A stretch of DNA of 64,000 nucleotides from a virus. The translations under genes were made by a program, and so were the position numbers. The stretch lies in the IMG/VR virus record IMGVR_UViG_3300045988_156211; one strand, written 5' to 3'. Positions 1 to 64,000 of the stretch are shown piece by piece (the first letter of the stretch is position 1; every line of letters starts with the position of its first letter). The notes below the pieces were generated by a model that did not search any database, was not told the origin of the DNA, and worked only from the letters and a program-made list of their open reading frames with translations.

Positions 1-16
1 ATACTATAGTAAAGTT

Positions 17-178
17 GGGGATTGAGGATGAGGATTTGGTTCTGAGATAGCGAATTTAGGATCTGGGATTTGGTATCACAAAAAAAAAGTCCAGCTATAC
101 GTGTACATATTGTAGTATAGCTGGAAAGCTCTTGTGTTTAGTACCCACCTTATCCTTATCCCCAAGTTGGGATTTAGG
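17..178. repeat. cluster of degenerate GGATTT(A/G)GG-like direct repeats in a non-coding end region
   Basis: The copies are GGGGATTGAGG (17..27), AGGATTTGG (31..39), GAATTTAGG (52..60), GGGATTTGG (65..73) and GGGATTTAGG (169..178). AAGTTGGGGATT and AAGTTGGGATTT flank the terminator hairpin. Confidence 0.4.
80..124 (-). terminator. intrinsic terminator (10-bp stem + U9)
   Basis: CCAGCTATAC (91..100) pairs with GTATAGCTGG (115..124). On the minus strand the hairpin is followed by T9 (the complement of A80..A88). Confidence 0.7.
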
Positions 179-237
179 ATTTTTTTTCGCTCCACCCCCT
201 GAAGGTACCTATAGTATGTTTATATATTAGCATTATA

Positions 238-501
238 TTATTTAAATATTAGGATAGTATCAGATTTTATTCGAATGTATCGATCTTTTATACTATCCGA
301 GTTTAGGTATATGTATGTATCTATTACTTTTACTGTATCAGATATTTTTGATTTATCTTGATACCTTATATTCTTTTTTGGTTTTTCTTTGTTTGGGGTG
401 GGTGCTTTATTGGGTAGGAATGGTAGGATTATTAAATATATCGATAGGATTAGATCGATTAATAGTAATTTTCCCAGGGGTTCCTTTAATAGCCTTTTCA
501 T
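238..501 (-). CDS. hypothetical small protein (87 aa) with one hydrophobic TM-like segment
   Basis: ATG start overlaps the stop of upstream ORF 498..686 as ATGA. Contains the hydrophobic run LLLIDLILSIYLIILPFL. An antisense ORF of similar size exists, so coding status is uncertain. Confidence 0.3.
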   Translation of the reverse strand: MKRLLKEPLGKLLLIDLILSIYLIILPFLPNKAPTPNKEKPKKNIRYQDKSKISDTVKVIDTYIYLNSDSIKDRYIRIKSDTILIFK

Positions 502-686
502 TCTGATAACTGATTTAATAGGTTTTTGTTTTGTTTGGAGAGGTACTTTTGGATTGCTTCCTTAGTCTTCTCGGATGTACCCGGGTAGAGATATAGGATA
601 GATATTTCTCTTTCTGATAGTGTAGAGAGGTATTCTATCTTCTCCTCTTCAGTTGGGATGTTCTCTATTATTTCTCTTTGTGTCAT
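498..686 (-). CDS. hypothetical protein (62 aa)
   Basis: ATG-initiated ORF in the minus-strand array, with a 4-nt overlap with the upstream ORF. No recognisable motif. Confidence 0.45.
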   Translation of the reverse strand: MTQREIIENIPTEEEKIEYLSTLSEREISILYLYPGTSEKTKEAIQKYLSKQNKNLLNQLSE

Positions 687-919
687 AGTAGTAATACTGA
701 GCTGATGAAGAATTCTACGTAGTCGTTATCGATACCTAAGTTATGGCAAGCCTCTTCGAAATCATCATATCCTAGATCTCCAATATCCTTTAGGTCATTT
801 AGGTTATCTATTTCGTTGTTGATGTAGTCGGATGCTTGTTTGGGAGAGCAATGGCATGAATCACATACCAGGTTTATTATCTTGTCTCTATCGTCAGAAG
901 TCATTTTCCTTAGTTCCAT
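683..919 (-). CDS. hypothetical acidic protein (78 aa)
   Basis: ATG-initiated ORF. Contains a CDSCHC segment and acidic composition. No family recognised. Confidence 0.45.
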   Translation of the reverse strand: MELRKMTSDDRDKIINLVCDSCHCSPKQASDYINNEIDNLNDLKDIGDLGYDDFEEACHNLGIDNDYVEFFISSVLLL

Positions 920-1139
920 GGTTATTCCTTTTTAGTGTTACTGTAAATATGTTTCTATTTCGTGTGCTATTAATTATTACGTGTACTCTGCTAGAGTTTG
1001 TTATGTACTTTAAGAAATAACTCATTACATATCTTATAAGATATAATCTAGAATGAGTTCTCATACTAGGTAACTTTACGAGGTAGTTAAAGGATTTGTT
1101 GTATACCTTAACTACCTCGATATCGTATTTTATGATCAT
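894..1139 (-). CDS. hypothetical basic protein (81 aa)
   Basis: The ATG shares 1 nt with the TAA of the upstream gene (TAATG), a junction type seen repeatedly in this window. No motif recognised. Confidence 0.35.
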   Translation of the reverse strand: MIIKYDIEVVKVYNKSFNYLVKLPSMRTHSRLYLIRYVMSYFLKYITNSSRVHVIINSTRNRNIFTVTLKRNNHGTKENDF

Positions 1140-2146
1140 TACTGTAGGAAAATCTTCTTGAATCTGTAATTGATCAGTTGAGCAACTGCAATATATTCCA
1201 TGTAGGTATCACTAGTGATAGGGTTAGGTTCTTGATTTACCCATTGTAAATATTCACTAAATGTACCTTCGAATTCTATGGCATGTAAGGGAAATAGCTT
1301 TTGAACTGATACCTTTACAAAATCCTCGTTTTTAAGAGTTTTTGCGAAATCCTCAGGATTTACATCTGTTGGGTTAGGTATAGCCTTATGATAAGCCAAT
1401 ATATCGTATTTGTCAGCGACATTATGAACCAGGATAAAATCCTTGAAACTGTTTATCCGGGCATGGTCATTTAAGGCTAATCCTGTAATCCTTATATTCT
1501 TATCTTCATATGAAGTACTTATAATGACTGATTTACCCTCTATACGAGAATCACCACATACTACAACATCAGTACCTATAACTGAATCATCATATATTTC
1601 TGAATGATCCATTATTAAGGCATTATCCTTTATAACGGCATCAAATACTTCGGCATAGTCTCTTATATGAGCTTTTCCACTTACCTTAGCATGTCCATGT
1701 ACATTAGCCGAATCCCTTACAACGGCCAAATCAAATACCTGAGCATTACCTCCAACAACCGCGGAATTCATTATTCTAGAAAAACCTGATACTTGAGCAT
1801 TGTCCATTACCATAGCATCATCTATAATTCTAGCAGAACTAAATACTATGGCTTCGTCAAATACCTTGCCACGGTTCGCTATCCAGGCATTGTCTTTTAC
1901 AGTAGCATCATCATTTACAATAGCATCTCCCACTACCCGGGCATTGCCCATTACCTTAGCATTACCTCCTACCCAACATTCATTGACTTGAGATAGGTTA
2001 TCATAGTTTTCTATGTATCCTCCCATATCTCCGGCTTTAACTCTTGTACTGACATCCCTTAAAGCTTGGATTCTGTATAGGGTTTTACCCTCGTATTCAA
2101 TTTTATGTTCGTCGTCCCTAATAATTTGATATTTTCGAGTTTCCAT
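1139..2146 (-). CDS. left-handed beta-helix (hexapeptide-repeat) protein, function unknown
   Basis: About 25 consecutive hexapeptide units run from VGGNAK/VMGNAR/VVGDAI through VCGDSR/IEGKSV. A non-repetitive C-terminal domain of about 110 aa follows. Confidence 0.7.
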   Translation of the reverse strand: METRKYQIIRDDEHKIEYEGKTLYRIQALRDVSTRVKAGDMGGYIENYDNLSQVNECWVGGNAKVMGNARVVGDAIVNDDATVKDNAWIANRGKVFDEAIVFSSARIIDDAMVMDNAQVSGFSRIMNSAVVGGNAQVFDLAVVRDSANVHGHAKVSGKAHIRDYAEVFDAVIKDNALIMDHSEIYDDSVIGTDVVVCGDSRIEGKSVIISTSYEDKNIRITGLALNDHARINSFKDFILVHNVADKYDILAYHKAIPNPTDVNPEDFAKTLKNEDFVKVSVQKLFPLHAIEFEGTFSEYLQWVNQEPNPITSDTYMEYIAVAQLINYRFKKIFLQ

Positions 2147-2158
2147 GTTTGTATGTAT

Positions 2159-2647
2159 TTAAAGGTTATTGTAAAGTTCGCTATCCAGGTATTTTGTAGT
2201 ACCGTCTGTGATGAATGGTTCGTTCTTCTTTATTGATTCATACATAGATAAGTACATCATGCAGTTTTCGTCCTCTTCATCGTAATGTTCAAAGTAAGTT
2301 TTGAATAGGCTTTGCATTTCTTTGAGCACCTGTTTGAAATACCCATCGTAAGCAACGGTTAAATCCCGGAGAAGACTTAAGAAATATAAAGCCTGGCAGG
2401 CACATTCCATATTATCTGGTATGTAGTCAAACCAATAGTCATCACCGTATTCTTCTGAAAAATCTATGTTTTGTAGGTTTTTCATAGTGTCCTTGTATAA
2501 GGAGATAGCATCCTTATAGATGATAGCCGTAGAATAATCTGGATCATCATTAAGGTTTATTACTTGTGAAGCATTTGTTGATACCCAATCATCTGTTCTT
2601 GAGAAGATTGAGATGTTCAGTGTGGTGTTTGCATTTTTATTAGTCAT
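2159..2647 (-). CDS. hypothetical acidic protein (162 aa)
   Basis: ATG ORF directly downstream of conserved promoter-leader cassette copy 1. Confidence 0.6.
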   Translation of the reverse strand: MTNKNANTTLNISIFSRTDDWVSTNASQVINLNDDPDYSTAIIYKDAISLYKDTMKNLQNIDFSEEYGDDYWFDYIPDNMECACQALYFLSLLRDLTVAYDGYFKQVLKEMQSLFKTYFEHYDEEDENCMMYLSMYESIKKNEPFITDGTTKYLDSELYNNL

Positions 2648-2693
2648 AAATTATTATTTTAAAATGTGAAACATAAATTATTTAATTCACTTG

Positions 2694-2725
2694 CAAAATT
2701 AATACAAATATTTTTATTATGCAAA
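2694..2725 (-). promoter_or_regulatory. Bacteroidetes-type promoter, cassette copy 1 (TTTG-N20-TAATTTTG)
   Basis: On the minus strand the sequence reads ATTTGCATAATAAAAATATTTGTATTAATTTTGCAAG. It is embedded in a conserved unit of about 110 bp (roughly 2648..2757) that also includes the leader GTTTCACATTTTAAAATAATAATTT-ATG. Confidence 0.7.
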
Positions 2726-2794
2726 TAAATACAGACATTTTTATAAAAATAGCTGAGTTCCGAGGGAGGTGTATAGGATAAAGTATATACACAC

Positions 2795-2829
2795 TAAAAA
2801 GAGGATCTACTTTCTCAAGCAAATCCTCT
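2795..2829 (-). terminator. intrinsic terminator downstream of 2920..3309
   Basis: AGAGGAT pairs with ATCCTCT (7-bp stem, 16-nt loop), followed on the minus strand by TTTTT. Confidence 0.5.
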
Positions 2830-2919
2830 ACCAAAAACAATAAATTTACTAAAATAATAGTTAAAACAAAATCCTCGTATAGATGTTATGCAGATATTTG
2901 TAAAGTCATATTTATATAG

Positions 2920-3309
2920 TCATCGTATAACCAATTCGTCAACTGGCACTTTTAATATACTAGATATTTCAGATAAAAGGCCTATCCCGGGTTGTGCTCC
3001 ATTATAAGCCATTACCTGTAAACTGTTTGGGTTCTTCATATTAAGCATATTGCTTAGGCTTTTTATAGATATACCCTTAGATTTACATACTTCTCCTATC
3101 CTATTACTTATAAATCCATGTTTTTTCTTACGCATAGCCATACTTACATATTGACATGCAGATGATTTGCTTTTAAAATTCTTAAGACACCATCTCTGAC
3201 CAGTACGTATTTTTGTAGCCCATACATTAAAACTCCTAGCCTTAATCCCGGGCTTTATATCAAAATCTTCATACAATCGAAAGAATAAATATTTTTTATC
3301 TATCTTCAT
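2920..3309 (-). CDS. putative XRE-type helix-turn-helix DNA-binding protein
   Basis: The C-terminal segment IGEVCKSKGISIKSLSNMLNMKNPNSLQVMAYNGAQPGIGLLSEISSILKVPVDELV has the XRE/Cro HTH pattern. A terminator hairpin follows the gene. Confidence 0.45.
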   Translation of the reverse strand: MKIDKKYLFFRLYEDFDIKPGIKARSFNVWATKIRTGQRWCLKNFKSKSSACQYVSMAMRKKKHGFISNRIGEVCKSKGISIKSLSNMLNMKNPNSLQVMAYNGAQPGIGLLSEISSILKVPVDELVIR

Positions 3310-3338
3310 GCTTATATTACTTTTTATTTAGGCATAAA

Positions 3339-3689
3339 TTAATCTTGTCTAGAATTATCTTTTACTAATAGCTTTATAATTTCTACTTGTATTCTAAATC
3401 CCGTCTCTTGAGGAATATATAATATCGTAAGAATAAGGCTATCATTTGGTAATAGCATCTGAATAACATGATTGGGTATTACCAATATGGGTTGTGGAGC
3501 ACATCCATCCCGGGTAAAATTATCAAAGATAGCTTTTATACGGCTTTCAACTTCACTTACACCAGGTATGGCTATTCTTATAGATGTCATGGCTTGTTTT
3601 AACCCTTGAGTAAGAGCTTCATATAACCAAGTATTATCCACTAAATCATTTTTAGCCATCCTTACTATATTTATGCTAACATTTTCCAT
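3339..3689 (-). CDS. hypothetical protein (116 aa)
   Basis: ATG ORF in the minus-strand array. No motif recognised. Confidence 0.5.
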   Translation of the reverse strand: MENVSINIVRMAKNDLVDNTWLYEALTQGLKQAMTSIRIAIPGVSEVESRIKAIFDNFTRDGCAPQPILVIPNHVIQMLLPNDSLILTILYIPQETGFRIQVEIIKLLVKDNSRQD

Positions 3690-3693
3690 AATT

Positions 3694-4599
3694 CTATTTG
3701 TTTAAGTACATTGACCCAATAGATTCTAAACTAGAGTCCTCTTCTGAAGTATCTGGTTCATCGTATATATCCAGTTCTGGGTCATAATCATCCGGATCTA
3801 TGTTTTGTTCAATCTCTCTTCTTAACTGATGGTGTAATTCTGATGATTTTTCCAAAGCACCTTTATAATTATCTACTATGGCATTTAGTTCTACATTATC
3901 CAGGCTAGATACTTCTTTTTGTTCTATATTGCCCTGCTTAGTAGCAACTACTTCAGGTAAATCTCCTATATCATATTTACTTTCTAAGAATTTTACTTCT
4001 GAGGATTCTATGTAATTATTGGCTGCTTCGTCTTGAATCATATTTCTAGCCTCTTCTATAGTTATATATTGATTATTAGTCTCAATAACGTTATTGCTAT
4101 TAATCTGATTAAAGATGTTAGTAGTACCACCTCCAATAAGATTTTTAAGGATAGTTTGGAGAGAACCTGAAGAATCCAGCTTTAACTTTAAAGCTTTATT
4201 TAGTTCTGCAGTTAAGTATGGTACATACTTACCATTCTGAGCTTTCTTGAGTATTTCTACCTGTTTAGATATTTCCATTCTATCCTCTAAAGCCCATAGT
4301 AGTTGTTCACCACATAAGCTATTGAACATCTCTTCTTGTTTATCCTTGTCCCATATCTTGTTAGATAGTAGTCTATCTCTCATTAAGACTTGAATATAAG
4401 AGGGTTCAACATTCAGGGTATCAGCCAAATGATTTATATCATAGGATATGCCACATACATAGCCATTATTCAAAAGCCACTGATTTATGAAGTAATCTTG
4501 GGCTTTTTTCAAATAGCCTTTATCTTTAGTTTTATGGAAACTACTCATTAATGAAGTAAATCCCATAGGTCTTGGTATTCTTTTAGGACTTCCTGACAT
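3694..4599 (-). CDS. hypothetical protein (about 300 aa, acidic C-terminus)
   Basis: The long ORF 3694..4632 in the track begins at a TTG. The first ATG is at 4599 and another is at 4566, so the start is uncertain. Confidence 0.5.
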   Translation of the reverse strand: MSGSPKRIPRPMGFTSLMSSFHKTKDKGYLKKAQDYFINQWLLNNGYVCGISYDINHLADTLNVEPSYIQVLMRDRLLSNKIWDKDKQEEMFNSLCGEQLLWALEDRMEISKQVEILKKAQNGKYVPYLTAELNKALKLKLDSSGSLQTILKNLIGGGTTNIFNQINSNNVIETNNQYITIEEARNMIQDEAANNYIESSEVKFLESKYDIGDLPEVVATKQGNIEQKEVSSLDNVELNAIVDNYKGALEKSSELHHQLRREIEQNIDPDDYDPELDIYDEPDTSEEDSSLESIGSMYLNK

Positions 4600-4894
4600 A
4601 CTTGTAAGATTTTCTAATATCGTTTTTTTCAATATAGTCTATCTTCTCTAAATTTGCCCATAAGTATAAATCAACTCCCTTATAAAAGTGATCAGAGTAA
4701 ATAAAAGCTTCAAACCTATTATTAGGGTATGATATTAAGGTAAATGGTATATCATGTACCAAATCCCGGGTAAATATGAATTCACCTTCTATAGATTTAG
4801 GGATTTCCTGAAGGAAATCCCTAATCCCAATAACCCTAAATTTATTACCATGTAGATCTAGGATTACATCACCCGTATTATTTTTGTCTCGCAT
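4583..4894 (-). CDS. hypothetical protein (103 aa)
   Basis: ATG ORF in the array. No motif recognised. Confidence 0.5.
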   Translation of the reverse strand: MRDKNNTGDVILDLHGNKFRVIGIRDFLQEIPKSIEGEFIFTRDLVHDIPFTLISYPNNRFEAFIYSDHFYKGVDLYLWANLEKIDYIEKNDIRKSYKYVRKS

Positions 4895-5333
4895 TACTAG
4901 GATATTTTTCTAATAACCTTTTAACACCTATCGGATCTTCTCTATCGGCATCCTTAGGATTATCCTCAATCTCTGTGATCGGTTCATGGTTTTTATACCT
5001 AAACTGATTTATTTTAGATTGCTGATTGGGGAAATTCCTATTCCTATAAGGAACCACATAATTCCTATAAAAGTATCCCCAAAGACCCTGGGTTAAACCC
5101 TTGCCTATGTAATGTAGTCTGAGACTTGATATGCTTTTGAATTTTACCTCAAAGTTTTTAACCAACTCTCTAAAAGCTGCATAGTATATAACTCCTGATT
5201 TAGGATTTACATATTTGCTTTCGGCTATCTTTAATAAAAACTCGGTACCAAATTCTCTCATGAACTCTTTTCTATCGAATTCATAGTTTTTCTGGTCCAT
5301 ATTGAATTTCTTAATGTATTCTAGTGCTTCCAT
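4878..5333 (-). CDS. hypothetical protein (151 aa)
   Basis: ATG ORF in the array. No motif recognised. Confidence 0.5.
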   Translation of the reverse strand: MEALEYIKKFNMDQKNYEFDRKEFMREFGTEFLLKIAESKYVNPKSGVIYYAAFRELVKNFEVKFKSISSLRLHYIGKGLTQGLWGYFYRNYVVPYRNRNFPNQQSKINQFRYKNHEPITEIEDNPKDADREDPIGVKRLLEKYPSNARQK

Positions 5334-5335
5334 TT

Positions 5336-5806
5336 CTATTCGTATTTTAATGTTACATCGATTGGTTTTGGTAATATTGTGAATAAATAACCGAATTTAC
5401 CTTCATCGGTCAAAATTTCAATATATGAAGACCATACAGATCCCCTTATTCTAAATAAATCCAGTTGAACTGGACCACCCTTTAAGGGTATCTCTGTGAT
5501 ATATAATGTATGATCACTTTCAGCGTATCCATAGGATTCAAAAGTAAAGTGTGGTTTATTATCATGTATCCATAAATTACCCTCTATAAAATACTTAGGA
5601 TATCTTTCTGAGTTTTTGGTATCCATGAATTTACATTTCCATAAGTACCCTCTTCCATAAAGATATCCAAAGGTAGTTTCTGGATCGATTTCCCCATTGG
5701 GATTAGCAGGATAACTAAATATGAGTTTTGCTATGTTTGTTTTTAGATTTCTTATTAGCATGTTTACGGTTTTTAGACTTTTTTCGATGAGACAATAGGT
5801 AATCAT
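5336..5806 (-). CDS. hypothetical protein (about 156 aa)
   Basis: The track ORF 5336..5827 starts at TTG. ATG codons lie at 5806 and 5761. It overlaps the 3' end of ORF 5715..6056. Confidence 0.4.
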   Translation of the reverse strand: MITYCLIEKSLKTVNMLIRNLKTNIAKLIFSYPANPNGEIDPETTFGYLYGRGYLWKCKFMDTKNSERYPKYFIEGNLWIHDNKPHFTFESYGYAESDHTLYITEIPLKGGPVQLDLFRIRGSVWSSYIEILTDEGKFGYLFTILPKPIDVTLKYE

Positions 5807-6056
5807 TGATATCTTCCACTCTATCAAGTATTATGGCTTTTACCAATATCTTAACAGGTAAGAAGAAAATGTTCTGTATATTACTAGCATCTATGTATAC
5901 ATCATACAATTTCATGAACTTATTACGATCACTAAACTTTAAATCCCGTTGGATTAAGTAAGTGATGATAGCCTTTTTATGTAAGGCTATCAACTCTTCC
6001 CTATTTTTGGATACCTCCTTTTTGGAAAGAGCCGTATACCTCTTATAGTTAGCCAT
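5715..6056 (-). CDS. hypothetical protein (113 aa) with Lys/His-rich tail
   Basis: ATG ORF. The C-terminal 25 aa are low-complexity basic sequence lying in the overlap with the next ORF. Confidence 0.45.
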   Translation of the reverse strand: MANYKRYTALSKKEVSKNREELIALHKKAIITYLIQRDLKFSDRNKFMKLYDVYIDASNIQNIFFLPVKILVKAIILDRVEDINDYLLSHRKKSKNRKHANKKSKNKHSKTHI

Positions 6057-6115
6057 AGTGAGTAAAATTTTAGGTTAGTGAGATATGGATTTTCCCACTA
6101 ACCTAACCTAAGAAA

Positions 6116-6649
6116 TTATACGACTTCCACATTTGGTTTGAGAACTTCAGATTTGTATGTTTCGAATTCCTTCTTGGCTTCCTTATATTCCTTAGAATTT
6201 TCATCCTTAATTCTAAGGTAAGCCCTTTCTAAGGTCTTGAGTTTGTTTCTTACAGATTGTCTCCATTTCTTTCTCTGAAGAGTATCCTCTATTCCTTCCG
6301 GGTATATGTATTTAACTTCCCGGTTAGAAGTTACCTTTTCAACCAATGTTGCAGCCTGCTGTTTGGCAACATCCTTGATAACCTTGTCGACCTTTTCTTC
6401 CTTGGATGCCTTCTTCTTGAGTTTGACTACCTTATCGACTTTTTCCTTGTTTTCCGTACTGTTAGGTTTAAGTAAACTCTGGATGCTTTTGAGTTTCTTA
6501 GGTTCTTCCGATTGAGATTTTTCGGATTTTGTTTTGTTAACCTTCTTAGGTTCGGTTGATTTTGTTTTTTCTACCTTGGTTTTGTTAACCTTCTTAGTTT
6601 CCTGGGTGTTCTCAGCTTTTTCGGCTTTAACTTTTAATGATTTTTTCAT
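6116..6649 (-). CDS. Lys-rich low-complexity protein (177 aa)
   Basis: The N-terminal half is K/E/T-rich with a tandem 16-aa repeat, KKVNKTKVEKTKSTEP / KKVNKTKSEKSQSEEP. The gene is driven by promoter-leader cassette copy 2. Confidence 0.6.
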   Translation of the reverse strand: MKKSLKVKAEKAENTQETKKVNKTKVEKTKSTEPKKVNKTKSEKSQSEEPKKLKSIQSLLKPNSTENKEKVDKVVKLKKKASKEEKVDKVIKDVAKQQAATLVEKVTSNREVKYIYPEGIEDTLQRKKWRQSVRNKLKTLERAYLRIKDENSKEYKEAKKEFETYKSEVLKPNVEVV

Positions 6650-6697
6650 AAATTATTATTTTAAAATGTGAAACATATATTAATTATTTTCTGTTTG

Positions 6698-6729
6698 CAA
6701 AATTAATACATTTATTTTATATATGCAAA
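6698..6729 (-). promoter_or_regulatory. Bacteroidetes-type promoter, cassette copy 2
   Basis: Has the same TTTG-N20-TAATTTTG arrangement and a near-identical leader upstream of 6116..6649 (unit roughly 6650..6765). Confidence 0.7.
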
Positions 6730-6781
6730 TATTTTTCATATTATTTTTTAAAATAGGTAGGTTCTAACAGCCAAAGTAGAG

Positions 6782-7066
6782 CTATTTGGTTAGCTCTACT
6801 TCTACATAGGTAAATCCGGGTTCTATAACATATTTGCCAATAGCTTTACCAACGGATTCTTTATTTCTAATAACCTCTAAGAGATTATCATACACTTCCT
6901 GAGTTACATTATAGTACCTATAAATCTTATAACTCTTGTAAACCACATATAGGTGATTTTCCCTGGGTACATATCCAAAAGCCAATAGCCTACTTGACTT
7001 AAAACCATTTATGAATTCAATACCCAAGATTCTTTCAAGAGCTAATATTACATTATTCTTCTTCAT
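6782..7066 (-). CDS. KTSC-domain-like small protein
   Basis: SSRLLAFGYVPRENHLYVVYKSYKIYRYYNVTQEVYDNLLEV...SVGKAIGKYV matches the KTSC pattern (S..I..vgYd...L.V.F..g..Y.Y..V....y..l....S.G.y) by eye. Confidence 0.45.
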   Translation of the reverse strand: MKKNNVILALERILGIEFINGFKSSRLLAFGYVPRENHLYVVYKSYKIYRYYNVTQEVYDNLLEVIRNKESVGKAIGKYVIEPGFTYVEVELTK

Positions 7067-7505
7067 TACTACTCTTATAATACTTAATCTTACAAGGTTC
7101 TATAAAATTATCCAAATAGTTCCATTCCTTATGAAATGAATTCTTTATACTGAATAACAGTTCCCAGGTTTTAAATACTACGTCCTGTCCAAACTTAGAT
7201 ACCCAGGTATCTTCCATTTCATATAGAATATGTATACAGATGTCTACCTGATCTTCACTTATGAGTTTTAGAGTTTTCTCTGGATAATCAGAAGTGATAA
7301 CAAAAGAGTAGTAGTCTATTATCTTATCCCTTTGCTTAACTAAAGATTCACCTGTATTACTATCATAACTGAAGAGAGGTTTTATGTGTCTCAAAATATC
7401 CAGAGGCATTTCGTTATCATCCTTATTAAGACTTATACTGCGTAATGCCTTAATCTGGATATCAGATATCATTACGATTATTTCTCCTATACCAACGGTT
7501 TCCAT
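7053..7505 (-). CDS. hypothetical protein (150 aa)
   Basis: ATG ORF in the array. No motif recognised. Confidence 0.5.
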   Translation of the reverse strand: METVGIGEIIVMISDIQIKALRSISLNKDDNEMPLDILRHIKPLFSYDSNTGESLVKQRDKIIDYYSFVITSDYPEKTLKLISEDQVDICIHILYEMEDTWVSKFGQDVVFKTWELLFSIKNSFHKEWNYLDNFIEPCKIKYYKSSNEEE

Positions 7506-7507
7506 AT

Positions 7508-8362
7508 TTATCTCTTTACCACATCATTGTAAATTTTCTCTTTTACATTATTCGGGAATACCACATCCCTATACCATCTGAGGAAGAACTTAGAAGGTTT
7601 CTTTTCTGGGTTCATAAGTAATTGCCTTTGTTCTGTAGAGAACTTTATTCTTTCTTCCTCTAACATCCAAGCAGGCATTTTAGTGAACTCAACCGTATTA
7701 AAGTTCAATACCTTCTTACCCACATCTATTTTTAATGGGTGTTTTCTTTCCTTATATAAATATGGTACTACCTTACGAGATGGTCCATTGATAATAGAGA
7801 ACCCAAAGATTATCATAGGATCAAACTTATCAGATTTAGGATCCTTAGCTCTCTTTATACATCTTACCATCCATGATAGAGAATTCAGATACTGATGATT
7901 TTGATTGGGTTCTCCAATATCCCGGGTATGAAAAGGAAAATCCTTAAAGTGATATAACAGGTCCTCAGTTAGGATAAATACAAATCCCAGGTCTCTCAAG
8001 TATTTAATTATACTATCCTGATTTTCTCCATCCTTAACTTTATTCTCTACATTCAACAGAATATCCTCCCTGGGTGATTCTATTGGTGTTGAAGCATTGG
8101 TTGAGGGTCTTCCTCTACCTACTGAAGGCTCTTTTAAGGGTAGGTTTCCTACTAATTGATCTAAGTAACTTTTGAAAGATTCAATATCAGATTTATTAGT
8201 AAGAGTAACTTCTACTCTTATAGGACCTTTATGCTGTATTTTTGGACCTGAATTTAATTCGGTATAAGCATCTACCAACCTATCCTGAATATAACTACCA
8301 TTTTCAGTTAAGGTGGTTATTCTCATCTTGGGTTTATATTTCTTTTCTTCTGTAGGTTCCAT
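7508..8362 (-). CDS. hypothetical protein (284 aa)
   Basis: ATG ORF, preceded by a terminator hairpin at 8384..8418. No motif recognised. Confidence 0.55.
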   Translation of the reverse strand: MEPTEEKKYKPKMRITTLTENGSYIQDRLVDAYTELNSGPKIQHKGPIRVEVTLTNKSDIESFKSYLDQLVGNLPLKEPSVGRGRPSTNASTPIESPREDILLNVENKVKDGENQDSIIKYLRDLGFVFILTEDLLYHFKDFPFHTRDIGEPNQNHQYLNSLSWMVRCIKRAKDPKSDKFDPMIIFGFSIINGPSRKVVPYLYKERKHPLKIDVGKKVLNFNTVEFTKMPAWMLEEERIKFSTEQRQLLMNPEKKPSKFFLRWYRDVVFPNNVKEKIYNDVVKR

Positions 8363-8383
8363 ATGATATGTGTTTTTAGAGTT

Positions 8384-8418
8384 AAAAAAAGGGGAGCATA
8401 AAGTTAATTATGCTCCCC
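8384..8418 (-). terminator. intrinsic terminator downstream of 8468..9076
   Basis: GGGGAGCATA pairs with TATGCTCCCC (10-bp stem, 8-nt loop), followed on the minus strand by T7. Confidence 0.8.
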
Positions 8419-8467
8419 TAATGAATGGCTTTTACTAGAATTATATTTTGAGGAGTTTTATAAGGTG

Positions 8468-9076
8468 TCAATCCTCTTCTTTCTTCGATTTAGCCTTCTT
8501 CTTAGACTTCTCCGGCTTTTTAGATGATGCCTTGTCTTTCTTGGATTTCTCCGGCTTAACCGAATCCTTAGATTTTTCTTTGTTACCCTTTGTTTCCTTC
8601 TTGTCCTTAGGAGCCTGGTTTTTCTTTCTCATCTCCATGCGGTATTTTTTCTTCTCCGCTGAAGTCATCTCCCGGCCATCTATCAAAGGATAATCATACT
8701 TACATCGTTTTGGGTCAGATTTCTTAGTTTCCTTATCCTTACCCTTAACTTCTGATGCCTTAACTGTTTTCTTTGTTTTTTCCTTCAAGCCCTTAGCTGA
8801 CTTAGCTTCTTCGAGCTTCTCTTTTTTCATTTTTTTCATTATACTTTTCTTTATTTTAATGGTTAAATAGTTTTTCCTACTCTTACCCAAATCATTTAGT
8901 GGGTATTCGAATTGGATTTTATCTCTTTCTCGATTTATTTTTAAAAGTAATAGTCCAATCGTTTTACCATGGATTGGGTCTTTGCTATAATCCTTTAAAA
9001 GGCTCAAATTGTGTTTCTTTATATAATCAAAGAGCTCTTTTTTGGATTTGCTTAACTCTGGAGTATAATTTTCCAT
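8468..9076 (-). CDS. Lys-rich protein (202 aa), C-terminal half highly basic
   Basis: The C-terminal roughly 110 aa are K/E/S low complexity (for example KKETKGNKEKSKDSVKPEKSKKDKASSKKPEKSKKKAKSKKEED). A strong terminator follows. Confidence 0.6.
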   Translation of the reverse strand: MENYTPELSKSKKELFDYIKKHNLSLLKDYSKDPIHGKTIGLLLLKINRERDKIQFEYPLNDLGKSRKNYLTIKIKKSIMKKMKKEKLEEAKSAKGLKEKTKKTVKASEVKGKDKETKKSDPKRCKYDYPLIDGREMTSAEKKKYRMEMRKKNQAPKDKKETKGNKEKSKDSVKPEKSKKDKASSKKPEKSKKKAKSKKEED

Positions 9077-9094
9077 TTCCTATCCTTTTAAATA

Positions 9095-9469
9095 TTAATA
9101 GAATTCGTCTACTATATATGGGTTGTGATATATCTTTATTTCTAGGATTTTAATATCTAAATTTTTCATTAAGCCTATAGACCTATAGATAAGTCTCACT
9201 TCATCAAAATCTGATACATCAGTAAGTATGCCTCTTTTTATACATCCATTAATATCTAACTTAACCAAAGCTATTGATGAAGATATCAGTTTCTTAAATC
9301 TAAATATCTCACTATTCAGGGTTTTCTTTTTTAACTTAATTTGAACTAAATAATTTCTAGCCAAAGAAGTTTTATTGTTCTTAAGTGCCTTATTATATAA
9401 GTTATCTAATTCCTTAATCTGAAGGTATAGATTATTGATACGTTGAATTTTGTTTAATACATCGCTCAT
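9095..9469 (-). CDS. hypothetical protein (124 aa)
   Basis: The track start at 9475 is TTG. The ATG at 9469 shares 1 nt with the TGA of the upstream ORF. Confidence 0.5.
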   Translation of the reverse strand: MSDVLNKIQRINNLYLQIKELDNLYNKALKNNKTSLARNYLVQIKLKKKTLNSEIFRFKKLISSSIALVKLDINGCIKRGILTDVSDFDEVRLIYRSIGLMKNLDIKILEIKIYHNPYIVDEFY

Positions 9470-9720
9470 CACCAATCGGGTTTTTTAATGGTTTCATTTT
9501 CTCTATCATCTTTTAGATCCCTTAGAATTTCCTGGGATATGCTTTTTAGATTTTCTAGAAATTCTCTATCTTCTAAACTTAATGAATTATTATATTCTTT
9601 AAGAAATTCCTCTAGATCTTCATTAAAATTATATACGGATATAGTAATAACTGATAATTTAAGAACTTTATCATCAAAACCTAATTTGGCCAATTCCTTT
9701 TTTAAATCAGATAAATCCAT
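9469..9720 (-). CDS. hypothetical acidic protein (83 aa)
   Basis: ATG ORF. No motif recognised. Confidence 0.5.
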   Translation of the reverse strand: MDLSDLKKELAKLGFDDKVLKLSVITISVYNFNEDLEEFLKEYNNSLSLEDREFLENLKSISQEILRDLKDDRENETIKKPDW

Positions 9721-9730
9721 AGGCTAAAAT

Positions 9731-9773
9731 AAAAAATCCCCAATCCTTGGAAATAATTCCTTAGACTGGGGAT
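9731..9773 (-). terminator. intrinsic terminator downstream of 9843..10226
   Basis: The outer stem ATCCCCA / TGGGGAT has additional inner pairs and is followed on the minus strand by T6. Confidence 0.55.
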
Positions 9774-9842
9774 CGGGTAATAAACCAGTTTATAATATGA
9801 ACAAAAATTACTTAACAGATTTATCGGCAGATATTAAGAGAA

Positions 9843-10226
9843 TTAATCCTCAGAATCTTCCTCTTCCTTATCCTTACCTTTTTTCTTATCCTTCTTGGGT
9901 TTCGGACTTGTTATAGTTCCGTGACCCTTTTTGGATTTGACGGTCAACTTACCGGGAACAAAGGATACCGATGTTGATAGAGGTTTGTCATCTACCACCA
10001 ATACCGAAGTGATGATTACTCCCTGATATCCATCTTTACTCTTTACCGGGTATCCATAGTTCATAACCTTTGAGTTTTCAGAGACCGGAATTACGTCCAT
10101 CTGTTTACTGTTCGGCCTTTGTTCTGCAGGTCTATTTTTCAGAGCTTCCTGACGGGCTTTTCTTTTTGCCAATTTCTCTTCTTTAGAAACTTCAGGTTTC
10201 TTTTCTTTTACATCTTTTTTTGCCAT
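9843..10226 (-). CDS. small protein with Lys-rich N- and C-terminal tails flanking a beta-rich core
   Basis: The sequence runs MAKKDVKEKKPEVSKEEKLAKRKARQ ... core YGYPVKSKDGYQGVIITSVLVVDD ... KPKKDKKKGKDKEEEDSED. A terminator follows. Confidence 0.6.
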   Translation of the reverse strand: MAKKDVKEKKPEVSKEEKLAKRKARQEALKNRPAEQRPNSKQMDVIPVSENSKVMNYGYPVKSKDGYQGVIITSVLVVDDKPLSTSVSFVPGKLTVKSKKGHGTITSPKPKKDKKKGKDKEEEDSED

Positions 10227-10287
10227 TTCTTTTCGAATTTAAAGTTATTAATGTTGTGATCTAAAAGCTGATTAGGTTCTCGTGAAA

Positions 10288-10890
10288 TTATTTCTTTGAC
10301 TTCTTAGAAGACTTATCCTTTCCGCCTTTCTTGGGGAGGGTTATGCCCAATTTCTTGGCAACATCCTTACGGAGTTTCTCTACCTCTTCCTCGTCATAGT
10401 CATCGGGATCAATGTCAAGATCATTATCCTCGCAAACATCCTCGAGTTCTTCGAAGTCCATGCCGGCCAAAGATTCGGGAGTTATCTCTTCCTCTTCCTC
10501 CTCTTCTTCCTCATCGTCTTCATCTTCGTCATCATCATCTTCGTCTTCCTCATCGTCTTCATCTTCGTCATCATCATCTTCGTCTTCCTCATCATCTTCA
10601 TCGGAATCATCATCCTCATCCTCTTCGTCCTCTTCTTCGTCATCATCATCTTCCTCAGAATCCTCTTCATCATCGTCTTCCTCAGAATCTTCGTCGTCCT
10701 CTTCTTCGTCTTCTTCCTCTTCTTCGTCTTCATCTTCCTCTCCAAAGATAGAAGAAGCCTCTTCAGGTGAAAGTACTACTGGTGCCGGAATGATCTGAAT
10801 AGATCCATCTTCGAATTTTACGATTACTGTACCATTTTCGAGGGTAGTTCTTGAAACTTCCTTTACCTCTTTCTTGCTTTTCTTTGCCAT
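10288..10890 (-). CDS. poly-Asp/Glu protein (200 aa, about 100-residue uninterrupted acidic tract)
   Basis: A short globular N-terminus is followed by an almost pure D/E tract that includes a perfect 39-bp tandem duplication. The C-terminus is Lys-rich. Confidence 0.7.
   Translation of the reverse strand: MAKKSKKEVKEVSRTTLENGTVIVKFEDGSIQIIPAPVVLSPEEASSIFGEEDEDEEEEEDEEEDDEDSEEDDDEEDSEEDDDDEEEDEEDEDDDSDEDDEEDEDDDDEDEDDEEDEDDDDEDEDDEEEEEEEEEITPESLAGMDFEELEDVCEDNDLDIDPDDYDEEEVEKLRKDVAKKLGITLPKKGGKDKSSKKSKK
10511..10588 (-). repeat. perfect 39-bp tandem duplication inside the poly-Asp/Glu gene
   Basis: TCATCGTCTTCATCTTCGTCATCATCATCTTCGTCTTCC occurs at 10511..10549 and again at 10550..10588. Each copy encodes a 13-aa acidic unit. 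Confidence 0.85.
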
Positions 10891-10927
10891 TGTTTTTAAT
10901 TTTTAAAAAGTTAAACTTAAGTGATTA

Positions 10928-11131
10928 TTATTTACCTAATATTTTCATGTATCCATCGGAAGCATGTTCTTTATTATATTGTTTTACTTCTTCTAGTAAA
11001 GCAGTAAGTTTTACCTTATCCTCTACTTCTACAGGATCCGAATGGATTACCTTATTATCCTTACAAGTATGGATATACATCTGACCTCCCATATTAAGGG
11101 ATTCTATATGTGGTGATGTTTTTAATTCCAT
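10928..11131 (-). CDS. hypothetical protein (67 aa)
   Basis: ATG ORF in the array. No motif recognised. Confidence 0.4.
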   Translation of the reverse strand: MELKTSPHIESLNMGGQMYIHTCKDNKVIHSDPVEVEDKVKLTALLEEVKQYNKEHASDGYMKILGK

Positions 11132-11739
11132 ATTGAAATGAATTTTGAATTTGAATAGTTTATCTTAGTATATCCCGGGATACCTATAAGTCCAAAACTT
11201 GAATGTATATCGGGAATGTTTCTTTTCAATAGATAATAGTTATTGGTATATTTTCTAGGAAAGATGTACCAAGTACCATTTATTGGCCTATTAGAAGTTA
11301 TATAGCAATATTTATTTGCCTTCTTTTCATACTTATGGTAATTATCTCGGGTTAGAGGTATATACCCTCTGTAAATAAACTGCTTTTCTAGATATTTATC
11401 CTTAATATAAGGAATAGAATTACCATTTAGTTTAGTAAATTCCTCTAGAAACTTATTATACGATCCATTTTTTACATATTTAGTTGCCCTCCTTATTGAT
11501 TTTTTTATCGTCCATTTCTTTCTTTTTAACAGGTGTATAGTTAGATCCCCTATAATCGACGACTTTACCATGTCTGTAGAAGACAATATCTTCTTCTCTG
11601 ATTCCGAGAGATTTGCATACCTCCGGTAAGATAAGTTTATACGCCTTATATCGGTTAGACTGTAAATATCTAGGACTGAAGCCAAGTCTATATCCGTAAT
11701 ACTTTCGTATGAGTTCTTGATTGAATTTCTTCTTGCCAT
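11122..11739 (-). CDS. hypothetical protein, downstream member of an overlapping ORF pair (possible frameshift partner)
   Basis: The 205-aa ORF overlaps the upstream ORF by 260 nt. Its only Met codons are at residues 1 and 56, both inside the overlap. Confidence 0.35.
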   Translation of the reverse strand: MARRNSIKNSYESITDIDLASVLDIYSLTDIRRINLSYRRYANLSESEKKILSSTDMVKSSIIGDLTIHLLKRKKWTIKKSIRRATKYVKNGSYNKFLEEFTKLNGNSIPYIKDKYLEKQFIYRGYIPLTRDNYHKYEKKANKYCYITSNRPINGTWYIFPRKYTNNYYLLKRNIPDIHSSFGLIGIPGYTKINYSNSKFISIWN

Positions 11740-12142
11740 GTTTTATCTGTCTATACATGAAAACTCTGAAATACCTTCTGCGATGTTTGGTTAAAAGATA
11801 ATCAGGTGGAGTAACCCATTTCCTTACTTTCCTGGGCTTTCCTTTAAAGAATACCCTATCTATGTATTTTTTAGGAAAGGTTCTTAATCCCTGACGATAT
11901 AATCTTCTGCCACTTACTACCCTTATTTCAAGTAGAGCATCTACTCCCAAAAGAATAGTTATCATCTTCTTAGCATGTAATCTAGTATAATAGGGTATGC
12001 CACATATGTGTTTCCTATATAGGAATTTACCTGATGGAGTTACTTTATTGTAGGATTTACTACAATATTCTTTTGGTATGTAACTCCATAGGTAATACCT
12101 ATTACGGTGAACAACATATTTGCTTTCTGCTAACCTAACCAT
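11480..12142 (-). CDS. hypothetical basic protein (220 aa), upstream member of the overlapping ORF pair
   Basis: ATG ORF. An A7 run at 11500..11506 lies 6 codons before its stop. Confidence 0.5.
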   Translation of the reverse strand: MVRLAESKYVVHRNRYYLWSYIPKEYCSKSYNKVTPSGKFLYRKHICGIPYYTRLHAKKMITILLGVDALLEIRVVSGRRLYRQGLRTFPKKYIDRVFFKGKPRKVRKWVTPPDYLLTKHRRRYFRVFMYRQIKHGKKKFNQELIRKYYGYRLGFSPRYLQSNRYKAYKLILPEVCKSLGIREEDIVFYRHGKVVDYRGSNYTPVKKKEMDDKKINKEGN

Positions 12143-12704
12143 TTTTCATATCCCTTTTAGCTTTCCTATACCAAAGGTTTATAGATTTATCATTAGCATC
12201 GGGAAATTTTTTCTTTACCCTACGTAATACTCTCTCAATGCTAAATCCCTTATGAACCAATTCAAAGGTATAGGATTTCTTAGTACCTTTGATAAGGTTG
12301 AATTCATCCCTTTCCTTTGGAGGTTTCTTTTCTCGGGGTTTCTTTATCCCGGGAACTCTTTTGGATTTTCTTACTCCGTTTTCGTCTTCTTCTCCAAGAA
12401 ACCCAAGCCTTAACCTTGAACTCCTTAAAGGATCATCCTTACTATATCCCAGGGATTCCAACTGTTTATCCATCCAATCATCATACTGATTGATGAGATC
12501 TTTGTTGGGTTTTTCCGTGGAATTGTTTATATAGGATATTAAACCAAATACTCCAGATTTGCAAGCATCCGGGAAAGGCATACCTAAAATAACAGCTTTA
12601 CGTTTCAAATCCTTATAAGTAAGGTTTCTACCGGATGCTGTCAATAGATTAGCCTTCTCCTTTGAAGCGAGTTTTGGTTTTAGTTTTTTCTTACTTATTG
12701 CCAT
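12135..12704 (-). CDS. hypothetical basic protein (189 aa)
   Basis: ATG ORF in the array. No motif recognised. Confidence 0.5.
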   Translation of the reverse strand: MAISKKKLKPKLASKEKANLLTASGRNLTYKDLKRKAVILGMPFPDACKSGVFGLISYINNSTEKPNKDLINQYDDWMDKQLESLGYSKDDPLRSSRLRLGFLGEEDENGVRKSKRVPGIKKPREKKPPKERDEFNLIKGTKKSYTFELVHKGFSIERVLRRVKKKFPDANDKSINLWYRKAKRDMKNG

Positions 12705-12708
12705 GATA

Positions 12709-13095
12709 TTAATCCTCTTCCGTTGGTTTTATTACTAAATCCGTGATAAAGTTGGATTCAGCCATATACTGATCGGTTTCCTCTATAGATACATCCTTAC
12801 GGGATAATTTTTCGATCAACCTATCATAAAATGACTGATAATGTTCTTCGGATAATTCCGATCCTTGTTGATCGCATATTATAAAACCTCTAAGCAATAC
12901 GGGTAAAAATCTAGAATGCCTAAAGTTATCTTCTATAAGAGAAGAATCAGTAACATCTCCAGCCCATTCTAATAGAATATCGTAGTATTTCTCTGGAATA
13001 AAGTACATCCATAGATAGTCTTTCTTATAATTAGGCTTCATATTTTTGAATGGGTTTATGTAAGCCTCTATAGGTTTATTTTGGTTATCACTCAT
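12709..13095 (-). CDS. hypothetical acidic protein (128 aa)
   Basis: ATG ORF directly downstream of promoter-leader cassette copy 3. Confidence 0.6.
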   Translation of the reverse strand: MSDNQNKPIEAYINPFKNMKPNYKKDYLWMYFIPEKYYDILLEWAGDVTDSSLIEDNFRHSRFLPVLLRGFIICDQQGSELSEEHYQSFYDRLIEKLSRKDVSIEETDQYMAESNFITDLVIKPTEED

Positions 13096-13142
13096 AAATT
13101 ATTATTTTAAAATGTGAAACATATATTATTTAATTCTGTTTG

Positions 13143-13174
13143 CAAAATTAATACATTTATTTTTATTATGCAAA
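13143..13174 (-). promoter_or_regulatory. Bacteroidetes-type promoter, cassette copy 3
   Basis: Has the same TTTG-N20-TAATTTTG arrangement and a near-identical leader upstream of 12709..13095 (unit roughly 13096..13200). Confidence 0.7.
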
Positions 13175-13191
13175 TATTTTTATCTATTTTT

Positions 13192-14163
13192 TTAAAATAG
13201 CTCAGGTTTAGCACGTTCTACACCGGGTATGTGAGTTCTAGAAGATTTTTTAGGTTTGTGATATTTATTAGTGAAAGCATTATTTAACTGCTTCACATTG
13301 AAGTCTATATTATTTACCTCATTATAATTTATGGCTTGGGAAGTTATTAACCTATATTCTGGCCAAAATTTCTGACCCAATTTTATACCCGAAGTTTTGA
13401 GATAATACTTAGATACCATAAATCCAAAAGTATCTGCCTCATCCCGGGTATTAAATACATATAAATAATGCCTTGACATTTCATCTACTACTTCTTTTAA
13501 AGGTCTTATTGGCATTAATATATATTGAAACCTTTTATTAGATTTAAACAATGCTACCCAATACTTAGGTTTAGAGGGTTTAACCTTATACCAGTACTTT
13601 TCTTTAATTTTATCTATAACTAGTTCAGGAACTTTCTTAATGAGATACTTGATATATATTTTGTCCTTCTTATTTAACCTCCTTTTAAATGCAGACGGTT
13701 GCTGTATGATAGATGGTAATATTCTGAAATTATTCCATCTATCGAATTCCATGATTAGCTTATGAGTATCTCTATCCCATGATATACTGGATAGCTTTAG
13801 ATATTCCATATTACGGATAATACATCTGTTGGTTACCTTGGGTAATACCATAGATGAATTACCCGTATATTCTCTAGCTTGTACCCGGGAATATCTTTTC
13901 TCTATTAATGCCTCAATATAATCTTTAAATTGTTGTTCACATGGTCCATCTGGCCTAAATATAGAAGGATGTATTTCAAAGAAATTACTAAATAACTTAA
14001 AAAAGTACTCCGATCTATCTCTTACTTCTAAATACTTATAATGAGATAATTTTAACATTTCTCCCACTTCCCAGGAAGATTTATTCTCGGATAACCTTAA
14101 AAATAAGGATTGCCTCTCTATCAAAGTTAGGCAATCCCAAGCTTTACTCTGATGTGCTTCCAT
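13192..14163 (-). CDS. putative transcription regulator with sigma-70 region-4/LuxR-like HTH at the N-terminus
   Basis: LTLIERQSLFLRLSENKSSWEVGEMLKLSHYKYLEVRDRS resembles the region-4 HTH pattern L(T/S).RE..v..L....g.s..EIa..L.iS...V. The remaining 270 aa are unassigned. Confidence 0.35.
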   Translation of the reverse strand: MEAHQSKAWDCLTLIERQSLFLRLSENKSSWEVGEMLKLSHYKYLEVRDRSEYFFKLFSNFFEIHPSIFRPDGPCEQQFKDYIEALIEKRYSRVQAREYTGNSSMVLPKVTNRCIIRNMEYLKLSSISWDRDTHKLIMEFDRWNNFRILPSIIQQPSAFKRRLNKKDKIYIKYLIKKVPELVIDKIKEKYWYKVKPSKPKYWVALFKSNKRFQYILMPIRPLKEVVDEMSRHYLYVFNTRDEADTFGFMVSKYYLKTSGIKLGQKFWPEYRLITSQAINYNEVNNIDFNVKQLNNAFTNKYHKPKKSSRTHIPGVERAKPELF

Positions 14164-14888
14164 TATTTGTTGATTTTGGGTCTTCTCTTTAATTCATTCA
14201 TACGATCTAAATAATCCTGAGTAAATATATTAGGGTTAAATTCCATATCGTTAGCTATGAGCTTATCAGGATCATAATCCTCATATATACTGTAAAAGAT
14301 AGTGTCAAAAGGTAATTTTATGGTCATTTTACCATATTGAGGATACATTACCACTTGTACCATCTGATTATTATAATCTATCTCATCTATAGTAGCATCT
14401 ACGCCTTTGAAAGGATATTGTCTAAGTATAACATAATCTCCTATCTTTAAATTCATGAGATCATCGACAGAATATTTTTTGTTTTTCTTAGCTAGTCTCT
14501 TAAATCTAAATACTTCTGATCTTGGTACTGTAGCTACTTTAGAAAAATCATCCCAATCTTCAGCATTATCTATACGTTTCTTAATTTTCTTATCAAAGAT
14601 AGTCTCGGGTGATTTTACCCAACTCCTTATCCCTGGTATCTGTCTCCTTAATTTATTCAAAAAAGTTCTAGAATAAGCTTTACATGTGGGCATTCTCATA
14701 AAGCCATACTCAAAGAGTATTGGTACCTCTTCAAAGTACATTTTACTCTTACGAGTTTTCTTTAATATCTGTAATGTAGGTATTATAGCTTTGATATGCT
14801 TATATCCCAAATGATTTAGCTCATCATTTATCTTTTTATAATACTTATTTTCTATATAAAAGAGACAGTAAGAATAAGAAGTTTTCAT
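14163..14888 (-). CDS. NusG/UpxY-like transcription elongation factor
   Basis: An NGN-like N-terminus (CLFYIENKYYKKINDELNHLGYKHIKAIIPT...FEEVPILFEYGFMRMP) is paired with a KOW-like motif (KIGDYVILRQYPFKGVDATIDEIDYNNQMVQVVM). Confidence 0.6.
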   Translation of the reverse strand: MKTSYSYCLFYIENKYYKKINDELNHLGYKHIKAIIPTLQILKKTRKSKMYFEEVPILFEYGFMRMPTCKAYSRTFLNKLRRQIPGIRSWVKSPETIFDKKIKKRIDNAEDWDDFSKVATVPRSEVFRFKRLAKKNKKYSVDDLMNLKIGDYVILRQYPFKGVDATIDEIDYNNQMVQVVMYPQYGKMTIKLPFDTIFYSIYEDYDPDKLIANDMEFNPNIFTQDYLDRMNELKRRPKINK

Positions 14889-14893
14889 AATAT

Positions 14894-15412
14894 TTAAGAG
14901 TTTCTAAGTATAACTTTAGCTTGTTTATGCAAATACTTATAAGAAGTATTTACTATTTCACTAGCTTTAAATACATATAGTATAAAATCACCCGTAGATA
15001 ACACCATATAATGAGGTAAATTATAGGTTTTATTTATAATTTCACCTAAACACTTATCTACTACAAAAAAGAATTCCTCCCTTGGCATAGAATTATATCT
15101 CATACACAAGATAGGAACCTTCTTAGATCTCTGAGAATCTCTATTAGCTTGATCCCAGAATTTTACAATGTCACAAGTCTTATTACCCAATATTACATGT
15201 TCAAATTTGATATCCTTATAAGATTTACATTCTACGGATATTTTACATCTATGAGCATGTTTTTCATCAACACAAGCAATGTCGGAAGTGGCATCCCTAT
15301 TGGAATGCCAAGCTCCGCTCATTGGTACTCTCTCAAATTTATACCCAGTCCAATTAGTGAACCATTTAGATACATTTCTTTCAAATCTGTTACCTTTTCG
15401 TTTACTATTCAT
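14894..15412 (-). CDS. PD-(D/E)XK nuclease, Hjc-like Holliday-junction resolvase
   Basis: KGNRFERNVSKWF...ERVPMSGA...SDIACVD...SVECKSYK matches the archaeal Hjc-type pattern KG..fER.....L......R...SG...DI....ECK. Confidence 0.5.
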   Translation of the reverse strand: MNSKRKGNRFERNVSKWFTNWTGYKFERVPMSGAWHSNRDATSDIACVDEKHAHRCKISVECKSYKDIKFEHVILGNKTCDIVKFWDQANRDSQRSKKVPILCMRYNSMPREEFFFVVDKCLGEIINKTYNLPHYMVLSTGDFILYVFKASEIVNTSYKYLHKQAKVILRNS

Positions 15413-15436
15413 TGTATCGCCTTTTTATAAATTACT

Positions 15437-17152
15437 TTATAGTAATTTATAGTTACTTAACCCATTTACCTTTTCGGCTTGCAAAACTTTTACTTTAGAC
15501 AAAGGTAATGATTCTTGATGGGTTATAAGGAATAGTGTTTTATTAACAAATACTCTATCTAATAATTGTACTACTAATTCTATATTATCACTACTTAAAG
15601 ATTCAAATACTTCATCCAGAAAAGCTATATTGAATCCCTGAGAAACAGTTAGTATCTCATTCATTGCTAAAGCCATAGCAACATTAACTAATTGCTTTTC
15701 ACCTCCGGATAATTCATCATACTCTATTATCTTATCTTCTCTATAAATATTAGTTACAAAATCTTTTCTGGCTGATTCTAAATCTACTATAAATTCTATC
15801 TTGAAACCAAGAATAGATACATAACTATCCAGTGTATCGTTCAATAAACTTAAACAACTATCAAAAAGATAAGCTTTTATACCCTTATTACTAAGTGGAT
15901 CATCTAATAACCACTGATAGTCTTTATAGGTAGCTAAAGATTTATGATAATTTAACTTAAGTGGCTTTATCTTATGCCTAATATTCTTAATATCAGCTTT
16001 AAAATTATCTAAAGATGGATTTTTATTGTATCTTTCCTTAATGCTGTTTATGTTATCATCTATACGTCTTAATTCATCGTTAGCCTCTTGTATAAGGGAT
16101 TTTAAGTGATATTCTCTTGTCTTCAATTCATTTAATACTGTACGCTGTTCTAATAATTTATTGTGTTTATCAGTATAAAGTCTAACCTTTATAAAAGCAT
16201 CTTTAAGCTTGGACAACAGTTTTAAAGACTTATTGTAATCTTTACACTTTATGTAGTTATAAATCTTATCTATAACTTCTTCCAATGGCTTATTTGATAG
16301 ATTGTTATATTTCGCTAATGTACGTTCAGTTTCTATTATATCGTCAGTTAAAGATTTAAATTTACTACCTAAGTCTTTAAGATTTGGGTCACTTAAATCT
16401 TGATTTAACTTATGAATTTTCTTTACTACTTCTAATCTAGAAACCTCCTGACGTTTGATATCTTTGAGATACTGGTTTTTATTCTTTAAGTTTTCAGATT
16501 TAGCCAATCTCTTAAACCTTTTCAAGTTATCTAGACGATCACTTAGGATATTTAGATCGTTCTCCATATCTAAAATATTTTCTCTAAGTGTATCTTTTCT
16601 ACCTTTAGCAATATCTTTTGCAGTATTTATAAAATTCAGGTTAAATATCTCTTCAAAAATAGCCTTCTTATCTGCATTAGTTTCCTGTATTAGTCTTTTT
16701 AGACCTTGACCAAACATTATAGAGTTTATGAATAAATCAAAATTTACTCCAATAGTTTGATTTATCTGATTTTGTATACCAAATTTACCCTTTAGTTCAG
16801 TTGGGTAACCATCTTTTAAAAATATAAGTCTATCCCTACCTTCAGAACCATCACTGAGTACTCCCTTATACTTTTGACATCTTATGACTTGATATATTAT
16901 GCCATCCTTTTGAAAATAGATTTCGACCTTTACTCCACGATAATCTTTAGTACGATATTTTTCCCAGGTTAGTACATCAGACTTACCTTTTATGTTTTTT
17001 CCAAATAATACCCAAGCTATAGCTCCAAATATGGATGATTTACCCATACCATTATTACCTCGTATTAGGATTGTATTGGGTACATTCAAATTTAAGGATA
17101 GCTCATGAATAGAACAGAATCCTTCTATGTTAAGGTTTAAAAAATTTATCAT
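15437..17152 (-). CDS. SbcC/Rad50-like (T4 gp46-like) recombination ATPase
   Basis: Carries Walker A GNNGMGKSSIFGAIAWVLFG, a long coiled-coil middle, the ABC signature LSGGEKQLVNVAMALAM and Walker B FLDEVF. Confidence 0.85.
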   Translation of the reverse strand: MINFLNLNIEGFCSIHELSLNLNVPNTILIRGNNGMGKSSIFGAIAWVLFGKNIKGKSDVLTWEKYRTKDYRGVKVEIYFQKDGIIYQVIRCQKYKGVLSDGSEGRDRLIFLKDGYPTELKGKFGIQNQINQTIGVNFDLFINSIMFGQGLKRLIQETNADKKAIFEEIFNLNFINTAKDIAKGRKDTLRENILDMENDLNILSDRLDNLKRFKRLAKSENLKNKNQYLKDIKRQEVSRLEVVKKIHKLNQDLSDPNLKDLGSKFKSLTDDIIETERTLAKYNNLSNKPLEEVIDKIYNYIKCKDYNKSLKLLSKLKDAFIKVRLYTDKHNKLLEQRTVLNELKTREYHLKSLIQEANDELRRIDDNINSIKERYNKNPSLDNFKADIKNIRHKIKPLKLNYHKSLATYKDYQWLLDDPLSNKGIKAYLFDSCLSLLNDTLDSYVSILGFKIEFIVDLESARKDFVTNIYREDKIIEYDELSGGEKQLVNVAMALAMNEILTVSQGFNIAFLDEVFESLSSDNIELVVQLLDRVFVNKTLFLITHQESLPLSKVKVLQAEKVNGLSNYKLL

Positions 17153-17161
17153 AACTCCTCC

Positions 17162-18118
17162 TTAAGATTCACTCTCTTTTAAAACATTAATTAATAACTT
17201 TTGCTTATCAATATCTTTTATGCCTTTAGCTTTCATATAGCGTTTTGCTAGTAAACTTTTACTTAGTCTCTTAGTAATCTTATGTTTTACTTCAATAGAA
17301 TTACTAGATTTAGGGGGTAATATCGTATAATAATTACCATCATCTAATATTTCATCCTCGGATTCTACATCTATAAATTTAGGATATCCCTTTAAGTGAA
17401 CAAACTTCATACTTAAATCTGGATATAATTCCCAATAGCCCATTTTACAATCTCTATCGGTACGCCTTTGTTGTAAAGGAGCACCAATCATATAAACCTT
17501 TTTTGATAGCCTTTGTGGTTTATGTATATGACCACATAATACTAAATCGAATTTGTTTAGAGTATTTAAATTTAGATTTTCAACCGAACCAACTTCCCTG
17601 CCATCTGTATCTTTAGCTCCGGGATAATCAGTATGAAGTAAAAGTATGTTCTTGTAATGCTTATCTAGCTTTACTTTATTAAGATAATCACTTAGACCAA
17701 TGTTATGATCTATATAGGGTACACCGTATACTCTTATATTATCATTTAGTATGATATTATCATAATCTATTTGAGTAAACCCATAATGAGTTAAAAGGGT
17801 AATCCAACTAAAGGGTTTTATGCCAATATTACTTACATGTTTTATATCGTGGTTACCAGATATACAATAGAAATTATGTCCCAGGAATTTATCAGATAGT
17901 TTATCATGAATTAACTCCATAAGATCTTGATCTATATTCTCAGGTTTATGTAACATATCTCCACAAAATAAAGCTGGGCATTTATACTTCTTACATAAAG
18001 ACCTAATATGAAAAAGAACCCTAATTTGATTTAGGGTTCTCTCATTATCTTGGTTGAACTTAGACCATATATTTAGGTGTAAGTCCGAAAATATTATAGC
18101 TATAGGTTTATTTTTCAT
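17162..18118 (-). CDS. SbcD/Mre11-like (T4 gp47-like) nuclease
   Basis: Carries the calcineurin-like phosphoesterase motifs IIFSDLHLN, GDMLH, GNHD and GHIH. The start was chosen at the ATG giving MKNKPIAIIFSDLH; the track start at 18145 is also ATG. Confidence 0.8.
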   Translation of the reverse strand: MKNKPIAIIFSDLHLNIWSKFNQDNERTLNQIRVLFHIRSLCKKYKCPALFCGDMLHKPENIDQDLMELIHDKLSDKFLGHNFYCISGNHDIKHVSNIGIKPFSWITLLTHYGFTQIDYDNIILNDNIRVYGVPYIDHNIGLSDYLNKVKLDKHYKNILLLHTDYPGAKDTDGREVGSVENLNLNTLNKFDLVLCGHIHKPQRLSKKVYMIGAPLQQRRTDRDCKMGYWELYPDLSMKFVHLKGYPKFIDVESEDEILDDGNYYTILPPKSSNSIEVKHKITKRLSKSLLAKRYMKAKGIKDIDKQKLLINVLKESES

Positions 18119-18129
18119 AATACATAGAT

Positions 18130-18915
18130 TTATATACCAATCCATTTATGAGCCAATGTGTTATTGTATGATGGATATATAGGCATATACCCATAAGATG
18201 ACACTGGAGAAGTATTTTCATTATTACTCGATAAATCATCATCCTCATTGCCATTAGTTTTAATAAATTTACCACAAAGTTTAAGCCTATAGTCATAATC
18301 AGTATGGTCAGTAATTAATACCTCTATATGATGATTGTTAGGATTTACTAAATAGCCATATAATACATGTTCATAACTATGGAATACCCGAAATCCCCAT
18401 AACTTAAGTATAAACTCCATAGTATGATACACTTGCATTTGAAAATATTTGCTAGTGATTCTCTTGCTATTATCCTCAACTGACCAATCGATATTTTTAG
18501 GAGTATAAGCCAATACTATCAATCTACTACAATGTTTAAACAACATATTTAAACATATGTTTAAGAAAGCCTCGATTTCGCAATCGGCCAGATGCTTGGA
18601 TTGTTTTAAGAAGAAGTAAGTGGCTAAATCCAAATAACCTCTGTCTGTAATATAGCCTTCACCCTTATCTATGTATGAACGGTATAATTTAGACCTAAGA
18701 TTCAAAAGCCTAACGTCATCCATATACAATTCTTTAGGATCCTTAGATAGCATATCCAAATGACTTACATCTTTTGTATCCGGTATTAGATCAGACATAG
18801 AACTAGATATGAAATGAAGCTCGTCCTCCATACCAATATAACCTGGTAAATCTTTAGATAAAGTGGTTTTACCAATACCACTTGGGCCTGATATTTGTAT
18901 ATATCTTTTACACAT
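18130..18915 (-). CDS. P-loop kinase, deoxynucleoside/deoxynucleotide-kinase-like
   Basis: Has a Walker A motif SGPSGIGKTT near the N-terminus and a downstream ITDRGYLDLATYFF segment reminiscent of dNK-family kinases. Confidence 0.45.
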   Translation of the reverse strand: MCKRYIQISGPSGIGKTTLSKDLPGYIGMEDELHFISSSMSDLIPDTKDVSHLDMLSKDPKELYMDDVRLLNLRSKLYRSYIDKGEGYITDRGYLDLATYFFLKQSKHLADCEIEAFLNICLNMLFKHCSRLIVLAYTPKNIDWSVEDNSKRITSKYFQMQVYHTMEFILKLWGFRVFHSYEHVLYGYLVNPNNHHIEVLITDHTDYDYRLKLCGKFIKTNGNEDDDLSSNNENTSPVSSYGYMPIYPSYNNTLAHKWIGI

Positions 18916-18917
18916 AG

Positions 18918-19811
18918 TTATTTATTATATAAAGTTATAAATGGTTTTATAAAGTCTATAGTAAGAAAAGACATGAGTGAGTATGAGATACATAGCTTTT
19001 TAAACTTGTCCTTATTTATGGACTTATTTACATATACCATGGGCATTTCAGATAATGGGTATGTATCTATAAAATACCTAAGATCTATAAGCTTCTTATT
19101 TATTTCGGATATATCTTCTATGTTTTCTTTACATCCTTGTTTTAAAGCTTCATTAATACTACCATACTTATCTAAGAATTTACGGGTTTTTACAGGACCC
19201 ATACCTTTTACACCGGGTATATCATCTGAACTATCTCCAACTAAAGATAAGTAATCTACGGTTTCTTCTGGAGAATATCCAAACTCTTTCATACAGGTTT
19301 TATCATAGATAATCTTCTCTTTCCTGGGATTGAATATCTTAAGGTTTTTACCTAATAACTGGTTGAAGTCTTTATCGGAGGATATAAGGGTTATCTTATT
19401 ATTATCCTTATTATATACCTTTAATACTAAAAAAGCCAGTAAATCATCTCCTTCATAATTTGTAGCCTTATGTTCATCATATACATAAGGTACTCTCAAT
19501 AACTTAAGTATCTTAAGTATCACTTTCTTTTGAGATTGTAGTGATTCATAATCTATAGAGATATTTTTACGATGACCTTTGTAATTTGGCAATAAACAAG
19601 TCCTATATGGTGAATGGCCATTATCAAACGATATAGTTACTTCATCAGGATCAAACCTTCTAAGGTACATATTTAAGGATTTAAAAAATCCAAATATAGC
19701 TCCTGAAGGTTTACCGTCACTAGACCTTAGATTAGCAAACTTATGAAATGATTGATGGAGTATGTTTTCTCCATCAATCAATAGTACCTTTTTATTCTTA
19801 TGATTTTTCAT
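18918..19811 (-). CDS. 5'-3' exonuclease / flap endonuclease (Pol I N-terminal / T4 RNase H family)
   Basis: The N-terminal LLIDGENILHQSFH matches LLIDG.n...R, and GDSSDDIPGVKGMGPVKTRKFL is a helix-hairpin-helix segment typical of 53EXO. Confidence 0.8.
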   Translation of the reverse strand: MKNHKNKKVLLIDGENILHQSFHKFANLRSSDGKPSGAIFGFFKSLNMYLRRFDPDEVTISFDNGHSPYRTCLLPNYKGHRKNISIDYESLQSQKKVILKILKLLRVPYVYDEHKATNYEGDDLLAFLVLKVYNKDNNKITLISSDKDFNQLLGKNLKIFNPRKEKIIYDKTCMKEFGYSPEETVDYLSLVGDSSDDIPGVKGMGPVKTRKFLDKYGSINEALKQGCKENIEDISEINKKLIDLRYFIDTYPLSEMPMVYVNKSINKDKFKKLCISYSLMSFLTIDFIKPFITLYNK

Positions 19812-19828
19812 ATAAATAATATATTTGT

Positions 19829-20968
19829 TTATTCATCATAGTCTTCCTCTTCTTCAGGTGAGTATGATTCATATTCTACTCCATCAACAGGAAAATAGTT
19901 AGTAGTAAGTTTTGACAAAGCTTTTTTAGTACTACCTATAGTATTAATATGAGCTTTTCTAAGTAACTTTCTTCTAAGTTCATCATCTTCCTCCAATAGT
20001 TTTTGGAATTTCTCTTCTCCCCTAGCTAAAGTTTCTCCTTTATACTTATAAACTCCTCCGGAAGATTTTTCAATAATACCATTTTCTATGAGAACATCAT
20101 CCAAACCAAAACATCTATCAAAACCAACTTCATGAAATTTAGGGTTAAAGTAAACTGGACATTTACTAAGTGTTGGTCTTGGTGGAGCAACCTTATTTTT
20201 AATAAGTCGGATAGTTACTAACTTACCTGCTCTACGTTCTTTACCATTTTGTTTTACTGTTATTGACCTACCTGCATAAAAAGCTGCCCTTATTGAAGAC
20301 CAGAATTTTAAGGCAGCTCCTCCAGTTGTAGTTGTATTATCTTTACCAAAACCAACATTAAGAGCAGTTCTTAACTGATTTATATAAATCTGAGTTACTC
20401 CCAATCTATAGAATAATTCACTACGAATTCTAAAATACTTGTATAAAGCCTTAGCTCTACCTCCCATTTCAGCTTTACTTCCAACCATCTTAGAATCTAT
20501 ATTATCTGAACAGTCCATAGCAGCTATAGAATCTATAACCAGCAAAATTGGTTCATTATGAACTAATTGTGATCTTAGATATAAAGCTATATCTGCTACA
20601 GCATCTGATATATACTCTATTCGTGTATCATTTATAACTGTAACCTTATTGGGATCAACTCCATTAGTCTCAGCCCATGAATTCATCCAGGATTGTTCGG
20701 CATCTACCCATATTACATGACCACCTAGTTGTTGACAAGAATATGCGAAGTTATAAGCTATCAATGATTTACCAGAACTTTCTTCTCCGGCTACTTCCAA
20801 AATTTTACCAAATGGGATTCCACCACCAAAGGTATAATTTAAAGCAAAGAAAGTAGAGGGTAACCATAAACCAGATTCCTTAGTATCAGAAGCTAATTTA
20901 ACTATATCACCATACTTCTTAAGTAAATCATTCTTAGTAGGTATCTTTAAAGAACTATTTTTAGCCAT
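19829..20968 (-). CDS. RecA/UvsX-like recombinase
   Basis: Has a Walker A-like GEESSGKSLIA, Walker B LLVIDSIAAM, and RecA-like core spacing. The start was moved to the ATG at 20968 (MAKNSS...) because the track N-terminus is hydrophobic read-through. Confidence 0.8.
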   Translation of the reverse strand: MAKNSSLKIPTKNDLLKKYGDIVKLASDTKESGLWLPSTFFALNYTFGGGIPFGKILEVAGEESSGKSLIAYNFAYSCQQLGGHVIWVDAEQSWMNSWAETNGVDPNKVTVINDTRIEYISDAVADIALYLRSQLVHNEPILLVIDSIAAMDCSDNIDSKMVGSKAEMGGRAKALYKYFRIRSELFYRLGVTQIYINQLRTALNVGFGKDNTTTTGGAALKFWSSIRAAFYAGRSITVKQNGKERRAGKLVTIRLIKNKVAPPRPTLSKCPVYFNPKFHEVGFDRCFGLDDVLIENGIIEKSSGGVYKYKGETLARGEEKFQKLLEEDDELRRKLLRKAHINTIGSTKKALSKLTTNYFPVDGVEYESYSPEEEEDYDE

Positions 20969-21065
20969 AAATACGATTACTTTAAAAGTTAACAAAGAGG
21001 GAGGAACAATTACTAGAACTATCCCTCCCAAACAAACGAATATATTAACTCACTGAAAAGAAGAA

Positions 21066-21854
21066 TTAGATATCAGACTTATATCTCTTAGAACTAGATT
21101 TTACCTTCTTTTTGTTCTTAGTTTTTGAAGATTTTTTAGAGGGTTTTGATGTTTCATGATCATCCCCCTCATCATCTGAACTATCATTAAGGAACTTAGA
21201 AAGCATATCCTCCAATTCATCATAGGATTTTATCTGGTTCCTTACTATGCCTTCAAGATCAATGTTACCTCTGAACTTCTTATCAAGTTTTGAAGATTTA
21301 CATGCTCTTACTGAATAAGTAGTATCTAACTTACCAGAACCAGATCGGCTAATTTTAATGTCATAACCATTTAGTGGATCGGTCATATCTCCATAATCAT
21401 CCTCATCCAGATATAGGTCGATAATATCCTGATATACCGAAGATGATATAAGTACTCCCTTATCGTTTCCTTCATAATCTGGTTTTGTACCTTTCTCATC
21501 TTCATAAATAATACCACCTATTACGTATTTTCTCCTGGGTATGAGCTTTTTAGCTAAAGCCTTATCATCTTCATCCTTTGAGTTTTTCAATTCCTGATAT
21601 TTATCCATAAATGGGCATGGATCACCAAAAGTAGCCGGAGATATTATACCACCAATTTCTGGATTAGGGTAGAATTGAATAATCTCTATACCCAGTTCTT
21701 TGTCATCTCCTGGAGATTTCATCCTTATTCGAGTTATACCCTCTTTAGGAAATACCAATCCACCGCCTCCGTTAGATCTAGAAGCCAACTGCTTCTTTCT
21801 AGCTAGCATCTTCTCTTTAGTAGAAGATCCATTTTCTGAAAGTTTCTTTACCAT
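21066..21854 (-). CDS. hypothetical protein, possible ssDNA-binding protein
   Basis: It lies between the recombinase and polymerase genes and has an acidic then basic C-terminal tail (DSSDDEGDDHE...KKKVKSSSKRYK). No diagnostic motif was recognised. Confidence 0.25.
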   Translation of the reverse strand: MVKKLSENGSSTKEKMLARKKQLASRSNGGGGLVFPKEGITRIRMKSPGDDKELGIEIIQFYPNPEIGGIISPATFGDPCPFMDKYQELKNSKDEDDKALAKKLIPRRKYVIGGIIYEDEKGTKPDYEGNDKGVLISSSVYQDIIDLYLDEDDYGDMTDPLNGYDIKISRSGSGKLDTTYSVRACKSSKLDKKFRGNIDLEGIVRNQIKSYDELEDMLSKFLNDSSDDEGDDHETSKPSKKSSKTKNKKKVKSSSKRYKSDI

Positions 21855-21862
21855 AATATTAC

Positions 21863-22252
21863 TTATTTGTTGTTCTCAATATAAGCTATCTCATTCAATG
21901 ATAAAATAGTTAAATTATTATCACTTAGCAGATGTTTAAGATCATCCGGGAATATTTCCAACGGCAATGATAGTTCCTTACCAGCATACAAACCATAAGT
22001 AATTATACTTCCTACTTTTAAGGTTTTTTTCAAAAAAGCCTCATCTTCGGTTATACTACTAATCTGGATGATTACTCCCTTTTTTGGTTTACTATTATCG
22101 GCATTACCCGGGATAATAATACTACCACTCTTACTTTCTCCTGTAGGAGAAAGTATCAACACCTTATTTTCACTTGGTACTCCATGACTGGATAAGATCT
22201 CATTGAAACGTAATGCTTGTTCAACGCTAATGTAATTTAAATTTATGTTCAT
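21863..22252 (-). CDS. GroES-like co-chaperonin
   Basis: VLILSPTGESKSGSIIIPGNADNSKPKKGVIIQIS...KVGSIITYGLYAGKEL...LTILSLNEIAYI follows the Cpn10 pattern, including the mobile-loop region. Confidence 0.55.
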   Translation of the reverse strand: MNINLNYISVEQALRFNEILSSHGVPSENKVLILSPTGESKSGSIIIPGNADNSKPKKGVIIQISSITEDEAFLKKTLKVGSIITYGLYAGKELSLPLEIFPDDLKHLLSDNNLTILSLNEIAYIENNK

Positions 22253-22282
22253 AACACTTTATATTTAAGTAATTATTTATAG

Positions 22283-22735
22283 TTAAAAGTTCATCTTCCT
22301 TAGATTGGCATTCAAAGTTCTCAAAACCTCTATACGATTCTCATAAGCTCTACATAAAGATATAAACTTACTAGCTTTCTCACAAGCCTGTATGTATCTT
22401 TCGCAAAGTGATAAGTATTTAGAGTTAGTTTTGGATTTATTATCTACATAATCATTATTCCATCTAGCATTGGCTTCTTTATAGAATATCCAAGCATTAG
22501 AATAAGCTTTATCCCTTTCAATAGCTAGAGTATCTCTTTTCTTTATAAGATAATCTCTTACAGTACTCAATATAAACAAGTTAAATGAGGAATCTCTTAA
22601 CTGAGTTTCTATATTATTCTTATCTATATGAAATTCTTTAGAGACATCTATATAATAGGTTTTACCCTCTACTTTTACTTTTACGGGTTTTATACCTATA
22701 TCCTTTATATTATGGGTTACTACAGATTTTTTCAT
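22283..22735 (-). CDS. hypothetical protein (150 aa)
   Basis: ATG ORF with a 4-nt overlap with the polymerase gene. No motif recognised. Confidence 0.5.
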   Translation of the reverse strand: MKKSVVTHNIKDIGIKPVKVKVEGKTYYIDVSKEFHIDKNNIETQLRDSSFNLFILSTVRDYLIKKRDTLAIERDKAYSNAWIFYKEANARWNNDYVDNKSKTNSKYLSLCERYIQACEKASKFISLCRAYENRIEVLRTLNANLRKMNF

Positions 22736-25023
22736 AGATCCTTATCATGTTTATGGTATATTGATTCATACTTGTCCATAAGTTTTGGAAATTTATCTGG
22801 ATATTCCTTAATACTTATAGATTTATACTTCTTATGCTCTTGAAGGTATTCCTCTACTGAGAAATCTGGTTGAAGCATTTTGTTATAATCATATCCCGGG
22901 ATAAATGGTAATTCTTCAGCCATAGTCCTACCAACTGAATAATCCATATCCATTTCAACATCATCAATCTGAAAACCGAAGTATGGCTCTGTTAAAGGGT
23001 TTTTAAATATTTGCCACATCTTATTTACAGTCCATACATTTATATCTTTAGGATCAGCATTATAATATACAGCATCATGAACTGTAGCAACTTCTTTCAT
23101 ATAGGGTAGTTTTCCTTGTCTCATATCCCAATATATAAGGATACTACCAAATAAGGTCATATCAGATGCTGGAGATTGACATGGGAAGTTTAGTCCCAAT
23201 CTTACTGCATAAGCTTCCTCATCACTATTTTCAGAATATATTTGAGGTAATCTACGTCTTCTACCAAATAAAGACATAAGATATCCATGCTTCCTTAAGT
23301 ATATTTCCTGTTTCTCTTTAAACTCTCTTAATTTTGGATGTTCATTAAAGTATTCATCCATTTCTTTTTGAGCTTCTTGTTTAGAAACTATAATACCAGC
23401 TTTTGGATCTGACAACTTAACTGCTAATAGATTTGCTCCGATACCATATATCAATCCAAAAGCAGTTTGCTTAGCATTCTTTCTGCGTATTTTCCAAAGA
23501 GTATGTTCAGGATGTTGTTCATCATCATATATTGCAAAAGCTTCATCATATGGTACTTTATATTTTTTAGCAGCAATAGCTAAGTGTGGATCTTGTCCTT
23601 CTGCAAATGCTCTTAGATAAGTTTCATCTCCAGATAGATGAGCCATCATTCTTAATTCTGCCTGAGAGAAATCGGATTCGAAGTATAATTTACCTGGTTC
23701 GGCTACTAATTGCTTCTTTATATTTGGGTCTACCGTAGTTTTAGGTATTTGCTGCATATTAGGTTCAGCAGATGATAATCTACCAGATGTAGTACCATGA
23801 ATAAGATATCGGCCATGTAATCTGTGATCATCCTGATATTTTTCACTCCATCCCAAGATATAGGTTTTATACATTTTTTCCAAACCTCTTAATTCAAGTA
23901 GGTTATCCAGGAATATTGCTTTGGGTGAATCAGGGTTTTTTATCTTTAACCTTAAGTTTGATAGAGTTTCCTCATCCGTACTGGGTTTACCTTTATCCGT
24001 ATATTTCAAAACTGGGAATTTAAATCCTTCATCACTATACATAAGTTGAGGTAAATCATTATTACTGTTTAGATTTACTCCTCTTGTCAGATCTAATTCC
24101 TTTTTAGAATTATATATCCCAGCTTTAATATTGGATATTTTAGTCAATCTATTAGCTATTTTCTTTTCATTAGAACTGCCATCTGATTCTTCTAGTTCTT
24201 CAATTTCTTTTTGGATAGATTCTATATAGTTACTTACTTTAGTATCTACTAGATATTTACTAAATCTTTTAACCTTTGGCAAATTATAAATATTCTCATA
24301 GGCTTTCTCTATTTTAGGTTGATAATCCTGTAAGAGTTTTTTATTAAATTCAGTATCTATATACAAACCATTCCTTTCAACACATTGAATAACCCTTGAA
24401 GCAGGCATTATAAGATTCCTGAATAAATTGTAAAATCCCAGTTTAATCAGCTTATTCTCTAAGAATATACATAACCTAAAAGTATAATCACTATCCTGAC
24501 ATCCATATTTACATAGGGGTTCTAATTCCTTTTTATCCCAGGGTATCTTATCGAAATTATCCTGTTTCTCATAATCCCCATATTCAGGTAAATATCTCCT
24601 AACCATACTTTTAAGATCGTTAGGCTTCTCTTCATTAAGAACATATTTAGCAAGCATACCATCTATAACAGTACCTCTATACCAAATATTATATCTATCG
24701 AATATCTGAAAGTCAAATTTTAAGTTCCAACCCAATTTAACTACTCTGGGATTTTCTATAATATGCTTACCAAAAATTAGCAAAGCTTTTCTCCAATTAT
24801 ATCCTTTATCAGTGTACTGTTTTGTCTGAAAATGATCTAAAGGGATAGAACAACCCATACCTGGTTGAAAACATACCGATAGTATAGTTGGTTTAAAGGT
24901 ATCATTATATATGGGTTCACTGTTAGTTTCAAAGTCTACAGATGAATATCCAGTAGACTTACAAGCTCTAATTAATTTGTAAAGCTCTTTATAGTTTCTT
25001 ATTATGTGATATTTAGTTTCCAT
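22732..25023 (-). CDS. family A DNA polymerase with 3'-5' exonuclease domain
   Basis: Exonuclease motifs are SVDFETNS, KFDFQIF and YGCQDSDYTFRL. Polymerase motif A is SDFSQAELRMMAHLSGD, motif B is RRKNAKQTAFGLIYG and motif C is VATVHDAV. The track start at 25032 is TTG and the first ATG is at 25023. Confidence 0.95.
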   Translation of the reverse strand: METKYHIIRNYKELYKLIRACKSTGYSSVDFETNSEPIYNDTFKPTILSVCFQPGMGCSIPLDHFQTKQYTDKGYNWRKALLIFGKHIIENPRVVKLGWNLKFDFQIFDRYNIWYRGTVIDGMLAKYVLNEEKPNDLKSMVRRYLPEYGDYEKQDNFDKIPWDKKELEPLCKYGCQDSDYTFRLCIFLENKLIKLGFYNLFRNLIMPASRVIQCVERNGLYIDTEFNKKLLQDYQPKIEKAYENIYNLPKVKRFSKYLVDTKVSNYIESIQKEIEELEESDGSSNEKKIANRLTKISNIKAGIYNSKKELDLTRGVNLNSNNDLPQLMYSDEGFKFPVLKYTDKGKPSTDEETLSNLRLKIKNPDSPKAIFLDNLLELRGLEKMYKTYILGWSEKYQDDHRLHGRYLIHGTTSGRLSSAEPNMQQIPKTTVDPNIKKQLVAEPGKLYFESDFSQAELRMMAHLSGDETYLRAFAEGQDPHLAIAAKKYKVPYDEAFAIYDDEQHPEHTLWKIRRKNAKQTAFGLIYGIGANLLAVKLSDPKAGIIVSKQEAQKEMDEYFNEHPKLREFKEKQEIYLRKHGYLMSLFGRRRRLPQIYSENSDEEAYAVRLGLNFPCQSPASDMTLFGSILIYWDMRQGKLPYMKEVATVHDAVYYNADPKDINVWTVNKMWQIFKNPLTEPYFGFQIDDVEMDMDYSVGRTMAEELPFIPGYDYNKMLQPDFSVEEYLQEHKKYKSISIKEYPDKFPKLMDKYESIYHKHDKDL

Positions 25024-25039
25024 ATATAACAAGATTTAA

Positions 25040-25059
25040 GGGTGAGAATATTCTCACCC
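25040..25059. terminator. 20-bp perfect palindrome / hairpin between the ThyA-like and polymerase genes
   Basis: GGGTGAGAAT|ATTCTCACCC. It has only a weak U-tract, so it may be an attenuator, an RNA-stability element or a protein-binding site. Confidence 0.4.
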
Positions 25060-25066
25060 TATATAT

Positions 25067-25843
25067 TTAATATTTATCTACTAATTCTGACAGATCTCTA
25101 CTGAGCTCATTCCAGTCTTTTTTGTAAGCATGTAGAGAATCTATATTATGGTATAAGTAACCAGGTGTAATACCTATTTCCTTAGCCACATAATTCTTTA
25201 ATCTCCAAGCCAAGTATACATCGTTACCGAAGTGTTGGATATAATCTGAAGACCTTTGATTATAGATCATATGAAGTACCTTTCCTCCGCCTATGTTCTC
25301 TCTTACTAAGAAGTGATAATACATTGAACAGGGTATTCTTCTAGAACCGTCAATATAATCCTTATCTATAGTTGTATCCCATACACTTAATATTGCTTTA
25401 CGAGTATCTGGATCATCCTTAAGTAATTGTATCACATTGTCAATGTAATTATTCCAACCACCCTTATAAGAGGCTAAATCATTAAACCTCTCATTATAGG
25501 TATAATCAAATACTCCGTGATCATTACCTCTATCTACCAAGAATTGTTCCCAAAGATCTCTTCTTTCTTTCCAAGCTTCTCCTGGGTTTATAAAGTTTCT
25601 ATTTATTCTCTCATTAAATTCGGCTTTAGCCCAATCATATGAATGAGAGAATGTGAACAACCAAACTGGATCACCCATATCTACCAAACAATAAGACTGA
25701 GCTATTATCTCCTTGGTTATATAATCCTCATTACCCTCAATGTCTTTATTCTGGTAATGTTTAGGTTTTACAGTAATACCGTAACTCCTTAATTCTCGGC
25801 CCATTTCGGACATGAGCTCGAATGAATCTCCAAATATTCTCAT
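25067..25843 (-). CDS. ThyA-superfamily pyrimidine-nucleotide C5-transferase (thymidylate synthase / dCMP hydroxymethylase-like)
   Basis: DPDTRKAILSVWD aligns with TS DPDSRRIIVSAWN, IPCSMYYHFLV with APCHAFFQFYV (catalytic Cys), and NQRSSDYIQHFGNDVYLA with YQRSCDVFLGLPFNIASY. By hand alignment, the Asn that reads uracil in TS is replaced by Asp. Confidence 0.7.
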   Translation of the reverse strand: MRIFGDSFELMSEMGRELRSYGITVKPKHYQNKDIEGNEDYITKEIIAQSYCLVDMGDPVWLFTFSHSYDWAKAEFNERINRNFINPGEAWKERRDLWEQFLVDRGNDHGVFDYTYNERFNDLASYKGGWNNYIDNVIQLLKDDPDTRKAILSVWDTTIDKDYIDGSRRIPCSMYYHFLVRENIGGGKVLHMIYNQRSSDYIQHFGNDVYLAWRLKNYVAKEIGITPGYLYHNIDSLHAYKKDWNELSRDLSELVDKY

Positions 25844-25883
25844 AGTTTTATTGATTTTTTATTGTTTATAAATAGCAAATCAC

Positions 25884-26822
25884 CTATTCTTTACTGTTAG
25901 AGTTATTCTTAGCTTCTCTTTTCAGCTTAGCCAGATATTTTTTCTTATAGGCTTTTCTCTGTGAGAAGCTTATAATATTCTCGGGATAATCAATATCGTC
26001 TTCCTCTATTACTAAATCCTTAGCATACAAAGGTTTGTAAGTATATAGGTCCGGTCTAAGTACTTTAAAACTTCTAAAGTATACCTTGAATGAAGAGAAG
26101 TCCTTTTCATCTCCCTTCTTAAACTTATCAAATACTGACTTAACTTTAGTTACCCAGGGATTATCTATACCCTTTAATACCTTCTTAAGTGATTTATGAG
26201 TATGGTACATTATAAGAGTTTCGGTATTACCATACATCTGAGTAGCAAATACATTTAGCTGTACGGACTGATTAGGCCCATAAATATATTCTGCCATTCT
26301 CTGAACCAATAAGAAATCAAATATAAGCCTCTTAGTAATTTCTGAAGCTCTTAATACCATAGTTATTACCGGTATATCTTCCTGAAATCTTTTAGAGAAT
26401 GTAGCCGATATTAGGCATTGCTTACCATTATCATGCTTATTATTGAAGATGTAACTTACATTATAATTCTGATTATACTTTACTTTTAAGAATCTTAACT
26501 TACTTCTAAGTAAATCTAGCTTGTTAAAATCAATATAATTATTCAGCAAGCTTGACCATTTAGAACTTGTATAGTTAAAACATCTACCATAATCAAATTC
26601 GGGATCAACCCAGGCTTTCCTTATTCGGATAAATACGTTATATACTACGGCTAATCCACTGTTTGCTATAGCTCCTTTACTAAATAATGATGGGTTTAAC
26701 TGTAAGAAGTACTCATTGAGTTTTTCCCATGCCTCTTGAGAGGTAGAGAACTCCAGAGTATGTATATTCTCTGAACAATCCATGTTCTCTAACCCCTCTA
26801 ATTGTTTATTCCATCCAGACAT
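25884..26822 (-). CDS. hypothetical protein (312 aa), weak ThyA-fold-like segments
   Basis: GKQCLISATF and VLRASEITKRLIFDFLLV loosely resemble the catalytic-Cys and QRS.D strands of the TS fold. This resemblance is very tentative. Confidence 0.4.
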   Translation of the reverse strand: MSGWNKQLEGLENMDCSENIHTLEFSTSQEAWEKLNEYFLQLNPSLFSKGAIANSGLAVVYNVFIRIRKAWVDPEFDYGRCFNYTSSKWSSLLNNYIDFNKLDLLRSKLRFLKVKYNQNYNVSYIFNNKHDNGKQCLISATFSKRFQEDIPVITMVLRASEITKRLIFDFLLVQRMAEYIYGPNQSVQLNVFATQMYGNTETLIMYHTHKSLKKVLKGIDNPWVTKVKSVFDKFKKGDEKDFSSFKVYFRSFKVLRPDLYTYKPLYAKDLVIEEDDIDYPENIISFSQRKAYKKKYLAKLKREAKNNSNSKE

Positions 26823-26823
26823 A

Positions 26824-27672
26824 TTAATAATTCGTTTTTAATCTCCAAATGTTTAACTTATACTTCTTAAAGTAAAGATTGGTTATACTATAAGGATCAA
26901 ATCCATACATCTTAAGAAAACCCATAAATAGATAGAAAGCCTCTACGATATAACTCTGAACCTCGTTTTCTTTGGTTAATACCTGAGTTTTCTTCCATGG
27001 TCTACACTTAAGATCATTTCTAGCCATATTAAGGCAATATGTTATACTAAATATGGCTAATTTCTCCGTTCGGTGATAACCATAATTCATACGACTAAAT
27101 CCCGGGATATATTCACTATCGGAAGATGTTTGGTAATCTACTATATCATATGGAGCCGTAGTTACAGCATAATCATCCATCTTACTTATAAGTAAATCAC
27201 GTCCAACAGCCATTACCTGGTTTAAGTTAGTACATACCTTAGTTACATGCTTACCTGACCATCTTAGTAAATCATCACTACCAATGTTCAAATAAAGAAG
27301 GATAGTCATCATGAATCCCAAAGCATCAGCCTGTTCTTCACAAGCATTTTGCAATGTATCCTTTATATACTGGGTGCTTTCATCATCCAACCTATCCATG
27401 TTCCATCCGATAGAATCATTGTTCAATAACTGATATACAATATCGGTAGATTCAAATCCCTCATTTAGTTCCTCTATAACCCTACTTATAAAATCCTTTA
27501 TAACCTCCTGATTACGAGGTATATTGATATTCATTGGGTAATCAGGTAATTGTTCTATACCACTATCTTTATAAGCTTTAAGTTGTTCTTTAGCTATATC
27601 GAATATAGTTTCTAAAAAATTTAGATTATAAGGATCTATCGGTAATTTTTCTTTAATATTGCGTATATCCAT
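26824..27672 (-). CDS. all-alpha NTP pyrophosphohydrolase (MazG / dimeric dUTPase-dCTPase superfamily)
   Basis: Has the metal-binding acidic motifs VIEELNEGFE and ACEEQADALGF. The C-terminal RPWKK...EAFYLFMGFLKMYGFDP...YFKKYKLNIWR resembles dimeric dUTPase-like proteins. Confidence 0.5.
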   Translation of the reverse strand: MDIRNIKEKLPIDPYNLNFLETIFDIAKEQLKAYKDSGIEQLPDYPMNINIPRNQEVIKDFISRVIEELNEGFESTDIVYQLLNNDSIGWNMDRLDDESTQYIKDTLQNACEEQADALGFMMTILLYLNIGSDDLLRWSGKHVTKVCTNLNQVMAVGRDLLISKMDDYAVTTAPYDIVDYQTSSDSEYIPGFSRMNYGYHRTEKLAIFSITYCLNMARNDLKCRPWKKTQVLTKENEVQSYIVEAFYLFMGFLKMYGFDPYSITNLYFKKYKLNIWRLKTNY

Positions 27673-27677
27673 AGCGA

Positions 27678-28457
27678 TTAAAGTTTTTCAGTTGAAACTC
27701 CAGACCCCATACCGTTTGTTCCTCTATCACTCTCCTTTGATAGTCTATCATAAGATGTATCGGTAGTTTCCAATAATATACTTCTAATATAGGGTACATG
27801 TAAGAATTGTATAAGTCCCTTATTCTTAGCATAAGTAGCCATATCCAAAGTTATGGGCTTATCACTGATATTAGCTAATCCAATATGTATCTCCCCCGTA
27901 TAGTCAGCATCTACTACTTCTGCAGTAAATATAAGACCATTATCGGTAGCCATACCAGATTTATTCTTAGCCAATAGACAAGTACCTTTGTCTACTATCC
28001 ATACTCTTATACCTGAAGGAATAGAAACTCTTCCATTTGGTCTGATAACTATGTTATCCACTTCTCCAAGTAGATTAGTATTGATCAGACAATGACGGTA
28101 TTTAATTATATCAGAAGGTTTTAGTACTGGCATAAAGAAATCTATACCAGCATCGTTCATACAGGCTCTTCTTGGACATTTTACTTCCCTTAATCTGGTG
28201 AAGTAAATCATATCTGATTCTCTAACTGGCTTTAAATCATCATGGAGATGAATTACATTATCATTTTTTCTTTTGCTAACCATGTCTTCATTTTTATTAT
28301 TTGTTTCTAAACTACCATCTCCAACAAAATCAAGTCTACTAATAAATTCCTCTTTTCTCTTAGCCCGATTCTCTCGATTTTCTTTAGAGATAGCCTCAAT
28401 ATCTTTATAAAAATTAATATACTTATATTTCAGACGTTTAACTCTTCTTGTTACCAT
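27678..28457 (-). CDS. dut: trimeric dUTPase with about 90-aa charged N-terminal extension
   Basis: The dUTPase motifs are DAGIDFF (I), NKSGMA (II), AEVVDADYTGEIHIGL (III) and SDRGTNGMGSG (V). Confidence 0.8.
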   Translation of the reverse strand: MVTRRVKRLKYKYINFYKDIEAISKENRENRAKRKEEFISRLDFVGDGSLETNNKNEDMVSKRKNDNVIHLHDDLKPVRESDMIYFTRLREVKCPRRACMNDAGIDFFMPVLKPSDIIKYRHCLINTNLLGEVDNIVIRPNGRVSIPSGIRVWIVDKGTCLLAKNKSGMATDNGLIFTAEVVDADYTGEIHIGLANISDKPITLDMATYAKNKGLIQFLHVPYIRSILLETTDTSYDRLSKESDRGTNGMGSGVSTEKL

Positions 28458-28851
28458 ATAAGTCTCTGTATATTTTCCTTACATCCTTAGCAGGTATTTC
28501 GAATTTCTCAGAGCATTTATTTATTATCTCCCTACGAGTATATTCGTCTTTCCTCTTTAACCTACGAATGTATTTCTTTAACCCGGGTATATCTATTAGG
28601 GTATCGAGATCTTTATAGTGATTCTTATCCTCTAATTCCTTTCGAGTTATATTTAAGTTTTGAGACATTTTAAAAGCACATAATTCAGAATCGCCGCACA
28701 TCTTACATTCTGAAGTACTTAGATCGTAATTTTTACCAAAACAAGGATCTCCATTAGAACCTATATCCTTTATGTTTATAGGTTCTAAGGGATCCTGTTT
28801 TGTAAGATCTAACATTTTTTTCTTTTTATTAGTCTTACCTATAGAACCCAT
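28438..28851 (-). CDS. hypothetical Cys-containing protein (137 aa)
   Basis: DPCFGKNYDLSTSECKMCGDSELC suggests a small zinc-binding knuckle. No family recognised. Confidence 0.45.
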   Translation of the reverse strand: MGSIGKTNKKKKMLDLTKQDPLEPINIKDIGSNGDPCFGKNYDLSTSECKMCGDSELCAFKMSQNLNITRKELEDKNHYKDLDTLIDIPGLKKYIRRLKRKDEYTRREIINKCSEKFEIPAKDVRKIYRDLYGNKKS

Positions 28852-28855
28852 AATA

Positions 28856-29392
28856 TTATGATATCTTTAGATCATACTTATAGATTACGTGAACAATTCC
28901 GGACCACATACCGTCTTCTTTGCTTACCTCTTCATAGTATTCTGAACCAACCAGTGGACTTGGTAAACCATAGATAGTGTATAGCTGATTATTAAGCTTA
29001 GCATCTATCAACTGATTCTTAATACGAATGAGATCTTGAAGATTCAACAAGGATAGAGTTAATACCATGTTATCATATACAATGCTAAACCGGTGAATAG
29101 TAAATGGTCCAAGTTTAGAACCGCTTATACTGGTTACAAACCTAAAACCAGGATCAATAAATATATTATTGCATACATCTATCTGGTTATTCACCTGTTC
29201 GACCTTTTCTTTTAGATCTTCCTTACTCTTAGGATCTATTTCCAATTCGGTTACCTCACCACCTATAACATTGAAGGTCTCTCCGCATTTTTTACAGATA
29301 ATGCTTACCTTATTATCTGAAGGACTAATTGTAACCCCATTTTCAGTACCGCATTTTGGGCACTTAAAGAATGATTTTTGAAATTTGCTCAT
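28856..29392 (-). CDS. zinc-ribbon protein (about 178 aa)
   Basis: CPKCGTEN...CKKCGETF is a CxxC-N19-CxxC ribbon at the N-terminus. The track start at 29398 is TTG and the ATG is at 29392. Confidence 0.5.
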   Translation of the reverse strand: MSKFQKSFFKCPKCGTENGVTISPSDNKVSIICKKCGETFNVIGGEVTELEIDPKSKEDLKEKVEQVNNQIDVCNNIFIDPGFRFVTSISGSKLGPFTIHRFSIVYDNMVLTLSLLNLQDLIRIKNQLIDAKLNNQLYTIYGLPSPLVGSEYYEEVSKEDGMWSGIVHVIYKYDLKIS

Positions 29393-29459
29393 GTTCAAAG
29401 TATTTAATTAATGTTTAACATTATATAATAGGTCGAAAGTAATATTTAATGTACTGGTA

Positions 29460-29960
29460 TTATTCCATAGTAATATGATTGATCAGCTCTGATATAAGCT
29501 TGTAGTCTTTCTCTCGATGATAAGCAAGTTTCTTTGAAAGCATGTTTTCTAGATTTGCAAAGGGATAAGCAACAGTTCCCTCATTATCCAGTCTACTGAA
29601 GCTACTTCCCAGGATAACCGAATTATCATTGTTATCAATTATGATAAGGTTAATGATAACTCCCTTGTAATAGAAAGCAACATTATTGGTATTATAAGAG
29701 GGATCCATTTTAATATCGCTGGCATCGATAAGAGTTTGGATAGTAGATTTTATTGATAGGTATTCGGGTTTATTAATAAGTATATCCACGTCTCCCACCA
29801 TATATTTATGCTTTTCAGCAAACTTAGGAAATTGCTTATATAAAGCAACTCTGCCAGTAATAGCAGTTTGTTCTGCAATACTGTTCTTTATTAGAATGTC
29901 AGCATAGAAGCTTTCAATAGCTTTGGTATACTTCTCTTTGGTAAAAACTTTGTTAAGCAT
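29460..29960 (-). CDS. putative nucleotidyltransferase-fold protein
   Basis: ITGRVALYKQF...VGDVDILI resembles the G[SG]-N(10-20)-D.D motif of minimal or AbiEii-like NTases. The gene is driven by promoter-leader cassette copy 4. Confidence 0.3.
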   Translation of the reverse strand: MLNKVFTKEKYTKAIESFYADILIKNSIAEQTAITGRVALYKQFPKFAEKHKYMVGDVDILINKPEYLSIKSTIQTLIDASDIKMDPSYNTNNVAFYYKGVIINLIIIDNNDNSVILGSSFSRLDNEGTVAYPFANLENMLSKKLAYHREKDYKLISELINHITME

Positions 29961-29998
29961 AATTTTTATAATTTAAAGTGAAACAATTTATTTATATG

Positions 29999-30030
29999 CA
30001 AATATACTACATTTATTTTATATATGCAAA
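29999..30030 (-). promoter_or_regulatory. Bacteroidetes-type promoter, cassette copy 4 (TTTG-N20-TATATTTG)
   Basis: This is a diverged copy upstream of 29460..29960. The leader is shortened but retains AGTGAAACA (unit roughly 29961..30052). Confidence 0.6.
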
Positions 30031-30126
30031 TTTTATTTTATAATAAGCTGAGCTAAGTACTTATTGTTGTGGATTAGATCTTATCTTTTAGATCTTCCTT
30101 ATTTTTGGGATTTATAGGTAGTGCCT

Positions 30127-30152
30127 ATCTTCAGTTCCTGGGAACTGAAGAT
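30127..30152. repeat. 12-bp inverted repeat (hairpin without U-tract)
   Basis: ATCTTCAGTTCC-tg-GGAACTGAAGAT lies between the SF2 helicase stop and promoter cassette copy 4. Confidence 0.5.
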
Positions 30153-30174
30153 ATGACATCATAGTACTTATGAT

Positions 30175-31653
30175 TTATATAGGATACGAGTATTTATGCC
30201 TATTCTTCGAGAGATCTATAACCTTCAACCCCTGATCCATATAATAATTCTTTCTATGCCTACTATGCCTAGAAAGATATTTGCCCGGGTAAGCTAGATC
30301 ATCCAAATAAACTCTACTCTTAGTTTTACTGGTTCTTACTAATCGTCCAAGGAACTGAATAGATTTTTCCTGAGAATCCATAGAGGATGCCTGTATCATA
30401 CATCTCAATAAAGGAAAGTTTTTACCACGAGCTATAATGGTAGTGGATATTAGGATATCTATATCACCACTCCTAAATTTATTCATTATATCTACTCTCT
30501 CTTTAGTTGGAGTATTTACATGTACACAGGCAATTTTATATTTCTTAAGTTTATCTTTTAAGAATGTATAAAGATTTTCTGCATGTTTAACATATTTGCA
30601 TACTACGAGAGCAGGAACTCTGCCGTATGATAAATTATATTTTAATCGGAATAATACCATTTGCCAATTACGAGTATTATTCGTAATCATATCATCATAT
30701 AGATCCTTATAATCAGTATATTTTGATTCATAGTTACCATACCAATATTTCCCAGGAACTATCTTCACTATGGTATTAGTAGAATAACCCTTTTTAATGG
30801 ATTCCTTTAAAGTGAATTTAGCTATTTCAGGACCAAAGAAAGATTCAAGGTTAAAGTTCTTAAGTTTATCCTTTGCTAACTTACTCATATAAATGGTTCC
30901 AGATAAACCTATTCTTACCCGGGTATTATATAAATGAGTTATAACGCTTTGATACATTTTATTGTTTGCCAAGTCAGCCTCATCTACTAATACCATATCA
31001 ATTTTAGATAACTCCCTTTGATAGGTTTTTATATTCCGGGATATAGATTGAACCATACCTATAGAAAACTGAGACCAATTATTTACTTTACTACCCTGAA
31101 CATAGGTTATATTCTCATTGGGTAGATATTTACAAAATTCATCTTTGGCTTGTCTTAACCAATCGGCATCATTAGTTATCAATAAAGTTTTCAGTTTCTT
31201 TTTAAAGGATAGATACAAGGCTGACATAATTAAACTCTTACCAGCATTAACTGTATAGTTTATTACACCAATAGGATAAGATATACCCAATATCTTATTG
31301 TTTATAACGGATTCTACGGCTTTAATTTGTTCTGGCCTTAGTTTATATTCTCCTATAGACCTTATAGATTTATCTACCTTAGGTATTGGTAACCTTTCAT
31401 CTAATATCCTAAAGTCTTTATACCCATAGCTATGTAATAGGTTTACTATCCTGGGTAACATACCAATTTTGAATTGTCCTCTGGCAGAAATAAACTTCAC
31501 CTTACCATCCCAATTAGCCATACCTCTGGCTCTGGTTCTTAAATAAAAGGCATTTGGATGTCTTATTGACAAATCATTGTATAATTTCAATGCCCACTTC
31601 TGAGGTATATCAACCTCTCCTACATTACAATTTTTAATAATTATCCTTCCCAT
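30175..31653 (-). CDS. SF2 DEAD/DEAH-box helicase (UvsW-like)
   Basis: Motif I-like NAGKSLIM, motif II VLVDEADL, motif III LSGT and motif VI QFLGRLVR are present. Confidence 0.75.
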   Translation of the reverse strand: MGRIIIKNCNVGEVDIPQKWALKLYNDLSIRHPNAFYLRTRARGMANWDGKVKFISARGQFKIGMLPRIVNLLHSYGYKDFRILDERLPIPKVDKSIRSIGEYKLRPEQIKAVESVINNKILGISYPIGVINYTVNAGKSLIMSALYLSFKKKLKTLLITNDADWLRQAKDEFCKYLPNENITYVQGSKVNNWSQFSIGMVQSISRNIKTYQRELSKIDMVLVDEADLANNKMYQSVITHLYNTRVRIGLSGTIYMSKLAKDKLKNFNLESFFGPEIAKFTLKESIKKGYSTNTIVKIVPGKYWYGNYESKYTDYKDLYDDMITNNTRNWQMVLFRLKYNLSYGRVPALVVCKYVKHAENLYTFLKDKLKKYKIACVHVNTPTKERVDIMNKFRSGDIDILISTTIIARGKNFPLLRCMIQASSMDSQEKSIQFLGRLVRTSKTKSRVYLDDLAYPGKYLSRHSRHRKNYYMDQGLKVIDLSKNRHKYSYPI

Positions 31654-31655
31654 GA

Positions 31656-32492
31656 TTATTTTATTTTATCCCATAAACTACCTTCATCCTCCTCTTCTTC
31701 ATCTGATTCGGATTCTTTGCCCATAAATTTATATAAATACTTATTATACCTTGCTATAGACTTATCACTAGTTAGTGAAGAAAGTTCCGGTATCCCATTA
31801 CACCAAGATAAACCCTCAAATTGAGCTGTGATATAATCTGGATAGTTATATAACCAATCCTTATCTTTCAAGAAATAATACAACTGAATAAAGTATTGAT
31901 ACTTATTCATGTCTTTCTCAAAGGATTCTAGTATACCCGTTTTATCTGCAATTTTCTTTACATAATAATCGTGCATATCCTTTATTATCCTCTTATCCTC
32001 TGAGGATAATTCCATGTATTCTTTCTGAGCTACATAAGTTTCGGTTATAACCTCTTGCATAGATATAAGCCTTTGAACTAAATTATGGGCATTGTTCATT
32101 TTAGATATGCCTATCTCTATGTATTTTATAAAACCTTCCCGGGCTTCCAATTGGAAATCCTTACAGAAGATATTACATATCTGAGCTAACTTTTTGCAAT
32201 TAGTCCATTCCCTTTGTTGGGTTTCATTTATTTTTCTTACTCCTCGATGTTTTAATTTTATACGGGTAGCATATATAATATCGGCTACCAAATAGGCATC
32301 TCCCGTATTTGCTAGTAATATATTGTTAACTTTCTTATCAACTTTTTTACTGTTAACTAATATACTTCTAGAATTTAAAGCCGTTTTCTTAGCATAAATT
32401 AACACATCTCTTACAGGTACATCAATCCCTAATTTATCGAAAATAATCTTCAACTGAGTACCCGTAACATGGATTGAAGGTTCTCTTTTCAT
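31656..32492 (-). CDS. hypothetical protein (278 aa)
   Basis: ATG ORF between the primase and helicase genes, with an acidic C-terminus. No motif recognised. Confidence 0.5.
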   Translation of the reverse strand: MKREPSIHVTGTQLKIIFDKLGIDVPVRDVLIYAKKTALNSRSILVNSKKVDKKVNNILLANTGDAYLVADIIYATRIKLKHRGVRKINETQQREWTNCKKLAQICNIFCKDFQLEAREGFIKYIEIGISKMNNAHNLVQRLISMQEVITETYVAQKEYMELSSEDKRIIKDMHDYYVKKIADKTGILESFEKDMNKYQYFIQLYYFLKDKDWLYNYPDYITAQFEGLSWCNGIPELSSLTSDKSIARYNKYLYKFMGKESESDEEEEDEGSLWDKIK

Positions 32493-32524
32493 ATACTTTT
32501 TATTTATAAATATGAACTACTGTA

Positions 32525-33475
32525 TCATAATGAGTTCTTCATAGAAATGAGTTCTTGATAGTCTTGGTAATGATACTTGTACACATAAGATAAAACTTTG
32601 TTTTTACCCAGGTCATTACAATCTTTACCATCTGGTAGATATACCACTTTTACCTTTTTATAGGCTACCAATTTTAAAGCCAGGTTTATAGCATAGGCTT
32701 TAGCATCTGGATCTAGTAAAATAATGAATCTTTCTACTGGAGACTTAATAAGTTCGTTTACTTGATAAGCACTTATAGATTTACCCATAGTAGCTATGGC
32801 ATTATTTCCCATGGTTAAAGCATTAAAAGCTCCTTCACATATAAATACTTTATTATACATCTCTAAAGCATCATGATTATATATGATAAACTCTTTACCT
32901 AAACCAGTAGTATCCTTATTGGGATTAGAATATCTTGGACCAGATCCTAAAACATTCCTGGCATTATAATACCTAAGTTCATTACCATAAAAAAAGGGTA
33001 TTATCAAATATCCAAATAGATTACCCTTGTTACAATAACCAACTCCTTGAGAAGATAACTGATCTATATCAAACCCTCTATGTATAGCATAATTCCTTAT
33101 TGACCTAGCTAACTGGGATTTACCGAACTTAATATTTATAAACCCCTCTGGAAGATATACATCTTTCTTTTCGGCTAATTCTATCTTCTCCTCTTTAAAC
33201 TCTAAGTCATTGAAGTCTCCCTTGTTTAAGAAATGCAATAGTTCTCCATAATTATCGAACCCCTCTATATCCATAATTAATTGAGCTGGAGAAGGGTGGG
33301 CATTACATCTAAAACAATTACATCTATACAAGGATAGGTTTACTCCTAACTTCTCTACCCTATGACAATATGGGCATACGGGTATTCTCATCCACCCATG
33401 TTTATAATCCCAAGCTCCTAACCTTTTTACAAAATAGGTCTTTAACTGGGATTTAAATCTATTGGTTATCTTCAT
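32525..33475 (-). CDS. DNA primase (zinc finger + Toprim)
   Basis: CPYCHR...CNCFRCNAH forms a zinc-binding domain, followed by the Toprim-like EGAFNAL and LLDPD segments. Confidence 0.7.
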   Translation of the reverse strand: MKITNRFKSQLKTYFVKRLGAWDYKHGWMRIPVCPYCHRVEKLGVNLSLYRCNCFRCNAHPSPAQLIMDIEGFDNYGELLHFLNKGDFNDLEFKEEKIELAEKKDVYLPEGFINIKFGKSQLARSIRNYAIHRGFDIDQLSSQGVGYCNKGNLFGYLIIPFFYGNELRYYNARNVLGSGPRYSNPNKDTTGLGKEFIIYNHDALEMYNKVFICEGAFNALTMGNNAIATMGKSISAYQVNELIKSPVERFIILLDPDAKAYAINLALKLVAYKKVKVVYLPDGKDCNDLGKNKVLSYVYKYHYQDYQELISMKNSL

Positions 33476-33638
33476 GCTCTTTTAAGAAATTATTTATACA
33501 CTTCTTTATTTTCTTAATATCTCTTATACTAAGACAACCTATTGAGGTATATTGCCATCCATTTTGACTTATACTTAAACAATATCCTCCAAACCGTTTT
33601 GTAATTTCTACTATTGGTAATCTCTTCTTTTTATCCAT
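33459..33638 (-). CDS. hypothetical small protein
   Basis: The track ORF extends to the ATG at 33683. The internal ATG at 33638 lies 1 nt after the helicase stop, so the start is uncertain. Confidence 0.35.
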   Translation of the reverse strand: MDKKKRLPIVEITKRFGGYCLSISQNGWQYTSIGCLSIRDIKKIKKCINNFLKEHEDNQ

Positions 33639-33639
33639 A

Positions 33640-35082
33640 TTATATATCTCCACTAAGTTTATTACGTTTTTCTGGATCAGCATCTGGATTCACTTTCTTA
33701 GTTTTACCCTTGAGTTTTTCATCCAGTTTAGAACCATAAATCTGGTCATAATTCTTTCGTTGATCTTTGGTAAACTCTACTGCCCTTTGTCTATCTACAT
33801 CTACCTTAAATAAAGCTCTTCCGAAAGGAACTCCATCTCGGTTAACTACTATCTCCAATCTTTGGATATTGTCCTTCTCCTCTTGAATAGTAGCATTTAG
33901 ACCTAATATACATTGGGCATTACGAACAATAGATATAGCTCCAGATATGTCATTTTCCTCATACCTAGTTTCTCTATGTTTAGCACCTTCTCGAGTAATG
34001 TGGTTCGCAGTCCATATACAATCTAATTGCATTTCATCGGCTAAATTTTGTATATCTACATAGATATTGGATATTCTATCGAAATCCTCTTTATCCCTAT
34101 TTATTGAAGCTAGCTTGGCTGCATAGTCTATCATCACTACCCTTATATCTATACCCTGATTACGTAATTTAATAATCATATTCCTTATATAATTACAATC
34201 GGTAATCATAGCAGGGACTCTATCGACTATAAACTCAACTCCAAATCTAGAAAGCTTTCTCATATGTTTAGCTTCCAGTTTATCATAGTCTCCAGAATAT
34301 AATTCCTTTTTAGTTTTATTAATAGAAGACTGGATCATTCTATCCATGATCTGAGTTTTACCGTTTTCAGTGTCTATATATAAAACTGACTTCTTCATCC
34401 TAAGATAACCTCTTGCAGTATTAATTAGAAAGAAGGTTTTCTTAGCTTTTGGTTTATCTAATAATACTATTACTGAACCAGAAGGAAATCCGTTAGCATT
34501 GGTAAGTTGATTCAATTGTCTGAACGGAGAAGGTATTACATCTGGTTCAGCTTGACGTTTAAATTGTCTTTCTGTTATGTCCCTAATGAGATATATGGGT
34601 TCATCCTCTTGTTTAGGCTTAGACTTCTTAAGTATTTGATCTACCTTCTTAGCATATTCTTCATATTGGTCAAAGTTGTTCAGGTCAAAAGAATCATTAA
34701 GGTTCTTCATCTCTATATAGGTAGAAAACTTATAAATCTTATCTTGAATAAAGTCCGAATCTTTCAGTGGCTCTTCGTATAGGTTACGTATAATCTTAAA
34801 TATATTAGGAATATCATCCTTAGTAACTAAATCAACGTATTCTTTAGATTCTAGTAACTCCTTCACTACCTCCTTTAATACATTTTGAGAAGGAACATGT
34901 AAAGTCTTCTTATAATACTTAAACAATGCCTCGGCTATTAAAGCATGCTCTATTAAAACTAGGTAACTGGGCTTAATACGTTTTATCATCAAGCCCATCT
35001 CCTTTCCCTGGATTAGAAACCTTAAGATCTCTAATTGGAAATCCGTACTAAATTCGAACTTAACCTTACTACGACTATTCAT
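33640..35082 (-). CDS. DnaB-like replicative helicase (T4 gp41-like)
   Basis: Has a C-terminal RecA-fold with a degenerate P-loop (LLDKPKAKKTFF), Walker B VVMIDYAAKL, and NHITREGAK / ISGAISIVRNA segments typical of the DnaB C-domain. It is adjacent to the primase gene. Confidence 0.65.
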   Translation of the reverse strand: MNSRSKVKFEFSTDFQLEILRFLIQGKEMGLMIKRIKPSYLVLIEHALIAEALFKYYKKTLHVPSQNVLKEVVKELLESKEYVDLVTKDDIPNIFKIIRNLYEEPLKDSDFIQDKIYKFSTYIEMKNLNDSFDLNNFDQYEEYAKKVDQILKKSKPKQEDEPIYLIRDITERQFKRQAEPDVIPSPFRQLNQLTNANGFPSGSVIVLLDKPKAKKTFFLINTARGYLRMKKSVLYIDTENGKTQIMDRMIQSSINKTKKELYSGDYDKLEAKHMRKLSRFGVEFIVDRVPAMITDCNYIRNMIIKLRNQGIDIRVVMIDYAAKLASINRDKEDFDRISNIYVDIQNLADEMQLDCIWTANHITREGAKHRETRYEENDISGAISIVRNAQCILGLNATIQEEKDNIQRLEIVVNRDGVPFGRALFKVDVDRQRAVEFTKDQRKNYDQIYGSKLDEKLKGKTKKVNPDADPEKRNKLSGDI

Positions 35083-35211
35083 ATTTCTTAATATTTTATT
35101 TACTAATAGTTATAAGTTAGTATAGTAGGTGGAAACCCGCCAGTACTATGGACTACTAATCATAGACCACCTTTCAATCCTCAGCTATTTTTATAAAAAT
35201 ATGTATATTTA

Positions 35212-35243
35212 TTTGCATATATAAAATAAATGTAATATATTTG
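35212..35243 (+). promoter_or_regulatory. Bacteroidetes-type promoter, cassette copy 5 (plus strand, TTTG-N20-TATATTTG)
   Basis: ATTTGCATATATAAAATAAATGTAATATATTTGCAAA ends 27 nt upstream of the ATG at 35271. The upstream CTCAGCTATTTTTATAAAAAT element is shared with copies 1, 3 and 4. Confidence 0.65.
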
Positions 35244-35270
35244 CAAAAATTATATTAAATAACCCGTATT

Positions 35271-35921
35271 ATGAGGAGAGAGAGTTACAATGGTTCAGAA
35301 ATACATAGACTAAAACCTATGAAATCCTATGATAACAAGGTTTTTATGAAAATGTATAATCTGTGTAAACCAGTAATTAAGAACCTGGTATATCACATAG
35401 ATTATAGAAGATTTAACCTTACTCAGGATATCATAGAATCCTACTTCTGGGATAAGATGTTATATGTATTTAATAAGTACTATGATTCTTCTACTGAAGA
35501 ACATCTTAAAGCTAGAATATTAGCTTCATTAAGTACTTATAAAAATAAGTTATTACGTTATGCTTATAGTGATAAAGCTTCCTATAATCAGAAGCTATCT
35601 AAGTTGGAGGATTTATTAGATAAGGATAAAGAAAGTTTAGATGATTCGGAAGATAATGAAGCATTATCCGAGATGTGGAACATGTTTACGGATTATATGT
35701 ATAAGAATTTATCCGAAGATGCTAAACTTATATTTGAGTGTTTAGTTAGTCCTCCCCCATATATAAAAGAAAGAATCAAAGAGGGTAGTAGAATAACTAA
35801 CATGATATTATTAGAGTTTTTTGATATGCCCCGTACTAAGAGTTCCCTAAAATATATTTCGGAAATAAGGGAGGATATAGATTATTGGTTAGATAGAGCT
35901 AAAAAAGATTTACACTACTAA
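35271..35921 (+). CDS. putative phage sigma factor (ECF-like, divergent)
   Basis: This is the only plus-strand gene. It has a region-2-like segment QDIIESYFWDKMLYVFNKY and a region-4-like C-terminus LSEDAKLIFECLV...SSLKYISEIREDIDYWLDRAKKDL. It has its own cassette promoter and a terminator. Confidence 0.35.
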   Translation: MRRESYNGSEIHRLKPMKSYDNKVFMKMYNLCKPVIKNLVYHIDYRRFNLTQDIIESYFWDKMLYVFNKYYDSSTEEHLKARILASLSTYKNKLLRYAYSDKASYNQKLSKLEDLLDKDKESLDDSEDNEALSEMWNMFTDYMYKNLSEDAKLIFECLVSPPPYIKERIKEGSRITNMILLEFFDMPRTKSSLKYISEIREDIDYWLDRAKKDLHY

Positions 35922-35926
35922 CACAC

Positions 35927-35960
35927 AAAAATAGGGTAGAGATAATCTCTACCCTATTTT
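35927..35960. terminator. bidirectional intrinsic terminator between convergent genes
   Basis: ATAGGGTAGAG pairs with CTCTACCCTAT (11-bp stem, 5-nt loop), flanked by A4 and T4. Confidence 0.8.
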
Positions 35961-35965
35961 AATGA

Positions 35966-37372
35966 TTATTTTTTACGTATCAATACTAACGTTATATGTG
36001 GAGGTAATATTACTATAGACTTCTGAGATGTCTGTGCTTCTGCCTTATCCTCGTTGTTTATGGGGTTAGTAGTATAACCCCATTGCCTATTGTCATCATC
36101 ATAGTGTTTATGTAAATTGACATAAGTAGCAGAAGCCTTACCACTCCATACATTTATAGAAGGATCACAATCTCCGGTAGTTAACATTGGGTTATCTCTT
36201 GGACCTGATTCTCCACTCATAGCTACATCCTGAACTCCTAACATATGTTTATGCAAAGGCAGTTCTGACTTGTCTATAGTAAATTCATAAGTAGAATTAA
36301 ATCCTCCAGTCTGGCCTGGTACATTAAAGTATATATTATCTTTAATGGTTAAACCACCCTCTTTATAACCTATTATAACTCGGCCTGCACCCTTATTATA
36401 AATCTCCCATCCATCGGGTATTTCCAATGATTCCCATAACATTATAGCTCCAGATGGAACAAGGGCATTCTTTAACTCATTCTGTACATACTCTTTTAAG
36501 GAAGATATTTGCTCATCTATATAATCAGTAACATTCTGACCTTCCTCATTATCCTCAGTAAGATTGCCAAACAAACCATCATACTTAGTTAAACAATCCA
36601 TTACATATTTATGGATTGAAGCTGTATATGGTATGTTATTTGGCCATTTATGATTATATGGTATTAAGCTATAATCTACCATTACTCCATCTACTGACCT
36701 TCTACCATATATGCCTATGATAGTAGAATATATATCATCACTGGGCTTTTCACTACCAAGTATGTTTTCAAATACTAAACCAGATAACCCTTCATAAGAG
36801 AATACCGAGGTATCATATAGATCATGATAGGTATTTTCATTTTCCCATCCATCCCATTTAGTGGGATCTTTAGATATTTGATATAAGTTGTAAAATGATG
36901 TTTTACTCTGTACATCGTTAGAGGTTATGTTTATATTATCATGGTTAAGATAGTATGCCTCAAATGTCAGAGTATCTGGCTTAGCCTCAGTATCAGGTCT
37001 ATGCTTAGCAAATATAACTATATCATATTCTTGGTCACTTCCAGTGTTATTAGAATTAGCCAATGGTACAGTTATATCTTGATCTGTAGCATGTAAGTAT
37101 CCATCTGAGGTTATACATACGTTAATAGCTTTAACATTCTTGTTTATAGCTACATTATGGGATTTTACCAAAGAATTAATATAGTTTATGATAGCTCTAT
37201 TATCTTCTTTAGTAGAAGCCGAATAACCTATGGTTACTACATCTCCACTTTTCTTAAAGTTATTGAATCCACATATTGGACCAATACCCTTGGATATACA
37301 TATTGCCTGACTTAAATCCCAGGACTTCAAGATATTTTCGAAATTAAAAAAGGTTTTGTAACTATTAGCCAT
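35966..37372 (-). CDS. tail fibre / receptor-binding protein with phage tail-collar domain
   Basis: The C-terminal VPSGAIMLWESLEIPDGWEI...GRVIIGY...GQTGG...ELPLHKH matches the tail-collar (MdpB-like) pattern. Confidence 0.65.
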   Translation of the reverse strand: MANSYKTFFNFENILKSWDLSQAICISKGIGPICGFNNFKKSGDVVTIGYSASTKEDNRAIINYINSLVKSHNVAINKNVKAINVCITSDGYLHATDQDITVPLANSNNTGSDQEYDIVIFAKHRPDTEAKPDTLTFEAYYLNHDNINITSNDVQSKTSFYNLYQISKDPTKWDGWENENTYHDLYDTSVFSYEGLSGLVFENILGSEKPSDDIYSTIIGIYGRRSVDGVMVDYSLIPYNHKWPNNIPYTASIHKYVMDCLTKYDGLFGNLTEDNEEGQNVTDYIDEQISSLKEYVQNELKNALVPSGAIMLWESLEIPDGWEIYNKGAGRVIIGYKEGGLTIKDNIYFNVPGQTGGFNSTYEFTIDKSELPLHKHMLGVQDVAMSGESGPRDNPMLTTGDCDPSINVWSGKASATYVNLHKHYDDDNRQWGYTTNPINNEDKAEAQTSQKSIVILPPHITLVLIRKK

Positions 37373-37377
37373 ATCTC

Positions 37378-38031
37378 TTATTTATTAAGGTTGTGGTAAA
37401 AATCTAACTTTATATTATCATAGACCATTTTTATATTAGTATAACACCTATCTTCATTATACCCGCTCTCATTATATATCTCAGATTTCATAGATTCTGA
37501 TACCTGTTTTACCCAATTATCAGTTTCTGTATAATGAGATAATTTGTTTGATTGATATTTATATACATCAAACTTAGAGTTGATATCCTCGAATAGGTTT
37601 TGTACTAATTGGTGTATCTTCTCTTCTGTTTTTTTCCTATTTACTATATTGTTCTCTACTAGTATCCTTTTCACTAACCTCATAGTATTTAAAAAGGCTA
37701 GATCAAATATTGTGTTTGAAGTAGTTTTTATTCTCAACTGAGTTTCAGGTATTAAACCCTCTGAGATATCTTCTATTATCTCATTACTCTTTTTAACAGT
37801 TTCATTCAGCTGATTAAGTTGAAAAGTGTAATTGCTGATAATACCATTTATCAAGTTTTTAAACCATACGAAACAGGATATCATCAATGCAGCAGATAGT
37901 AGTAAAAATACTGCACAAATGATTACGGTTACACCATAGTCATGAATACCCTTAGCTAATTCAATAGAGGCGTTGGTAGCCTGAGATACTTTGTCTAGAC
38001 TACCAACATTTGTTAAAAATAGATTTACCAT
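37378..38031 (-). CDS. single-pass membrane protein within the fibre module
   Basis: Has one strong hydrophobic helix, VTVIICAVFLLLSAALMISCFVWF, followed by a predicted helical region. Confidence 0.5.
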   Translation of the reverse strand: MVNLFLTNVGSLDKVSQATNASIELAKGIHDYGVTVIICAVFLLLSAALMISCFVWFKNLINGIISNYTFQLNQLNETVKKSNEIIEDISEGLIPETQLRIKTTSNTIFDLAFLNTMRLVKRILVENNIVNRKKTEEKIHQLVQNLFEDINSKFDVYKYQSNKLSHYTETDNWVKQVSESMKSEIYNESGYNEDRCYTNIKMVYDNIKLDFYHNLNK

Positions 38032-38035
38032 AGAA

Positions 38036-41000
38036 TCATTTATTTAAAATTAAGGTCATATCAGAATAGAACTGGTCAGTTTTATATATTGACTTTAACT
38101 GTAAGTTTTCTTTTACTACTTCTAATTTATTCCCAATTGTACAAACTGTGTTTACTAACTCTTTAGAGTCTTCATTGTTATCTTGTAGTATAACGTTTAA
38201 TTCAGTAGTATCATCACCAGAATACCTCCTTAACCATAAATTACGTACTGATAACGTCCAGTAACCATCTGAAGGACCCGAAGAAGTATTAATAGTATTG
38301 AAAAAATCAGTGGTATCCTCATCTATTTCTTTTGAGCCAATACTAAGAGTAATGGGTTCTGAGTTACCGTAGGATAATACCAAATCAATACCAACTAACT
38401 GGTACTTAGTACCGGGTATCATGTTTTTAAACTTTACAGTTATACCATAATCCTTAGTTTCTCCAGTATTTTCACTGAAAGATATAGTAGCAGTTATTTC
38501 AGGATTGCTATCGCATTTCCACTTATAAGTACCGAAATCAAAGAAACTAATAACTAATGGAGATTTACCAGATGTTGGAGATGGTTGATTACTCTCTGGG
38601 TTTTTCATATCAGCCGATACTAAACTAACATCAACACCAGATATATAACCACCTTCTCCATCAAGTACTTTTAAAGTAGTAACATTATGACTACTATCCA
38701 CTACTCCACCAGATGGATCAAACTTCATAGAAGCAGGTTCTTTAGATGATGATCCACCTCCTCCAATACACTTAAATGTACTTTTAGATAATATACCATC
38801 ATATTCTACCTTTATAGTAGTAGTACCTATAGTTAGATTATAATCAAACTTATAAGTATCACCATATTGAGAAATAGGTGATTCTACTGATACCCATGAA
38901 GATTCAGGTAAACTAACTATACCTTGATTACTGTAAATCTTAACCTTACTAATATCAACATCTTGCATATATTCTCCCTTAGAATTTAATACCTTAAATG
39001 ATATAGTGATAGTCTTGGGAGAATCCAGTATTTCAGTTTGTGGTTCTATCTCTATGGATTTAGGTCTGATTACCTCTTTTACTGTAAAGGTAGCAGTAAG
39101 TGATGGGTTATCATTAGATTTAAAGGTATATATACCAGGACTGGTTGCTCTAAAAGTAATGGGTGAACCATTTAGTGAACCATCTGGCATTATGATTTTA
39201 TACAGATTAGAAGTTATAGCCTGATCATTAGTGTCAACTAAATGTACATTAGTATCGGCTGTACCAGAACTTGGCATTTCGGCTTCTTTAGGTTCACATA
39301 CTATACTTTTAATAGTCTGAGAAGAACTTAATACAGTAAATGTAGCCATAGCCTTATCCTTATCTGATTCTCCTATTTGATCTATTACACTAGACTTAAT
39401 TGTATAATTACCTATTAAGCTAGTATCATTAGGTAAACCCGTACCTATAAGAGTTATGGTAGAACCAGATATATTTTCAAAGCCTGGGACTAACTTTCCG
39501 TCCTTATATAAATTATACTTTAAACTATTTGATACACTAGGTTTATTCGAATTAATACTTACTTGTATTGTTACTTTGCCATCTTCTGGTCTGTACACTA
39601 CAGTAGAGGGAGTACAAGTAATTACCACTTGCAATGATAGATCTTCAACCTTTACTTCACAATTGGTATATAACCCAGAATACCTAGTCCAACCTATATA
39701 ATTATTTTCTATGGTATCACCTATATTATAGGTTTTACCAGTATCGGTACCAGATACATTAGATCCTTGACCTGGGTCATAATCTTCTGGTAAATGATAC
39801 TCTCTTATGGTATCCACATATTCTGATGGTTCTCCGTTTATACCTCCAAGTATTTTAAACTTTGCTACATCATCTTCTGAAGCTAATTTATATACAGCTT
39901 TAGTAGTCTCAGTATTCCAATCTCCTTCTAAAGGAGAAATCCAGTTTTTAGTATCAATTGGTGATATGTAACTTATCTTTATATCCATTGAAGGTATAGG
40001 AGTATAGTTAACATATCCCAATTTAGAGGTCAACTGAATAGTGTAACCATGATTTATATTACCATTCCTAAGTATATCTACTCTGAATTTCAAAGGAACA
40101 TTACCAAACCCATCTGGGAATAGTTCATCAAATCCACTAGTAGTTGGTTCTATTTTTGGTACAGTATATTTTATATCTCCCTTCTCAAATAGGTTAATCT
40201 GACTTGGGTCCATATCATACCAATAGGGAGTTATCATATATACATATGGCCATTCATCTTTATCTTCCTCAGTATTATTAGAAGAACTACCGCTAAATAG
40301 TAATCTACTCTTAGATTTAACTACTAATCTTATACCACTAACAAATCTAAGTCCTTCGGTATCTTGTGATTCATCTACTGTTGGCCTTATTTTAAAGTTA
40401 AACGTACGATCTTCATCTGATGAAGCTATTACCTGAATACCCTGAGTATCTACGTTATTGTTCTTAAGGTAAACTGTAGATGGAGAAAAATCATATTTAT
40501 ATGAACCTTCGAATACTCCCCAACCCCTTTCTAATAAGTATGTACTTACGTTTATCTGATTTACATCGAGAGTACAATAGAAATAATAGGTTACTCCAGT
40601 AGATGGGGGAGTAAACAGATCTCCATTAGAGTATTCTTCAGTAGAGCCTATCCTTTTTATCTTTAGTAAATTGGGATTATTTACAAATCTTGGATCTTTA
40701 GTTTCTACTATAAGCTTTACTTTAAAATCAGATAGAGGTTGATCATTAGATTCTTGAGATGCTACATATTCGGAAGTATAATTCTCCACATCATCATCAG
40801 GTTTACCCATCAGTACTTTATAGGTATATTCAGGATAAGCCATAACATTATATGACCTGGTTGCTTGTTGATTACCCTTAGTATCTAATAGGTAAAACTT
40901 ATAAGTACCTGGTAATTTAGCTTTATATGTATTACCAGATACTTCAAGATTACTAGGACTATAGTATACCTGGATATTATTATCTATAACTGGTTTTTCT

Positions 41001-42280
41001 TCTTCTACACTGTTAGATCCCCACCTTATAAAGTTACCCTTGTAATCTTCTATTTTCTTACGAGTTTCTCTAGAATGAGTAAGTACTTTAAAGGTTATAG
41101 GAGAACCTTCTTCATCCATAGTATAAAGGGGTAGGTCTTCATTATAACCGTCTACCTCTATGTTGAGTATGTAGGTATCTATACTTACTAACTTATTTAT
41201 TTTAATTGGGTTAGTAGTATTATCGCTATATACATTTTTAAAGATATACTCTCCTGGACCATTAACTACATATACACCATAATCACTGTCTCCAGGACGT
41301 ATAGCATTACTCCAAGTAATACCTCCATCCTTAGATACCATATATGGCTCATTTACTTGAGTATCTCCTATTATACCTACAGAAGTTACGGGTAATTCAA
41401 ATGGCGATTTAAAGTAATCCAGATTTTCTGAATAGTTTACAGTTATGGTATGTTCTACAGATATATCATTACCTACCCATTTTATTTCATAACATACATT
41501 ATATGGTATGAATTTATCTATGAAGTTGATTACAGATTGTTTAAAATCATTCAAACTATCAAAATCAGATAAATCTCCACTGTTTGGTATTGGTATATTG
41601 AAGGTTACCTTTATACACTGAGTACATCGATAGGTGTTATCAAAATAGGTATCCTTATCAGTTAAATTGTATTCACGGTCTAACACAGTAGCATGAGGCA
41701 ATATCTTCTCAGTGTCAGTATTATAATCTCCTTTATAAGAGTAATTCTCTTTATACCAACCATCATAATCTAGAGCTTTAGTTGGATCTTCTATCAGATC
41801 AACACCAGAATCTTCTGTCCAAATGTCATATATAGAAAACATAGTTTTGAAAAACTTTTCAGTACCTCTCCACTTTAATAGTGTTATAGAGTACTTAATA
41901 ATATCTCTCAACTTTTTATCTATGTCTTCTGTATTTGTATAAAATCCTACGGGTAAATTCTCTTTTAACCATAGAGATTCTTTGGCTGAAAAATTTGGGT
42001 CATCAAACCCCTTAAAATAATTAAACCATTTATTAGTATCTATGATGTATCTATTCGCATAAGGAATGCTGCCTAGCATATTCCACAAGTAACCCAAATA
42101 ATATTTAGATGTAGTTTCTATGTTTAAATTATCTAATACACTAGATATTTCGGGAGTAATTACATCATCAAAATAGGTACCACAAATGTTTAAGAATTTT
42201 TCTAATATACCTTTACCATCGGAATCTTTATATGTATCATGAGATTTAAAATAGTAAGGCAAAAAATCTATTAAGTTCAT
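38036..42280 (-). CDS. giant baseplate/fibre protein (1414 aa), gpI/gp7-like N-terminus
   Basis: The N-terminus LIDFLPYYFK...ILEKFLNICGTYFDD...YLWNMLG resembles phage tail protein I. It lies immediately after the gpJ-like gene. The remainder is long and beta-rich (Ig-like by composition). Confidence 0.55.
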   Translation of the reverse strand: MNLIDFLPYYFKSHDTYKDSDGKGILEKFLNICGTYFDDVITPEISSVLDNLNIETTSKYYLGYLWNMLGSIPYANRYIIDTNKWFNYFKGFDDPNFSAKESLWLKENLPVGFYTNTEDIDKKLRDIIKYSITLLKWRGTEKFFKTMFSIYDIWTEDSGVDLIEDPTKALDYDGWYKENYSYKGDYNTDTEKILPHATVLDREYNLTDKDTYFDNTYRCTQCIKVTFNIPIPNSGDLSDFDSLNDFKQSVINFIDKFIPYNVCYEIKWVGNDISVEHTITVNYSENLDYFKSPFELPVTSVGIIGDTQVNEPYMVSKDGGITWSNAIRPGDSDYGVYVVNGPGEYIFKNVYSDNTTNPIKINKLVSIDTYILNIEVDGYNEDLPLYTMDEEGSPITFKVLTHSRETRKKIEDYKGNFIRWGSNSVEEEKPVIDNNIQVYYSPSNLEVSGNTYKAKLPGTYKFYLLDTKGNQQATRSYNVMAYPEYTYKVLMGKPDDDVENYTSEYVASQESNDQPLSDFKVKLIVETKDPRFVNNPNLLKIKRIGSTEEYSNGDLFTPPSTGVTYYFYCTLDVNQINVSTYLLERGWGVFEGSYKYDFSPSTVYLKNNNVDTQGIQVIASSDEDRTFNFKIRPTVDESQDTEGLRFVSGIRLVVKSKSRLLFSGSSSNNTEEDKDEWPYVYMITPYWYDMDPSQINLFEKGDIKYTVPKIEPTTSGFDELFPDGFGNVPLKFRVDILRNGNINHGYTIQLTSKLGYVNYTPIPSMDIKISYISPIDTKNWISPLEGDWNTETTKAVYKLASEDDVAKFKILGGINGEPSEYVDTIREYHLPEDYDPGQGSNVSGTDTGKTYNIGDTIENNYIGWTRYSGLYTNCEVKVEDLSLQVVITCTPSTVVYRPEDGKVTIQVSINSNKPSVSNSLKYNLYKDGKLVPGFENISGSTITLIGTGLPNDTSLIGNYTIKSSVIDQIGESDKDKAMATFTVLSSSQTIKSIVCEPKEAEMPSSGTADTNVHLVDTNDQAITSNLYKIIMPDGSLNGSPITFRATSPGIYTFKSNDNPSLTATFTVKEVIRPKSIEIEPQTEILDSPKTITISFKVLNSKGEYMQDVDISKVKIYSNQGIVSLPESSWVSVESPISQYGDTYKFDYNLTIGTTTIKVEYDGILSKSTFKCIGGGGSSSKEPASMKFDPSGGVVDSSHNVTTLKVLDGEGGYISGVDVSLVSADMKNPESNQPSPTSGKSPLVISFFDFGTYKWKCDSNPEITATISFSENTGETKDYGITVKFKNMIPGTKYQLVGIDLVLSYGNSEPITLSIGSKEIDEDTTDFFNTINTSSGPSDGYWTLSVRNLWLRRYSGDDTTELNVILQDNNEDSKELVNTVCTIGNKLEVVKENLQLKSIYKTDQFYSDMTLILNK

Positions 42281-42282
42281 GG

Positions 42283-43995
42283 CTATACTGTTTCGGTTAT
42301 ATTACAAGAAAGATTTTTCTCATAGAACAAAGCTACATTATAATTAGAAGCCTCATAGTCAGAATTAATGGCTCCCAAATAGATAGAATATTTGTATCCC
42401 ATCTGTTGAGAATTTCCATTTACATTGATATAGAATTCATTATCATTCTTTGTATCCTTAATGAGTACATTACTACTCATATTTAGTTTATCTGAAATGA
42501 ATCCTCCACTTTCAGAATAAATATAATAGGTATTAGAAGATAACACTTCGATGATATAATTCAAAGGAGTATTAGCCTTCTTAAGGTCAAAGCTGAGTAT
42601 ATCTATGGATGTACCGTATATTACTTTTGGCCATGGTGTTACATAGAACTTATTTATATGTAAGTAATCTACAGATTCAAGGTTATCTATCAGGGCATAT
42701 AAATCGGATATACGTACACTATTACCCATGAGAGTACTTACAGGAGAATAAGCATTACCTAAAGCTTCTACTATTTGACTACGGATAAAACTACCCTTGT
42801 ACCCTTTATTACCAGTAACGTCTATATCCAAATTTATGGATACTACACTAACCGATTTTACACTTAACCAAGTAGTTAAAGGAGATCTCAAAGAAATATA
42901 TTCTTTTACCTTTTGACATAATCCTTCTGAAGCTACTGGGTAACCATTATCGGAAGTAACTGCACTTATGTAGATATTCATCTTTCTACCGCAGATATAC
43001 TCTATATTAGCTTGATGTACTCCAGGGTACATTTCAGCTAGATCCTTAAAATCTTGCTTGGTTATGGCTACTTCCCGGGTATTTACACTTAAAGATATAT
43101 GCCTCTTTAAAGTATCAAAATCTTCATAATCGGAACCTCCACTAGCAGGCAATGGGTTATTTATAGTAAAGTCTTTAAGTAAGTCTTCTCCATCATCCTG
43201 AGTATTACTACTGCTACTTATATACCCAGAACCAATATTACTCTTAGACCCATGAGTATATTTATAAGTAATGGTTACATCTGAACTGTGGTCTGTAGGT
43301 ATTTTACCAAAGATGCCATCTCCAAAAACTATTATGGGTATACTATCCTGTATTACCACTTTAAAGTGATTATCTTTAGGACTTGAATTGGCGAATGAAT
43401 TAACTAATGACCATTTCTCAGAACCTATGGTCAATTCCATACTACCTTCTACATAGTATACATCACCATTCAAATCTACTGATATGATATTATCATCTGG
43501 CAGTTTACCCATATTTTCAGTGTTATACTCATACTGAAATACTGATAAATAGGACATGGTTATACCCTGGGATATCTTATATTCCTTATCGGTATACCAA
43601 GTATAACCATAAGCAGTATCTATAAACTTACTGCCAACTGGTATCACAATATCTTTATCTGCTACACCTGTAAGTATAAGATCTGCAGAAGCCGATGTTG
43701 CACCTCTTGGTGAATAATCTACTAAGGCTGCATGTTTTAAAAGTGATGTGTATTTACGAGCGGTAAGTAAAAAAGTTTCTCTACCAAGATTATCAATATA
43801 AAAATGTAATACTTCAGCTATAGCTGAAAACATGGATATTATCAGTACTAAGATGTTTCCTTCTGATAAATCAGATATCAGTGGTTTATCTGGGTTGTTT
43901 GGATCTTTTATAGTTTTTAACTTATCCAATAGCTTTTGTTTAATATCACTAAAAGATCTTTCTAATGGGGTTAACCATTTATTACTTAGTGCCAT
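42283..43995 (-). CDS. baseplate wedge protein, gpJ / T4 gp6-like
   Basis: The N-terminal region SEGNILVLIISMFSAIAEVLHFYIDNLGRETFLLTARKYTSLLKHAALVDYSPRGATSASADL fits the Baseplate_J pattern. It follows the gp25-like gene. Confidence 0.7.
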   Translation of the reverse strand: MALSNKWLTPLERSFSDIKQKLLDKLKTIKDPNNPDKPLISDLSEGNILVLIISMFSAIAEVLHFYIDNLGRETFLLTARKYTSLLKHAALVDYSPRGATSASADLILTGVADKDIVIPVGSKFIDTAYGYTWYTDKEYKISQGITMSYLSVFQYEYNTENMGKLPDDNIISVDLNGDVYYVEGSMELTIGSEKWSLVNSFANSSPKDNHFKVVIQDSIPIIVFGDGIFGKIPTDHSSDVTITYKYTHGSKSNIGSGYISSSSNTQDDGEDLLKDFTINNPLPASGGSDYEDFDTLKRHISLSVNTREVAITKQDFKDLAEMYPGVHQANIEYICGRKMNIYISAVTSDNGYPVASEGLCQKVKEYISLRSPLTTWLSVKSVSVVSINLDIDVTGNKGYKGSFIRSQIVEALGNAYSPVSTLMGNSVRISDLYALIDNLESVDYLHINKFYVTPWPKVIYGTSIDILSFDLKKANTPLNYIIEVLSSNTYYIYSESGGFISDKLNMSSNVLIKDTKNDNEFYINVNGNSQQMGYKYSIYLGAINSDYEASNYNVALFYEKNLSCNITETV

Positions 43996-44007
43996 AGTAT
44001 AATGAGT

Positions 44008-44430
44008 TTAATGATTATTAATATTATCAAAATAAATCTCTAATGATTGTTGATCCGAACTTTGATCTATAGTGTATAAGATGTTTAAGAATATCTTGTC
44101 TCCTTTAAGATATCCTTCTACATCCTTGAATTTTATACGTGGCTCCCACTCTTCTATAGATTCACGTATAAACTGATTAGTTATATATAAAAGTAATGGT
44201 ATCGAGGGTTCTTCTAGTGTTTCCCATAGCCTAGATCCATAATACTCTTGCCTAAATCTCTGATATATCTGGTGTTCAAATAAAGATCTAAGGTTATGTT
44301 TTATTAAATCGGGATCTCCAGAAACTGGATACCATCCACTGAGGTTTGGGTTTTTTGGGTTTTTAGTTATAACTATTGGAAATAGTACACCCTTACCTAT
44401 TAAAGTATCATTTATGTTATTATCCATCAT
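44008..44430 (-). CDS. baseplate protein, gpW / T4 gp25-like
   Basis: IGKGVLFPIVI...DPDLIKHNLRSLFEHQIYQRFRQEYYGSRLWETLEEP matches the GPW_gp25 pattern. Confidence 0.7.
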   Translation of the reverse strand: MMDNNINDTLIGKGVLFPIVITKNPKNPNLSGWYPVSGDPDLIKHNLRSLFEHQIYQRFRQEYYGSRLWETLEEPSIPLLLYITNQFIRESIEEWEPRIKFKDVEGYLKGDKIFLNILYTIDQSSDQQSLEIYFDNINNH

Positions 44431-45095
44431 TGCTTTATTTTAGGATTTTCATAATCTGATTTATTAAATTTAGTGATAGGTTTACTAACCATGTTGTTAG
44501 TAACTCCACTAACACTTGTACCAGAAGTTACACCAGAATGTGTATGAGTATTGAAAGCATTTCTTAGTGTTTCTATCTCATTTACCAGGTTATTGAGTTT
44601 ATCAGTTAACTCCTGTATCTTTACTAAACCTTGGTTATTGCCTTGATTAAATACTACGGTATCTTCACAATCTATAGAAATACGACCTTTAGTATATACA
44701 GTTACTTCTCCCGTATCTTCATTGATGAGGAATTTATGACCACTTTTAGTAATTATACCAAATACGTTTATATCCTTAAAATCTTCGGGTATATGTTTTG
44801 GATCTACCCATCCTAGATAATCCCAAACTGGAGCTCCAACATTTCCTTGTTGAAATAGAGCTATTACTAAATCGCCCTTTTTAGGTATAGGTTTCCTTGA
44901 ACCAAATCCCTTAGAACCATAGTGAGATTTAGCAAAAGCCCAAAAAACATATCCTTCATTTATCTGATAGTTTATTAATTGTAACCTACCCATATTTAAA
45001 GGGTCTTTATTATCTAGTACTTTGCAAATATAAAAAGAATAATATCTACCAAAAGTTTCTAATCCTTCCTCTGATAATATGCTAAACCCGCCCAT
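44427..45095 (-). CDS. baseplate central spike, gpV-like (OB-fold, HxH tip)
   Basis: DPLNMGRLQL...PKKGDLVIALFQQGNVGAPVW matches the gpV/gp5 OB-fold pattern. The C-terminal HTHSGVT resembles the iron-binding HxH apex motif. Confidence 0.65.
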   Translation of the reverse strand: MGGFSILSEEGLETFGRYYSFYICKVLDNKDPLNMGRLQLINYQINEGYVFWAFAKSHYGSKGFGSRKPIPKKGDLVIALFQQGNVGAPVWDYLGWVDPKHIPEDFKDINVFGIITKSGHKFLINEDTGEVTVYTKGRISIDCEDTVVFNQGNNQGLVKIQELTDKLNNLVNEIETLRNAFNTHTHSGVTSGTSVSGVTNNMVSKPITKFNKSDYENPKIKQ

Positions 45096-45098
45096 AAT

Positions 45099-46595
45099 TT
45101 ATCTTTTTACTAAATTTAATATAGTTAGATATCCATTACTATCTATATTATGAGTACAATCCCTGATATACCATTTACCAGACCATTTTGAACCAACATT
45201 ATAGATATTAATGTACTTATAGTTAGTTAGACCTGGTTTACCAACTACGGTTAATTCACAAGTCTTTTCTAACTCAACCTGTTTAGATAGAGCATTTTCT
45301 AAAGCTCCAAGCCTATTACTCAAGCCTGATATCTGGTTAGCTATCTGGTTCTTAAGTTCATAGTTTTCTTTAAGGATCTGTATATCTGGAGATTGATCAG
45401 CAGATCTCATGATAACATCTCCAACACTTACTTGACCTTGCTTAGTACCTTCTACAGTATATGCTTCTACTCTTAAAGCTTTCTCCTTATATGTTTTGGG
45501 AGATACTCCAGGAGCCATACCTCCAGAACTGGTTACTATAGTAGAAGCAGACCTCTTAGTAACTGTTATTGGTTTAGAAGATATTAATACTTCTCCCGGA
45601 TACAAGTAACTATTTGGATCCAACGGATCTGCTCCGGCTTTTACTGGAGATGTTCTAACTACCCTAGAAGTTTTACCTCTATTAAAGGGTTTACCTTTTA
45701 ACCTGGTTACATTGTATTTTGAATTAAACAGTTTACCATGTTTTTTCTTAAAGGATTCTAAATCTCCACCTTCATAATAAAGAGTAGCATAATCTCTAAG
45801 GAACTCTAGATATTCTTGGGGATGCTTTTTAGCATACTCTTCCATTATGTTGTTTACAGCTCTTGGTGATAAAGCATTTACGTCCAGGTTATTAGATACA
45901 TTACCCTTCTTTACATCAGATAATACCTTAAACCTTTTCTTTAAACTACCCAGATATTTTTCTTTATCTTTACTATTACCTATGTATTTTTCTGTTGGAT
46001 CTCCAGGAGCTTTACTACCATATATAGTAGCAACCCGGGTAGCATCCCTCGGAGCATAATCTCTAATCTCTAATTCATACTTACTATCAGGAGATAAGTC
46101 CTTTATCTGATTATCTATAGCATCCTTTAACCGATTGTAAGCAGAACTAACTTGATCATTGTAGGGATCTTTAGGATTTATACGATTTACTCTCATAACG
46201 GGATTACCCGAAGTACCTCCAGTATACTTAGTCTGTAAACTAAATGAAGCTCTAATAAATTCTCCATTTTCATCTTTATAGGTATAATCTGGTACATCTG
46301 AAGTATCCTCGAAATCCCTATTATGTACATAGATAATACCCTGAATAGAATCTATATACCATGGACCTCCGGGTATATTCTTAAAGATATTATTCAACTG
46401 AGAGTATACATTATTACCAGCTACCCCATTAGATGTATTAAGTATAGCCCTTAAATCATCGGGTAACTGGTCTATATCTGGAGTATCATCCAACCCATTA
46501 CTAAATAGGATTGTTCCTTTAGTGTTATCTATTATTGGTTTAGAAGCTTGTACACTTTGGAACACTGGATGATTAGCTAATTCTGTACTTAACAT
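45099..46595 (-). CDS. baseplate hub protein, gpD-like C-terminal part
   Basis: It lies between the LysM protein and the spike. The C-terminus WSGKWYIRDCTHNIDSNGYLTILNLVK resembles the conserved gpD-family end. Confidence 0.45.
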   Translation of the reverse strand: MLSTELANHPVFQSVQASKPIIDNTKGTILFSNGLDDTPDIDQLPDDLRAILNTSNGVAGNNVYSQLNNIFKNIPGGPWYIDSIQGIIYVHNRDFEDTSDVPDYTYKDENGEFIRASFSLQTKYTGGTSGNPVMRVNRINPKDPYNDQVSSAYNRLKDAIDNQIKDLSPDSKYELEIRDYAPRDATRVATIYGSKAPGDPTEKYIGNSKDKEKYLGSLKKRFKVLSDVKKGNVSNNLDVNALSPRAVNNIMEEYAKKHPQEYLEFLRDYATLYYEGGDLESFKKKHGKLFNSKYNVTRLKGKPFNRGKTSRVVRTSPVKAGADPLDPNSYLYPGEVLISSKPITVTKRSASTIVTSSGGMAPGVSPKTYKEKALRVEAYTVEGTKQGQVSVGDVIMRSADQSPDIQILKENYELKNQIANQISGLSNRLGALENALSKQVELEKTCELTVVGKPGLTNYKYINIYNVGSKWSGKWYIRDCTHNIDSNGYLTILNLVKR

Positions 46596-46596
46596 A

Positions 46597-47139
46597 TTAA
46601 AACTTTTTAATGATTACACCAACATCATATCCACAACCTTCTTTAAGCCATTTTAAAAAAGTATCATTACCCGATAAAGGCGAATAAGGTTTTTTATATT
46701 TCATCAAATCTGATTTGTCCTTAGTAAGGATTGTAATAGTTACACCATTATTATCAAATACAGCATCTATTTGCCTTATAACAGTAGATAATATTGGGCT
46801 TGTTAAAAATGAACCATCAGGAAATATATATCCATACTGTATAAATATTTTAGAGTTTTCTTGTAGACCCGAAATATCTATGGTGTTTGGATCTTCGCTT
46901 CTGAATATAAGTTTACCTTCATTACCTGGGTTAGTATTTTTCCTAAATCCTCTAGAACTCCTAGAATTGGCCTCTTGGAAAGTATACCTAAAGGAATCCA
47001 TGTATAGTCCAAGAGGTAAATTCGTTAAGGGATTTAGTATAGGCTGAGAAGCTTCATCAAATAAAGCTATGTATGGTGTACCGGTACCAACATATAGTGT
47101 TGGCTTTTCGGGTTGTTTACTAGATTTAACTGTTGCCAT
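46597..47139 (-). CDS. baseplate hub-associated protein (gpD N-terminal-like)
   Basis: FIQYGYIFPDGSFLTSPILSTVIRQIDAVFDNNGVTITILTKDKSDLM resembles the N-terminal gpD pattern. It is separated from the next ORF by 1 nt. Confidence 0.35.
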   Translation of the reverse strand: MATVKSSKQPEKPTLYVGTGTPYIALFDEASQPILNPLTNLPLGLYMDSFRYTFQEANSRSSRGFRKNTNPGNEGKLIFRSEDPNTIDISGLQENSKIFIQYGYIFPDGSFLTSPILSTVIRQIDAVFDNNGVTITILTKDKSDLMKYKKPYSPLSGNDTFLKWLKEGCGYDVGVIIKKF

Positions 47140-47143
47140 AGTA

Positions 47144-47428
47144 TTAGATATTAGGTATCTTCAATATCATCCCTGCTTTCAATTCATCAAAGGGATTTAG
47201 AATCTTATTTAAATCAGCTATATAGTACCATTTACCAGAATCTCCATAATAAAAAGCGGCTAAACCTTGTAGCGTTTCCCCTTCCATTAGAGTATGTAAT
47301 TTATAATCTAGAGTTTCATCCCAATTAATAGGAGCATATTCTTTTAGTGTTAAGTTATCTTCTGGTATTGATACCTGTATGTAGTCTAAAAAAGGACTAT
47401 CAATGAAATTATCAGAATTAAGTATCAT
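47144..47428 (-). CDS. LysM-domain tail protein (P2 gpX-like)
   Basis: YKLHTLMEGETLQGLAAFYYGDSGKWYYIADLNKILNPFDELKAGMILKIP is a LysM-type motif in the position typical of tail protein X. Confidence 0.6.
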   Translation of the reverse strand: MILNSDNFIDSPFLDYIQVSIPEDNLTLKEYAPINWDETLDYKLHTLMEGETLQGLAAFYYGDSGKWYYIADLNKILNPFDELKAGMILKIPNI

Positions 47429-47429
47429 A

Positions 47430-48428
47430 TTATTCTATGTTTTGGTTGTTCAACTTTAATCTACTTATACCATCAGAAGATATTATCTGTTCTGAAGTAG
47501 TATTGATATTGTTAACTCTTTTAAATACCAAAGATTGTACCGCTGTCATTGGATAAATATGATCTCCTATTATCATATTACCCTGATGGTTATCTCTTAT
47601 ATCTATAGCCATATCTTTGAGAGTATAAGAAGCTGAAAACAGTATGAACTTATATCCTTTGAATATGTCATTGTCTGAACTGTTACCAAACAGTAGTTCT
47701 AGTATAGGTGGACTAGACAGGTACCCATTGGATTTACTCCAAGATTCTAACAGCCTACATTTTAACAGTACCTCATCCCTATTATTAGGATCATTACAAT
47801 ACCAGGATACATCGAAAGATATAGTATCTTCAGAACCAGTATATTGATAGAAGGGGTTATTCCTTCCCATAGATTTTACTACAGCCCATGATGTTTCTGG
47901 CTGAACCTCTAATTGACTTGGTCTATTCTGTATCTTAAGTACTTGATACGGTGATATGGTACGGTTTATAATATAAACTCCTACATCTTTACGATGACTA
48001 AGCTTATATGATTGCCACAAAGGTATTTTACTGTGATCATAGTTATCCTTACTTACATCCACATATCTATAATCTAGGGACCTATTTAAAGGCCTATACA
48101 TAGAATGATAAGCTCCGGCTATGGTCATATGAGACCTATCTGCTCCCAGTCTATTAGCTTCATTTACTATTGTAGATTCTGTACTTATTGGTGATAAGTA
48201 GGATCTACTAGTAGATCCTACTATAGCCAGGTGTGGTATACGGTTTGGGTTTACTATATCCTTTATTGAAGGTTCTGCCTTTGGTTTTAACCCATTCTTT
48301 ACAAACCTATCTCTAATTATCTTAGCTCTCCACTCTGTCAAATTCTTATTAGACTGTACAGCTGATATACTTAAAGATACTATAGAGTTAGAACCTCTTT
48401 TAGTTATTTGACCTATTATAGTTGCCAT
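47430..48428 (-). CDS. tail/baseplate protein following the tape measure (possible Mu gp43-like)
   Basis: The call rests on position only, immediately downstream of the tape measure. No diagnostic motif recognised. Confidence 0.4.
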   Translation of the reverse strand: MATIIGQITKRGSNSIVSLSISAVQSNKNLTEWRAKIIRDRFVKNGLKPKAEPSIKDIVNPNRIPHLAIVGSTSRSYLSPISTESTIVNEANRLGADRSHMTIAGAYHSMYRPLNRSLDYRYVDVSKDNYDHSKIPLWQSYKLSHRKDVGVYIINRTISPYQVLKIQNRPSQLEVQPETSWAVVKSMGRNNPFYQYTGSEDTISFDVSWYCNDPNNRDEVLLKCRLLESWSKSNGYLSSPPILELLFGNSSDNDIFKGYKFILFSASYTLKDMAIDIRDNHQGNMIIGDHIYPMTAVQSLVFKRVNNINTTSEQIISSDGISRLKLNNQNIE

Positions 48429-48439
48429 AGTATTAAAAT

Positions 48440-50485
48440 TTAATAAATTATACCTAATTGATCTAAGTCATAGGTTGAACCATCAGTAAGAGTTCCCACA
48501 TCTCTACCATTTATAGTTAAAGCAACTCTGGTTACTCTATCAGTCATACCCTTAGCAGCTGCTACAACGGCTTCATCTCTTTTATAGTTAGGTATGAAAT
48601 ATGGGTTATAATTCGTTTTGAAAGGATCCAATATTACATAATCCCTCATATCCCGGGTTACTGAAAGATCTTTATTGGTACTAGTGTTACCAGCTATGCT
48701 TGATAACAGGTCTATTATCTCGGGCATAAAAGTAACCAAAGTAGCTACTCCCCAACCCCAACCGGGTAAGAATCTACCAAGCATAGCTCCTATTCCTGTA
48801 ATCTTACTCAATAGTGAACCACCAAGTTTAGTAGCGGCTTTAGTAGTTGCAGCTGCTGCAGCACCTTTACCAGCAGCTGTTGCAGCGGCTTTAGTAGCTG
48901 ATGTTGCAGCTGATGATGTACTACCTGACATGGCTTTGCCCAATATTAAAGCTGATAAGGTGTTATCTAATCCAGACATGGATGATTTACCATTCTTACC
49001 TTTCCTTTGAACCCATAAAGCTCCAGTAGCTGGGTTGATACCCATCTTAGTTATAAGACCAGAATTAAGTCCAACTAGTATACCCATTAATCTGGTGATA
49101 TTACTTAGTTTGGCTTCTGTAGAAGTTAAGGCAGCATTTACTGAGGTTACTCCTGCTTTTAATGCAGTAGTACTACCTGCAGCAGTTTTAAACCCAAGAC
49201 TTATCATCTTTATATTCATAACTGCCATCTTTACACCATTTACTACTAATCCCAGGGCTGATACTATACCTAAAAATTCTACAGTCTTTTTACCTACAGG
49301 AGTTTGTATAAAATCCTGAACTGTATCTATTATCTTAGTAAGACCTTGTACTAAAGGTGTAAATACAGTAAGTACTTCTCCTAAACTAACTCTTAAGTTC
49401 TCCCAGCTTGATTCTAGCATTGATAATCTACCAGCGGGAGTTTCATTGAATTCTTTTATAGTGTTGTCTACTCTACCCTGGTTTTCATCATATGTACCCA
49501 TAATCCTAGCATAAGCATTACTGTTAGCCATATCTCTAAGCATAGTAGCTACAGCTCTAGAACCACGAACCTGGAATATCTCATTCCATAACTTTATTTT
49601 ATCTTTATCGGTTACTCCATCGAAAGCCTTATTTAAGGTTTGGAATATAGTCTGTAAATCTTTAAGTCTACCTTGAGCATCAAAGAAATCTTTCTGATCC
49701 AATCCTAAAGCCTTCAATCCCATGTAACCTTTCTTCCTAGCTTCTGAAGCAGATAATGATAGGTATCTGATCATGTTGCCTAAAGCAACACCAGCCATTG
49801 AACCCTGGATACCAGAGTTACCCATTACACCGATAGCTGCAGCCATCTCTCTAAGAGATATACCTGCATTTGCAGCATCTCCCGCAGCATACTTAATTGA
49901 TTCGGCCAAATCAGGCAATGACATGTTAGCATTTGTTACAGCTGTATAAATATCATCTCCAACCTGTTTTACTTGATTCATAGGTATAGAGAAGGTAGAC
50001 ATAATATTGGTCATCAAGTCTGCTACTCCACCCTTACCTCCTACGGGTGTACCCAATATAGTACCCAACTTAGCAATGGTAGGGATCATGGCTTTTATGG
50101 CTTCGGTTTTATTACCAGCCATTGCCAAAAATCTTTCTGCTGATGCTATATCTGCTGAAGTAAGTGGGGTTATCTCATTGACATCTTTAGCTAATTGTAA
50201 TAATTCGTTCTGTTGACTATTGGTGGCTCCAGCTATCTTAGAAGCCATCCATACTTCTTTCTGTACTCCAGCTGAATACCTATAAGCATCAGCCATACCT
50301 CCAACAACAGATAAAGCAGCGGATGTAAGGGTTCCGCTGCTAGAGTTTATGGCTTGTTTATAAGTATTAACTTCACTCATCAATTGACGGAAGTCTCTAG
50401 ATATAATACCAGCTTGAGTAGAAAATCTATTTTGTAGAGTAATGGCTACACCAATATCTACTAAACTTGATCCAGGATTAAACAT
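48440..50485 (-). CDS. tail tape measure protein
   Basis: The 681-aa protein is helical and Ala/Gly-rich with hydrophobic stretches. It lies directly downstream of the frameshifted chaperone pair and upstream of the baseplate genes. Confidence 0.8.
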   Translation of the reverse strand: MFNPGSSLVDIGVAITLQNRFSTQAGIISRDFRQLMSEVNTYKQAINSSSGTLTSAALSVVGGMADAYRYSAGVQKEVWMASKIAGATNSQQNELLQLAKDVNEITPLTSADIASAERFLAMAGNKTEAIKAMIPTIAKLGTILGTPVGGKGGVADLMTNIMSTFSIPMNQVKQVGDDIYTAVTNANMSLPDLAESIKYAAGDAANAGISLREMAAAIGVMGNSGIQGSMAGVALGNMIRYLSLSASEARKKGYMGLKALGLDQKDFFDAQGRLKDLQTIFQTLNKAFDGVTDKDKIKLWNEIFQVRGSRAVATMLRDMANSNAYARIMGTYDENQGRVDNTIKEFNETPAGRLSMLESSWENLRVSLGEVLTVFTPLVQGLTKIIDTVQDFIQTPVGKKTVEFLGIVSALGLVVNGVKMAVMNIKMISLGFKTAAGSTTALKAGVTSVNAALTSTEAKLSNITRLMGILVGLNSGLITKMGINPATGALWVQRKGKNGKSSMSGLDNTLSALILGKAMSGSTSSAATSATKAAATAAGKGAAAAATTKAATKLGGSLLSKITGIGAMLGRFLPGWGWGVATLVTFMPEIIDLLSSIAGNTSTNKDLSVTRDMRDYVILDPFKTNYNPYFIPNYKRDEAVVAAAKGMTDRVTRVALTINGRDVGTLTDGSTYDLDQLGIIY

Positions 50486-51433
50486 GATTATTAGAGGTAT
50501 TAATTTTTTTCTTTAAATCTTTTAAGGCTCCGATATAAGCTTCAGCTTCATCCAAAAAGTACTTCCTTACTCTGTAGGGAAGTACTAAAAAGGTGAGATA
50601 ATCTAACCTTATCTCACCTCTTACTAATTTAATAAATTGAGCTGAAAGATCTAATCGGAGAGGCAAAAAAAACTTGGAACTCCCATGATACCAACTATAC
50701 CCTTTTCTGATGGGTTATTTGGATTCTCTACTTCTATATTTGAAGTAAATACGGGATCTATAGCCGATACAAAATCTCTTATCTCCTTCATATCTCTTAC
50801 TGAGAAGCATGAGAAATTGGTTACTCTCTCGTATTTACCATTTACGTTCAACTTAAGGTTCTTTGCAATAAGCTCTGAATTTCTGGTTCTCTTAGATTCA
50901 GGCAGATTTATGATGTATCTTTCACTTTCACCATTAAGTAAATCTATGGTTAACAGTTTACCTGAAGAAAGCGAAAACTCTATGTCTTTAGTTTTTATAT
51001 GACCTTCACTATCACAATCTCCCGGGTAGTAAGGTAAAGCAAAAGGTTTACTATCAAGTTCTTCCTCAGAAGGAGCTTTGCTATAGTCTTCAAAAACTAA
51101 CTCATTAAGATCTTGTTCAAACCCATAACTGGTACCATCATTGAATGTATAGTCAAATTCTACGGTATCACCCATAGAGAACATCCTATTTTTAATAAGG
51201 ATATAATTTCTATCCAAAGCCGGAATAGCTCTTGATTGTTCTACGGTTAACTTACCTGATTTAGTAAAATCAGTAGATACTACTATGGCAGCTATGAATT
51301 TAGCCAAATTGGTTAAATCCTTACTATCTACAGGATTAGACAGGATATCCTCATCTGCACCGTTTTGTTCCCTTATGGTATACTTATAACCAGAGGGAGC
51401 CACTAAATCTAAAGTTCTAAGTTGAATGTCCAT
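50478..51433 (-). CDS. tail assembly chaperone, -1 frameshift-extended product (about 318 aa)
   Basis: A -1 slip on T_TTT_TTT (50666..50672) joins ...PSFF to LPLRLDLSAQF... in ORF 50478..50666. That ORF has no ATG of its own; its track start is the TTG inside the slippery run. Confidence 0.6.
50651..51433 (-). CDS. tail assembly chaperone (short, in-frame product)
   Basis: The 260-aa ORF lies between the tube and tape measure genes and ends just after a T8 slippery run. Confidence 0.7.
   Translation of the reverse strand: MDIQLRTLDLVAPSGYKYTIREQNGADEDILSNPVDSKDLTNLAKFIAAIVVSTDFTKSGKLTVEQSRAIPALDRNYILIKNRMFSMGDTVEFDYTFNDGTSYGFEQDLNELVFEDYSKAPSEEELDSKPFALPYYPGDCDSEGHIKTKDIEFSLSSGKLLTIDLLNGESERYIINLPESKRTRNSELIAKNLKLNVNGKYERVTNFSCFSVRDMKEIRDFVSAIDPVFTSNIEVENPNNPSEKGIVGIMGVPSFFCLSD
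50666..50672 (-). promoter_or_regulatory. -1 programmed ribosomal frameshift slippery heptamer T_TTT_TTT
   Basis: The minus strand reads AGT TTT TTT TGC in the zero frame of the chaperone gene. A -1 slip reads TTG CCT CTC ..., which opens the 62-codon extension ending 8 nt inside the tape measure gene. Confidence 0.6.
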
Positions 51434-51493
51434 TGTTTTTAAAGTTTTAAGTGAATGAATATTTGTATTGTATAATAGTCTAAGGATTTACAT

Positions 51494-51533
51494 AGAAAAG
51501 AGGTGAAACCAAAGTAAATTATGGTCCCACCTC
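51494..51533 (-). terminator. intrinsic terminator downstream of the tube gene
   Basis: The minus-strand RNA GAGGUGGGACC-N12-GGUUUCACCUC forms an 11-bp stem that includes two G-U pairs, followed by UUUUC. Confidence 0.6.
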
Positions 51534-51569
51534 CCATCCACCTAAATCCTTAATAAAAACAATTAAGTA

Positions 51570-52034
51570 TTAGTATCGGTCTGCTGTTCCTACAGAAAAT
51601 TCTATATTCTCTATAGTATTCTCCGAAGCAGTTCTATCGAAATCCATGCCGGTTATCTTAGTAGGCCATACCTCTTCATAATGATGAGTGTTTAATATGG
51701 TTACTCCATCTTCTGCAAGATCATTTACCTCTACTACTTCCCAGTAATCTTCTGGAACTAAACCTCCACCAAGTATCATATCTTGACAAGAGTTTAACCA
51801 GTCCCATATCCATGTATCTGAACCTGCAGTAGTAAGGAGTTTTTCTATTACTAAGTTACCTACAGTAACTCTACCCGCAGTTTTTACATCTCGGTTTATA
51901 TCTCCATGAGTTACCTGGTCTATCTCTATATCCGGTAATGTAACCTTCTGACACAGGTACGGATTTATAGGGTGTTTTGGGAAAGAAACACTGAATAGGA
52001 ATTTCTTTCTTGGATTTTTTACTTTTGCTCCCAT
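51570..52034 (-). CDS. tail tube protein (T4 gp19 / contractile-injection-system tube family)
   Basis: KKFLFSVSFP...VTLPDIEIDQVTHG...KTAGRVTVGNLVIEKLL...WIWDWL fits the tube pattern. It lies directly downstream of the sheath gene and is followed by a terminator. Confidence 0.75.
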   Translation of the reverse strand: MGAKVKNPRKKFLFSVSFPKHPINPYLCQKVTLPDIEIDQVTHGDINRDVKTAGRVTVGNLVIEKLLTTAGSDTWIWDWLNSCQDMILGGGLVPEDYWEVVEVNDLAEDGVTILNTHHYEEVWPTKITGMDFDRTASENTIENIEFSVGTADRY

Positions 52035-52046
52035 ATATAAAACATT

Positions 52047-53801
52047 TTAAGCGTTATCAGTTGAATCTATAGATACAGTACTTGAAGCTGCATCTATAGT
52101 TATTACTATAGAGATTTCTTGCATAGGCACTACATCTTTATACTTAAGTATAGCCTTGTATTTACCCTGCCTTACATCAGCTTCATTGTTTACTTCAAGA
52201 TTAGAGTAGTCAGTTGCATATTGATCACCCATCCAGGTATACTCTGACATAGCATTCTGGTCTACCAAGCTATCAAGCTTCGGTTTTACCTCTAAGTAGA
52301 TAGACTTCCATGTATCCCATATGTTAGGTTCCTCTATGTACTTCTCAAGTATTGGTCTAAGAGTTTTCTTGAGATACAAGTTAAGTCTAACTATAGACAA
52401 GAATCTTTCAGAATCCTGTTTAACCTGAGAAGTGAATAGATGCCAAAGCATAGTCTGCTTACCCATTGAACTAGTGTCCTTAATGACTATCATGTTGATA
52501 TAATTATGGGCCAGTTCATTTAAATCATCATACCTAGAAGGTGATCCATAGTTGGGACATACTGGACCTTTAGCATCGGTTATAATTCCTCGATTAGCCC
52601 CAGCGAATGACTTCCATGGACCATAGTTACTAGCCGAAGAATCACCAAGACCAAGTATGGTACCAATTACATCACAACTCTGAAGTCTTCCGGATTCATT
52701 ATAGTACTTGATACCACCTCCGAAATATGCAATATACTTAGAGTTACCTATAGTATTCATAACTTCATTTTGCCAAGCTACCATGTCATCAATTTTGGTT
52801 AAAGTCTTAGGTATCTCTATATAATAGGTGAATTCCTGCAAACTCTTTATTTCTTCGGCAATCTTAGTATGTATGTTGAGTTGATACTCCTTGTTGGTCT
52901 CTTCCTCTTCATCAAATACTCGATTGTACAATGATGAACAAGTTATCTGGTATACATCAACATAATCCTTGATGGTATCGAAAGCATTAACCCAATCATC
53001 TACTGATCCCGGGTATTCTGCATTTGGCAGTTCTTCGTAGTTAGGCTGTATAACTTGTACCTTCTCATTACCACTATTCCAATCAGTTACAGTAAGCTTA
53101 TTGGTTGACTGATCATATTTCTTTATAGAATCTATGAGCTTATCAAAGCTTACTTCATCAAGATTACCCTTACTATCTACAGGCTGGAAGTATGATGTAT
53201 TGCTTATAAAGTCATACAACATCTGATAATCTACAGTAGTAGGGTTAACTTCAGTAGAATTCTGATAAGAGAAGATGTTTCCACTTTCTACTTCGGTATT
53301 TGAGCTATCCTTAATTGAGTAAGTATAGTTTACTATACCCGAGGATTCTCTCTTTTTAAATGTTACCGTATAGGTATCATCTTTCTGTCCGTTGATCTTT
53401 ACTCCAAGCTTTAGAGTACCTAATTCACCAAAGGTTAGAAGAGTAAATGTTGGCTGACCTGCAGCACTTGCAAGTTCAGTCTCATATTCATCGGCCATCA
53501 ATACACCAGCACCGGGATCTGAGAAATTTCCTGGCTGTAGAGTTTCACTGGCACATACTCTTACTACTCGTAATTTAGAACCTAAAGCCAAAGCTTTCTT
53601 AACGTTTGAAATAGTACCATCTGGCATAACTTCATCACCATATATCCTTTGGAACTGTGGCCATGAAGTGATTATCTCCGATGGGTCATTAAACGGACCT
53701 TTAGTAGTTCTTGTTATTATACAAGAAACACCGTTTAACGGAGTACTTTCTTGAACATTGTTGTTCTCAAAAGTAAATTTAACTGAAGGTGAATTTGACA
53801 T
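52047..53801 (-). CDS. contractile tail sheath protein
   Basis: The 584-aa protein has a conserved C-domain segment GPWKSFAGANRGIITDAKG (the sheath PAG..RG motif) and is paired with the tube gene. Confidence 0.8.
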   Translation of the reverse strand: MSNSPSVKFTFENNNVQESTPLNGVSCIITRTTKGPFNDPSEIITSWPQFQRIYGDEVMPDGTISNVKKALALGSKLRVVRVCASETLQPGNFSDPGAGVLMADEYETELASAAGQPTFTLLTFGELGTLKLGVKINGQKDDTYTVTFKKRESSGIVNYTYSIKDSSNTEVESGNIFSYQNSTEVNPTTVDYQMLYDFISNTSYFQPVDSKGNLDEVSFDKLIDSIKKYDQSTNKLTVTDWNSGNEKVQVIQPNYEELPNAEYPGSVDDWVNAFDTIKDYVDVYQITCSSLYNRVFDEEEETNKEYQLNIHTKIAEEIKSLQEFTYYIEIPKTLTKIDDMVAWQNEVMNTIGNSKYIAYFGGGIKYYNESGRLQSCDVIGTILGLGDSSASNYGPWKSFAGANRGIITDAKGPVCPNYGSPSRYDDLNELAHNYINMIVIKDTSSMGKQTMLWHLFTSQVKQDSERFLSIVRLNLYLKKTLRPILEKYIEEPNIWDTWKSIYLEVKPKLDSLVDQNAMSEYTWMGDQYATDYSNLEVNNEADVRQGKYKAILKYKDVVPMQEISIVITIDAASSTVSIDSTDNA

Positions 53802-53850
53802 ATCTTTGAATATTTAGTTACCTATTTAATAAATATCTTATAGTATTGTA

Positions 53851-54549
53851 TTATTGTGGTATATGTACCTTAGTCATATCTGATTCACTCTTACCGTAAG
53901 CCCCTATTAAGGTAATTATATCATTAATAGGCTTTATATCACCATCTATGATATTAGAGTAATCTATGATACTATCGTTACAGGTATAACTGTATACCTT
54001 CTCTAATATACCATGCTCTTTATCATTGTAATCATAGTAATTGCCTATCTCTATATAAATATTACCTGTTGGCTGTACTTTCTGATTTACCCATTCATAG
54101 AAGTTATTCAGATATGGTACTAAATAACCTCTAGCTGGTAGTGACATATACATTATATTGTGCAATAACCTTAGGTCTGGCATATTATTGGCCACTAGAT
54201 GAACATCTATGGTTATATCTTTAGTTTCAAAAGGATGTTCTACTCTATTATAATTGCCCTCGGTATTATTTTCTATGGCATATTTTTCCATACCAATCAT
54301 ACCTGGGTAATATGATTGTAGATCTAAGGTTATTCTTGGGCATTCTTTAGCTCCACGAGTTTGATTATTACCCACTCCAAATATGCTTACGAAGTTTTCA
54401 ATATTGGCTTTATCTTTATTAAACCTATCTTCATTTTCTTGGGATATAGGTAGATAATCATCGGGATTCAAAGTTAAGCCCATCTTTATGGCAGTACTAA
54501 GTAAACTGGCATAAAAAGTTCTTTCAACAATCTCTTCAGAATTTACCAT
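53851..54549 (-). CDS. tail-associated protein upstream of sheath (possible tail terminator/completion)
   Basis: The call rests on position only. Confidence 0.35.
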   Translation of the reverse strand: MVNSEEIVERTFYASLLSTAIKMGLTLNPDDYLPISQENEDRFNKDKANIENFVSIFGVGNNQTRGAKECPRITLDLQSYYPGMIGMEKYAIENNTEGNYNRVEHPFETKDITIDVHLVANNMPDLRLLHNIMYMSLPARGYLVPYLNNFYEWVNQKVQPTGNIYIEIGNYYDYNDKEHGILEKVYSYTCNDSIIDYSNIIDGDIKPINDIITLIGAYGKSESDMTKVHIPQ

Positions 54550-54550
54550 A

Positions 54551-55168
54551 TTACTTAATCGTTAATTTAGTTTTATCACCCATACTCAAGTTATAAACTA
54601 CAGAACCATAGAAACTTGTGTATCTATTTATAGCTTCCCTCAACCCCTTAACTACTTCCTTTTTAAGTCTCTCTTTACCTCCAGCTTGTTCATAAGCTGG
54701 TCTCCATAAGGGTCTAGCTGGTAAATCTCCATCACCTGAACCATACTCTAACATCCTAGCTATTTGAGCCATTGTCCTTTTACTTGATCCCTTTAGTCCA
54801 GACGGTCTTCTCAATCCTTGAGGTAATCCAACATATACTATACCGTTTTTACGGGTATTAATTCTTATATACCTAGCATAAAATCCTGATAAATACATTA
54901 TTGGATGTGATCCCAAAGTTTTTGTAGTTGATTCTGCATGTGGTTTCCAACTAACTCCCTTTGGAGGAGTTCCCTTTTTTAAACACGTAGTAACTATCCT
55001 ATAAAGTCTATCAGCAAATCTATTAGCACCAATACTATATCCTTGCAATAACAGTTTCGGTACATTATTTAAAAGATTTACTGCTAACTTATTTTTATTT
55101 TGGTTAACATATATCTTTATTTCCCCTAAACCTCTTAAGTCTATATTAGGTACTTTATTTGTTGCCAT
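54551..55168 (-). CDS. HK97 gp10-like head-tail/tail-completion protein
   Basis: IARMLEYGSGDGDLPARPLWRPAYEQ resembles the gp10-family pattern (E.G......PrPf..pa). Confidence 0.45.
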   Translation of the reverse strand: MATNKVPNIDLRGLGEIKIYVNQNKNKLAVNLLNNVPKLLLQGYSIGANRFADRLYRIVTTCLKKGTPPKGVSWKPHAESTTKTLGSHPIMYLSGFYARYIRINTRKNGIVYVGLPQGLRRPSGLKGSSKRTMAQIARMLEYGSGDGDLPARPLWRPAYEQAGGKERLKKEVVKGLREAINRYTSFYGSVVYNLSMGDKTKLTIK

Positions 55169-55190
55169 ATAGTGTAGTTTATTTTAATTT

Positions 55191-55772
55191 CTAGAACTCT
55201 TCCCAGTTTATAGATATAAACTTATCATGATGTTCTCTATCCATAAACTTAGACCATTCTTTTAATATAAACCCCTTATATAAAACTTTATTTTCAATAA
55301 GTAATCGTAGGAGATTCATACAGGATAAAACTGAACATATAAAATCAGGATATAATCTGAAATATATCCAGTTAACTAAATAAGTTATATCACCTAATGA
55401 TAAGTAGTCAGGTATATCTATACTTAAAGTATTAAGATGATTATTTATAGTATTGGGATACAATGGGCTATTAACCTTATCACTATGCAATAAACTAATG
55501 GCATATTCTGAAAGCTCAAGGTTAAATTTACCACCTACCCTTTTAAAATAATCATCAAAAGCCTTATCAGTACTATTGGTGTTTTTTTCAAACACTATAT
55601 TATGTTGATCTTCTCTAATGGCAATAGGTAATATATCTGCACCTTCTGAGAGAATATCTGTTGTTGTAGTAGTCTCAGTTTCAGGGTTATCTATAGTCAT
55701 ATGATCAACGGGTTCCTCAATGGGTATTGATTCACGAGGAACCCTCTTTTTAATTATTACCATTCTACTCAT
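55191..55772 (-). CDS. hypothetical structural-module protein (193 aa)
   Basis: ATG ORF in the late array. No motif recognised. Confidence 0.5.
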   Translation of the reverse strand: MSRMVIIKKRVPRESIPIEEPVDHMTIDNPETETTTTTDILSEGADILPIAIREDQHNIVFEKNTNSTDKAFDDYFKRVGGKFNLELSEYAISLLHSDKVNSPLYPNTINNHLNTLSIDIPDYLSLGDITYLVNWIYFRLYPDFICSVLSCMNLLRLLIENKVLYKGFILKEWSKFMDREHHDKFISINWEEF

Positions 55773-55774
55773 AA

Positions 55775-56278
55775 CTATATCTTTTGAAGTATTTTGGACA
55801 TCATGTCTTTTAGTTCTCCCATATCATTCTTTAATTCCCCTACATTACTTTCTATCTGTTTAAACCTACCTTCGGTTTCTCTCTTCTGTTTAATAATAGG
55901 ATTATGTTCAGCTAATACTTCATCACATAACTGAACTACCTTTTTATTGTAGGCTTCTCTATCTAACTCTCCCTGAGATTTATCTCTGAATATCTCCAGT
56001 TCTTTTAAAGCAACCTCTTTACTTACACATATTACGATATTATCTATTGTATATGAGACATCCTTTTCACTAAAGGTATATCTCAAACTGGGATTACGAT
56101 TAGGTATACTTAACCTTAAATCTACTACTCTATCAGTCATACCGGGTATACTAGAATCGTAATGAGGGTCAGTACTACTCTCTACCTTTAATGGGAAGAG
56201 TGTTAACTTATCTTGATCTATTTGGCTCTTATCTATAATATAGATAGAAGCACCTTCTTTAATATCTTTAAATGTCAT
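55775..56278 (-). CDS. hypothetical structural-module protein (167 aa)
   Basis: ATG ORF with a coiled-coil-like C-terminus, preceded by a strong terminator. Confidence 0.5.
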   Translation of the reverse strand: MTFKDIKEGASIYIIDKSQIDQDKLTLFPLKVESSTDPHYDSSIPGMTDRVVDLRLSIPNRNPSLRYTFSEKDVSYTIDNIVICVSKEVALKELEIFRDKSQGELDREAYNKKVVQLCDEVLAEHNPIIKQKRETEGRFKQIESNVGELKNDMGELKDMMSKILQKI

Positions 56279-56304
56279 AATCGTATTTATTAGGTTTAGG
56301 TTAT

Positions 56305-56346
56305 ATAAAAATATAGAAAGCCAGTAATGATTAGTTACTGGCTTTC
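56305..56346 (-). terminator. strong intrinsic terminator downstream of the 147-aa GC-island gene
   Basis: GAAAGCCAGTAA pairs with TTACTGGCTTTC (12-bp stem, 7-nt loop), followed on the minus strand by TATATTTTTAT. Confidence 0.8.
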
Positions 56347-56362
56347 AAGTAGAGATTTAAAA

Positions 56363-56806
56363 TTATGATGCAGAAGAAGAAGCACCTATAGATACTACCA
56401 CAGAATCGTTGATAACATATCCATAAGCAGCACCATTGTTTACACATGCAACACCCTGATCAGTACCAACTGAAGTGATTGTAGGAGTACTTGATGGAAG
56501 AGCAGTCCTACCTTGGAAAGCTACCTTAAATCTTCCAGTATAAGGTATTACATCAGACTTACAACCACACTTACCGGGTACTACTATTTGAATGTACACT
56601 GTGATTGGTACAAATACTGTAGTCCCAATCAATACTGAATTGCCAACTTCATACCTTACAGTAGCATTTGGCTGATTATCATTAGCGATGCAAAAAGGTT
56701 TACAAAAGCTGGCTTTAAAGGTTATCATCTCAGATAACTGATTTGCTACTGGTGCTTCTGATAGCCCAACTGGGCTCTGGTAAATTTGCAAACGCGGCTG
56801 TGACAT
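56363..56806 (-). CDS. Cys-containing beta-rich protein (147 aa), GC-rich island gene 1
   Basis: The ATG ORF has markedly higher G+C than the backbone. It contains FCKPFC and GKCGCK motifs and a Ser/Ala tail. A 12-bp-stem terminator follows. Confidence 0.65.
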   Translation of the reverse strand: MSQPRLQIYQSPVGLSEAPVANQLSEMITFKASFCKPFCIANDNQPNATVRYEVGNSVLIGTTVFVPITVYIQIVVPGKCGCKSDVIPYTGRFKVAFQGRTALPSSTPTITSVGTDQGVACVNNGAAYGYVINDSVVVSIGASSSAS

Positions 56807-56833
56807 AATTCTAATGGTTTAAAGGGTTAAACA

Positions 56834-57673
56834 TTAGAAATTACATCCATTTCCACATCCATTGTTGCATCCACATCCGCAACCATTGTTATTACGCTGC
56901 TGATACAGCAGGTTAGCAAATGCCTCTGTCTGTTCTTTCTGTGAAAGCTTGAACTTCAAATCCTGGATCTGATTAAGCTGTTCATCTCTCCAGTGAGAAT
57001 TGATCATGTCCTTGAGACCCTGGTTACCCATTTCAATGGCCTTCAGGATTTCACATTTGTCCTGACCTTGCTGGTATCCAAGCTGAGAGAATCCTCTCTC
57101 CATACCAGTGTTGGTACGGTCAAAACCGAACTGCATGTTGTTGATTATATCCTTCTGTCCAAGCTGATTCTCATAGCCCATTTTAATGATAGCCTGCTGT
57201 GTCTGGCAGCAGCAGTCCTTAATAGCTGTAAGGATACCCGTATTTCCAAGGTTAACAGCATTGATTACACGTTCAGATGTCAAACCAACCCGACCAGATA
57301 CTTTATCAATACCTGCACGGACATCACAGATAGCTCCCTGCAATGAATTGAAGTCACAGTTAAGGTTTGAAGCCAACTGATTGATAGCAGCAGCATTACC
57401 TTTTACGGCGTCCATAATCAGATTGCTGTTCTGGTTGTCCTGCATCTGAGTGCGGAGTGCCTGCAACTGATTCTGAACTTCGATGTTCTGCTGACCCTGA
57501 CCATTTGCATCCCAGCCATTTCCGAAGAAACGATTAGCAAACATAAGCCATACGAGATAAACGAATGGGTTGTTCCATTCCTGGTTTGAACCATTTCTCA
57601 TGAGAGCGGCTGCAGTAAGCATATCATTACCACGGTCACCACAACATACTACTCTATCTACGTCCATATCCAT
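56834..57673 (-). CDS. Gln/Asn-rich, Cys-rich protein (279 aa), GC-rich island gene 2
   Basis: The N-terminus contains VVCCGDRGND, followed by the hydrophobic segment PFVYLVWLMFANRFFG, an internal CCC, and the C-terminal tail NNGCGCGCNNGCGNGCNF. Sampled lines give 43-50% G+C. Confidence 0.65.
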   Translation of the reverse strand: MDMDVDRVVCCGDRGNDMLTAAALMRNGSNQEWNNPFVYLVWLMFANRFFGNGWDANGQGQQNIEVQNQLQALRTQMQDNQNSNLIMDAVKGNAAAINQLASNLNCDFNSLQGAICDVRAGIDKVSGRVGLTSERVINAVNLGNTGILTAIKDCCCQTQQAIIKMGYENQLGQKDIINNMQFGFDRTNTGMERGFSQLGYQQGQDKCEILKAIEMGNQGLKDMINSHWRDEQLNQIQDLKFKLSQKEQTEAFANLLYQQRNNNGCGCGCNNGCGNGCNF

Positions 57674-57768
57674 AAAAATAAAAATTTAAAAGTTAAACAT
57701 TTAGTGAATTAAAATATAATGATCTCTCCGGAGGAAATCAATTTCTAGTTTAAGGGTATTTTAAAAAC

Positions 57769-59112
57769 CTATCTAATCTTACTCTTCAGGGTATTAACTT
57801 CGTTTCTTAACCTCTGTATCTCTAATACCAATAGAGATATATAATCTACTGATTTATATCCATCAGCATCTTCTATAACAAGATTCTTAAGTCCAACCTC
57901 CTCTAAGTCTTGAGCTATGACGCCATAAGATTTGGTTTTGTTTTTGTCGGATATATAGTTAAATTCAAAAAATTTAACCTTTTTAATTTTGTCAGTATCC
58001 TCTACTATTGTAGAGATATTCTCTTTTAGCCTTATATCTGAAGTTTGAGTTACCTTTGTTGCAGTAACTTGACCATTTGAAAGTGATACTTCATTGATCT
58101 TTAATACTCCTGAAGAAGATTCAATTATACGGGATGTATAGTCTGCAGAAGATTTATTATAATGGAAGTCAATAAATGGTGTTGCATGATATATTTCAAT
58201 ACCTTCACCCATTAATTCCAAAGGAGCATTGTTTATTCTAAAACCACCGTTAAAGGCTACTGCTCCAGTAACAGTACCACCACTCAATGGTAAATATGTC
58301 TTTCTATTGTGAGCAGAATACAAACTACTTAATTGACTTGCTTGAGTTTTTGTCATATAGCCATTTCTTGAAGAAGTGGCATCAAGCATAGTGACTTGAA
58401 TAGTTTCTACATACCCGGGATCACCAGTAGGATCATCATAGTTATGATACATTGCTACCAAAGGAGAACCGAATAAGAATCCTACCTTATTATTTTCTAC
58501 TCCTATATCATGACTTAAGGTGTTGTTAGGAGAAGTTACAGATGAAGATTTGTTGAAGTATACCTTCTTAACTATACTCTTATCACCAACTAAATTATCC
58601 AGATTTTTCTTATCCTCAGCAGACATGGCACCTGCATTGGAAGTAGTGGCATTAGGAATAACTACTTGTTCTGATGTACATTGAGAAGTATTATAATTAT
58701 TTCTAATTAAGTCTAGCCTTAAATCACCATTATATTGATTTGGCATGACCCCCAATACTGGGATATAATTTGATGTTCTAGTTCCATACTGGTCTGACCA
58801 CATCAATTTATATTTATCAAATAATGATTTATCTGAAGTAGACATCAATCCATCTTGTGAACTACTGGCCAAACCTAAATCAGTTATATCAGATTTACTA
58901 TGAGTATGATCAGCATCTGCTTTCTCATTTAATTTACTCTGTAAACTGCTTATATCAGATTTAGTAGCATAGTTAGACAGATCTTGCTTACTACCATATT
59001 TTACACCCTTAAAGAGGATTACACCTGTATCCTTAGCAAAGTATAAACCTCCTGAATGAGAAGAAGAGCTATAAGAGCCCTCCTTCCCCTCAAAGAATTT
59101 TAACAAAGCCAT
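57769..59112 (-). CDS. tail fibre/spike with C-terminal intramolecular-chaperone (peptidase S74) domain
   Basis: The C-terminus SDIRLKENI...YGVIAQDLEEV...VDYISLLVLEIQRLRNEVNTLK matches the auto-cleaving chaperone domain. It also carries G(L/A)MS..DK..LD fibre repeats. Confidence 0.8.
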   Translation of the reverse strand: MALLKFFEGKEGSYSSSSHSGGLYFAKDTGVILFKGVKYGSKQDLSNYATKSDISSLQSKLNEKADADHTHSKSDITDLGLASSSQDGLMSTSDKSLFDKYKLMWSDQYGTRTSNYIPVLGVMPNQYNGDLRLDLIRNNYNTSQCTSEQVVIPNATTSNAGAMSAEDKKNLDNLVGDKSIVKKVYFNKSSSVTSPNNTLSHDIGVENNKVGFLFGSPLVAMYHNYDDPTGDPGYVETIQVTMLDATSSRNGYMTKTQASQLSSLYSAHNRKTYLPLSGGTVTGAVAFNGGFRINNAPLELMGEGIEIYHATPFIDFHYNKSSADYTSRIIESSSGVLKINEVSLSNGQVTATKVTQTSDIRLKENISTIVEDTDKIKKVKFFEFNYISDKNKTKSYGVIAQDLEEVGLKNLVIEDADGYKSVDYISLLVLEIQRLRNEVNTLKSKIR

Positions 59113-59113
59113 A

Positions 59114-60637
59114 TTATACTTCTATTAAAGTTAGAGCAGATTCCAAAGCAGCAACTCTTGTCTGAAGTGAGCTGAGATCCGTCTGCTTGGCATATGTAGC
59201 AGTGATCACATTACCACTTGCATCCTGAGTAGCCTTTGTAGCTGATGTTGCAGAAGTAGCATTACCACTAAGATTACCCTTAAAGGTAACAGCTGTAAGA
59301 GTTTTCGTAGATGGGTTATAAGTAATACCGTTACCTTTCTGTACGCCCTTAGTTTCCTGTTCGGTATTACCAGCAGTACCGGCCAACAATACGTTATATT
59401 CACCGTTAGCAACATTTACTGCATTCTGAAGAACATTCTGGTCAGTCCAAGGTACAGAAACATAAGCCTTCTCACTGTTAAGTTTAACGGCATAGTTCTT
59501 ACCATTTTCGGCATATCCGATCTGTATACCTCCTCGAACACCAGAAGCAGCCAATGGCAAAGAATAGTTATTGAGACTTTCTAACTTGGCCTTATCCTCT
59601 TTAGACATAAGACCTGCAGCTGCAGTAGAAGCCAGTGTCAGTGTTACAACTTTATTTGTACCAGAAAGTGTGTGGAAAGTCAATGTAGCATTGTTTGTAC
59701 CTGCAGCCCAGTTAATGTTAGTTCCAAGAGCCTCAGTCTTCTTAGCATAAGTAGCATCAATGTTAAGACCTTCAAGAGCTGATACTTTGCCCTTGAGAGA
59801 AGCAATGTCTGTGGCATTCTGTTTACCCTTAGATCCCTCATAAGCAGTACCACTGGTTTCACCGAGAGCCAAACTAGCTGATATCTCTACTAGAGATTTT
59901 CCATCCCAGCGATATAGGATATTGGTTCTTGAAGAACTACCCGTAGCATCTGTTAGACGGAAGTTGTAGATGGTATCCTCTTTAGGATCTGTACCTCCAT
60001 CCCAACTGTCCTCCAGTCTCTCATAGATTTTCTTGGTATCTATAACATAGTAACGATCACCTTCTGATACACCATCTGATGGTAGATTAGTGCTACTAGC
60101 TACGGCTTTCTCAATACCGAATACTCTAGCCATCTGACCATCAAGCTGAGATACAGGAATTTTGCCACGTTCATCCAAAGTAGCAACACCATTGGCAACT
60201 CCCATCTCACTACGTTTAACCTGAGCATCATTTGTAACATTTGAAAGCCCGACATCTCCTTTTGCCAATGTAGGGTTAGAACTGATTTTCTTACCATTGA
60301 TGGTATACCCATCCACTGTACTCTTTACAGCATTGATAGCCTGCTGCTGAGCAGTAGATACCGGCTTGTTAGCATCAGATGTATTGTCCACATTACCAAG
60401 ACCAACCATTGACTTGTTAAGTGTGATAGTAGTACTCTCAGAACCATCAGTATAAGTGATAGTCATAGTAGTACCACTGATATCTACACTCTTAACTGCC
60501 TTAAAGGACGTAGACATGCCATAGGTTATACCCTGGAATATGATTTCATGTGTATCAGTGGCAAAGTATACACCATACGGATAAGTGTCCTGTACATAAG
60601 AAGATTTCTTACCTACGATAAAATTAATAAGCGCCAT
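59114..60637 (-). CDS. tail fibre protein, second fibre sharing the N-terminal anchor (GC-rich island)
   Basis: The N-terminus MALINFIVGKKSSY..GVYFATDTHEIIFQGITYG parallels MALLKFFEGKEGSY..GLYFAKDTGVILFKGVKYG of the neighbouring fibre. It has an AGLMSKEDKAKLESL repeat. A sampled line gives about 47% G+C. Confidence 0.7.
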   Translation of the reverse strand: MALINFIVGKKSSYVQDTYPYGVYFATDTHEIIFQGITYGMSTSFKAVKSVDISGTTMTITYTDGSESTTITLNKSMVGLGNVDNTSDANKPVSTAQQQAINAVKSTVDGYTINGKKISSNPTLAKGDVGLSNVTNDAQVKRSEMGVANGVATLDERGKIPVSQLDGQMARVFGIEKAVASSTNLPSDGVSEGDRYYVIDTKKIYERLEDSWDGGTDPKEDTIYNFRLTDATGSSSRTNILYRWDGKSLVEISASLALGETSGTAYEGSKGKQNATDIASLKGKVSALEGLNIDATYAKKTEALGTNINWAAGTNNATLTFHTLSGTNKVVTLTLASTAAAGLMSKEDKAKLESLNNYSLPLAASGVRGGIQIGYAENGKNYAVKLNSEKAYVSVPWTDQNVLQNAVNVANGEYNVLLAGTAGNTEQETKGVQKGNGITYNPSTKTLTAVTFKGNLSGNATSATSATKATQDASGNVITATYAKQTDLSSLQTRVAALESALTLIEV

Positions 60638-60664
60638 AAAAATTTAAGTTTTTAAGTTAATAAA

Positions 60665-62773
60665 TTAAATTACGAACTGTATAGTTATTGAACCATATAA
60701 ATCGGTTTTAACCTTTGCTAAGTCACTCTGTATTGCTTCTATAGAACTAGTGTTATTATCTATCTTAGATCCTAACTCTAATTCCATATTAGCATCAGCA
60801 TCTTTACGATCTTGTATCTCCTTTGCTAAAGCTGTATCAATATCGTTAAGCCTACCCTCTATACCAGTTACTTTATCATTGAACCTAGATTGTAGCTCTT
60901 CTCTAGCCTTTACCTCATCATCAAGATCGCTCCTTAGAGTACTAGTAGTATCTTCTAGGGCAGATACTCTTTTTTCTAGATCCTCGGAATCAGTAGTTAA
61001 GCTATCCAAAGTTTCCTTAATAGTATCAACCCTACTCTGTAATCCTTGGATAAGTTCAAGATTATGTTGTATATTAGCAGTATTGGTATTTATCAGATCT
61101 CTCTGTGAATCTATTCTATCACTTAAAGCTTTATCTGCACTGCTAAGTGTAGTATTAATATTATCTATAAGTGTCGTTAGAGATTCTCTAAGAGAATTTA
61201 TTTCAGTAGATATCTTACTATCAAGTTCTTTATCTGCAAATTCTCTAGCAGATTTCTCACCATCGATATTAGATTGTAATTGTTCAACTTGATTATCTAC
61301 CTTGAGATCCAACTCTTCCCTAGATTCTATCTCGGCATTTAACTGCTCGGTTATAGCGGCTAATCTCTTGGTTATAGTAGTAGCAAAGTTTGGATCATCA
61401 CCCAAAGCTTTGGCTATCTCTTCAAGAGTATCAAGTACTTCTGGAGCAGATCCAATGATTTTCTCGATAGCAGCATTTACTTGTTCTTCAGTCTGATAAT
61501 CCATATCATTCTCTAACTGAGACAATTTGGTTATCAGTTTAGCTCCATCTTCTATGTTATTAAGCTTTTCTAATAGCTCATCAGTAAAATCATTTTCTGA
61601 TAAACCCTTACCTGGCTCTTTGTCTACCTTATTACCAAGAGAATCATTGATTGTATCAATCTTTGATTGTACATCTTCCTCATGTTGCTGTAGTCTAGAG
61701 TCAACACTACTTGACAGATCAGATATACTATGCTGTATAGAAGTATCGGCATTTTCTCTAGCTTTAGCTTCAGCTTCAATATCTTTTTGTAAAAGAGCAT
61801 CAGCTTGAGTTCTGTCGTTTACCTCCTGTGTTACTCTCTCGTCTACTTTAGTAATAGTGGTGTTTACTCCAGAAATCTCATCAGTAATACGTTCATTTAA
61901 TGTAGTATCGGCATCTTTACGATTTTGAACTTCCTGTGTTACTAACTGAGAAACTTCGTTAGCCTTAGTATCAGTATAACTCTTAGCTTCCTGTATACTT
62001 AAGGTTAACTCAGATTTATCTTGTATATGAGTTCTGGTTAGTTCATCTATTTTACCGCTAAGAGCATTCTCAGCAGCAGTAGCTCTACTCTCTTCTACTT
62101 CTACCAAAGAATCGGCATAAGACTTAGATTCACTATACCGTTTCTCAATCAAAAGCTTATTATCAGCAATATCTGATTCTAACCCATGGATATCCTCTTG
62201 AATAGTTCCAATAGTAGCCTGTATTTCTGATCGAATGGAATCAGCCTTATTAGATACTTCAGCTATCTTTGCCAAAAGTTGAGTATTGAAACTATCAAGA
62301 TCATTTCTAATGCTGTTCTCAGCAGCAGTAGCTCGTCCTATCTCTGTGTTGAGAGCATTGGTTAAATCGGTGATTTTATTTAGGATAGTAGTAGCAAAGT
62401 TTGGATCATTATTGAGTGCATCAGCTAATTCCTTAAGAGTATCAAGGGCTTCCCCTGATCCATCTATAAGATCATCTATAGCTTTCTCTACATCCTCTTG
62501 TGTTTGAAACTTTAAATCGTTTTCTAGTTGAGATACTTTAGTCACTATGTGAGTAGTACACTCTTCTAGTTTTTGTTTGAGTTCATCAGTAAAATCATTT
62601 TCTGATAAACCCTTACCTGGCTCTTTGTCTACCTTATTTGATATGGAGAGTACGAAATTTAAAAAGTCCCTTAAAGTCCCCTCAAATCCAGCCTCTACAA
62701 AATCATCATAGTAGCCTTGGAGAAGTCTCTCATCTATCTCTTCTCCACTTGAATAGTATTTGCTTACGTACAT
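60665..62773 (-). CDS. long coiled-coil tail fibre protein with internally duplicated module
   Basis: KGLSENDFT and ALDTL.E.A.AL..DPNFATT (phage tail fibre repeat) each occur twice, 335 aa apart. Extensive heptad-like sequence lies between them. Confidence 0.75.
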   Translation of the reverse strand: MYVSKYYSSGEEIDERLLQGYYDDFVEAGFEGTLRDFLNFVLSISNKVDKEPGKGLSENDFTDELKQKLEECTTHIVTKVSQLENDLKFQTQEDVEKAIDDLIDGSGEALDTLKELADALNNDPNFATTILNKITDLTNALNTEIGRATAAENSIRNDLDSFNTQLLAKIAEVSNKADSIRSEIQATIGTIQEDIHGLESDIADNKLLIEKRYSESKSYADSLVEVEESRATAAENALSGKIDELTRTHIQDKSELTLSIQEAKSYTDTKANEVSQLVTQEVQNRKDADTTLNERITDEISGVNTTITKVDERVTQEVNDRTQADALLQKDIEAEAKARENADTSIQHSISDLSSSVDSRLQQHEEDVQSKIDTINDSLGNKVDKEPGKGLSENDFTDELLEKLNNIEDGAKLITKLSQLENDMDYQTEEQVNAAIEKIIGSAPEVLDTLEEIAKALGDDPNFATTITKRLAAITEQLNAEIESREELDLKVDNQVEQLQSNIDGEKSAREFADKELDSKISTEINSLRESLTTLIDNINTTLSSADKALSDRIDSQRDLINTNTANIQHNLELIQGLQSRVDTIKETLDSLTTDSEDLEKRVSALEDTTSTLRSDLDDEVKAREELQSRFNDKVTGIEGRLNDIDTALAKEIQDRKDADANMELELGSKIDNNTSSIEAIQSDLAKVKTDLYGSITIQFVI
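61578..61633 (-). repeat. 56-bp perfect direct repeat, copy B (within the fibre gene)
   Basis: It is identical to 62583..62638 and encodes NKVDKEPGKGLSENDFTD. The offset is 1005 bp, which equals 335 codons. Confidence 0.85.
62583..62638 (-). repeat. 56-bp perfect direct repeat, copy A (within the fibre gene)
   Basis: It is identical to 61578..61633. The flanking sequence is diverged apart from a second 25-nt identity in the DPNFATT region. Confidence 0.85.
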
Positions 62774-62785
62774 AAAATAGGGAAT

Positions 62786-63199
62786 TTAATCTTTAAAACA
62801 AAAAATCTCACTGTTACCGCATCTAAAGTATATACCATCTTGGCTAGCAAAACCATTATGTACATCATCTGGATGTTCAGGATCTGGATCACCAGCATCA
62901 AGAATATCTCCCATAATAATACCATAATCTGGGAGTACGTCTATACGTATTTTAATGATCTGTCCTACTCCTATAACCTGGGTTATTACTCTATCAAAAA
63001 GTGTACCAAAATATTCATGGAATATAGAAGTAAATTTTTGCCCAGATAAACTTTGATGTATAGCTAGGTAATGACTACCGTTATCTCCTATTTCTAGGTG
63101 TAATCCAACATTAGATGAGTTAACCTTTATGAGATTACTGTCATACCAAACTTTACCACTTATGATTACAGGAGTAAATCTTAACTTGATACCTGTCAT
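62786..63199 (-). CDS. hypothetical structural-module protein (137 aa)
   Basis: ATG ORF in the late array. No motif recognised. Confidence 0.5.
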   Translation of the reverse strand: MTGIKLRFTPVIISGKVWYDSNLIKVNSSNVGLHLEIGDNGSHYLAIHQSLSGQKFTSIFHEYFGTLFDRVITQVIGVGQIIKIRIDVLPDYGIIMGDILDAGDPDPEHPDDVHNGFASQDGIYFRCGNSEIFCFKD

Positions 63200-63217
63200 A
63201 ATATGTTCGTTTTAAGT

Positions 63218-63691
63218 TTAAATAAAGGTTACTTCAGTATCCTTATCTCTCTTAAGAATCAACAAAAACACCAAAGCTTTATCTTTAGCTTGAGCTACTT
63301 GAGTATCTCCACATGGCATGTAAGTAATACCATTTATGATAAACCTATCTTGTACCCAGTCAAAATCCCAATAATCATCGGAATTCAAATAATGATTGTC
63401 TAAAAGGTATTTATGAGATACCATTATAGAAAGATTCTCATCATCTAATTGACCTGTAGTTGAAGCTTTGTTTATCGGCCAATTTCTAAAAGCATTGTAA
63501 TAACATAAAGCCTCAATCTGTATATTGTAGTAATGTGGAGTATAGTCCTCTCCATGAGTAAGATACTGGTTTACATGTTTAGCCCATGTTATGGTTTGTC
63601 TACCAGCATCAATATCCAGAAAATTCTGAACTATGCGTTGGTATCTATCCCAAGATTTATTAGATACATACTTATTAGGTAACTTAGTCAT
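63218..63691 (-). CDS. hypothetical structural-module protein (157 aa)
   Basis: The ATG ORF is preceded by AGGAGG with an 8-nt spacer. No motif recognised. Confidence 0.5.
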   Translation of the reverse strand: MTKLPNKYVSNKSWDRYQRIVQNFLDIDAGRQTITWAKHVNQYLTHGEDYTPHYYNIQIEALCYYNAFRNWPINKASTTGQLDDENLSIMVSHKYLLDNHYLNSDDYWDFDWVQDRFIINGITYMPCGDTQVAQAKDKALVFLLILKRDKDTEVTFI

Positions 63692-63696
63692 AACGA

Positions 63697-64000
63697 TTAC
63701 CTCCTATGTTTATTTATCAATATTCTAGGGTTAGGTACATCTAAAGGACCAGGTCTTTTTAATCGAACGTTTCTTGGAGGTATGATTGGTCTATAGTTCT
63801 CACAGAATGGCAAGAATATATCCAATCGATTTGCTAAAGTACATAAGTTTTTACGTAATTCATCAATTATACCTCCAGGTTTTAAAGCATCGGTAAAAGC
63901 TTTGAATAAACTGCTTCCACTTTCTGTTAACTTATCATAATACTGTACTTCTGTTGGACCAGTAGTTATAGATTTAATCCTATCACCCCTTGCAGAATCT
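63697..64000 (-). CDS. hypothetical protein, 5'-truncated by the window edge
   Basis: Hand translation of the minus strand gives an open frame, ...DSARGDRIKSITTGPTEVQYYDKLTESGSSLFKAF...PNPRILINKHRR*, ending at the TAA at 63697..63699. It is not in the ORF track because it has no start within the window. Confidence 0.45.
   Translation of the reverse strand, partial: DSARGDRIKSITTGPTEVQYYDKLTESGSSLFKAFTDALKPGGIIDELRKNLCTLANRLDIFLPFCENYRPIIPPRNVRLKRPGPLDVPNPRILINKHRR

Follow-up and report, generated by a model that had tools for sequence, protein, structure and literature searches.

The palindromic hexamer CCCGGG is about 10–20 times commoner than codon usage allows in a phage genome that avoids most restriction-type palindromes, and this excess is confirmed as real. 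An exact count over the window, that is, the whole 64,000-nt stretch of DNA analysed, returned 24 sites, precisely those listed in a preliminary description, with no extras and none missing, and the reconstructed phage genome of ~82.5 kb carries 31 (1 per 2.7 kb) against an expectation of ~1.2–2.6. The source of the window is an AT-rich gut phage of a "Flandersviridae"-like family. Its plus strand holds 18.7% C and 14.3% G (GC 33.0%), not quite the 15–16% each estimated previously, and the earlier expectation of about one site per 64 kb agrees with the order-0 value of 1.22, order-1 and order-3 models giving 1.80 and 5.6. Other all-G/C hexamers number 0–4 each in the window: GGGCCC (0), CCGCGG (1) and GCCGGC (1) match the zero or one described before, and CCGGGC (4) and CCGGCC (3) were also counted. 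The contrast drawn there with the palindrome avoidance usual in phages is real, the 82.5 kb containing GCGC once, CGCG twice, ATGCAT not at all and CCTAGG once. The sites of the window are listed below with their codons and without a strand, the word being palindromic.

580..585: minus-strand codons TAC-CCG-GGT (Y-P-G); the 85% relative L089 has CAATCAGAATAC
1936..1941: GCC-CGG-GTA (A-R-V)
2986..2991: CCC-GGG (P-G)
3247..3252: CCC-GGG (P-G)
3509..3514: ACC-CGG-GAT (T-R-D)
4765..4770: ACC-CGG-GAT (T-R-D)
7921..7926: ACC-CGG-GAT (T-R-D)
11174..11179: part of a 12-bp palindrome, TATCCCGGGATA; probably between genes, or else in an overlapping ORF that is doubtful
12348..12353: CCC-GGG (P-G)
13443..13448: ACC-CGG-GAT (T-R-D); main-family orthologues mostly ACT-AAA-GAT (T-K-D)
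13884..13889: TCC-CGG-GTA (S-R-V); main-family orthologues mostly AAA-AGA-AAA (K-R-K)
22107..22112: ATC-CCG-GGT (I-P-G); main-family orthologues mostly ATC-CCT-GAA (I-P-E)
22895..22900: DNA polymerase I gene, ATC-CCG-GGA (I-P-G); made by a synonymous T>C, since main-family orthologues read ATT-CCG-GGT
27101..27106: ATC-CCG-GGA (I-P-G); orthologues mostly ACC-CCA-GGT
28582..28587: CCC-GGG (P-G); orthologues GTT-GGT (V-G), a nonsynonymous creation
30284..30289: SNF2-type helicase gene, TAC-CCG-GGC (Y-P-G); in 12/66 orthologues the word lies one base out of register (TAT-CCC-GGG)
30918..30923: SNF2-type helicase gene, ACC-CGG-GTA (T-R-V); orthologues ACC-AGA-ATT or ACC-CGA-GTT
32138..32143: GCC-CGG-GAA (A-R-E); an old site, since 28/58 main-family orthologues share CCCGGG here
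43074..43079: baseplate wedge gene, ACC-CGG-GAA (T-R-E); 85% relative ACC-AGA-GAG
46034..46039: ACC-CGG-GTT (T-R-V); 85% relative ACC-AGG-GTA
48652..48657: tape-measure gene, ACC-CGG-GAT (T-R-D); 85% relative ACT-AGA-GAT, peptide unchanged, three base changes
51021..51026: TAC-CCG-GGA (Y-P-G); 85% relative TAT-CCC-GGA
53008..53013: tail sheath gene, TAC-CCG-GGA (Y-P-G); kept in 85% relatives, CCCAGG in strain L084
58414..58419: tail-fibre (Peptidase_S74) gene, CCC-GGG (P-G)

When grouped by codon phase, the earlier tally of 5, 8 and 11 holds for CCC-GGG (5), for xCC-CGG-Gxx (11, with all five T-R-D tripeptides written ACC-CGG-GAT, as had been noted) and for seven of the xxC-CCG-GGx class; the eighth, 11174, belongs to a doubtful ORF that overlaps its neighbour and is not called by the ENA gene caller. 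Thus, 23 of the 24 sites are securely intragenic, and the statement that all of them are, correct to that extent, adds no independent evidence. In the window, 11 of 24 CGG codons and 7–8 of 47 CCG codons fall within CCCGGG.

A translational or compositional artefact, in which codon usage, codon-pair bias or dipeptides (Pro-Gly, Thr-Arg-Asp) would yield the word, is very improbable and effectively refuted by the codon- and dicodon-preserving nulls that the preliminary description had proposed as a check. Synonymous-codon shuffles within the window genes gave 2.25±1.43 sites (maximum 7 in 1000) against 23 observed, and codon-order shuffles 1.06±1.05; for the genes of the full genome, the synonymous-codon null predicts 2.6 sites where 28 are found, which ranks CCCGGG first of 4,096 hexamers (z≈16), the second-best palindrome reaching z=3.7. 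A dicodon Markov model with this genome as its own training set does yield 19.3±4.3 sites, and AAGCTT and CTGCAG seem 2–3x enriched under simple Markov nulls; however, the latter reflects codon effects, and the self-trained model is circular, because a dicodon already holds 5–6 of the 6 motif bases, and even so it reaches the observed 28 in only 8/300 runs. Recoding the same proteins with the codon-pair usage of relatives produced 3.6–3.9±1.8 sites (maximum 9). Given the first rank under the synonymous null and the mere ~3.7 sites expected from relatives' codon pairs, the excess is not translational in origin. Moreover, 28 of 173 amino-acid-compatible positions (16%) carry the word against ~1.5% expected, the realised fraction is alike in all three codon phases (10–20%), the word draws on the least-used codons for Arg, Pro and Gly, and three sites of the full genome lie outside called genes, where their density is at least that within genes. 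Observed/expected ratios by genome module are 10.6, 14.7, 10.6 and 5.7, similar in three and lower in the small fourth. The view that the force acts on the DNA word, not on the protein, is upheld by these codon-aware and codon-pair nulls, by the non-coding sites and by the occurrence of both synonymous and nonsynonymous gains.

The excess is confined to the full palindrome. Flanks had been described as always A/T, which fails, as three sites of the window read CCCGGGC and one GCCCGGG, and A/T-rich flanks are a general property of the GC-rich words of the phage; around the sites, neither a longer palindrome nor a motif in the flanks was found. The forms ACCGGG and TCCGGG, previously counted as additional evidence, occur 17 times on the window plus strand, and the half-site pentamer forms and their complements show no enrichment over codon-usage expectation (9 vs 5.9, 9 vs 6.8, 3 vs 3.5 and 2 vs 2.8). 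Similarly, CCGGGTAT does have the 13 plus-strand copies reported, but these stem largely from overlap with the hexamer and coding-strand codon context and are not independent evidence. The spacing of sites is random, and neither a conserved flank nor deep positional conservation was found, features that fit neutral replenishment as well as selection for density.

In orthologue alignments, the sites arise by point substitutions, synonymous and amino-acid-changing, and no indels are seen. Gains touch all six motif positions; among them are transversions (A>C, for example) and multi-step changes, for instance ACT-AGA-GAT to ACC-CGG-GAT, GTT-GGT (V-G) to CCC-GGG (P-G), or, within the polymerase gene, ATT-CCG-GGT to ATC-CCG-GGA, some of them at the cost of rare codons or altered amino acids. 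Loss proceeds mainly through transitions of the central CpG, to CCCAGG or CCTGGG: every recent polymorphism at the sites is CCCGGG↔CCCAGG, and these CpG-transition neighbours stand above expectation (CCCAGG 19 vs 9.8, CCTGGG 21 vs 7.7). A CCGG context does not raise the polymorphism of CpGs above that of the others (0.079 vs ~0.09). Among strains of 97–98% identity, the word survives in 33 of 34 site-by-strain comparisons, the corresponding fraction for GC-rich control hexamers that contain CpG being 0.80, and at 85% identity it survives in 5 of 12 against 0.26 for the controls, both being small and phylogenetically non-independent counts; turnover among the 85% relatives is high, with independent gains in both lineages. 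As isolated GC-rich islands amid AT-rich DNA, the sites superficially resemble the GC clusters of yeast mitochondria, but spread of a short mobile GC-rich element (GC-cluster- or MITE-like) is already refuted by the substitutions without indels and the unrelated flanks, and an assembly or sequencing artefact by the recurrence of identical sites in independent ENA, Logan, JGI and IMG/VR assemblies, which leaves this pair of explanations vanishingly improbable.

The excess is a lineage trait, having risen from ~2–3x in the family to ~11x in this subclade: most of the family shows 2–5x enrichment, and its most divergent clades show none. A scan of a genome collection matched solely phage contigs binned into MAGs.

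The phage encodes a C5-cytosine methyltransferase next to the terminase, ~9 kb past the right end of the window (coordinate 64000), which matches PF00145 at 44.6 bits (cut-off 22), keeps the catalytic P-x-C, ENL and Q..R.R motifs invariant across the family and occurs in all the family members examined. Its AlphaFold model (pLDDT 80, pTM 0.85) resembles the C5 methyltransferases 3g7u, DNMT1, M.HaeIII and M.HhaI; compared by sequence with solved structures, neither the protein nor its family profile gave a match, and each of the 1,207 homologues is a generically named phage protein. The enzyme is conserved, divergent and orphan; no restriction enzyme was found in the phage. The suggested link to cytosine methylation is thereby strengthened, although it is unproven, and the ThyA and dUTPase genes, once read as signs of a motif-tied cytosine-modification pathway, give no evidence for it. 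Enrichment is missing in the clades with the most divergent enzyme (48–54% identity, different motif IV), a relationship that is confounded with phylogeny. Relatives with only 2–5x enrichment carry the same enzyme at ~65–73% identity, with no obvious swap of the target-recognition region; therefore, the enzyme alone fails to explain the difference of the subclade.

From the exact symmetry of the hexamer, we infer that it is recognised by a sequence-specific DNA protein, dimeric or symmetric, for which the family's methyltransferase would be the best candidate. Our preferred, if tentative, reading is that CCCGGG is a phage "highly iterated palindrome" (HIP), a 6-bp word of restriction/modification type kept far above expectation across the whole genome by a directional force at the DNA level. 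It would be a methyltransferase-type palindrome comparable with the HIP elements of cyanobacteria, where every alternate HIP (GGCGCC, rCCGGy, GCsGC) is accompanied by a methyltransferase whose specificity matches it (PMC4390886), and HIP1 upkeep has been argued to be by selection (PMC5861425).

A serious although fairly unlikely alternative is that the word piles up without function, as a neutral consequence of biased mismatch correction coupled to methylation (VSP-type T:G to C:G, or an Elhai-type methyl-directed ratchet), mismatches that create or restore modified CCCGGG in replication or recombination heteroduplexes being resolved its way. Such a ratchet has been put forward for this very kind of word (PMC4390886). 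The random spacing, the evenness across three of four modules, the fast turnover with gains in both lineages, the unconserved flanks and the restriction of recent polymorphisms to CpG are all consistent with it, and the complete set of recombination genes in the phage (UvsX/RecA, gp32, Mre11/Rad50, FEN) should make heteroduplexes common. However, precomputed Pfam annotation of all called genes and targeted scans revealed no Vsr or MutH-like gene, and no MutH-type methyl-directed repair is known beyond some gamma-proteobacteria. In particular, the very-short-patch repair proposed earlier gains no direct support, since CCCAGG and CCTGGG, due for depletion by T:G-specific repair, are instead enriched ~2–2.7x, and gains are not limited to one position or to transitions. 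Biased repair is also at odds with the survival of sites beyond that of comparably mutable control words. It is unlikely that CCCGGG serves a non-methylation protein and is positively selected for density, e.g., as a Chi-like self signal at which a processive nuclease of host or phage would halt, or a nucleation site for a DNA-coating or organising phage protein. The Chi sites of E. coli, and the excess of Chi in some phages, show a density pattern comparable with one site per 2.7 kb, randomly spaced and in all frames; the phage also has unusual small proteins, some very basic and others very acidic, and its subclade departs from the main family in its exposure to hosts or restriction, GATC avoidance being one example. 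Nevertheless, known Chi sites are asymmetric and orientation-biased, whereas here the full palindrome alone is enriched and strand-specific half-sites are at codon-usage expectation; moreover, no candidate for such a reader protein was found, and from clade to clade CCCGGG enrichment does not go with the GATC regime.

Under the HIP-like reading, CCCGGG would be, or contain, the putative target of the methyltransferase, and modified sites would act as favoured tags on the phage DNA. New sites would be kept by selection for site density and not for particular positions, while decay of the modified CpG would keep eroding them, giving a mutation–selection balance. The benefit of the tag may be self-marking of phage DNA, or the sites may ward off or attract a nuclease or a packaging or organising factor.

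The excess of CCCGGG in this phage is confirmed and highly significant. An exact scan of the window returns 24 copies, at every one of the positions listed in the preliminary description, against expectations of 1.2 from base composition (G+C 33.0%, with C at 18.7% and G at 14.3% on the plus strand), 1.8 under a first-order and 5.6 under a third-order Markov model, and all other all-G/C hexamers occur at most four times each. The remaining genome was recovered thanks to public contigs encoding identical proteins, which brings the total to about 82.5 kb and the number of sites to 31, against 1.6 (order 0) or 2.5 (order 1) expected; seven of these fall in the 18.5 kb absent from the window. Synonymous shuffling within genes of the window gives 2.25±1.43 copies (maximum 7 in 1000) and codon-order shuffling 1.06, with 23 observed in both cases, and synonymous shuffling of the genes of the full genome gives 2.6 against 28 observed (z≈16). 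Under the codon-aware null, CCCGGG ranks first among the 4,096 hexamers of the full genome; every word ranked just below shares bases with it, and no other palindrome scores above z=3.7.

The preliminary description had named dicodon-preserving shuffles as a check, and here the outcome depends on how the null is built. A dicodon Markov model trained on the phage's own genome comes near the observation (19.3±4.3 against 28, a value reached in 8 of 300 runs), but this null is circular, since a dicodon already holds five to six of the six bases of the motif. Recoding the same proteins with the codon-pair usage of relatives yields 3.6–3.9±1.8 copies, with a maximum of 9, against the same 28. The excess is no coding artefact, and the earlier proposal that a force acts on the DNA rather than on the protein is supported by both the codon-aware null and the relatives' codon-pair null. 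Among amino-acid-compatible positions, 28 of 173 (16%) carry CCCGGG, with 10–20% in each codon phase.

About 75 of the 79 window ORFs lie on the minus strand. Read in that direction, the sites fall into the frames CCC-GGG (5) and xCC-CGG-Gxx (11), exactly as first reported, and xxC-CCG-GGx (7, plus one doubtful, where eight had been claimed). The doubtful one, site 11174, lies in a doubtful overlapping ORF and is intergenic by the public gene call; three of the 31 full-genome sites are outside called genes, so the sites are not all intragenic, and their non-coding density is at least as high as that in genes. The motif draws on the rarest codons: CGG accounts for 24 of 806 Arg codons, 11 of those 24 being inside the motif, and CCG for 47 of 713 Pro codons in the window. 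Under the codon-aware null the enrichment is limited to the complete palindrome. The positions and phases of the preliminary description largely stand, and its further arguments, namely the half-extended pentamers, the plus-strand excess of CCGGGTAT and the strict A/T flanks, fall away together with the exclusively intragenic location. The half-extended forms occur at the codon-usage expectation (CCCGGA 9 vs 5.9, CCCGGT 9 vs 6.8, ACCGGG 3 vs 3.5, TCCGGG 2 vs 2.8), the abundance of CCGGGTAT, like the strand asymmetry of TACCCGG (21 vs 6), is due to hexamer overlap and coding-strand context, and four flanking bases are G or C, A/T-rich flanks being usual around GC-rich words in this genome. Palindrome extension past 6 bp is no commoner than with shuffled flanks. 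On these grounds a longer or asymmetric motif, such as TACCCGG, WWCCCGGGWW or an extended palindrome, was rejected.

The sites show neither regular spacing nor clustering (gap CV 1.00 vs 0.95 for random placement, P=0.35), and the enrichment ratio is 10.6 in the tail module, 14.7 in the replication module, 10.6 in the small-gene module and 5.7 in the small head module. The sole other elevated words are the neighbours reached by a central CpG transition, CCCAGG (19 vs 9.8) and CCTGGG (21 vs 7.7).

Some further occurrences are recorded here as separate observations. The one-mismatch variant TACCCGGT is found seven times on the full-genome coding strand, against 1.6 under the codon-aware null, and the CpG-decay pattern gives no account of it. 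Two CCCGGG sites lie 146 bp apart in an intergenic gap of about 0.7 kb (full-genome 63763–64484, outside the window), the largest non-coding gap in the small-gene region; one of the two takes the form of the 12-bp palindrome TATCCCGGGATA, seen again at window 11174 and 22895.

The whole family strongly avoids restriction-type palindromes, and in the 82.5 kb of this genome GCGC is found once, CGCG twice, CCTAGG once and ATGCAT not at all; AGGCCT and CAATTG are low, GAGTCT is absent (15 expected), and GCG/CGC trinucleotides are especially depleted. Therefore, the CCCGGG excess is set in an otherwise textbook avoidance genome, which bears out the contrast with phage palindrome avoidance drawn from the window. 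CpG stands at 0.47 of expectation, without a matching excess of TpG or CpA (0.95 and 0.89). Between strains 97–98% identical, CpG cytosines carry about 2.7-fold more C/T polymorphism than other cytosines; reading the methylated motif from context-specific C>T polymorphism in these strains was abandoned, every CpG being elevated to that extent and CCGG being nothing special. When the window is compared with family loci L001–L168, GATC is strongly avoided in most of the family (O/E ~0.18), this phage and several further clades having it as often as expected, and no Dam-like methyltransferase motif was found in this comparison; the difference suggests different hosts or restriction exposure. As a host proxy for the CCCGGG excess, the GATC-avoidance regime was discarded, the two not being coupled.

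Among the genes identified, those for tail and baseplate encode a tail sheath, tape measure and baseplate proteins, and those for replication and recombination PolA, DnaB, an SNF2 helicase, gp32, a UvsX/RecA homologue, FEN, Mre11/Rad50-like proteins and a PD-(D/E)XK nuclease. Nucleotide metabolism is represented by one ThyA-family enzyme and a pair of dUTPase-like proteins. The features to which the following paragraphs refer are these:

Features of the phage and its relatives
Window 25067–28457, minus strand: ThyA-family enzyme, unannotated 312-aa protein and two unusually long dUTPase-like proteins (282 and 259 aa), adjoining the polymerase
Window 10288–10890, 8468–9076 and 6116–6649, minus strand: 200-aa protein whose central 120 residues are nearly all Asp/Glu, and two lysine-rich, histone-like basic proteins nearby
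Window 57769–59112: tail-fibre gene with a Peptidase_S74 C-terminus
L083:555–1574 (contig ERZ27262007 k109_95502), plus strand: methyltransferase-like gene, 339 aa, about 9 kb past window coordinate 64000, adjoining the terminase
L085:19226–19684, minus strand: T4 endonuclease V-like DNA glycosylase (Pyr_excise, PF03013), outside the window, about 2 kb from the methyltransferase

The ThyA/dUTPase cluster could serve either ordinary dTMP synthesis or a pyrimidine-modification pathway. The Asp/Glu-rich protein could be a DNA mimic; for it and the two basic proteins alike, no family matched and the main-family loci examined yielded no homologue. Around the tail-fibre gene, window ~57743–58896 cannot be aligned to two strains that are otherwise 97–98% identical and carry different, shorter genes there, and from this alignment the segment looks like a swapped receptor-binding module; it is flanked by the two GC-richer ORF blocks noted previously.

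The polymerase of this phage is ~70% identical to that of hundreds of viral contigs, about 85 kb long, from the human gut. The group agrees with what has been published on the candidate family ‘Flandersviridae’, whose hosts were proposed, on the basis of CRISPR spacers, to be Bacteroides and Parabacteroides (PMC8008677). A megablast of the window against GenBank phages gave no match. In the genome collection, three family contigs (L174–L176) are binned in MAGs labelled Romboutsia, Clostridium and Dysosmobacter; these labels probably reflect composition-based binning of low-GC phage DNA and call for caution in host assignment. Some relatives carry an intein in the large terminase, with HNH/NUMOD4 homing-endonuclease signatures (L177:11893–14424 and L179:11893–14442), and in the GenBank relative MT121964 the polymerase match is in two pieces over 3.3 kb, which suggests an insertion. 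The present phage has neither the terminase intein nor the split polymerase match.

When considered across the family, codon-aware enrichment of CCCGGG forms a gradient.

Codon-aware enrichment of CCCGGG in the phage and its relatives
This phage: 10.9x
Strains 97–98% identical: 11.5x
Relatives at 85% nucleotide identity: 11.5x
Intermediate groups (polymerase ~71%, methyltransferase 68–69% identity): 4.7–5.3x
Intermediate relatives (methyltransferase ~72% identity): ~3x
Main family: 2.2–3.1x
Most divergent clades: 1.0–1.4x

Orthologous site positions differ by substitutions alone, without indels, and flanks are unrelated, which led to the rejection of a mobile GC-cluster or MITE-like insertion. 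Some gains are synonymous, such as ACT-AGA-GAT to ACC-CGG-GAT, ACC-AGG to ACC-CGG and, in the polymerase gene, ATT-CCG-GGT to ATC-CCG-GGA; others change the protein, as in GTT-GGT (Val-Gly) to CCC-GGG (Pro-Gly), AAA-AGA-AAA to TCC-CGG-GTA, and IPE to IPG. One-step differences among relatives involve all positions of the hexamer, transversions included. At least 8 of 11 comparable sites are derived in this lineage, and two are old, being present in 48 of 71 and 28 of 58 main-family orthologues; around these two no extended nucleotide conservation was found and third-position conservation is ordinary. Among close strains 33 of 34 sites are intact, compared with 0.80 of CpG-containing GC-rich control hexamers, and at 85% identity 5 of 12, compared with 0.26, and these numbers, drawn from small counts and non-independent lineages, point towards retention. 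All three recent polymorphisms are CCCGGG/CCCAGG. Taken together, an exact symmetric hexamer is under a directional, DNA-level force that acts genome-wide by point substitution, has been strengthened in one subclade and is countered by CpG decay.

A switch of specificity between clades from CCWGG (Dcm-like) to CCSGG/CCCGGG was discarded, as CCWGG is not enriched in the main family. Genes specific to the subclade were likewise considered as the cause and rejected: they are mostly unannotatable, the only matches being a zinc-ribbon protein and the Pyr_excise glycosylase, the latter found in the enriched subclade and in none of the main-family loci examined. To give this glycosylase a part in the processing of mismatches or lesions at the motif would be pure speculation.

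A symmetric word like CCCGGG would naturally be the target of an enzyme or binding protein that itself recognises DNA symmetrically, and the obvious candidate is a conserved C5-cytosine transferase. Every family member examined encodes a PF00145 protein of 331–353 aa, with the invariant motifs SP(D/S)CG, ENLP and NSQxSRxRL. That of the phage scores 44.6 bits against a cut-off of 22 bits, and its motif IV is P-x-C (P-D-C in L083) where the canonical form is P-C. Its AlphaFold (AF2) model (pLDDT 80, pTM 0.85) finds its best Foldseek matches in C5-cytosine DNA methyltransferases (TM 0.55–0.63), among them the prophage Cp-933R enzyme 3g7u, DNMT1, M.HaeIII and M.HhaI. By its profile, the catalytic Cys of motif IV, motifs VI and VIII and the modelled fold, it is predicted to be a C5-cytosine methyltransferase. 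Sequence and profile searches of the PDB gave no match, the protein having diverged too far. The 1,207 homologues in the protein database all come from phages and bear generic names; neither there nor in the genome collection did a bacterial one turn up, the scan of the latter giving only three phage contigs binned in Firmicutes-labelled MAGs, and specificity is therefore not inferable from homologues. One structural neighbour is the C5-carboxymethyltransferase 8yf3, and the group transferred is thus uncertain too.

A swap of the target-recognition domain was considered and dropped, divergence from relatives being even along the whole protein. Neither targeted scans nor precomputed Pfam hits brought up a second methyltransferase, a Vsr or a nuclease next to the candidate; specifically, PF03852 was absent from both the targeted scans and the precomputed hits, which cover all called genes of the phage, and a Vsr encoded by the host is possible. 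The neighbours of the candidate are a DUF5675 protein, a 108-aa protein, a 231-aa conserved protein and the terminase. No nuclease domain was detected among them, as a SmaI/XmaI-like Type II restriction-modification system would require.

The closest known system is that of the cyanobacterial HIPs, comprising HIP1 (GCGATCGC) and the alternate HIPs GGCGCC, rCCGGy and GCsGC (PMC4390886, PMC5861425), each alternate HIP co-occurring with a methyltransferase of that specificity (Elhai 2015, PMC4390886). In both cases the single most over-represented word of the genome is a short GC-rich palindrome (O/E ~12–20 in the phage, ~15 or more for GGCGCC in Calothrix), scattered through coding regions in every frame, and in the phage also outside genes, beyond codon and peptide usage. 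An orphan C5-cytosine methyltransferase gene is present, one-mismatch variants are elevated, and sites seem somewhat better conserved than controls, in the phage on small and non-independent counts. The explanations in contention are also the same: a methylation-dependent repair ratchet has been proposed for HIPs (Elhai 2015, PMC4390886), and HIP1 has been argued from its conservation to be kept by selection (Xu, Lawrence & Durand 2018, PMC5861425). However, the DNA here is that of an AT-rich gut-bacterial virus of ~82.5 kb rather than a cyanobacterial chromosome, the density of 376 per Mb (31 per 82.5 kb) is under the HIP range of 500–2500 per Mb (Elhai 2015, PMC4390886), and in place of a 10–90 kb periodicity the spacing is random in a genome too small for that scale. 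Moreover, the elevated variants are central CpG transitions instead of changes at terminal positions, the methyltransferase is a candidate only, with no specificity readable from sequence, profile or structure, and the excess stands alongside extreme avoidance of other palindromes. By analogy, CCCGGG would be best filed as a HIP-type palindrome, as far as found the first in a phage; a literature search returned no report of a HIP-like word in a phage.

Other systems resemble it in fewer respects. Very-short-patch repair by E. coli Dcm/Vsr is said to raise CCWGG and lower CTAG; there too the target palindrome of a C5-methyltransferase gains frequency by a coding-independent, DNA-level process. 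The E. coli effect on word abundance is modest, well under 2x, compared with 11–20x in the phage, and the T:G-derived neighbours depleted in E. coli are enriched here, which, with no Vsr gene found in the phage, speaks against a Vsr-type footprint. Chi resembles it as a short word rich in G and C that is under positive selection whatever the frame and recurs at the kilobase scale, but it is asymmetric, orientation-dependent and defined by the RecBCD/AddAB of the host, whereas the phage word is enriched as a symmetric hexamer only. Restriction-site avoidance concerns the same class of words, 4–6 bp Type II-like palindromes, with the opposite sign for CCCGGG; protection by the phage methyltransferase would account for the missing avoidance, not for a 10-fold excess.

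What drives the accumulation of sites is best weighed between selection and biased repair. A neutral, methylation-dependent repair ratchet is a serious rival, since random spacing, fast site turnover and the fact that no benefit of the sites has been recognised so far are all what it would lead one to expect. Nevertheless, selection on the density of (probably modified) CCCGGG sites is preferred, because gains occur at every position, with transversions and amino-acid changes, because CCCAGG and CCTGGG, the words that T:G repair should consume, are enriched, because sites tend to outlast controls, and because the scans of the phage yielded neither a Vsr nor a MutH-like gene. A methylation-independent reader of the word, Chi-like or architectural, is possible; a Chi-like signal fits poorly with strand-specific half-sites at the codon-usage expectation and an enrichment confined to the symmetric hexamer. 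Going beyond selection on site density, one rather improbable but specific proposal is that the CCCGGG sites are positively selected epigenetic ‘self’ tags, which would be modified by the phage's own divergent C5-cytosine transferase and read by a phage or host factor, for instance in nuclease sparing or in organising or packaging the DNA, with CCTGGG/CCCAGG partly mimicking the 5-methyl mark.

Cyanobacterial HIPs, familiar for decades, still lack a generally accepted function and origin, and this phage offers a far simpler test bed, with 31 sites in 82.5 kb, one candidate methyltransferase and hundreds of sequenced relatives whose enrichment grades naturally from none to 11-fold, a help in telling selection from biased repair. 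If true, the ‘self’-tag proposal would explain for the first time what a HIP-type palindrome does, and would be the first such case in a virus. The phage shows that, besides avoidance, positive forces acting on restriction-type words mould the oligonucleotide landscapes of phages, and this bears on k-mer host prediction and on inferring the methylation systems of phages and hosts. Few phage families are as common in the human gut, and any methylation-based identity or protection in this one would touch phage–host dynamics there.

Follow-up and report, generated by a model that had tools for sequence, protein, structure and literature searches.

What do two neighbouring cysteine-rich genes do in the structural region of a gut phage, and does their G+C content mean that they came from elsewhere? 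The question is raised by a stretch of viral DNA of 64,000 nucleotides (IMG/VR virus record IMGVR_UViG_3300045988_156211), the whole of which is called the window here. A preliminary description had pointed to a G+C-rich two-gene cassette within it and had considered the products as horizontally acquired virion proteins. Both open reading frames, named A and B here, were present at their coordinates on the minus strand with 279 aa and 147 aa, and all quoted motifs were found, namely VVCCGDRGND, PFVYLVWLMFANRFFG, DCCCQTQ and the tail NNGCGCGCNNGCGNGCNF in A, and FCKPFC, GKCGCK and a Ser/Ala tail in B. The antisense open reading frames mentioned for this region were also there (117 aa and 64 aa, within gene A).

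Organization of the cassette

A and B are the front half of a conserved four-gene unit, A-(B)-C-D, which is arranged in the window as follows.
56834..57673, minus strand: gene A, 279 aa, open reading frame matching phrog_16490
56363..56806, minus strand: gene B, 147 aa, open reading frame with 371 homologues
55775..56278, minus strand: gene C, 167 aa, matching phrog_28898
55191..55772, minus strand: gene D, 193 aa, whose BLAST-cluster mates match Pfam DUF7841

The cassette had been taken for a gene pair that ends at the hairpin behind B, but C and D, which lie beyond this hairpin, belong to the conserved unit. C matched phrog_28898 (E 1.3e-9 for the window protein and 6.5e-8 for the C protein of L043), was present in 81 of the 88 loci (alignment A5), and had homologues downstream of A/B in cr7_1, cr116_1, Dulem virus 40 and L007. 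The window protein D had no Pfam match at E <= 0.1; it fell into one BLAST cluster with L026 9336-9803 (DUF7841 match at E 9.8e-20), and its cluster mates scored 52-71 bits against a DUF7841 cut-off of 25.2. D also matched the cr7_1 gene directly after C (E 1e-9), and its family alignment (A6) was very divergent. The source phage is a myovirus (about 82.6 kb for the contigs with the identical cassette), and the assigned place in a fibre/tail module could be narrowed down: the cassette sits inside the structural operon, with three fibre genes on one side and the neck and sheath genes on the other.

Distribution among phages

The gene order was conserved across unrelated phages with differing flanks (88 loci), which included crAss-like podoviruses, relatives of the window myovirus and Segatella copri prophages. 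Thousands of phages of gut anaerobes carry the cassette, and it was also found in the chromosomes of S. copri isolates, where prophages of strains G8 (NZ_CP146523.1, about 3.10-3.11 Mb) and HDE04 contain it. In several lineages it adjoins holin-like, endolysin and lipoprotein genes, and many loci have a small HTH_17 regulator and membrane proteins before the cassette and lysis genes behind it. The cassette of cr116_1 lies just upstream of the head genes, and the cassette genes of cr7_1 contain in-frame TAG codons read as Gln, as does its tail gene.

Occurrence in unrelated phages with different flanks agrees with the proposed transfer between phages. However, the insertion in the window phage is not recent, since identical copies of the cassette were present in at least nine contigs of about 82.6 kb from different samples and relatives carry it at the same site. 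The survey of relatives showed that the cassette is optional: some have it at this site, and in others A or the whole unit is missing. A was missing from a relative whose sheath and tube are 99% identical, and at the same site related myoviruses carried either two genes distantly resembling A and C or no such genes. As A or all of the cassette can be absent from close relatives, the unit does not belong to the structural core of the particle, and a role of A and B in the virion is no more than a possibility.

Composition and codon usage of A and B

The G+C content of A was 43.9% against a window mean of 33.0%, and its GC3 of 0.457 was the highest of the window (0.271 ± 0.053 for the 70 other open reading frames, z = 3.5). 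B had a G+C content of 39.9% with an ordinary GC3 of 0.243, which means that its excess is confined to codon positions 1 and 2 and reflects amino-acid composition. The reported G+C excess therefore holds for A, both overall and at third positions, but not for the third positions of B, and other window genes are about equally G+C-rich overall (10288-10890 at 43.4%, the 507-aa fibre gene at 41.3%).

The GC3 of A ranked top in 72 of 87 loci and exceeded that of its neighbours by a constant +0.148 in genomes of 28% to 59% G+C, though many of these loci come from closely related phages and are less independent than the counts imply. CAG was used for 29 of the 30 Gln codons of A in the window and for 90-97% of them in most lineages; even in a phage of 28% G+C with no other bias toward C at third positions, it was used for 30 of 37. 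The codon bias of A matched or exceeded that of the genes for capsid, sheath and tube, and in the window it was above that of the capsid gene. A GC3 that rises and falls with the resident genome, always the same distance above it, is ameliorated everywhere, so the bias comes from selection and not from origin: the high G+C content of A is a by-product of gene-specific codon selection, and composition no longer counts as a sign of foreign descent. A compositional genomic island was rejected on the same grounds, together with the ordinary GC3 of B.

This bears directly on the view of the preliminary description, in which a recent foreign G+C-rich island encodes disulfide-cross-linked or metal-binding virion proteins. 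That A stands out from the rest of the window in GC3, that A and B have conserved Cys clusters, and that the cassette recurs between differing flanks would all fit. But the offset of about 0.15 regardless of genome composition, the ordinary GC3 of B and the age of the insertion speak against it. Moreover, the hosts are strict anaerobes and a signal peptide was not seen, so the proteins would not be expected to form disulfides when they are made. We consider this explanation very improbable.

Expression signals

Three elements around A and B were located.
57684..57701, minus strand: leader element AATGTTTAACTTTTAAAT, ending 11 nt upstream of the A ATG
56818..56835, minus strand: leader element AATGTTTAACCCTTTAAA, ending 11 nt upstream of the B ATG and overlapping the A stop codon
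56316..56346, minus strand: hairpin between B and C, a perfect 12-bp stem followed by the T-rich tail TATATTTTTA

The hairpin is a putative terminator, attenuator or 3'-end stabiliser. It had been called the strongest terminator of the window; the 12-bp stem is indeed there, but the hairpin is among the two or three best and not the single strongest, and another one at 8419..8390 likewise has a 12-bp stem, together with a better T-run. A strong hairpin was present at 46 of 50 unique related A/B-C junctions with a median of -22.8 kcal/mol, compared with 67 of 130 controls with a median of -10.1 kcal/mol. The position was conserved while the hairpin sequences were unrelated.

The motif shared by the upstream regions of A and B, written as ATGTTT[AC]AC..TTTTAAA-N11-ATG, also precedes four other genes with Bacteroidetes-type promoters. 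It was initially read as a promoter, but three other copies sit downstream of canonical TTTG-N19-TAnnTTTG promoters, so it was reassigned as a 5'-leader element. A and B thus carry what appear to be signals of very high expression (the codon bias of A, the leader elements and the hairpin), which fit the earlier suggestion of strong expression as a separate unit. Judged from these sequence signals, A and B are real genes and probably a highly expressed part of an accessory cassette.

Sequence and predicted structure of the proteins

Almost the whole length of A matched phrog_16490 (E 9.6e-12; residues 18-260 of 279 aligned with positions 12-261 of the 286 in the profile). A had 3134 homologues, and 1010 representatives at 50% identity were obtained for the family. 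The protein is rich in Gln and Asn and contains an N-terminal pair of cysteines, a short hydrophobic helix with aromatic residues, a triple cysteine and a C-terminal Cys-Gly tail, the last three being located as follows.
57521..57568, minus strand: A codons 36-51, hydrophobic/aromatic segment PFVYLVWLMFANRFFG, conserved in the alignment
57206..57214, minus strand: A codons 154-156, triple cysteine of KDCCC, with C154-C156 invariant
56837..56890, minus strand: A codons 262-279, Cys-Gly tail NNGCGCGCNNGCGNGCNF, whose type co-varies with gene B

Residues N35, P36, F37, Y39, L40 and F45 in and next to the hydrophobic segment were invariant in the family alignment. The CCC motif was invariant across 34-36 aligned A sequences and kept in 81 of 94 distant representatives. 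A shows the traits of a CCC-protein superfamily, as defined by our alignments A2 and A3: the N-terminal Cys pair, the hydrophobic segment, CCC, an SQxxQ motif and a variable C-terminal tail. The A-like protein of the related myoviruses was linked to A by hhalign (probability 81%, E 1.2e-5), and the central domain of A also occurs in Methanomassiliicoccales viruses.

Pfam and PHROG scans of A found no family of known function, and profile searches against the PDB gave only sub-significant coiled-coil matches, the best being coronavirus spike HR1 (E 0.005-0.2), limited to about 45-60 residues. A was rejected as a coronavirus-type spike or class I fusion glycoprotein, since there was no significant homology beyond the coiled-coil segment. 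Homologues named "spike protein/glycoprotein" or "outer capsid protein/viral fiber" in GenBank owe these labels to the HR1 and coiled-coil matches; the labels reflect coiled-coil composition only and should not be propagated. The AF2 monomer model of A was all-helical and poor (pLDDT 48), and was discarded as a query for structure searches.

B had no sequence match in Pfam, PHROG or PDB profiles, and its four conserved cysteines are Cys35, 39, 80 and 121 in the family alignment. Its AF2 model was all-beta and confident (pLDDT 87.8, pTM 0.81). Foldseek with this model gave no match at E <= 1e-3 in PDB or BFVD, and TM was <= 0.28 against the PDB, which suggests a novel-looking fold at the level of the model. 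A TNF/C1q-like jelly-roll of the BclA_C or C1q-like head type was rejected for want of a PDB match at E <= 1e-3, and BclA entries were not among the top Foldseek PDB matches. The statement that A and B stand outside known phage structural families was thus confirmed by the Pfam, PHROG and PDB searches, and the profile, Foldseek and AF2 checks gave no functional match.

C is predicted to have an N-terminal beta domain and a C-terminal coiled coil. Neither C nor D has any hydrophobic segment, and their PDB profile searches gave sub-significant coiled-coil matches only. The idea that C is a crAss001-type head fibre was dropped, as the PDB searches gave it no sequence support.

The neighbouring holin-like, endolysin and lipoprotein genes, which adjoin the cassette in many lineages, raise the question of whether A and B are envelope lysis proteins, A being a coiled coil in the periplasm (i-spanin-like or SAR-anchored) and B the partner on its outer side. 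A coiled coil with Cys residues recalls Rz, and in Rz/Rz1 spanins a coiled-coil protein with functionally important cysteines likewise has a small partner, often near holin and endolysin genes; distant A members also have hydrophobic segments rich in Gly and Ala. With a transmembrane-grade threshold of 1.6 for the maximum Kyte-Doolittle value in a 19-residue window, however, 0 of 204 close A family members reached it and only 12 of 94 distant representatives did so, while true membrane proteins in the same loci had 2.1-2.9. A thus differs from Rz in having no N-terminal transmembrane domain. B has no signal peptide, lipobox or basic n-region at its N-terminus (the window protein starts MSQPRLQIYQSPVGL; family consensus MxVYxSPVGLSAAPVANQ) and so no lipoprotein signal as in Rz1. 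In S. copri-type loci another gene, lipoprotein-plus-TM and spanin-like, is already present; viruses of Methanomassiliicoccales, hosts without a Gram-negative envelope, also contain the central domain of A; and such a strong codon bias is unlike known lysis genes. A spanin or holin identity was rejected from hydropathy and the missing lipobox of B, and the lysis explanation as a whole hardly seems probable at all.

Coupling of A and B

The Cys-Gly tail of A strictly co-occurred with B; without B, A ended in a Thr-rich tail. On the tree of the A core, tail type and presence of B changed 2-3 times and always together, so that contact between A and B is suggested by co-occurrence over only 2-3 independent events. 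For the proposed disulfide cross-linking or metal binding, this strict pairing with a Cys-bearing partner is the one indirect hint. The relative L139 kept a divergent B-like gene without A.

Such coupling, together with Q/N-rich helical repeats, resembles the stalk-plus-head logic of trimeric fibres such as T4 fibritin, reovirus sigma1, the P22 tail needle gp26 and coronavirus spike HR1. The cassette could then encode an accessory fibre or decoration of the virion surface, in which A is a trimeric coiled-coil stalk on the capsid or neck, perhaps attached via C, B a distal knob that is replaced by the Thr-rich tails in phages without B, and D an assembly factor. The position in a late structural operon, where three fibre genes give way to the neck genes, the cr116_1 cassette next to head genes, and a codon bias of A at or above that of capsid, sheath and tube genes all favour this; optional presence is normal for decoration proteins, and a particle-borne role fits viruses of hosts with very different envelopes. 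But the matches of the Q/N-rich helices to trimeric coiled coils are compositional and below significance, and those fibres have no counterpart of the Cys layers, Cys-Gly tail and hydrophobic N-terminal helix of A. No tail-fibre, decoration or capsid family was matched in Pfam, PHROGs or PDB, and A and B were rejected as tail fibre or outer capsid fibre, the three adjacent fibre genes matching many structural families. In addition, the HTH_17 regulator and membrane proteins before the cassette and the lysis genes after it mark a classic accessory-gene slot in many loci, one cassette would need to dock on podo-, myo- and siphovirus particles, and the hydrophobic or glycine-rich N-terminal segment of distant A members looks membrane-directed. 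We regard a decoration as plausible but unlikely.

Discussion

Our tentative preference, held with limited confidence, is for a mobile, optional accessory cassette of gut-anaerobe phages that makes an A-stalk/B-head assembly with an accessory role near lysis. Oligomers of A would form a helical stalk, rich in Gln and Asn, in which CCC makes up layers of Cys inside. The Cys-Gly tail of A would capture the beta-sandwich B, with a four-Cys cluster of its own at one end, via shared metal or thiol chemistry. The product may be an abundant stalk-and-head assembly, formed late in infection in the reducing cytoplasm, with C and D in much lower amounts as adaptor or assembly partners. Its role would be accessory rather than that of a required virion part, most likely at the cytoplasmic membrane face around lysis. 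As the monomer model of A was poor, the stalk is deduced from composition and weak coiled-coil matches. Several findings count against this model: the structural-operon position and a codon bias above the capsid gene would suit an abundant virion decoration just as well, the case for membrane association of the A subfamily is weak (none of the 204 members passing the hydropathy threshold), and L139 keeps its B-like gene without A.

A bolder version, which we hold to be distinctly unlikely, is a new supramolecular structure that is built by phages and restricted to viruses whose hosts are strict anaerobes of the gut (Bacteroidota, Bacillota and methanogen viruses). Here very abundant helical A with stacked Cys layers would be capped, via its Cys-Gly tail, by the new-fold, Cys-cluster protein B; the joint would use oxygen-sensitive thiol or metal (possibly Fe-S) chemistry, and C and D would be low-copy assembly factors. 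R-bodies share the logic of a four-gene polymer kit with such a structure but no homology.

Tailed phages often carry morons or accessory cassettes at the tail-fibre/lysis junction, e.g., lambda lom/bor and HK97 gp15. Like these, the cassette is optional and mobile, with its own expression signals, a terminator-like hairpin and often its own small regulator. Unlike them, it also occurs in virulent crAss-like phages, comprises four co-evolving genes and shows a codon bias above the capsid gene, and its proteins resemble no known moron product. Metallothioneins and designed Cys-layer coiled coils bind metals; the Cys-X-Cys repeats in the A tail are similar, and stacked Cys layers would be possible if A were a parallel oligomer. 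However, A had no Pfam match at E <= 0.1, and its Cys tail is tied to the specific protein partner B.

The families phrog_16490 (A), phrog_28898 (C) and DUF7841 (cluster mates of D) are catalogued without function, and B belongs to no catalogued family. Among the papers searched in full text, nothing relevant was found on phrog_16490, DUF7841, cysteine-rich crAss proteins or S. copri prophage virions. The four proteins have no assigned function or published description, and B has no recognisable fold either. Yet the phages that carry the cassette include some of the most abundant in the human gut (crAss-like phages, Bacteroidales myoviruses of about 85 kb and Segatella copri prophages), and its lead gene appears tuned for expression above the capsid gene. 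An optional module whose gene order is preserved in phages by the thousand must be of great benefit to them under the anaerobic conditions of the gut. Direct experimental access is offered by isolates of S. copri and by a cultured Bacteroides phage, C3_41T2LP, with B. uniformis MB20-41 as host, and to identify the benefit could bring to light a step of phage biology that is new.

Gene order and distribution of the cassette

The two ORFs of the preliminary description were found on the minus strand at exactly its coordinates, and all of the motifs that it quoted were present in the sequence.

56834-57673, minus strand: gene A, 279-aa ORF
56363-56806, minus strand: gene B, 147-aa ORF
56346..56316: hairpin, 12-bp stem without mismatch, then a T-rich tail
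55775-56278, minus strand: gene C, 167 aa, phrog_28898
55191-55772, minus strand: gene D, 193 aa, putatively DUF7841-related

A and B had been taken for a two-gene unit closed by the hairpin, but C and D follow them. To survey gene order, the ORFs of 88 loci (80 from IMG/VR) were clustered, and the order A-(B)-C-D, with B absent from some loci, was kept without exception. A occurred in 87 loci, C in 81, B in 59 and D in about 73, counts that overstate independent observations because many of the loci are close relatives; ORF calling was simple ATG-to-stop with table 11, so recoded phages were under-called. Homologues of C and D lie directly 3' of A/B in cr7_1, cr116_1, Dulem virus 40 and an 84-kb metagenome contig. 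Two clusters of the D family match Pfam DUF7841, and one DUF7841 member (locus L026, 9336-9803) also has a sub-threshold Pfam Lysozyme_like match (E 1.8e-4, 21.5 bits, cut-off 25). In cr116_1 (L002, 9584-10206) and Dulem virus 40 (L003, 9699-10948), a small Arg/Tyr/Asp/Glu low-complexity protein and one of about 130 aa with an HExxH motif follow the cassette; both are possible extra cassette members and are absent from the window.

A matches phrog_16490, a family listed without a function, almost end to end, and its homologues number more than 3,100 when clustered at 90% (1,010 representatives at 50%); B has 371 homologues and fell into no catalogued family in Pfam and PHROG scans. The GenBank phages that carry A homologues comprise crAss-like phages from two families, lemur-gut viruses, one cultured Bacteroides phage and, with the central domain only, Methanomassiliicoccales viruses. 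The cassette also lies inside prophages of four isolate Segatella copri genomes; organism names from MAG bins are unreliable and were left out. The labels “spike protein/glycoprotein” and “outer capsid protein/viral fiber” on A homologues were rejected, as they come from weak compositional matches to the coronavirus HR1 coiled coil (E 0.005-0.2).

The flanks of the cassette vary, with fibres in the window and large tail proteins in other loci. Upstream there is very often a small HTH_17 regulator with small membrane proteins, and downstream a holin-like gene, a GH19 endolysin and a lipoprotein/TM gene. The window phage is a myovirus with a genome of about 82.6 kb (contigs of 82,561-82,579 bp from several samples), in which three fibre genes, one with an S74 chaperone domain, precede A, and the sheath (52047-53801), tube, chaperone, tape measure and baseplate genes lie downstream of the cassette.

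Relatives without A or without the cassette

The contig L139 (IMGVR_UViG_3300045988_109691) has sheath and tube 99% identical to those of the window, and its third fibre gene is followed by a divergent 127-aa B-like gene (5488-5871) without the GKCGCK motif, then C (87%) and D (50%). A is absent from L139, and there is no place for it because the gap is only 63 nt. An identity of only 48-50% for D and the third fibre gene shows that the whole segment has been exchanged. A wider survey with the neck protein found 80 more distant relatives, most of which carry at the same site a 211-236-aa protein, then a 76-aa ORF and a C-like gene, without B or D. Features of the 211-236-aa protein are Cys residues clustered at the N-terminus, a Gly/Trp segment, CCC once or twice and the ending ...AALKTTSTT; hhalign aligned it to the A family (probability 81%, E 1.2e-5). 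Neither A nor C was present in several of the 80 (L142, L175, L195, L205, L212 and L216). These A-less and cassette-less relatives indicate that this phage group carries the cassette optionally, at one fixed site, and that it does not belong to the core morphogenetic genes.

Base composition and codon use

High G+C had been ascribed to both genes. Against a window mean of 33.0%, gene A reached 43.9%, and its GC3 of 0.457 made it an outlier (z = 3.5) to the 70 other window ORFs (0.271 +/- 0.053, maximum 0.409). Gene B was G+C-rich overall (39.9%) but had a GC3 of only 0.243, which places the excess in codon positions 1 and 2. Ranked against all ORFs of at least 100 aa, A had the highest GC3 in 72 of 87 loci, with an average excess of +0.148 that was the same at a locus G+C of 28% or 59%; the excess of B was +0.016. 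Recent foreign origin predicts a constant absolute G+C, whereas A keeps a constant offset from each resident genome, which argues for selection on the gene itself, in the simplest case for very high translation. The earlier view of a foreign island acquired horizontally is largely excluded, as the GC3 of A follows the resident genome.

Gln in window A is encoded by CAG in 29 of 30 cases (53% in the remaining genes), and ATC, TTC, CGT, GGT and GCT are also favoured. The C share at NAY codons was 0.48 in A and 0.31 in the capsid gene, and the G share at NAR codons 0.75 and 0.66, with the sheath and tube genes also below A in both. Such capsid-like codon bias, together with the position of the cassette in this window, speaks for an accessory virion fibre or decoration, which is the main rival reading and which we consider somewhat less likely than the one favoured below. 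The CAG preference of A stays at 90-97% across lineages, and in a 28% G+C phage A uses CAG 30/37 times (9/42 in comparison), with no other C3 preference in that gene. Gln in A is thus almost always CAG in all lineages (e.g. L029, 28% G+C); Glu and Lys codons have no such bias, and the CAG bias is conceivably tied to CAG/TAG interconversion in recoded phages.

Expression signals

Exact minus-strand occurrences of AATGTTTAAC were found only in front of A and of B. The longer motif ATGTTT[A/C]AC..TTTTAAA was enriched (13 observed, 3.8 expected) and ended 11-12 nt ahead of the ATG in 6/6 gene-proximal copies. It was ruled out as a promoter and is regarded as a leader element, because three copies other than those of A and B lie downstream of canonical Bacteroidetes promoters (TTTG-N19-TAnnTTTG).

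On the minus strand at 2648-2730, 6650-6730 and 13096-13176, an upstream region of about 80 nt is nearly identical before the genes of three proteins (162 aa, 177 aa and Lys-rich, and 128 aa). It comprises a promoter of Bacteroidetes type, TTTG-N19-TAATTTTG, as well as the leader ATGTTTCACATTTTAAAATAATAATTT-ATG; the leader AAGTTTAACTTTTTAAA stands before a fourth gene (10891-10918), and the leader motif of these four genes also stands before A and B at the same 11-nt spacing. The 200-aa protein at 10288-10890 (minus strand) consists mostly of poly-Asp/Glu; its gene has a GC1 of 0.716 and a long poly-Ser ORF in antisense. It is neighboured by several Lys-rich basic proteins (6116-6649, 8468-9076 and 9843-10226, all minus strand); none of the four had a PHROG match, and they could form a DNA-mimic or histone-like set.

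The hairpin had been called the strongest terminator of the window; its 12-bp stem is real, but 8419..8390 equals it as the tied best terminator-like site. At the boundary of A/B with C, 46 of 50 unique junctions contain a strong hairpin (median -22.8 kcal/mol), compared with 67 of 130 other same-strand junctions of similar length (median -10.1), and the stem sequences are unrelated between lineages. The codon bias of A, the leader before A and B and the hairpin before C indicate that A and B would be made in large excess over C and D. That the first gene or genes of the cassette are built for very high expression appears firmly established. Elsewhere, a perfect 15-bp inverted repeat (35928-35960; 3-nt loop, T-run absent) adjoins the sole plus-strand gene of the window (35271-35921).

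In recoded gut phages, in-frame recoded stops go with late expression. The phage cr7_1 (NC_055895.1, 4132-10810) reads TAG as Gln and has in-frame TAG at Gln positions of the cassette genes (6 in the A homologue, 3 in C, 4 in D), as in its tail gene (14), which suggests that its cassette may be expressed late. A tRNA-Gln gene and a reverse transcriptase, likely of a diversity-generating retroelement, lie just upstream of this cassette.

Protein features and coupling of the A tail with B

The monomer model of A was all-helical with low confidence (pLDDT 48), as expected if A is an oligomeric rod. Invariant or nearly so are a Cys near residue 10, WNNPFxYL..F, C106, C116, KDCCC (154-156), C207 and SQxxQ, after which comes the variable C-terminal tail. 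The model of B was confident (pLDDT 87.8, pTM 0.81) and consisted of long beta strands; it had no structural neighbours in PDB or BFVD and gave no support for a BclA-like partner. Its conserved cysteines (35, 39, 80 and 121) lie at strand ends or in an inter-strand loop. One 168-aa metagenomic ORF (P0195) combines the first third of an A protein with the last two-thirds of a B protein in a single chimera, as a natural deletion variant or an assembly artefact.

By standard hydropathy, none of 204 close relatives of A had a transmembrane-grade helix, the segment being too short and too weak, and membrane proteins of the same loci score far above it. Of 94 distant representatives, 12 reached the threshold, and Gly/Trp-rich segments are common in this group. 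No hydrophobic segment exists in C or D, and the N-terminus of B has neither a basic n-region nor a lipobox; a spanin function for these proteins is largely excluded.

B follows wherever the A tail is of the Cys-Gly type, and every A without B has a Thr-rich tail (...AALKTTTTT); the protein of recoded cr7_1 obeys the same rule. The lone seeming exception, the L042 group, has an antisense ORF called where its relative L070 has B. When the A core, stripped of its tail, was placed on a maximum-likelihood tree, the tail/B states required 2-3 changes and were never discordant, and co-evolution of the A tail with B is firmly established. A third tail type in distant representatives (P0297-P0376) ends in Gly-Phe/Ile-Trp-Gly/Ser, unlike both the Cys-Gly and the Thr-rich type, and its partner protein may be a different one. 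The Cys-Gly tail would serve as the docking site for B. Given anaerobic hosts and apparently cytoplasmic proteins, the link would depend on metal or thiol chemistry more probably than on disulfides formed beforehand.

From the compared loci, a mobile, optional and conserved four-gene cassette is firmly established. The regulator and lysis genes that recur beside it, membrane-like segments at the N-termini of distant members and its dispensability lead us to favour, tentatively, that its products may form a cytoplasmic, possibly membrane-proximal, late accessory assembly.
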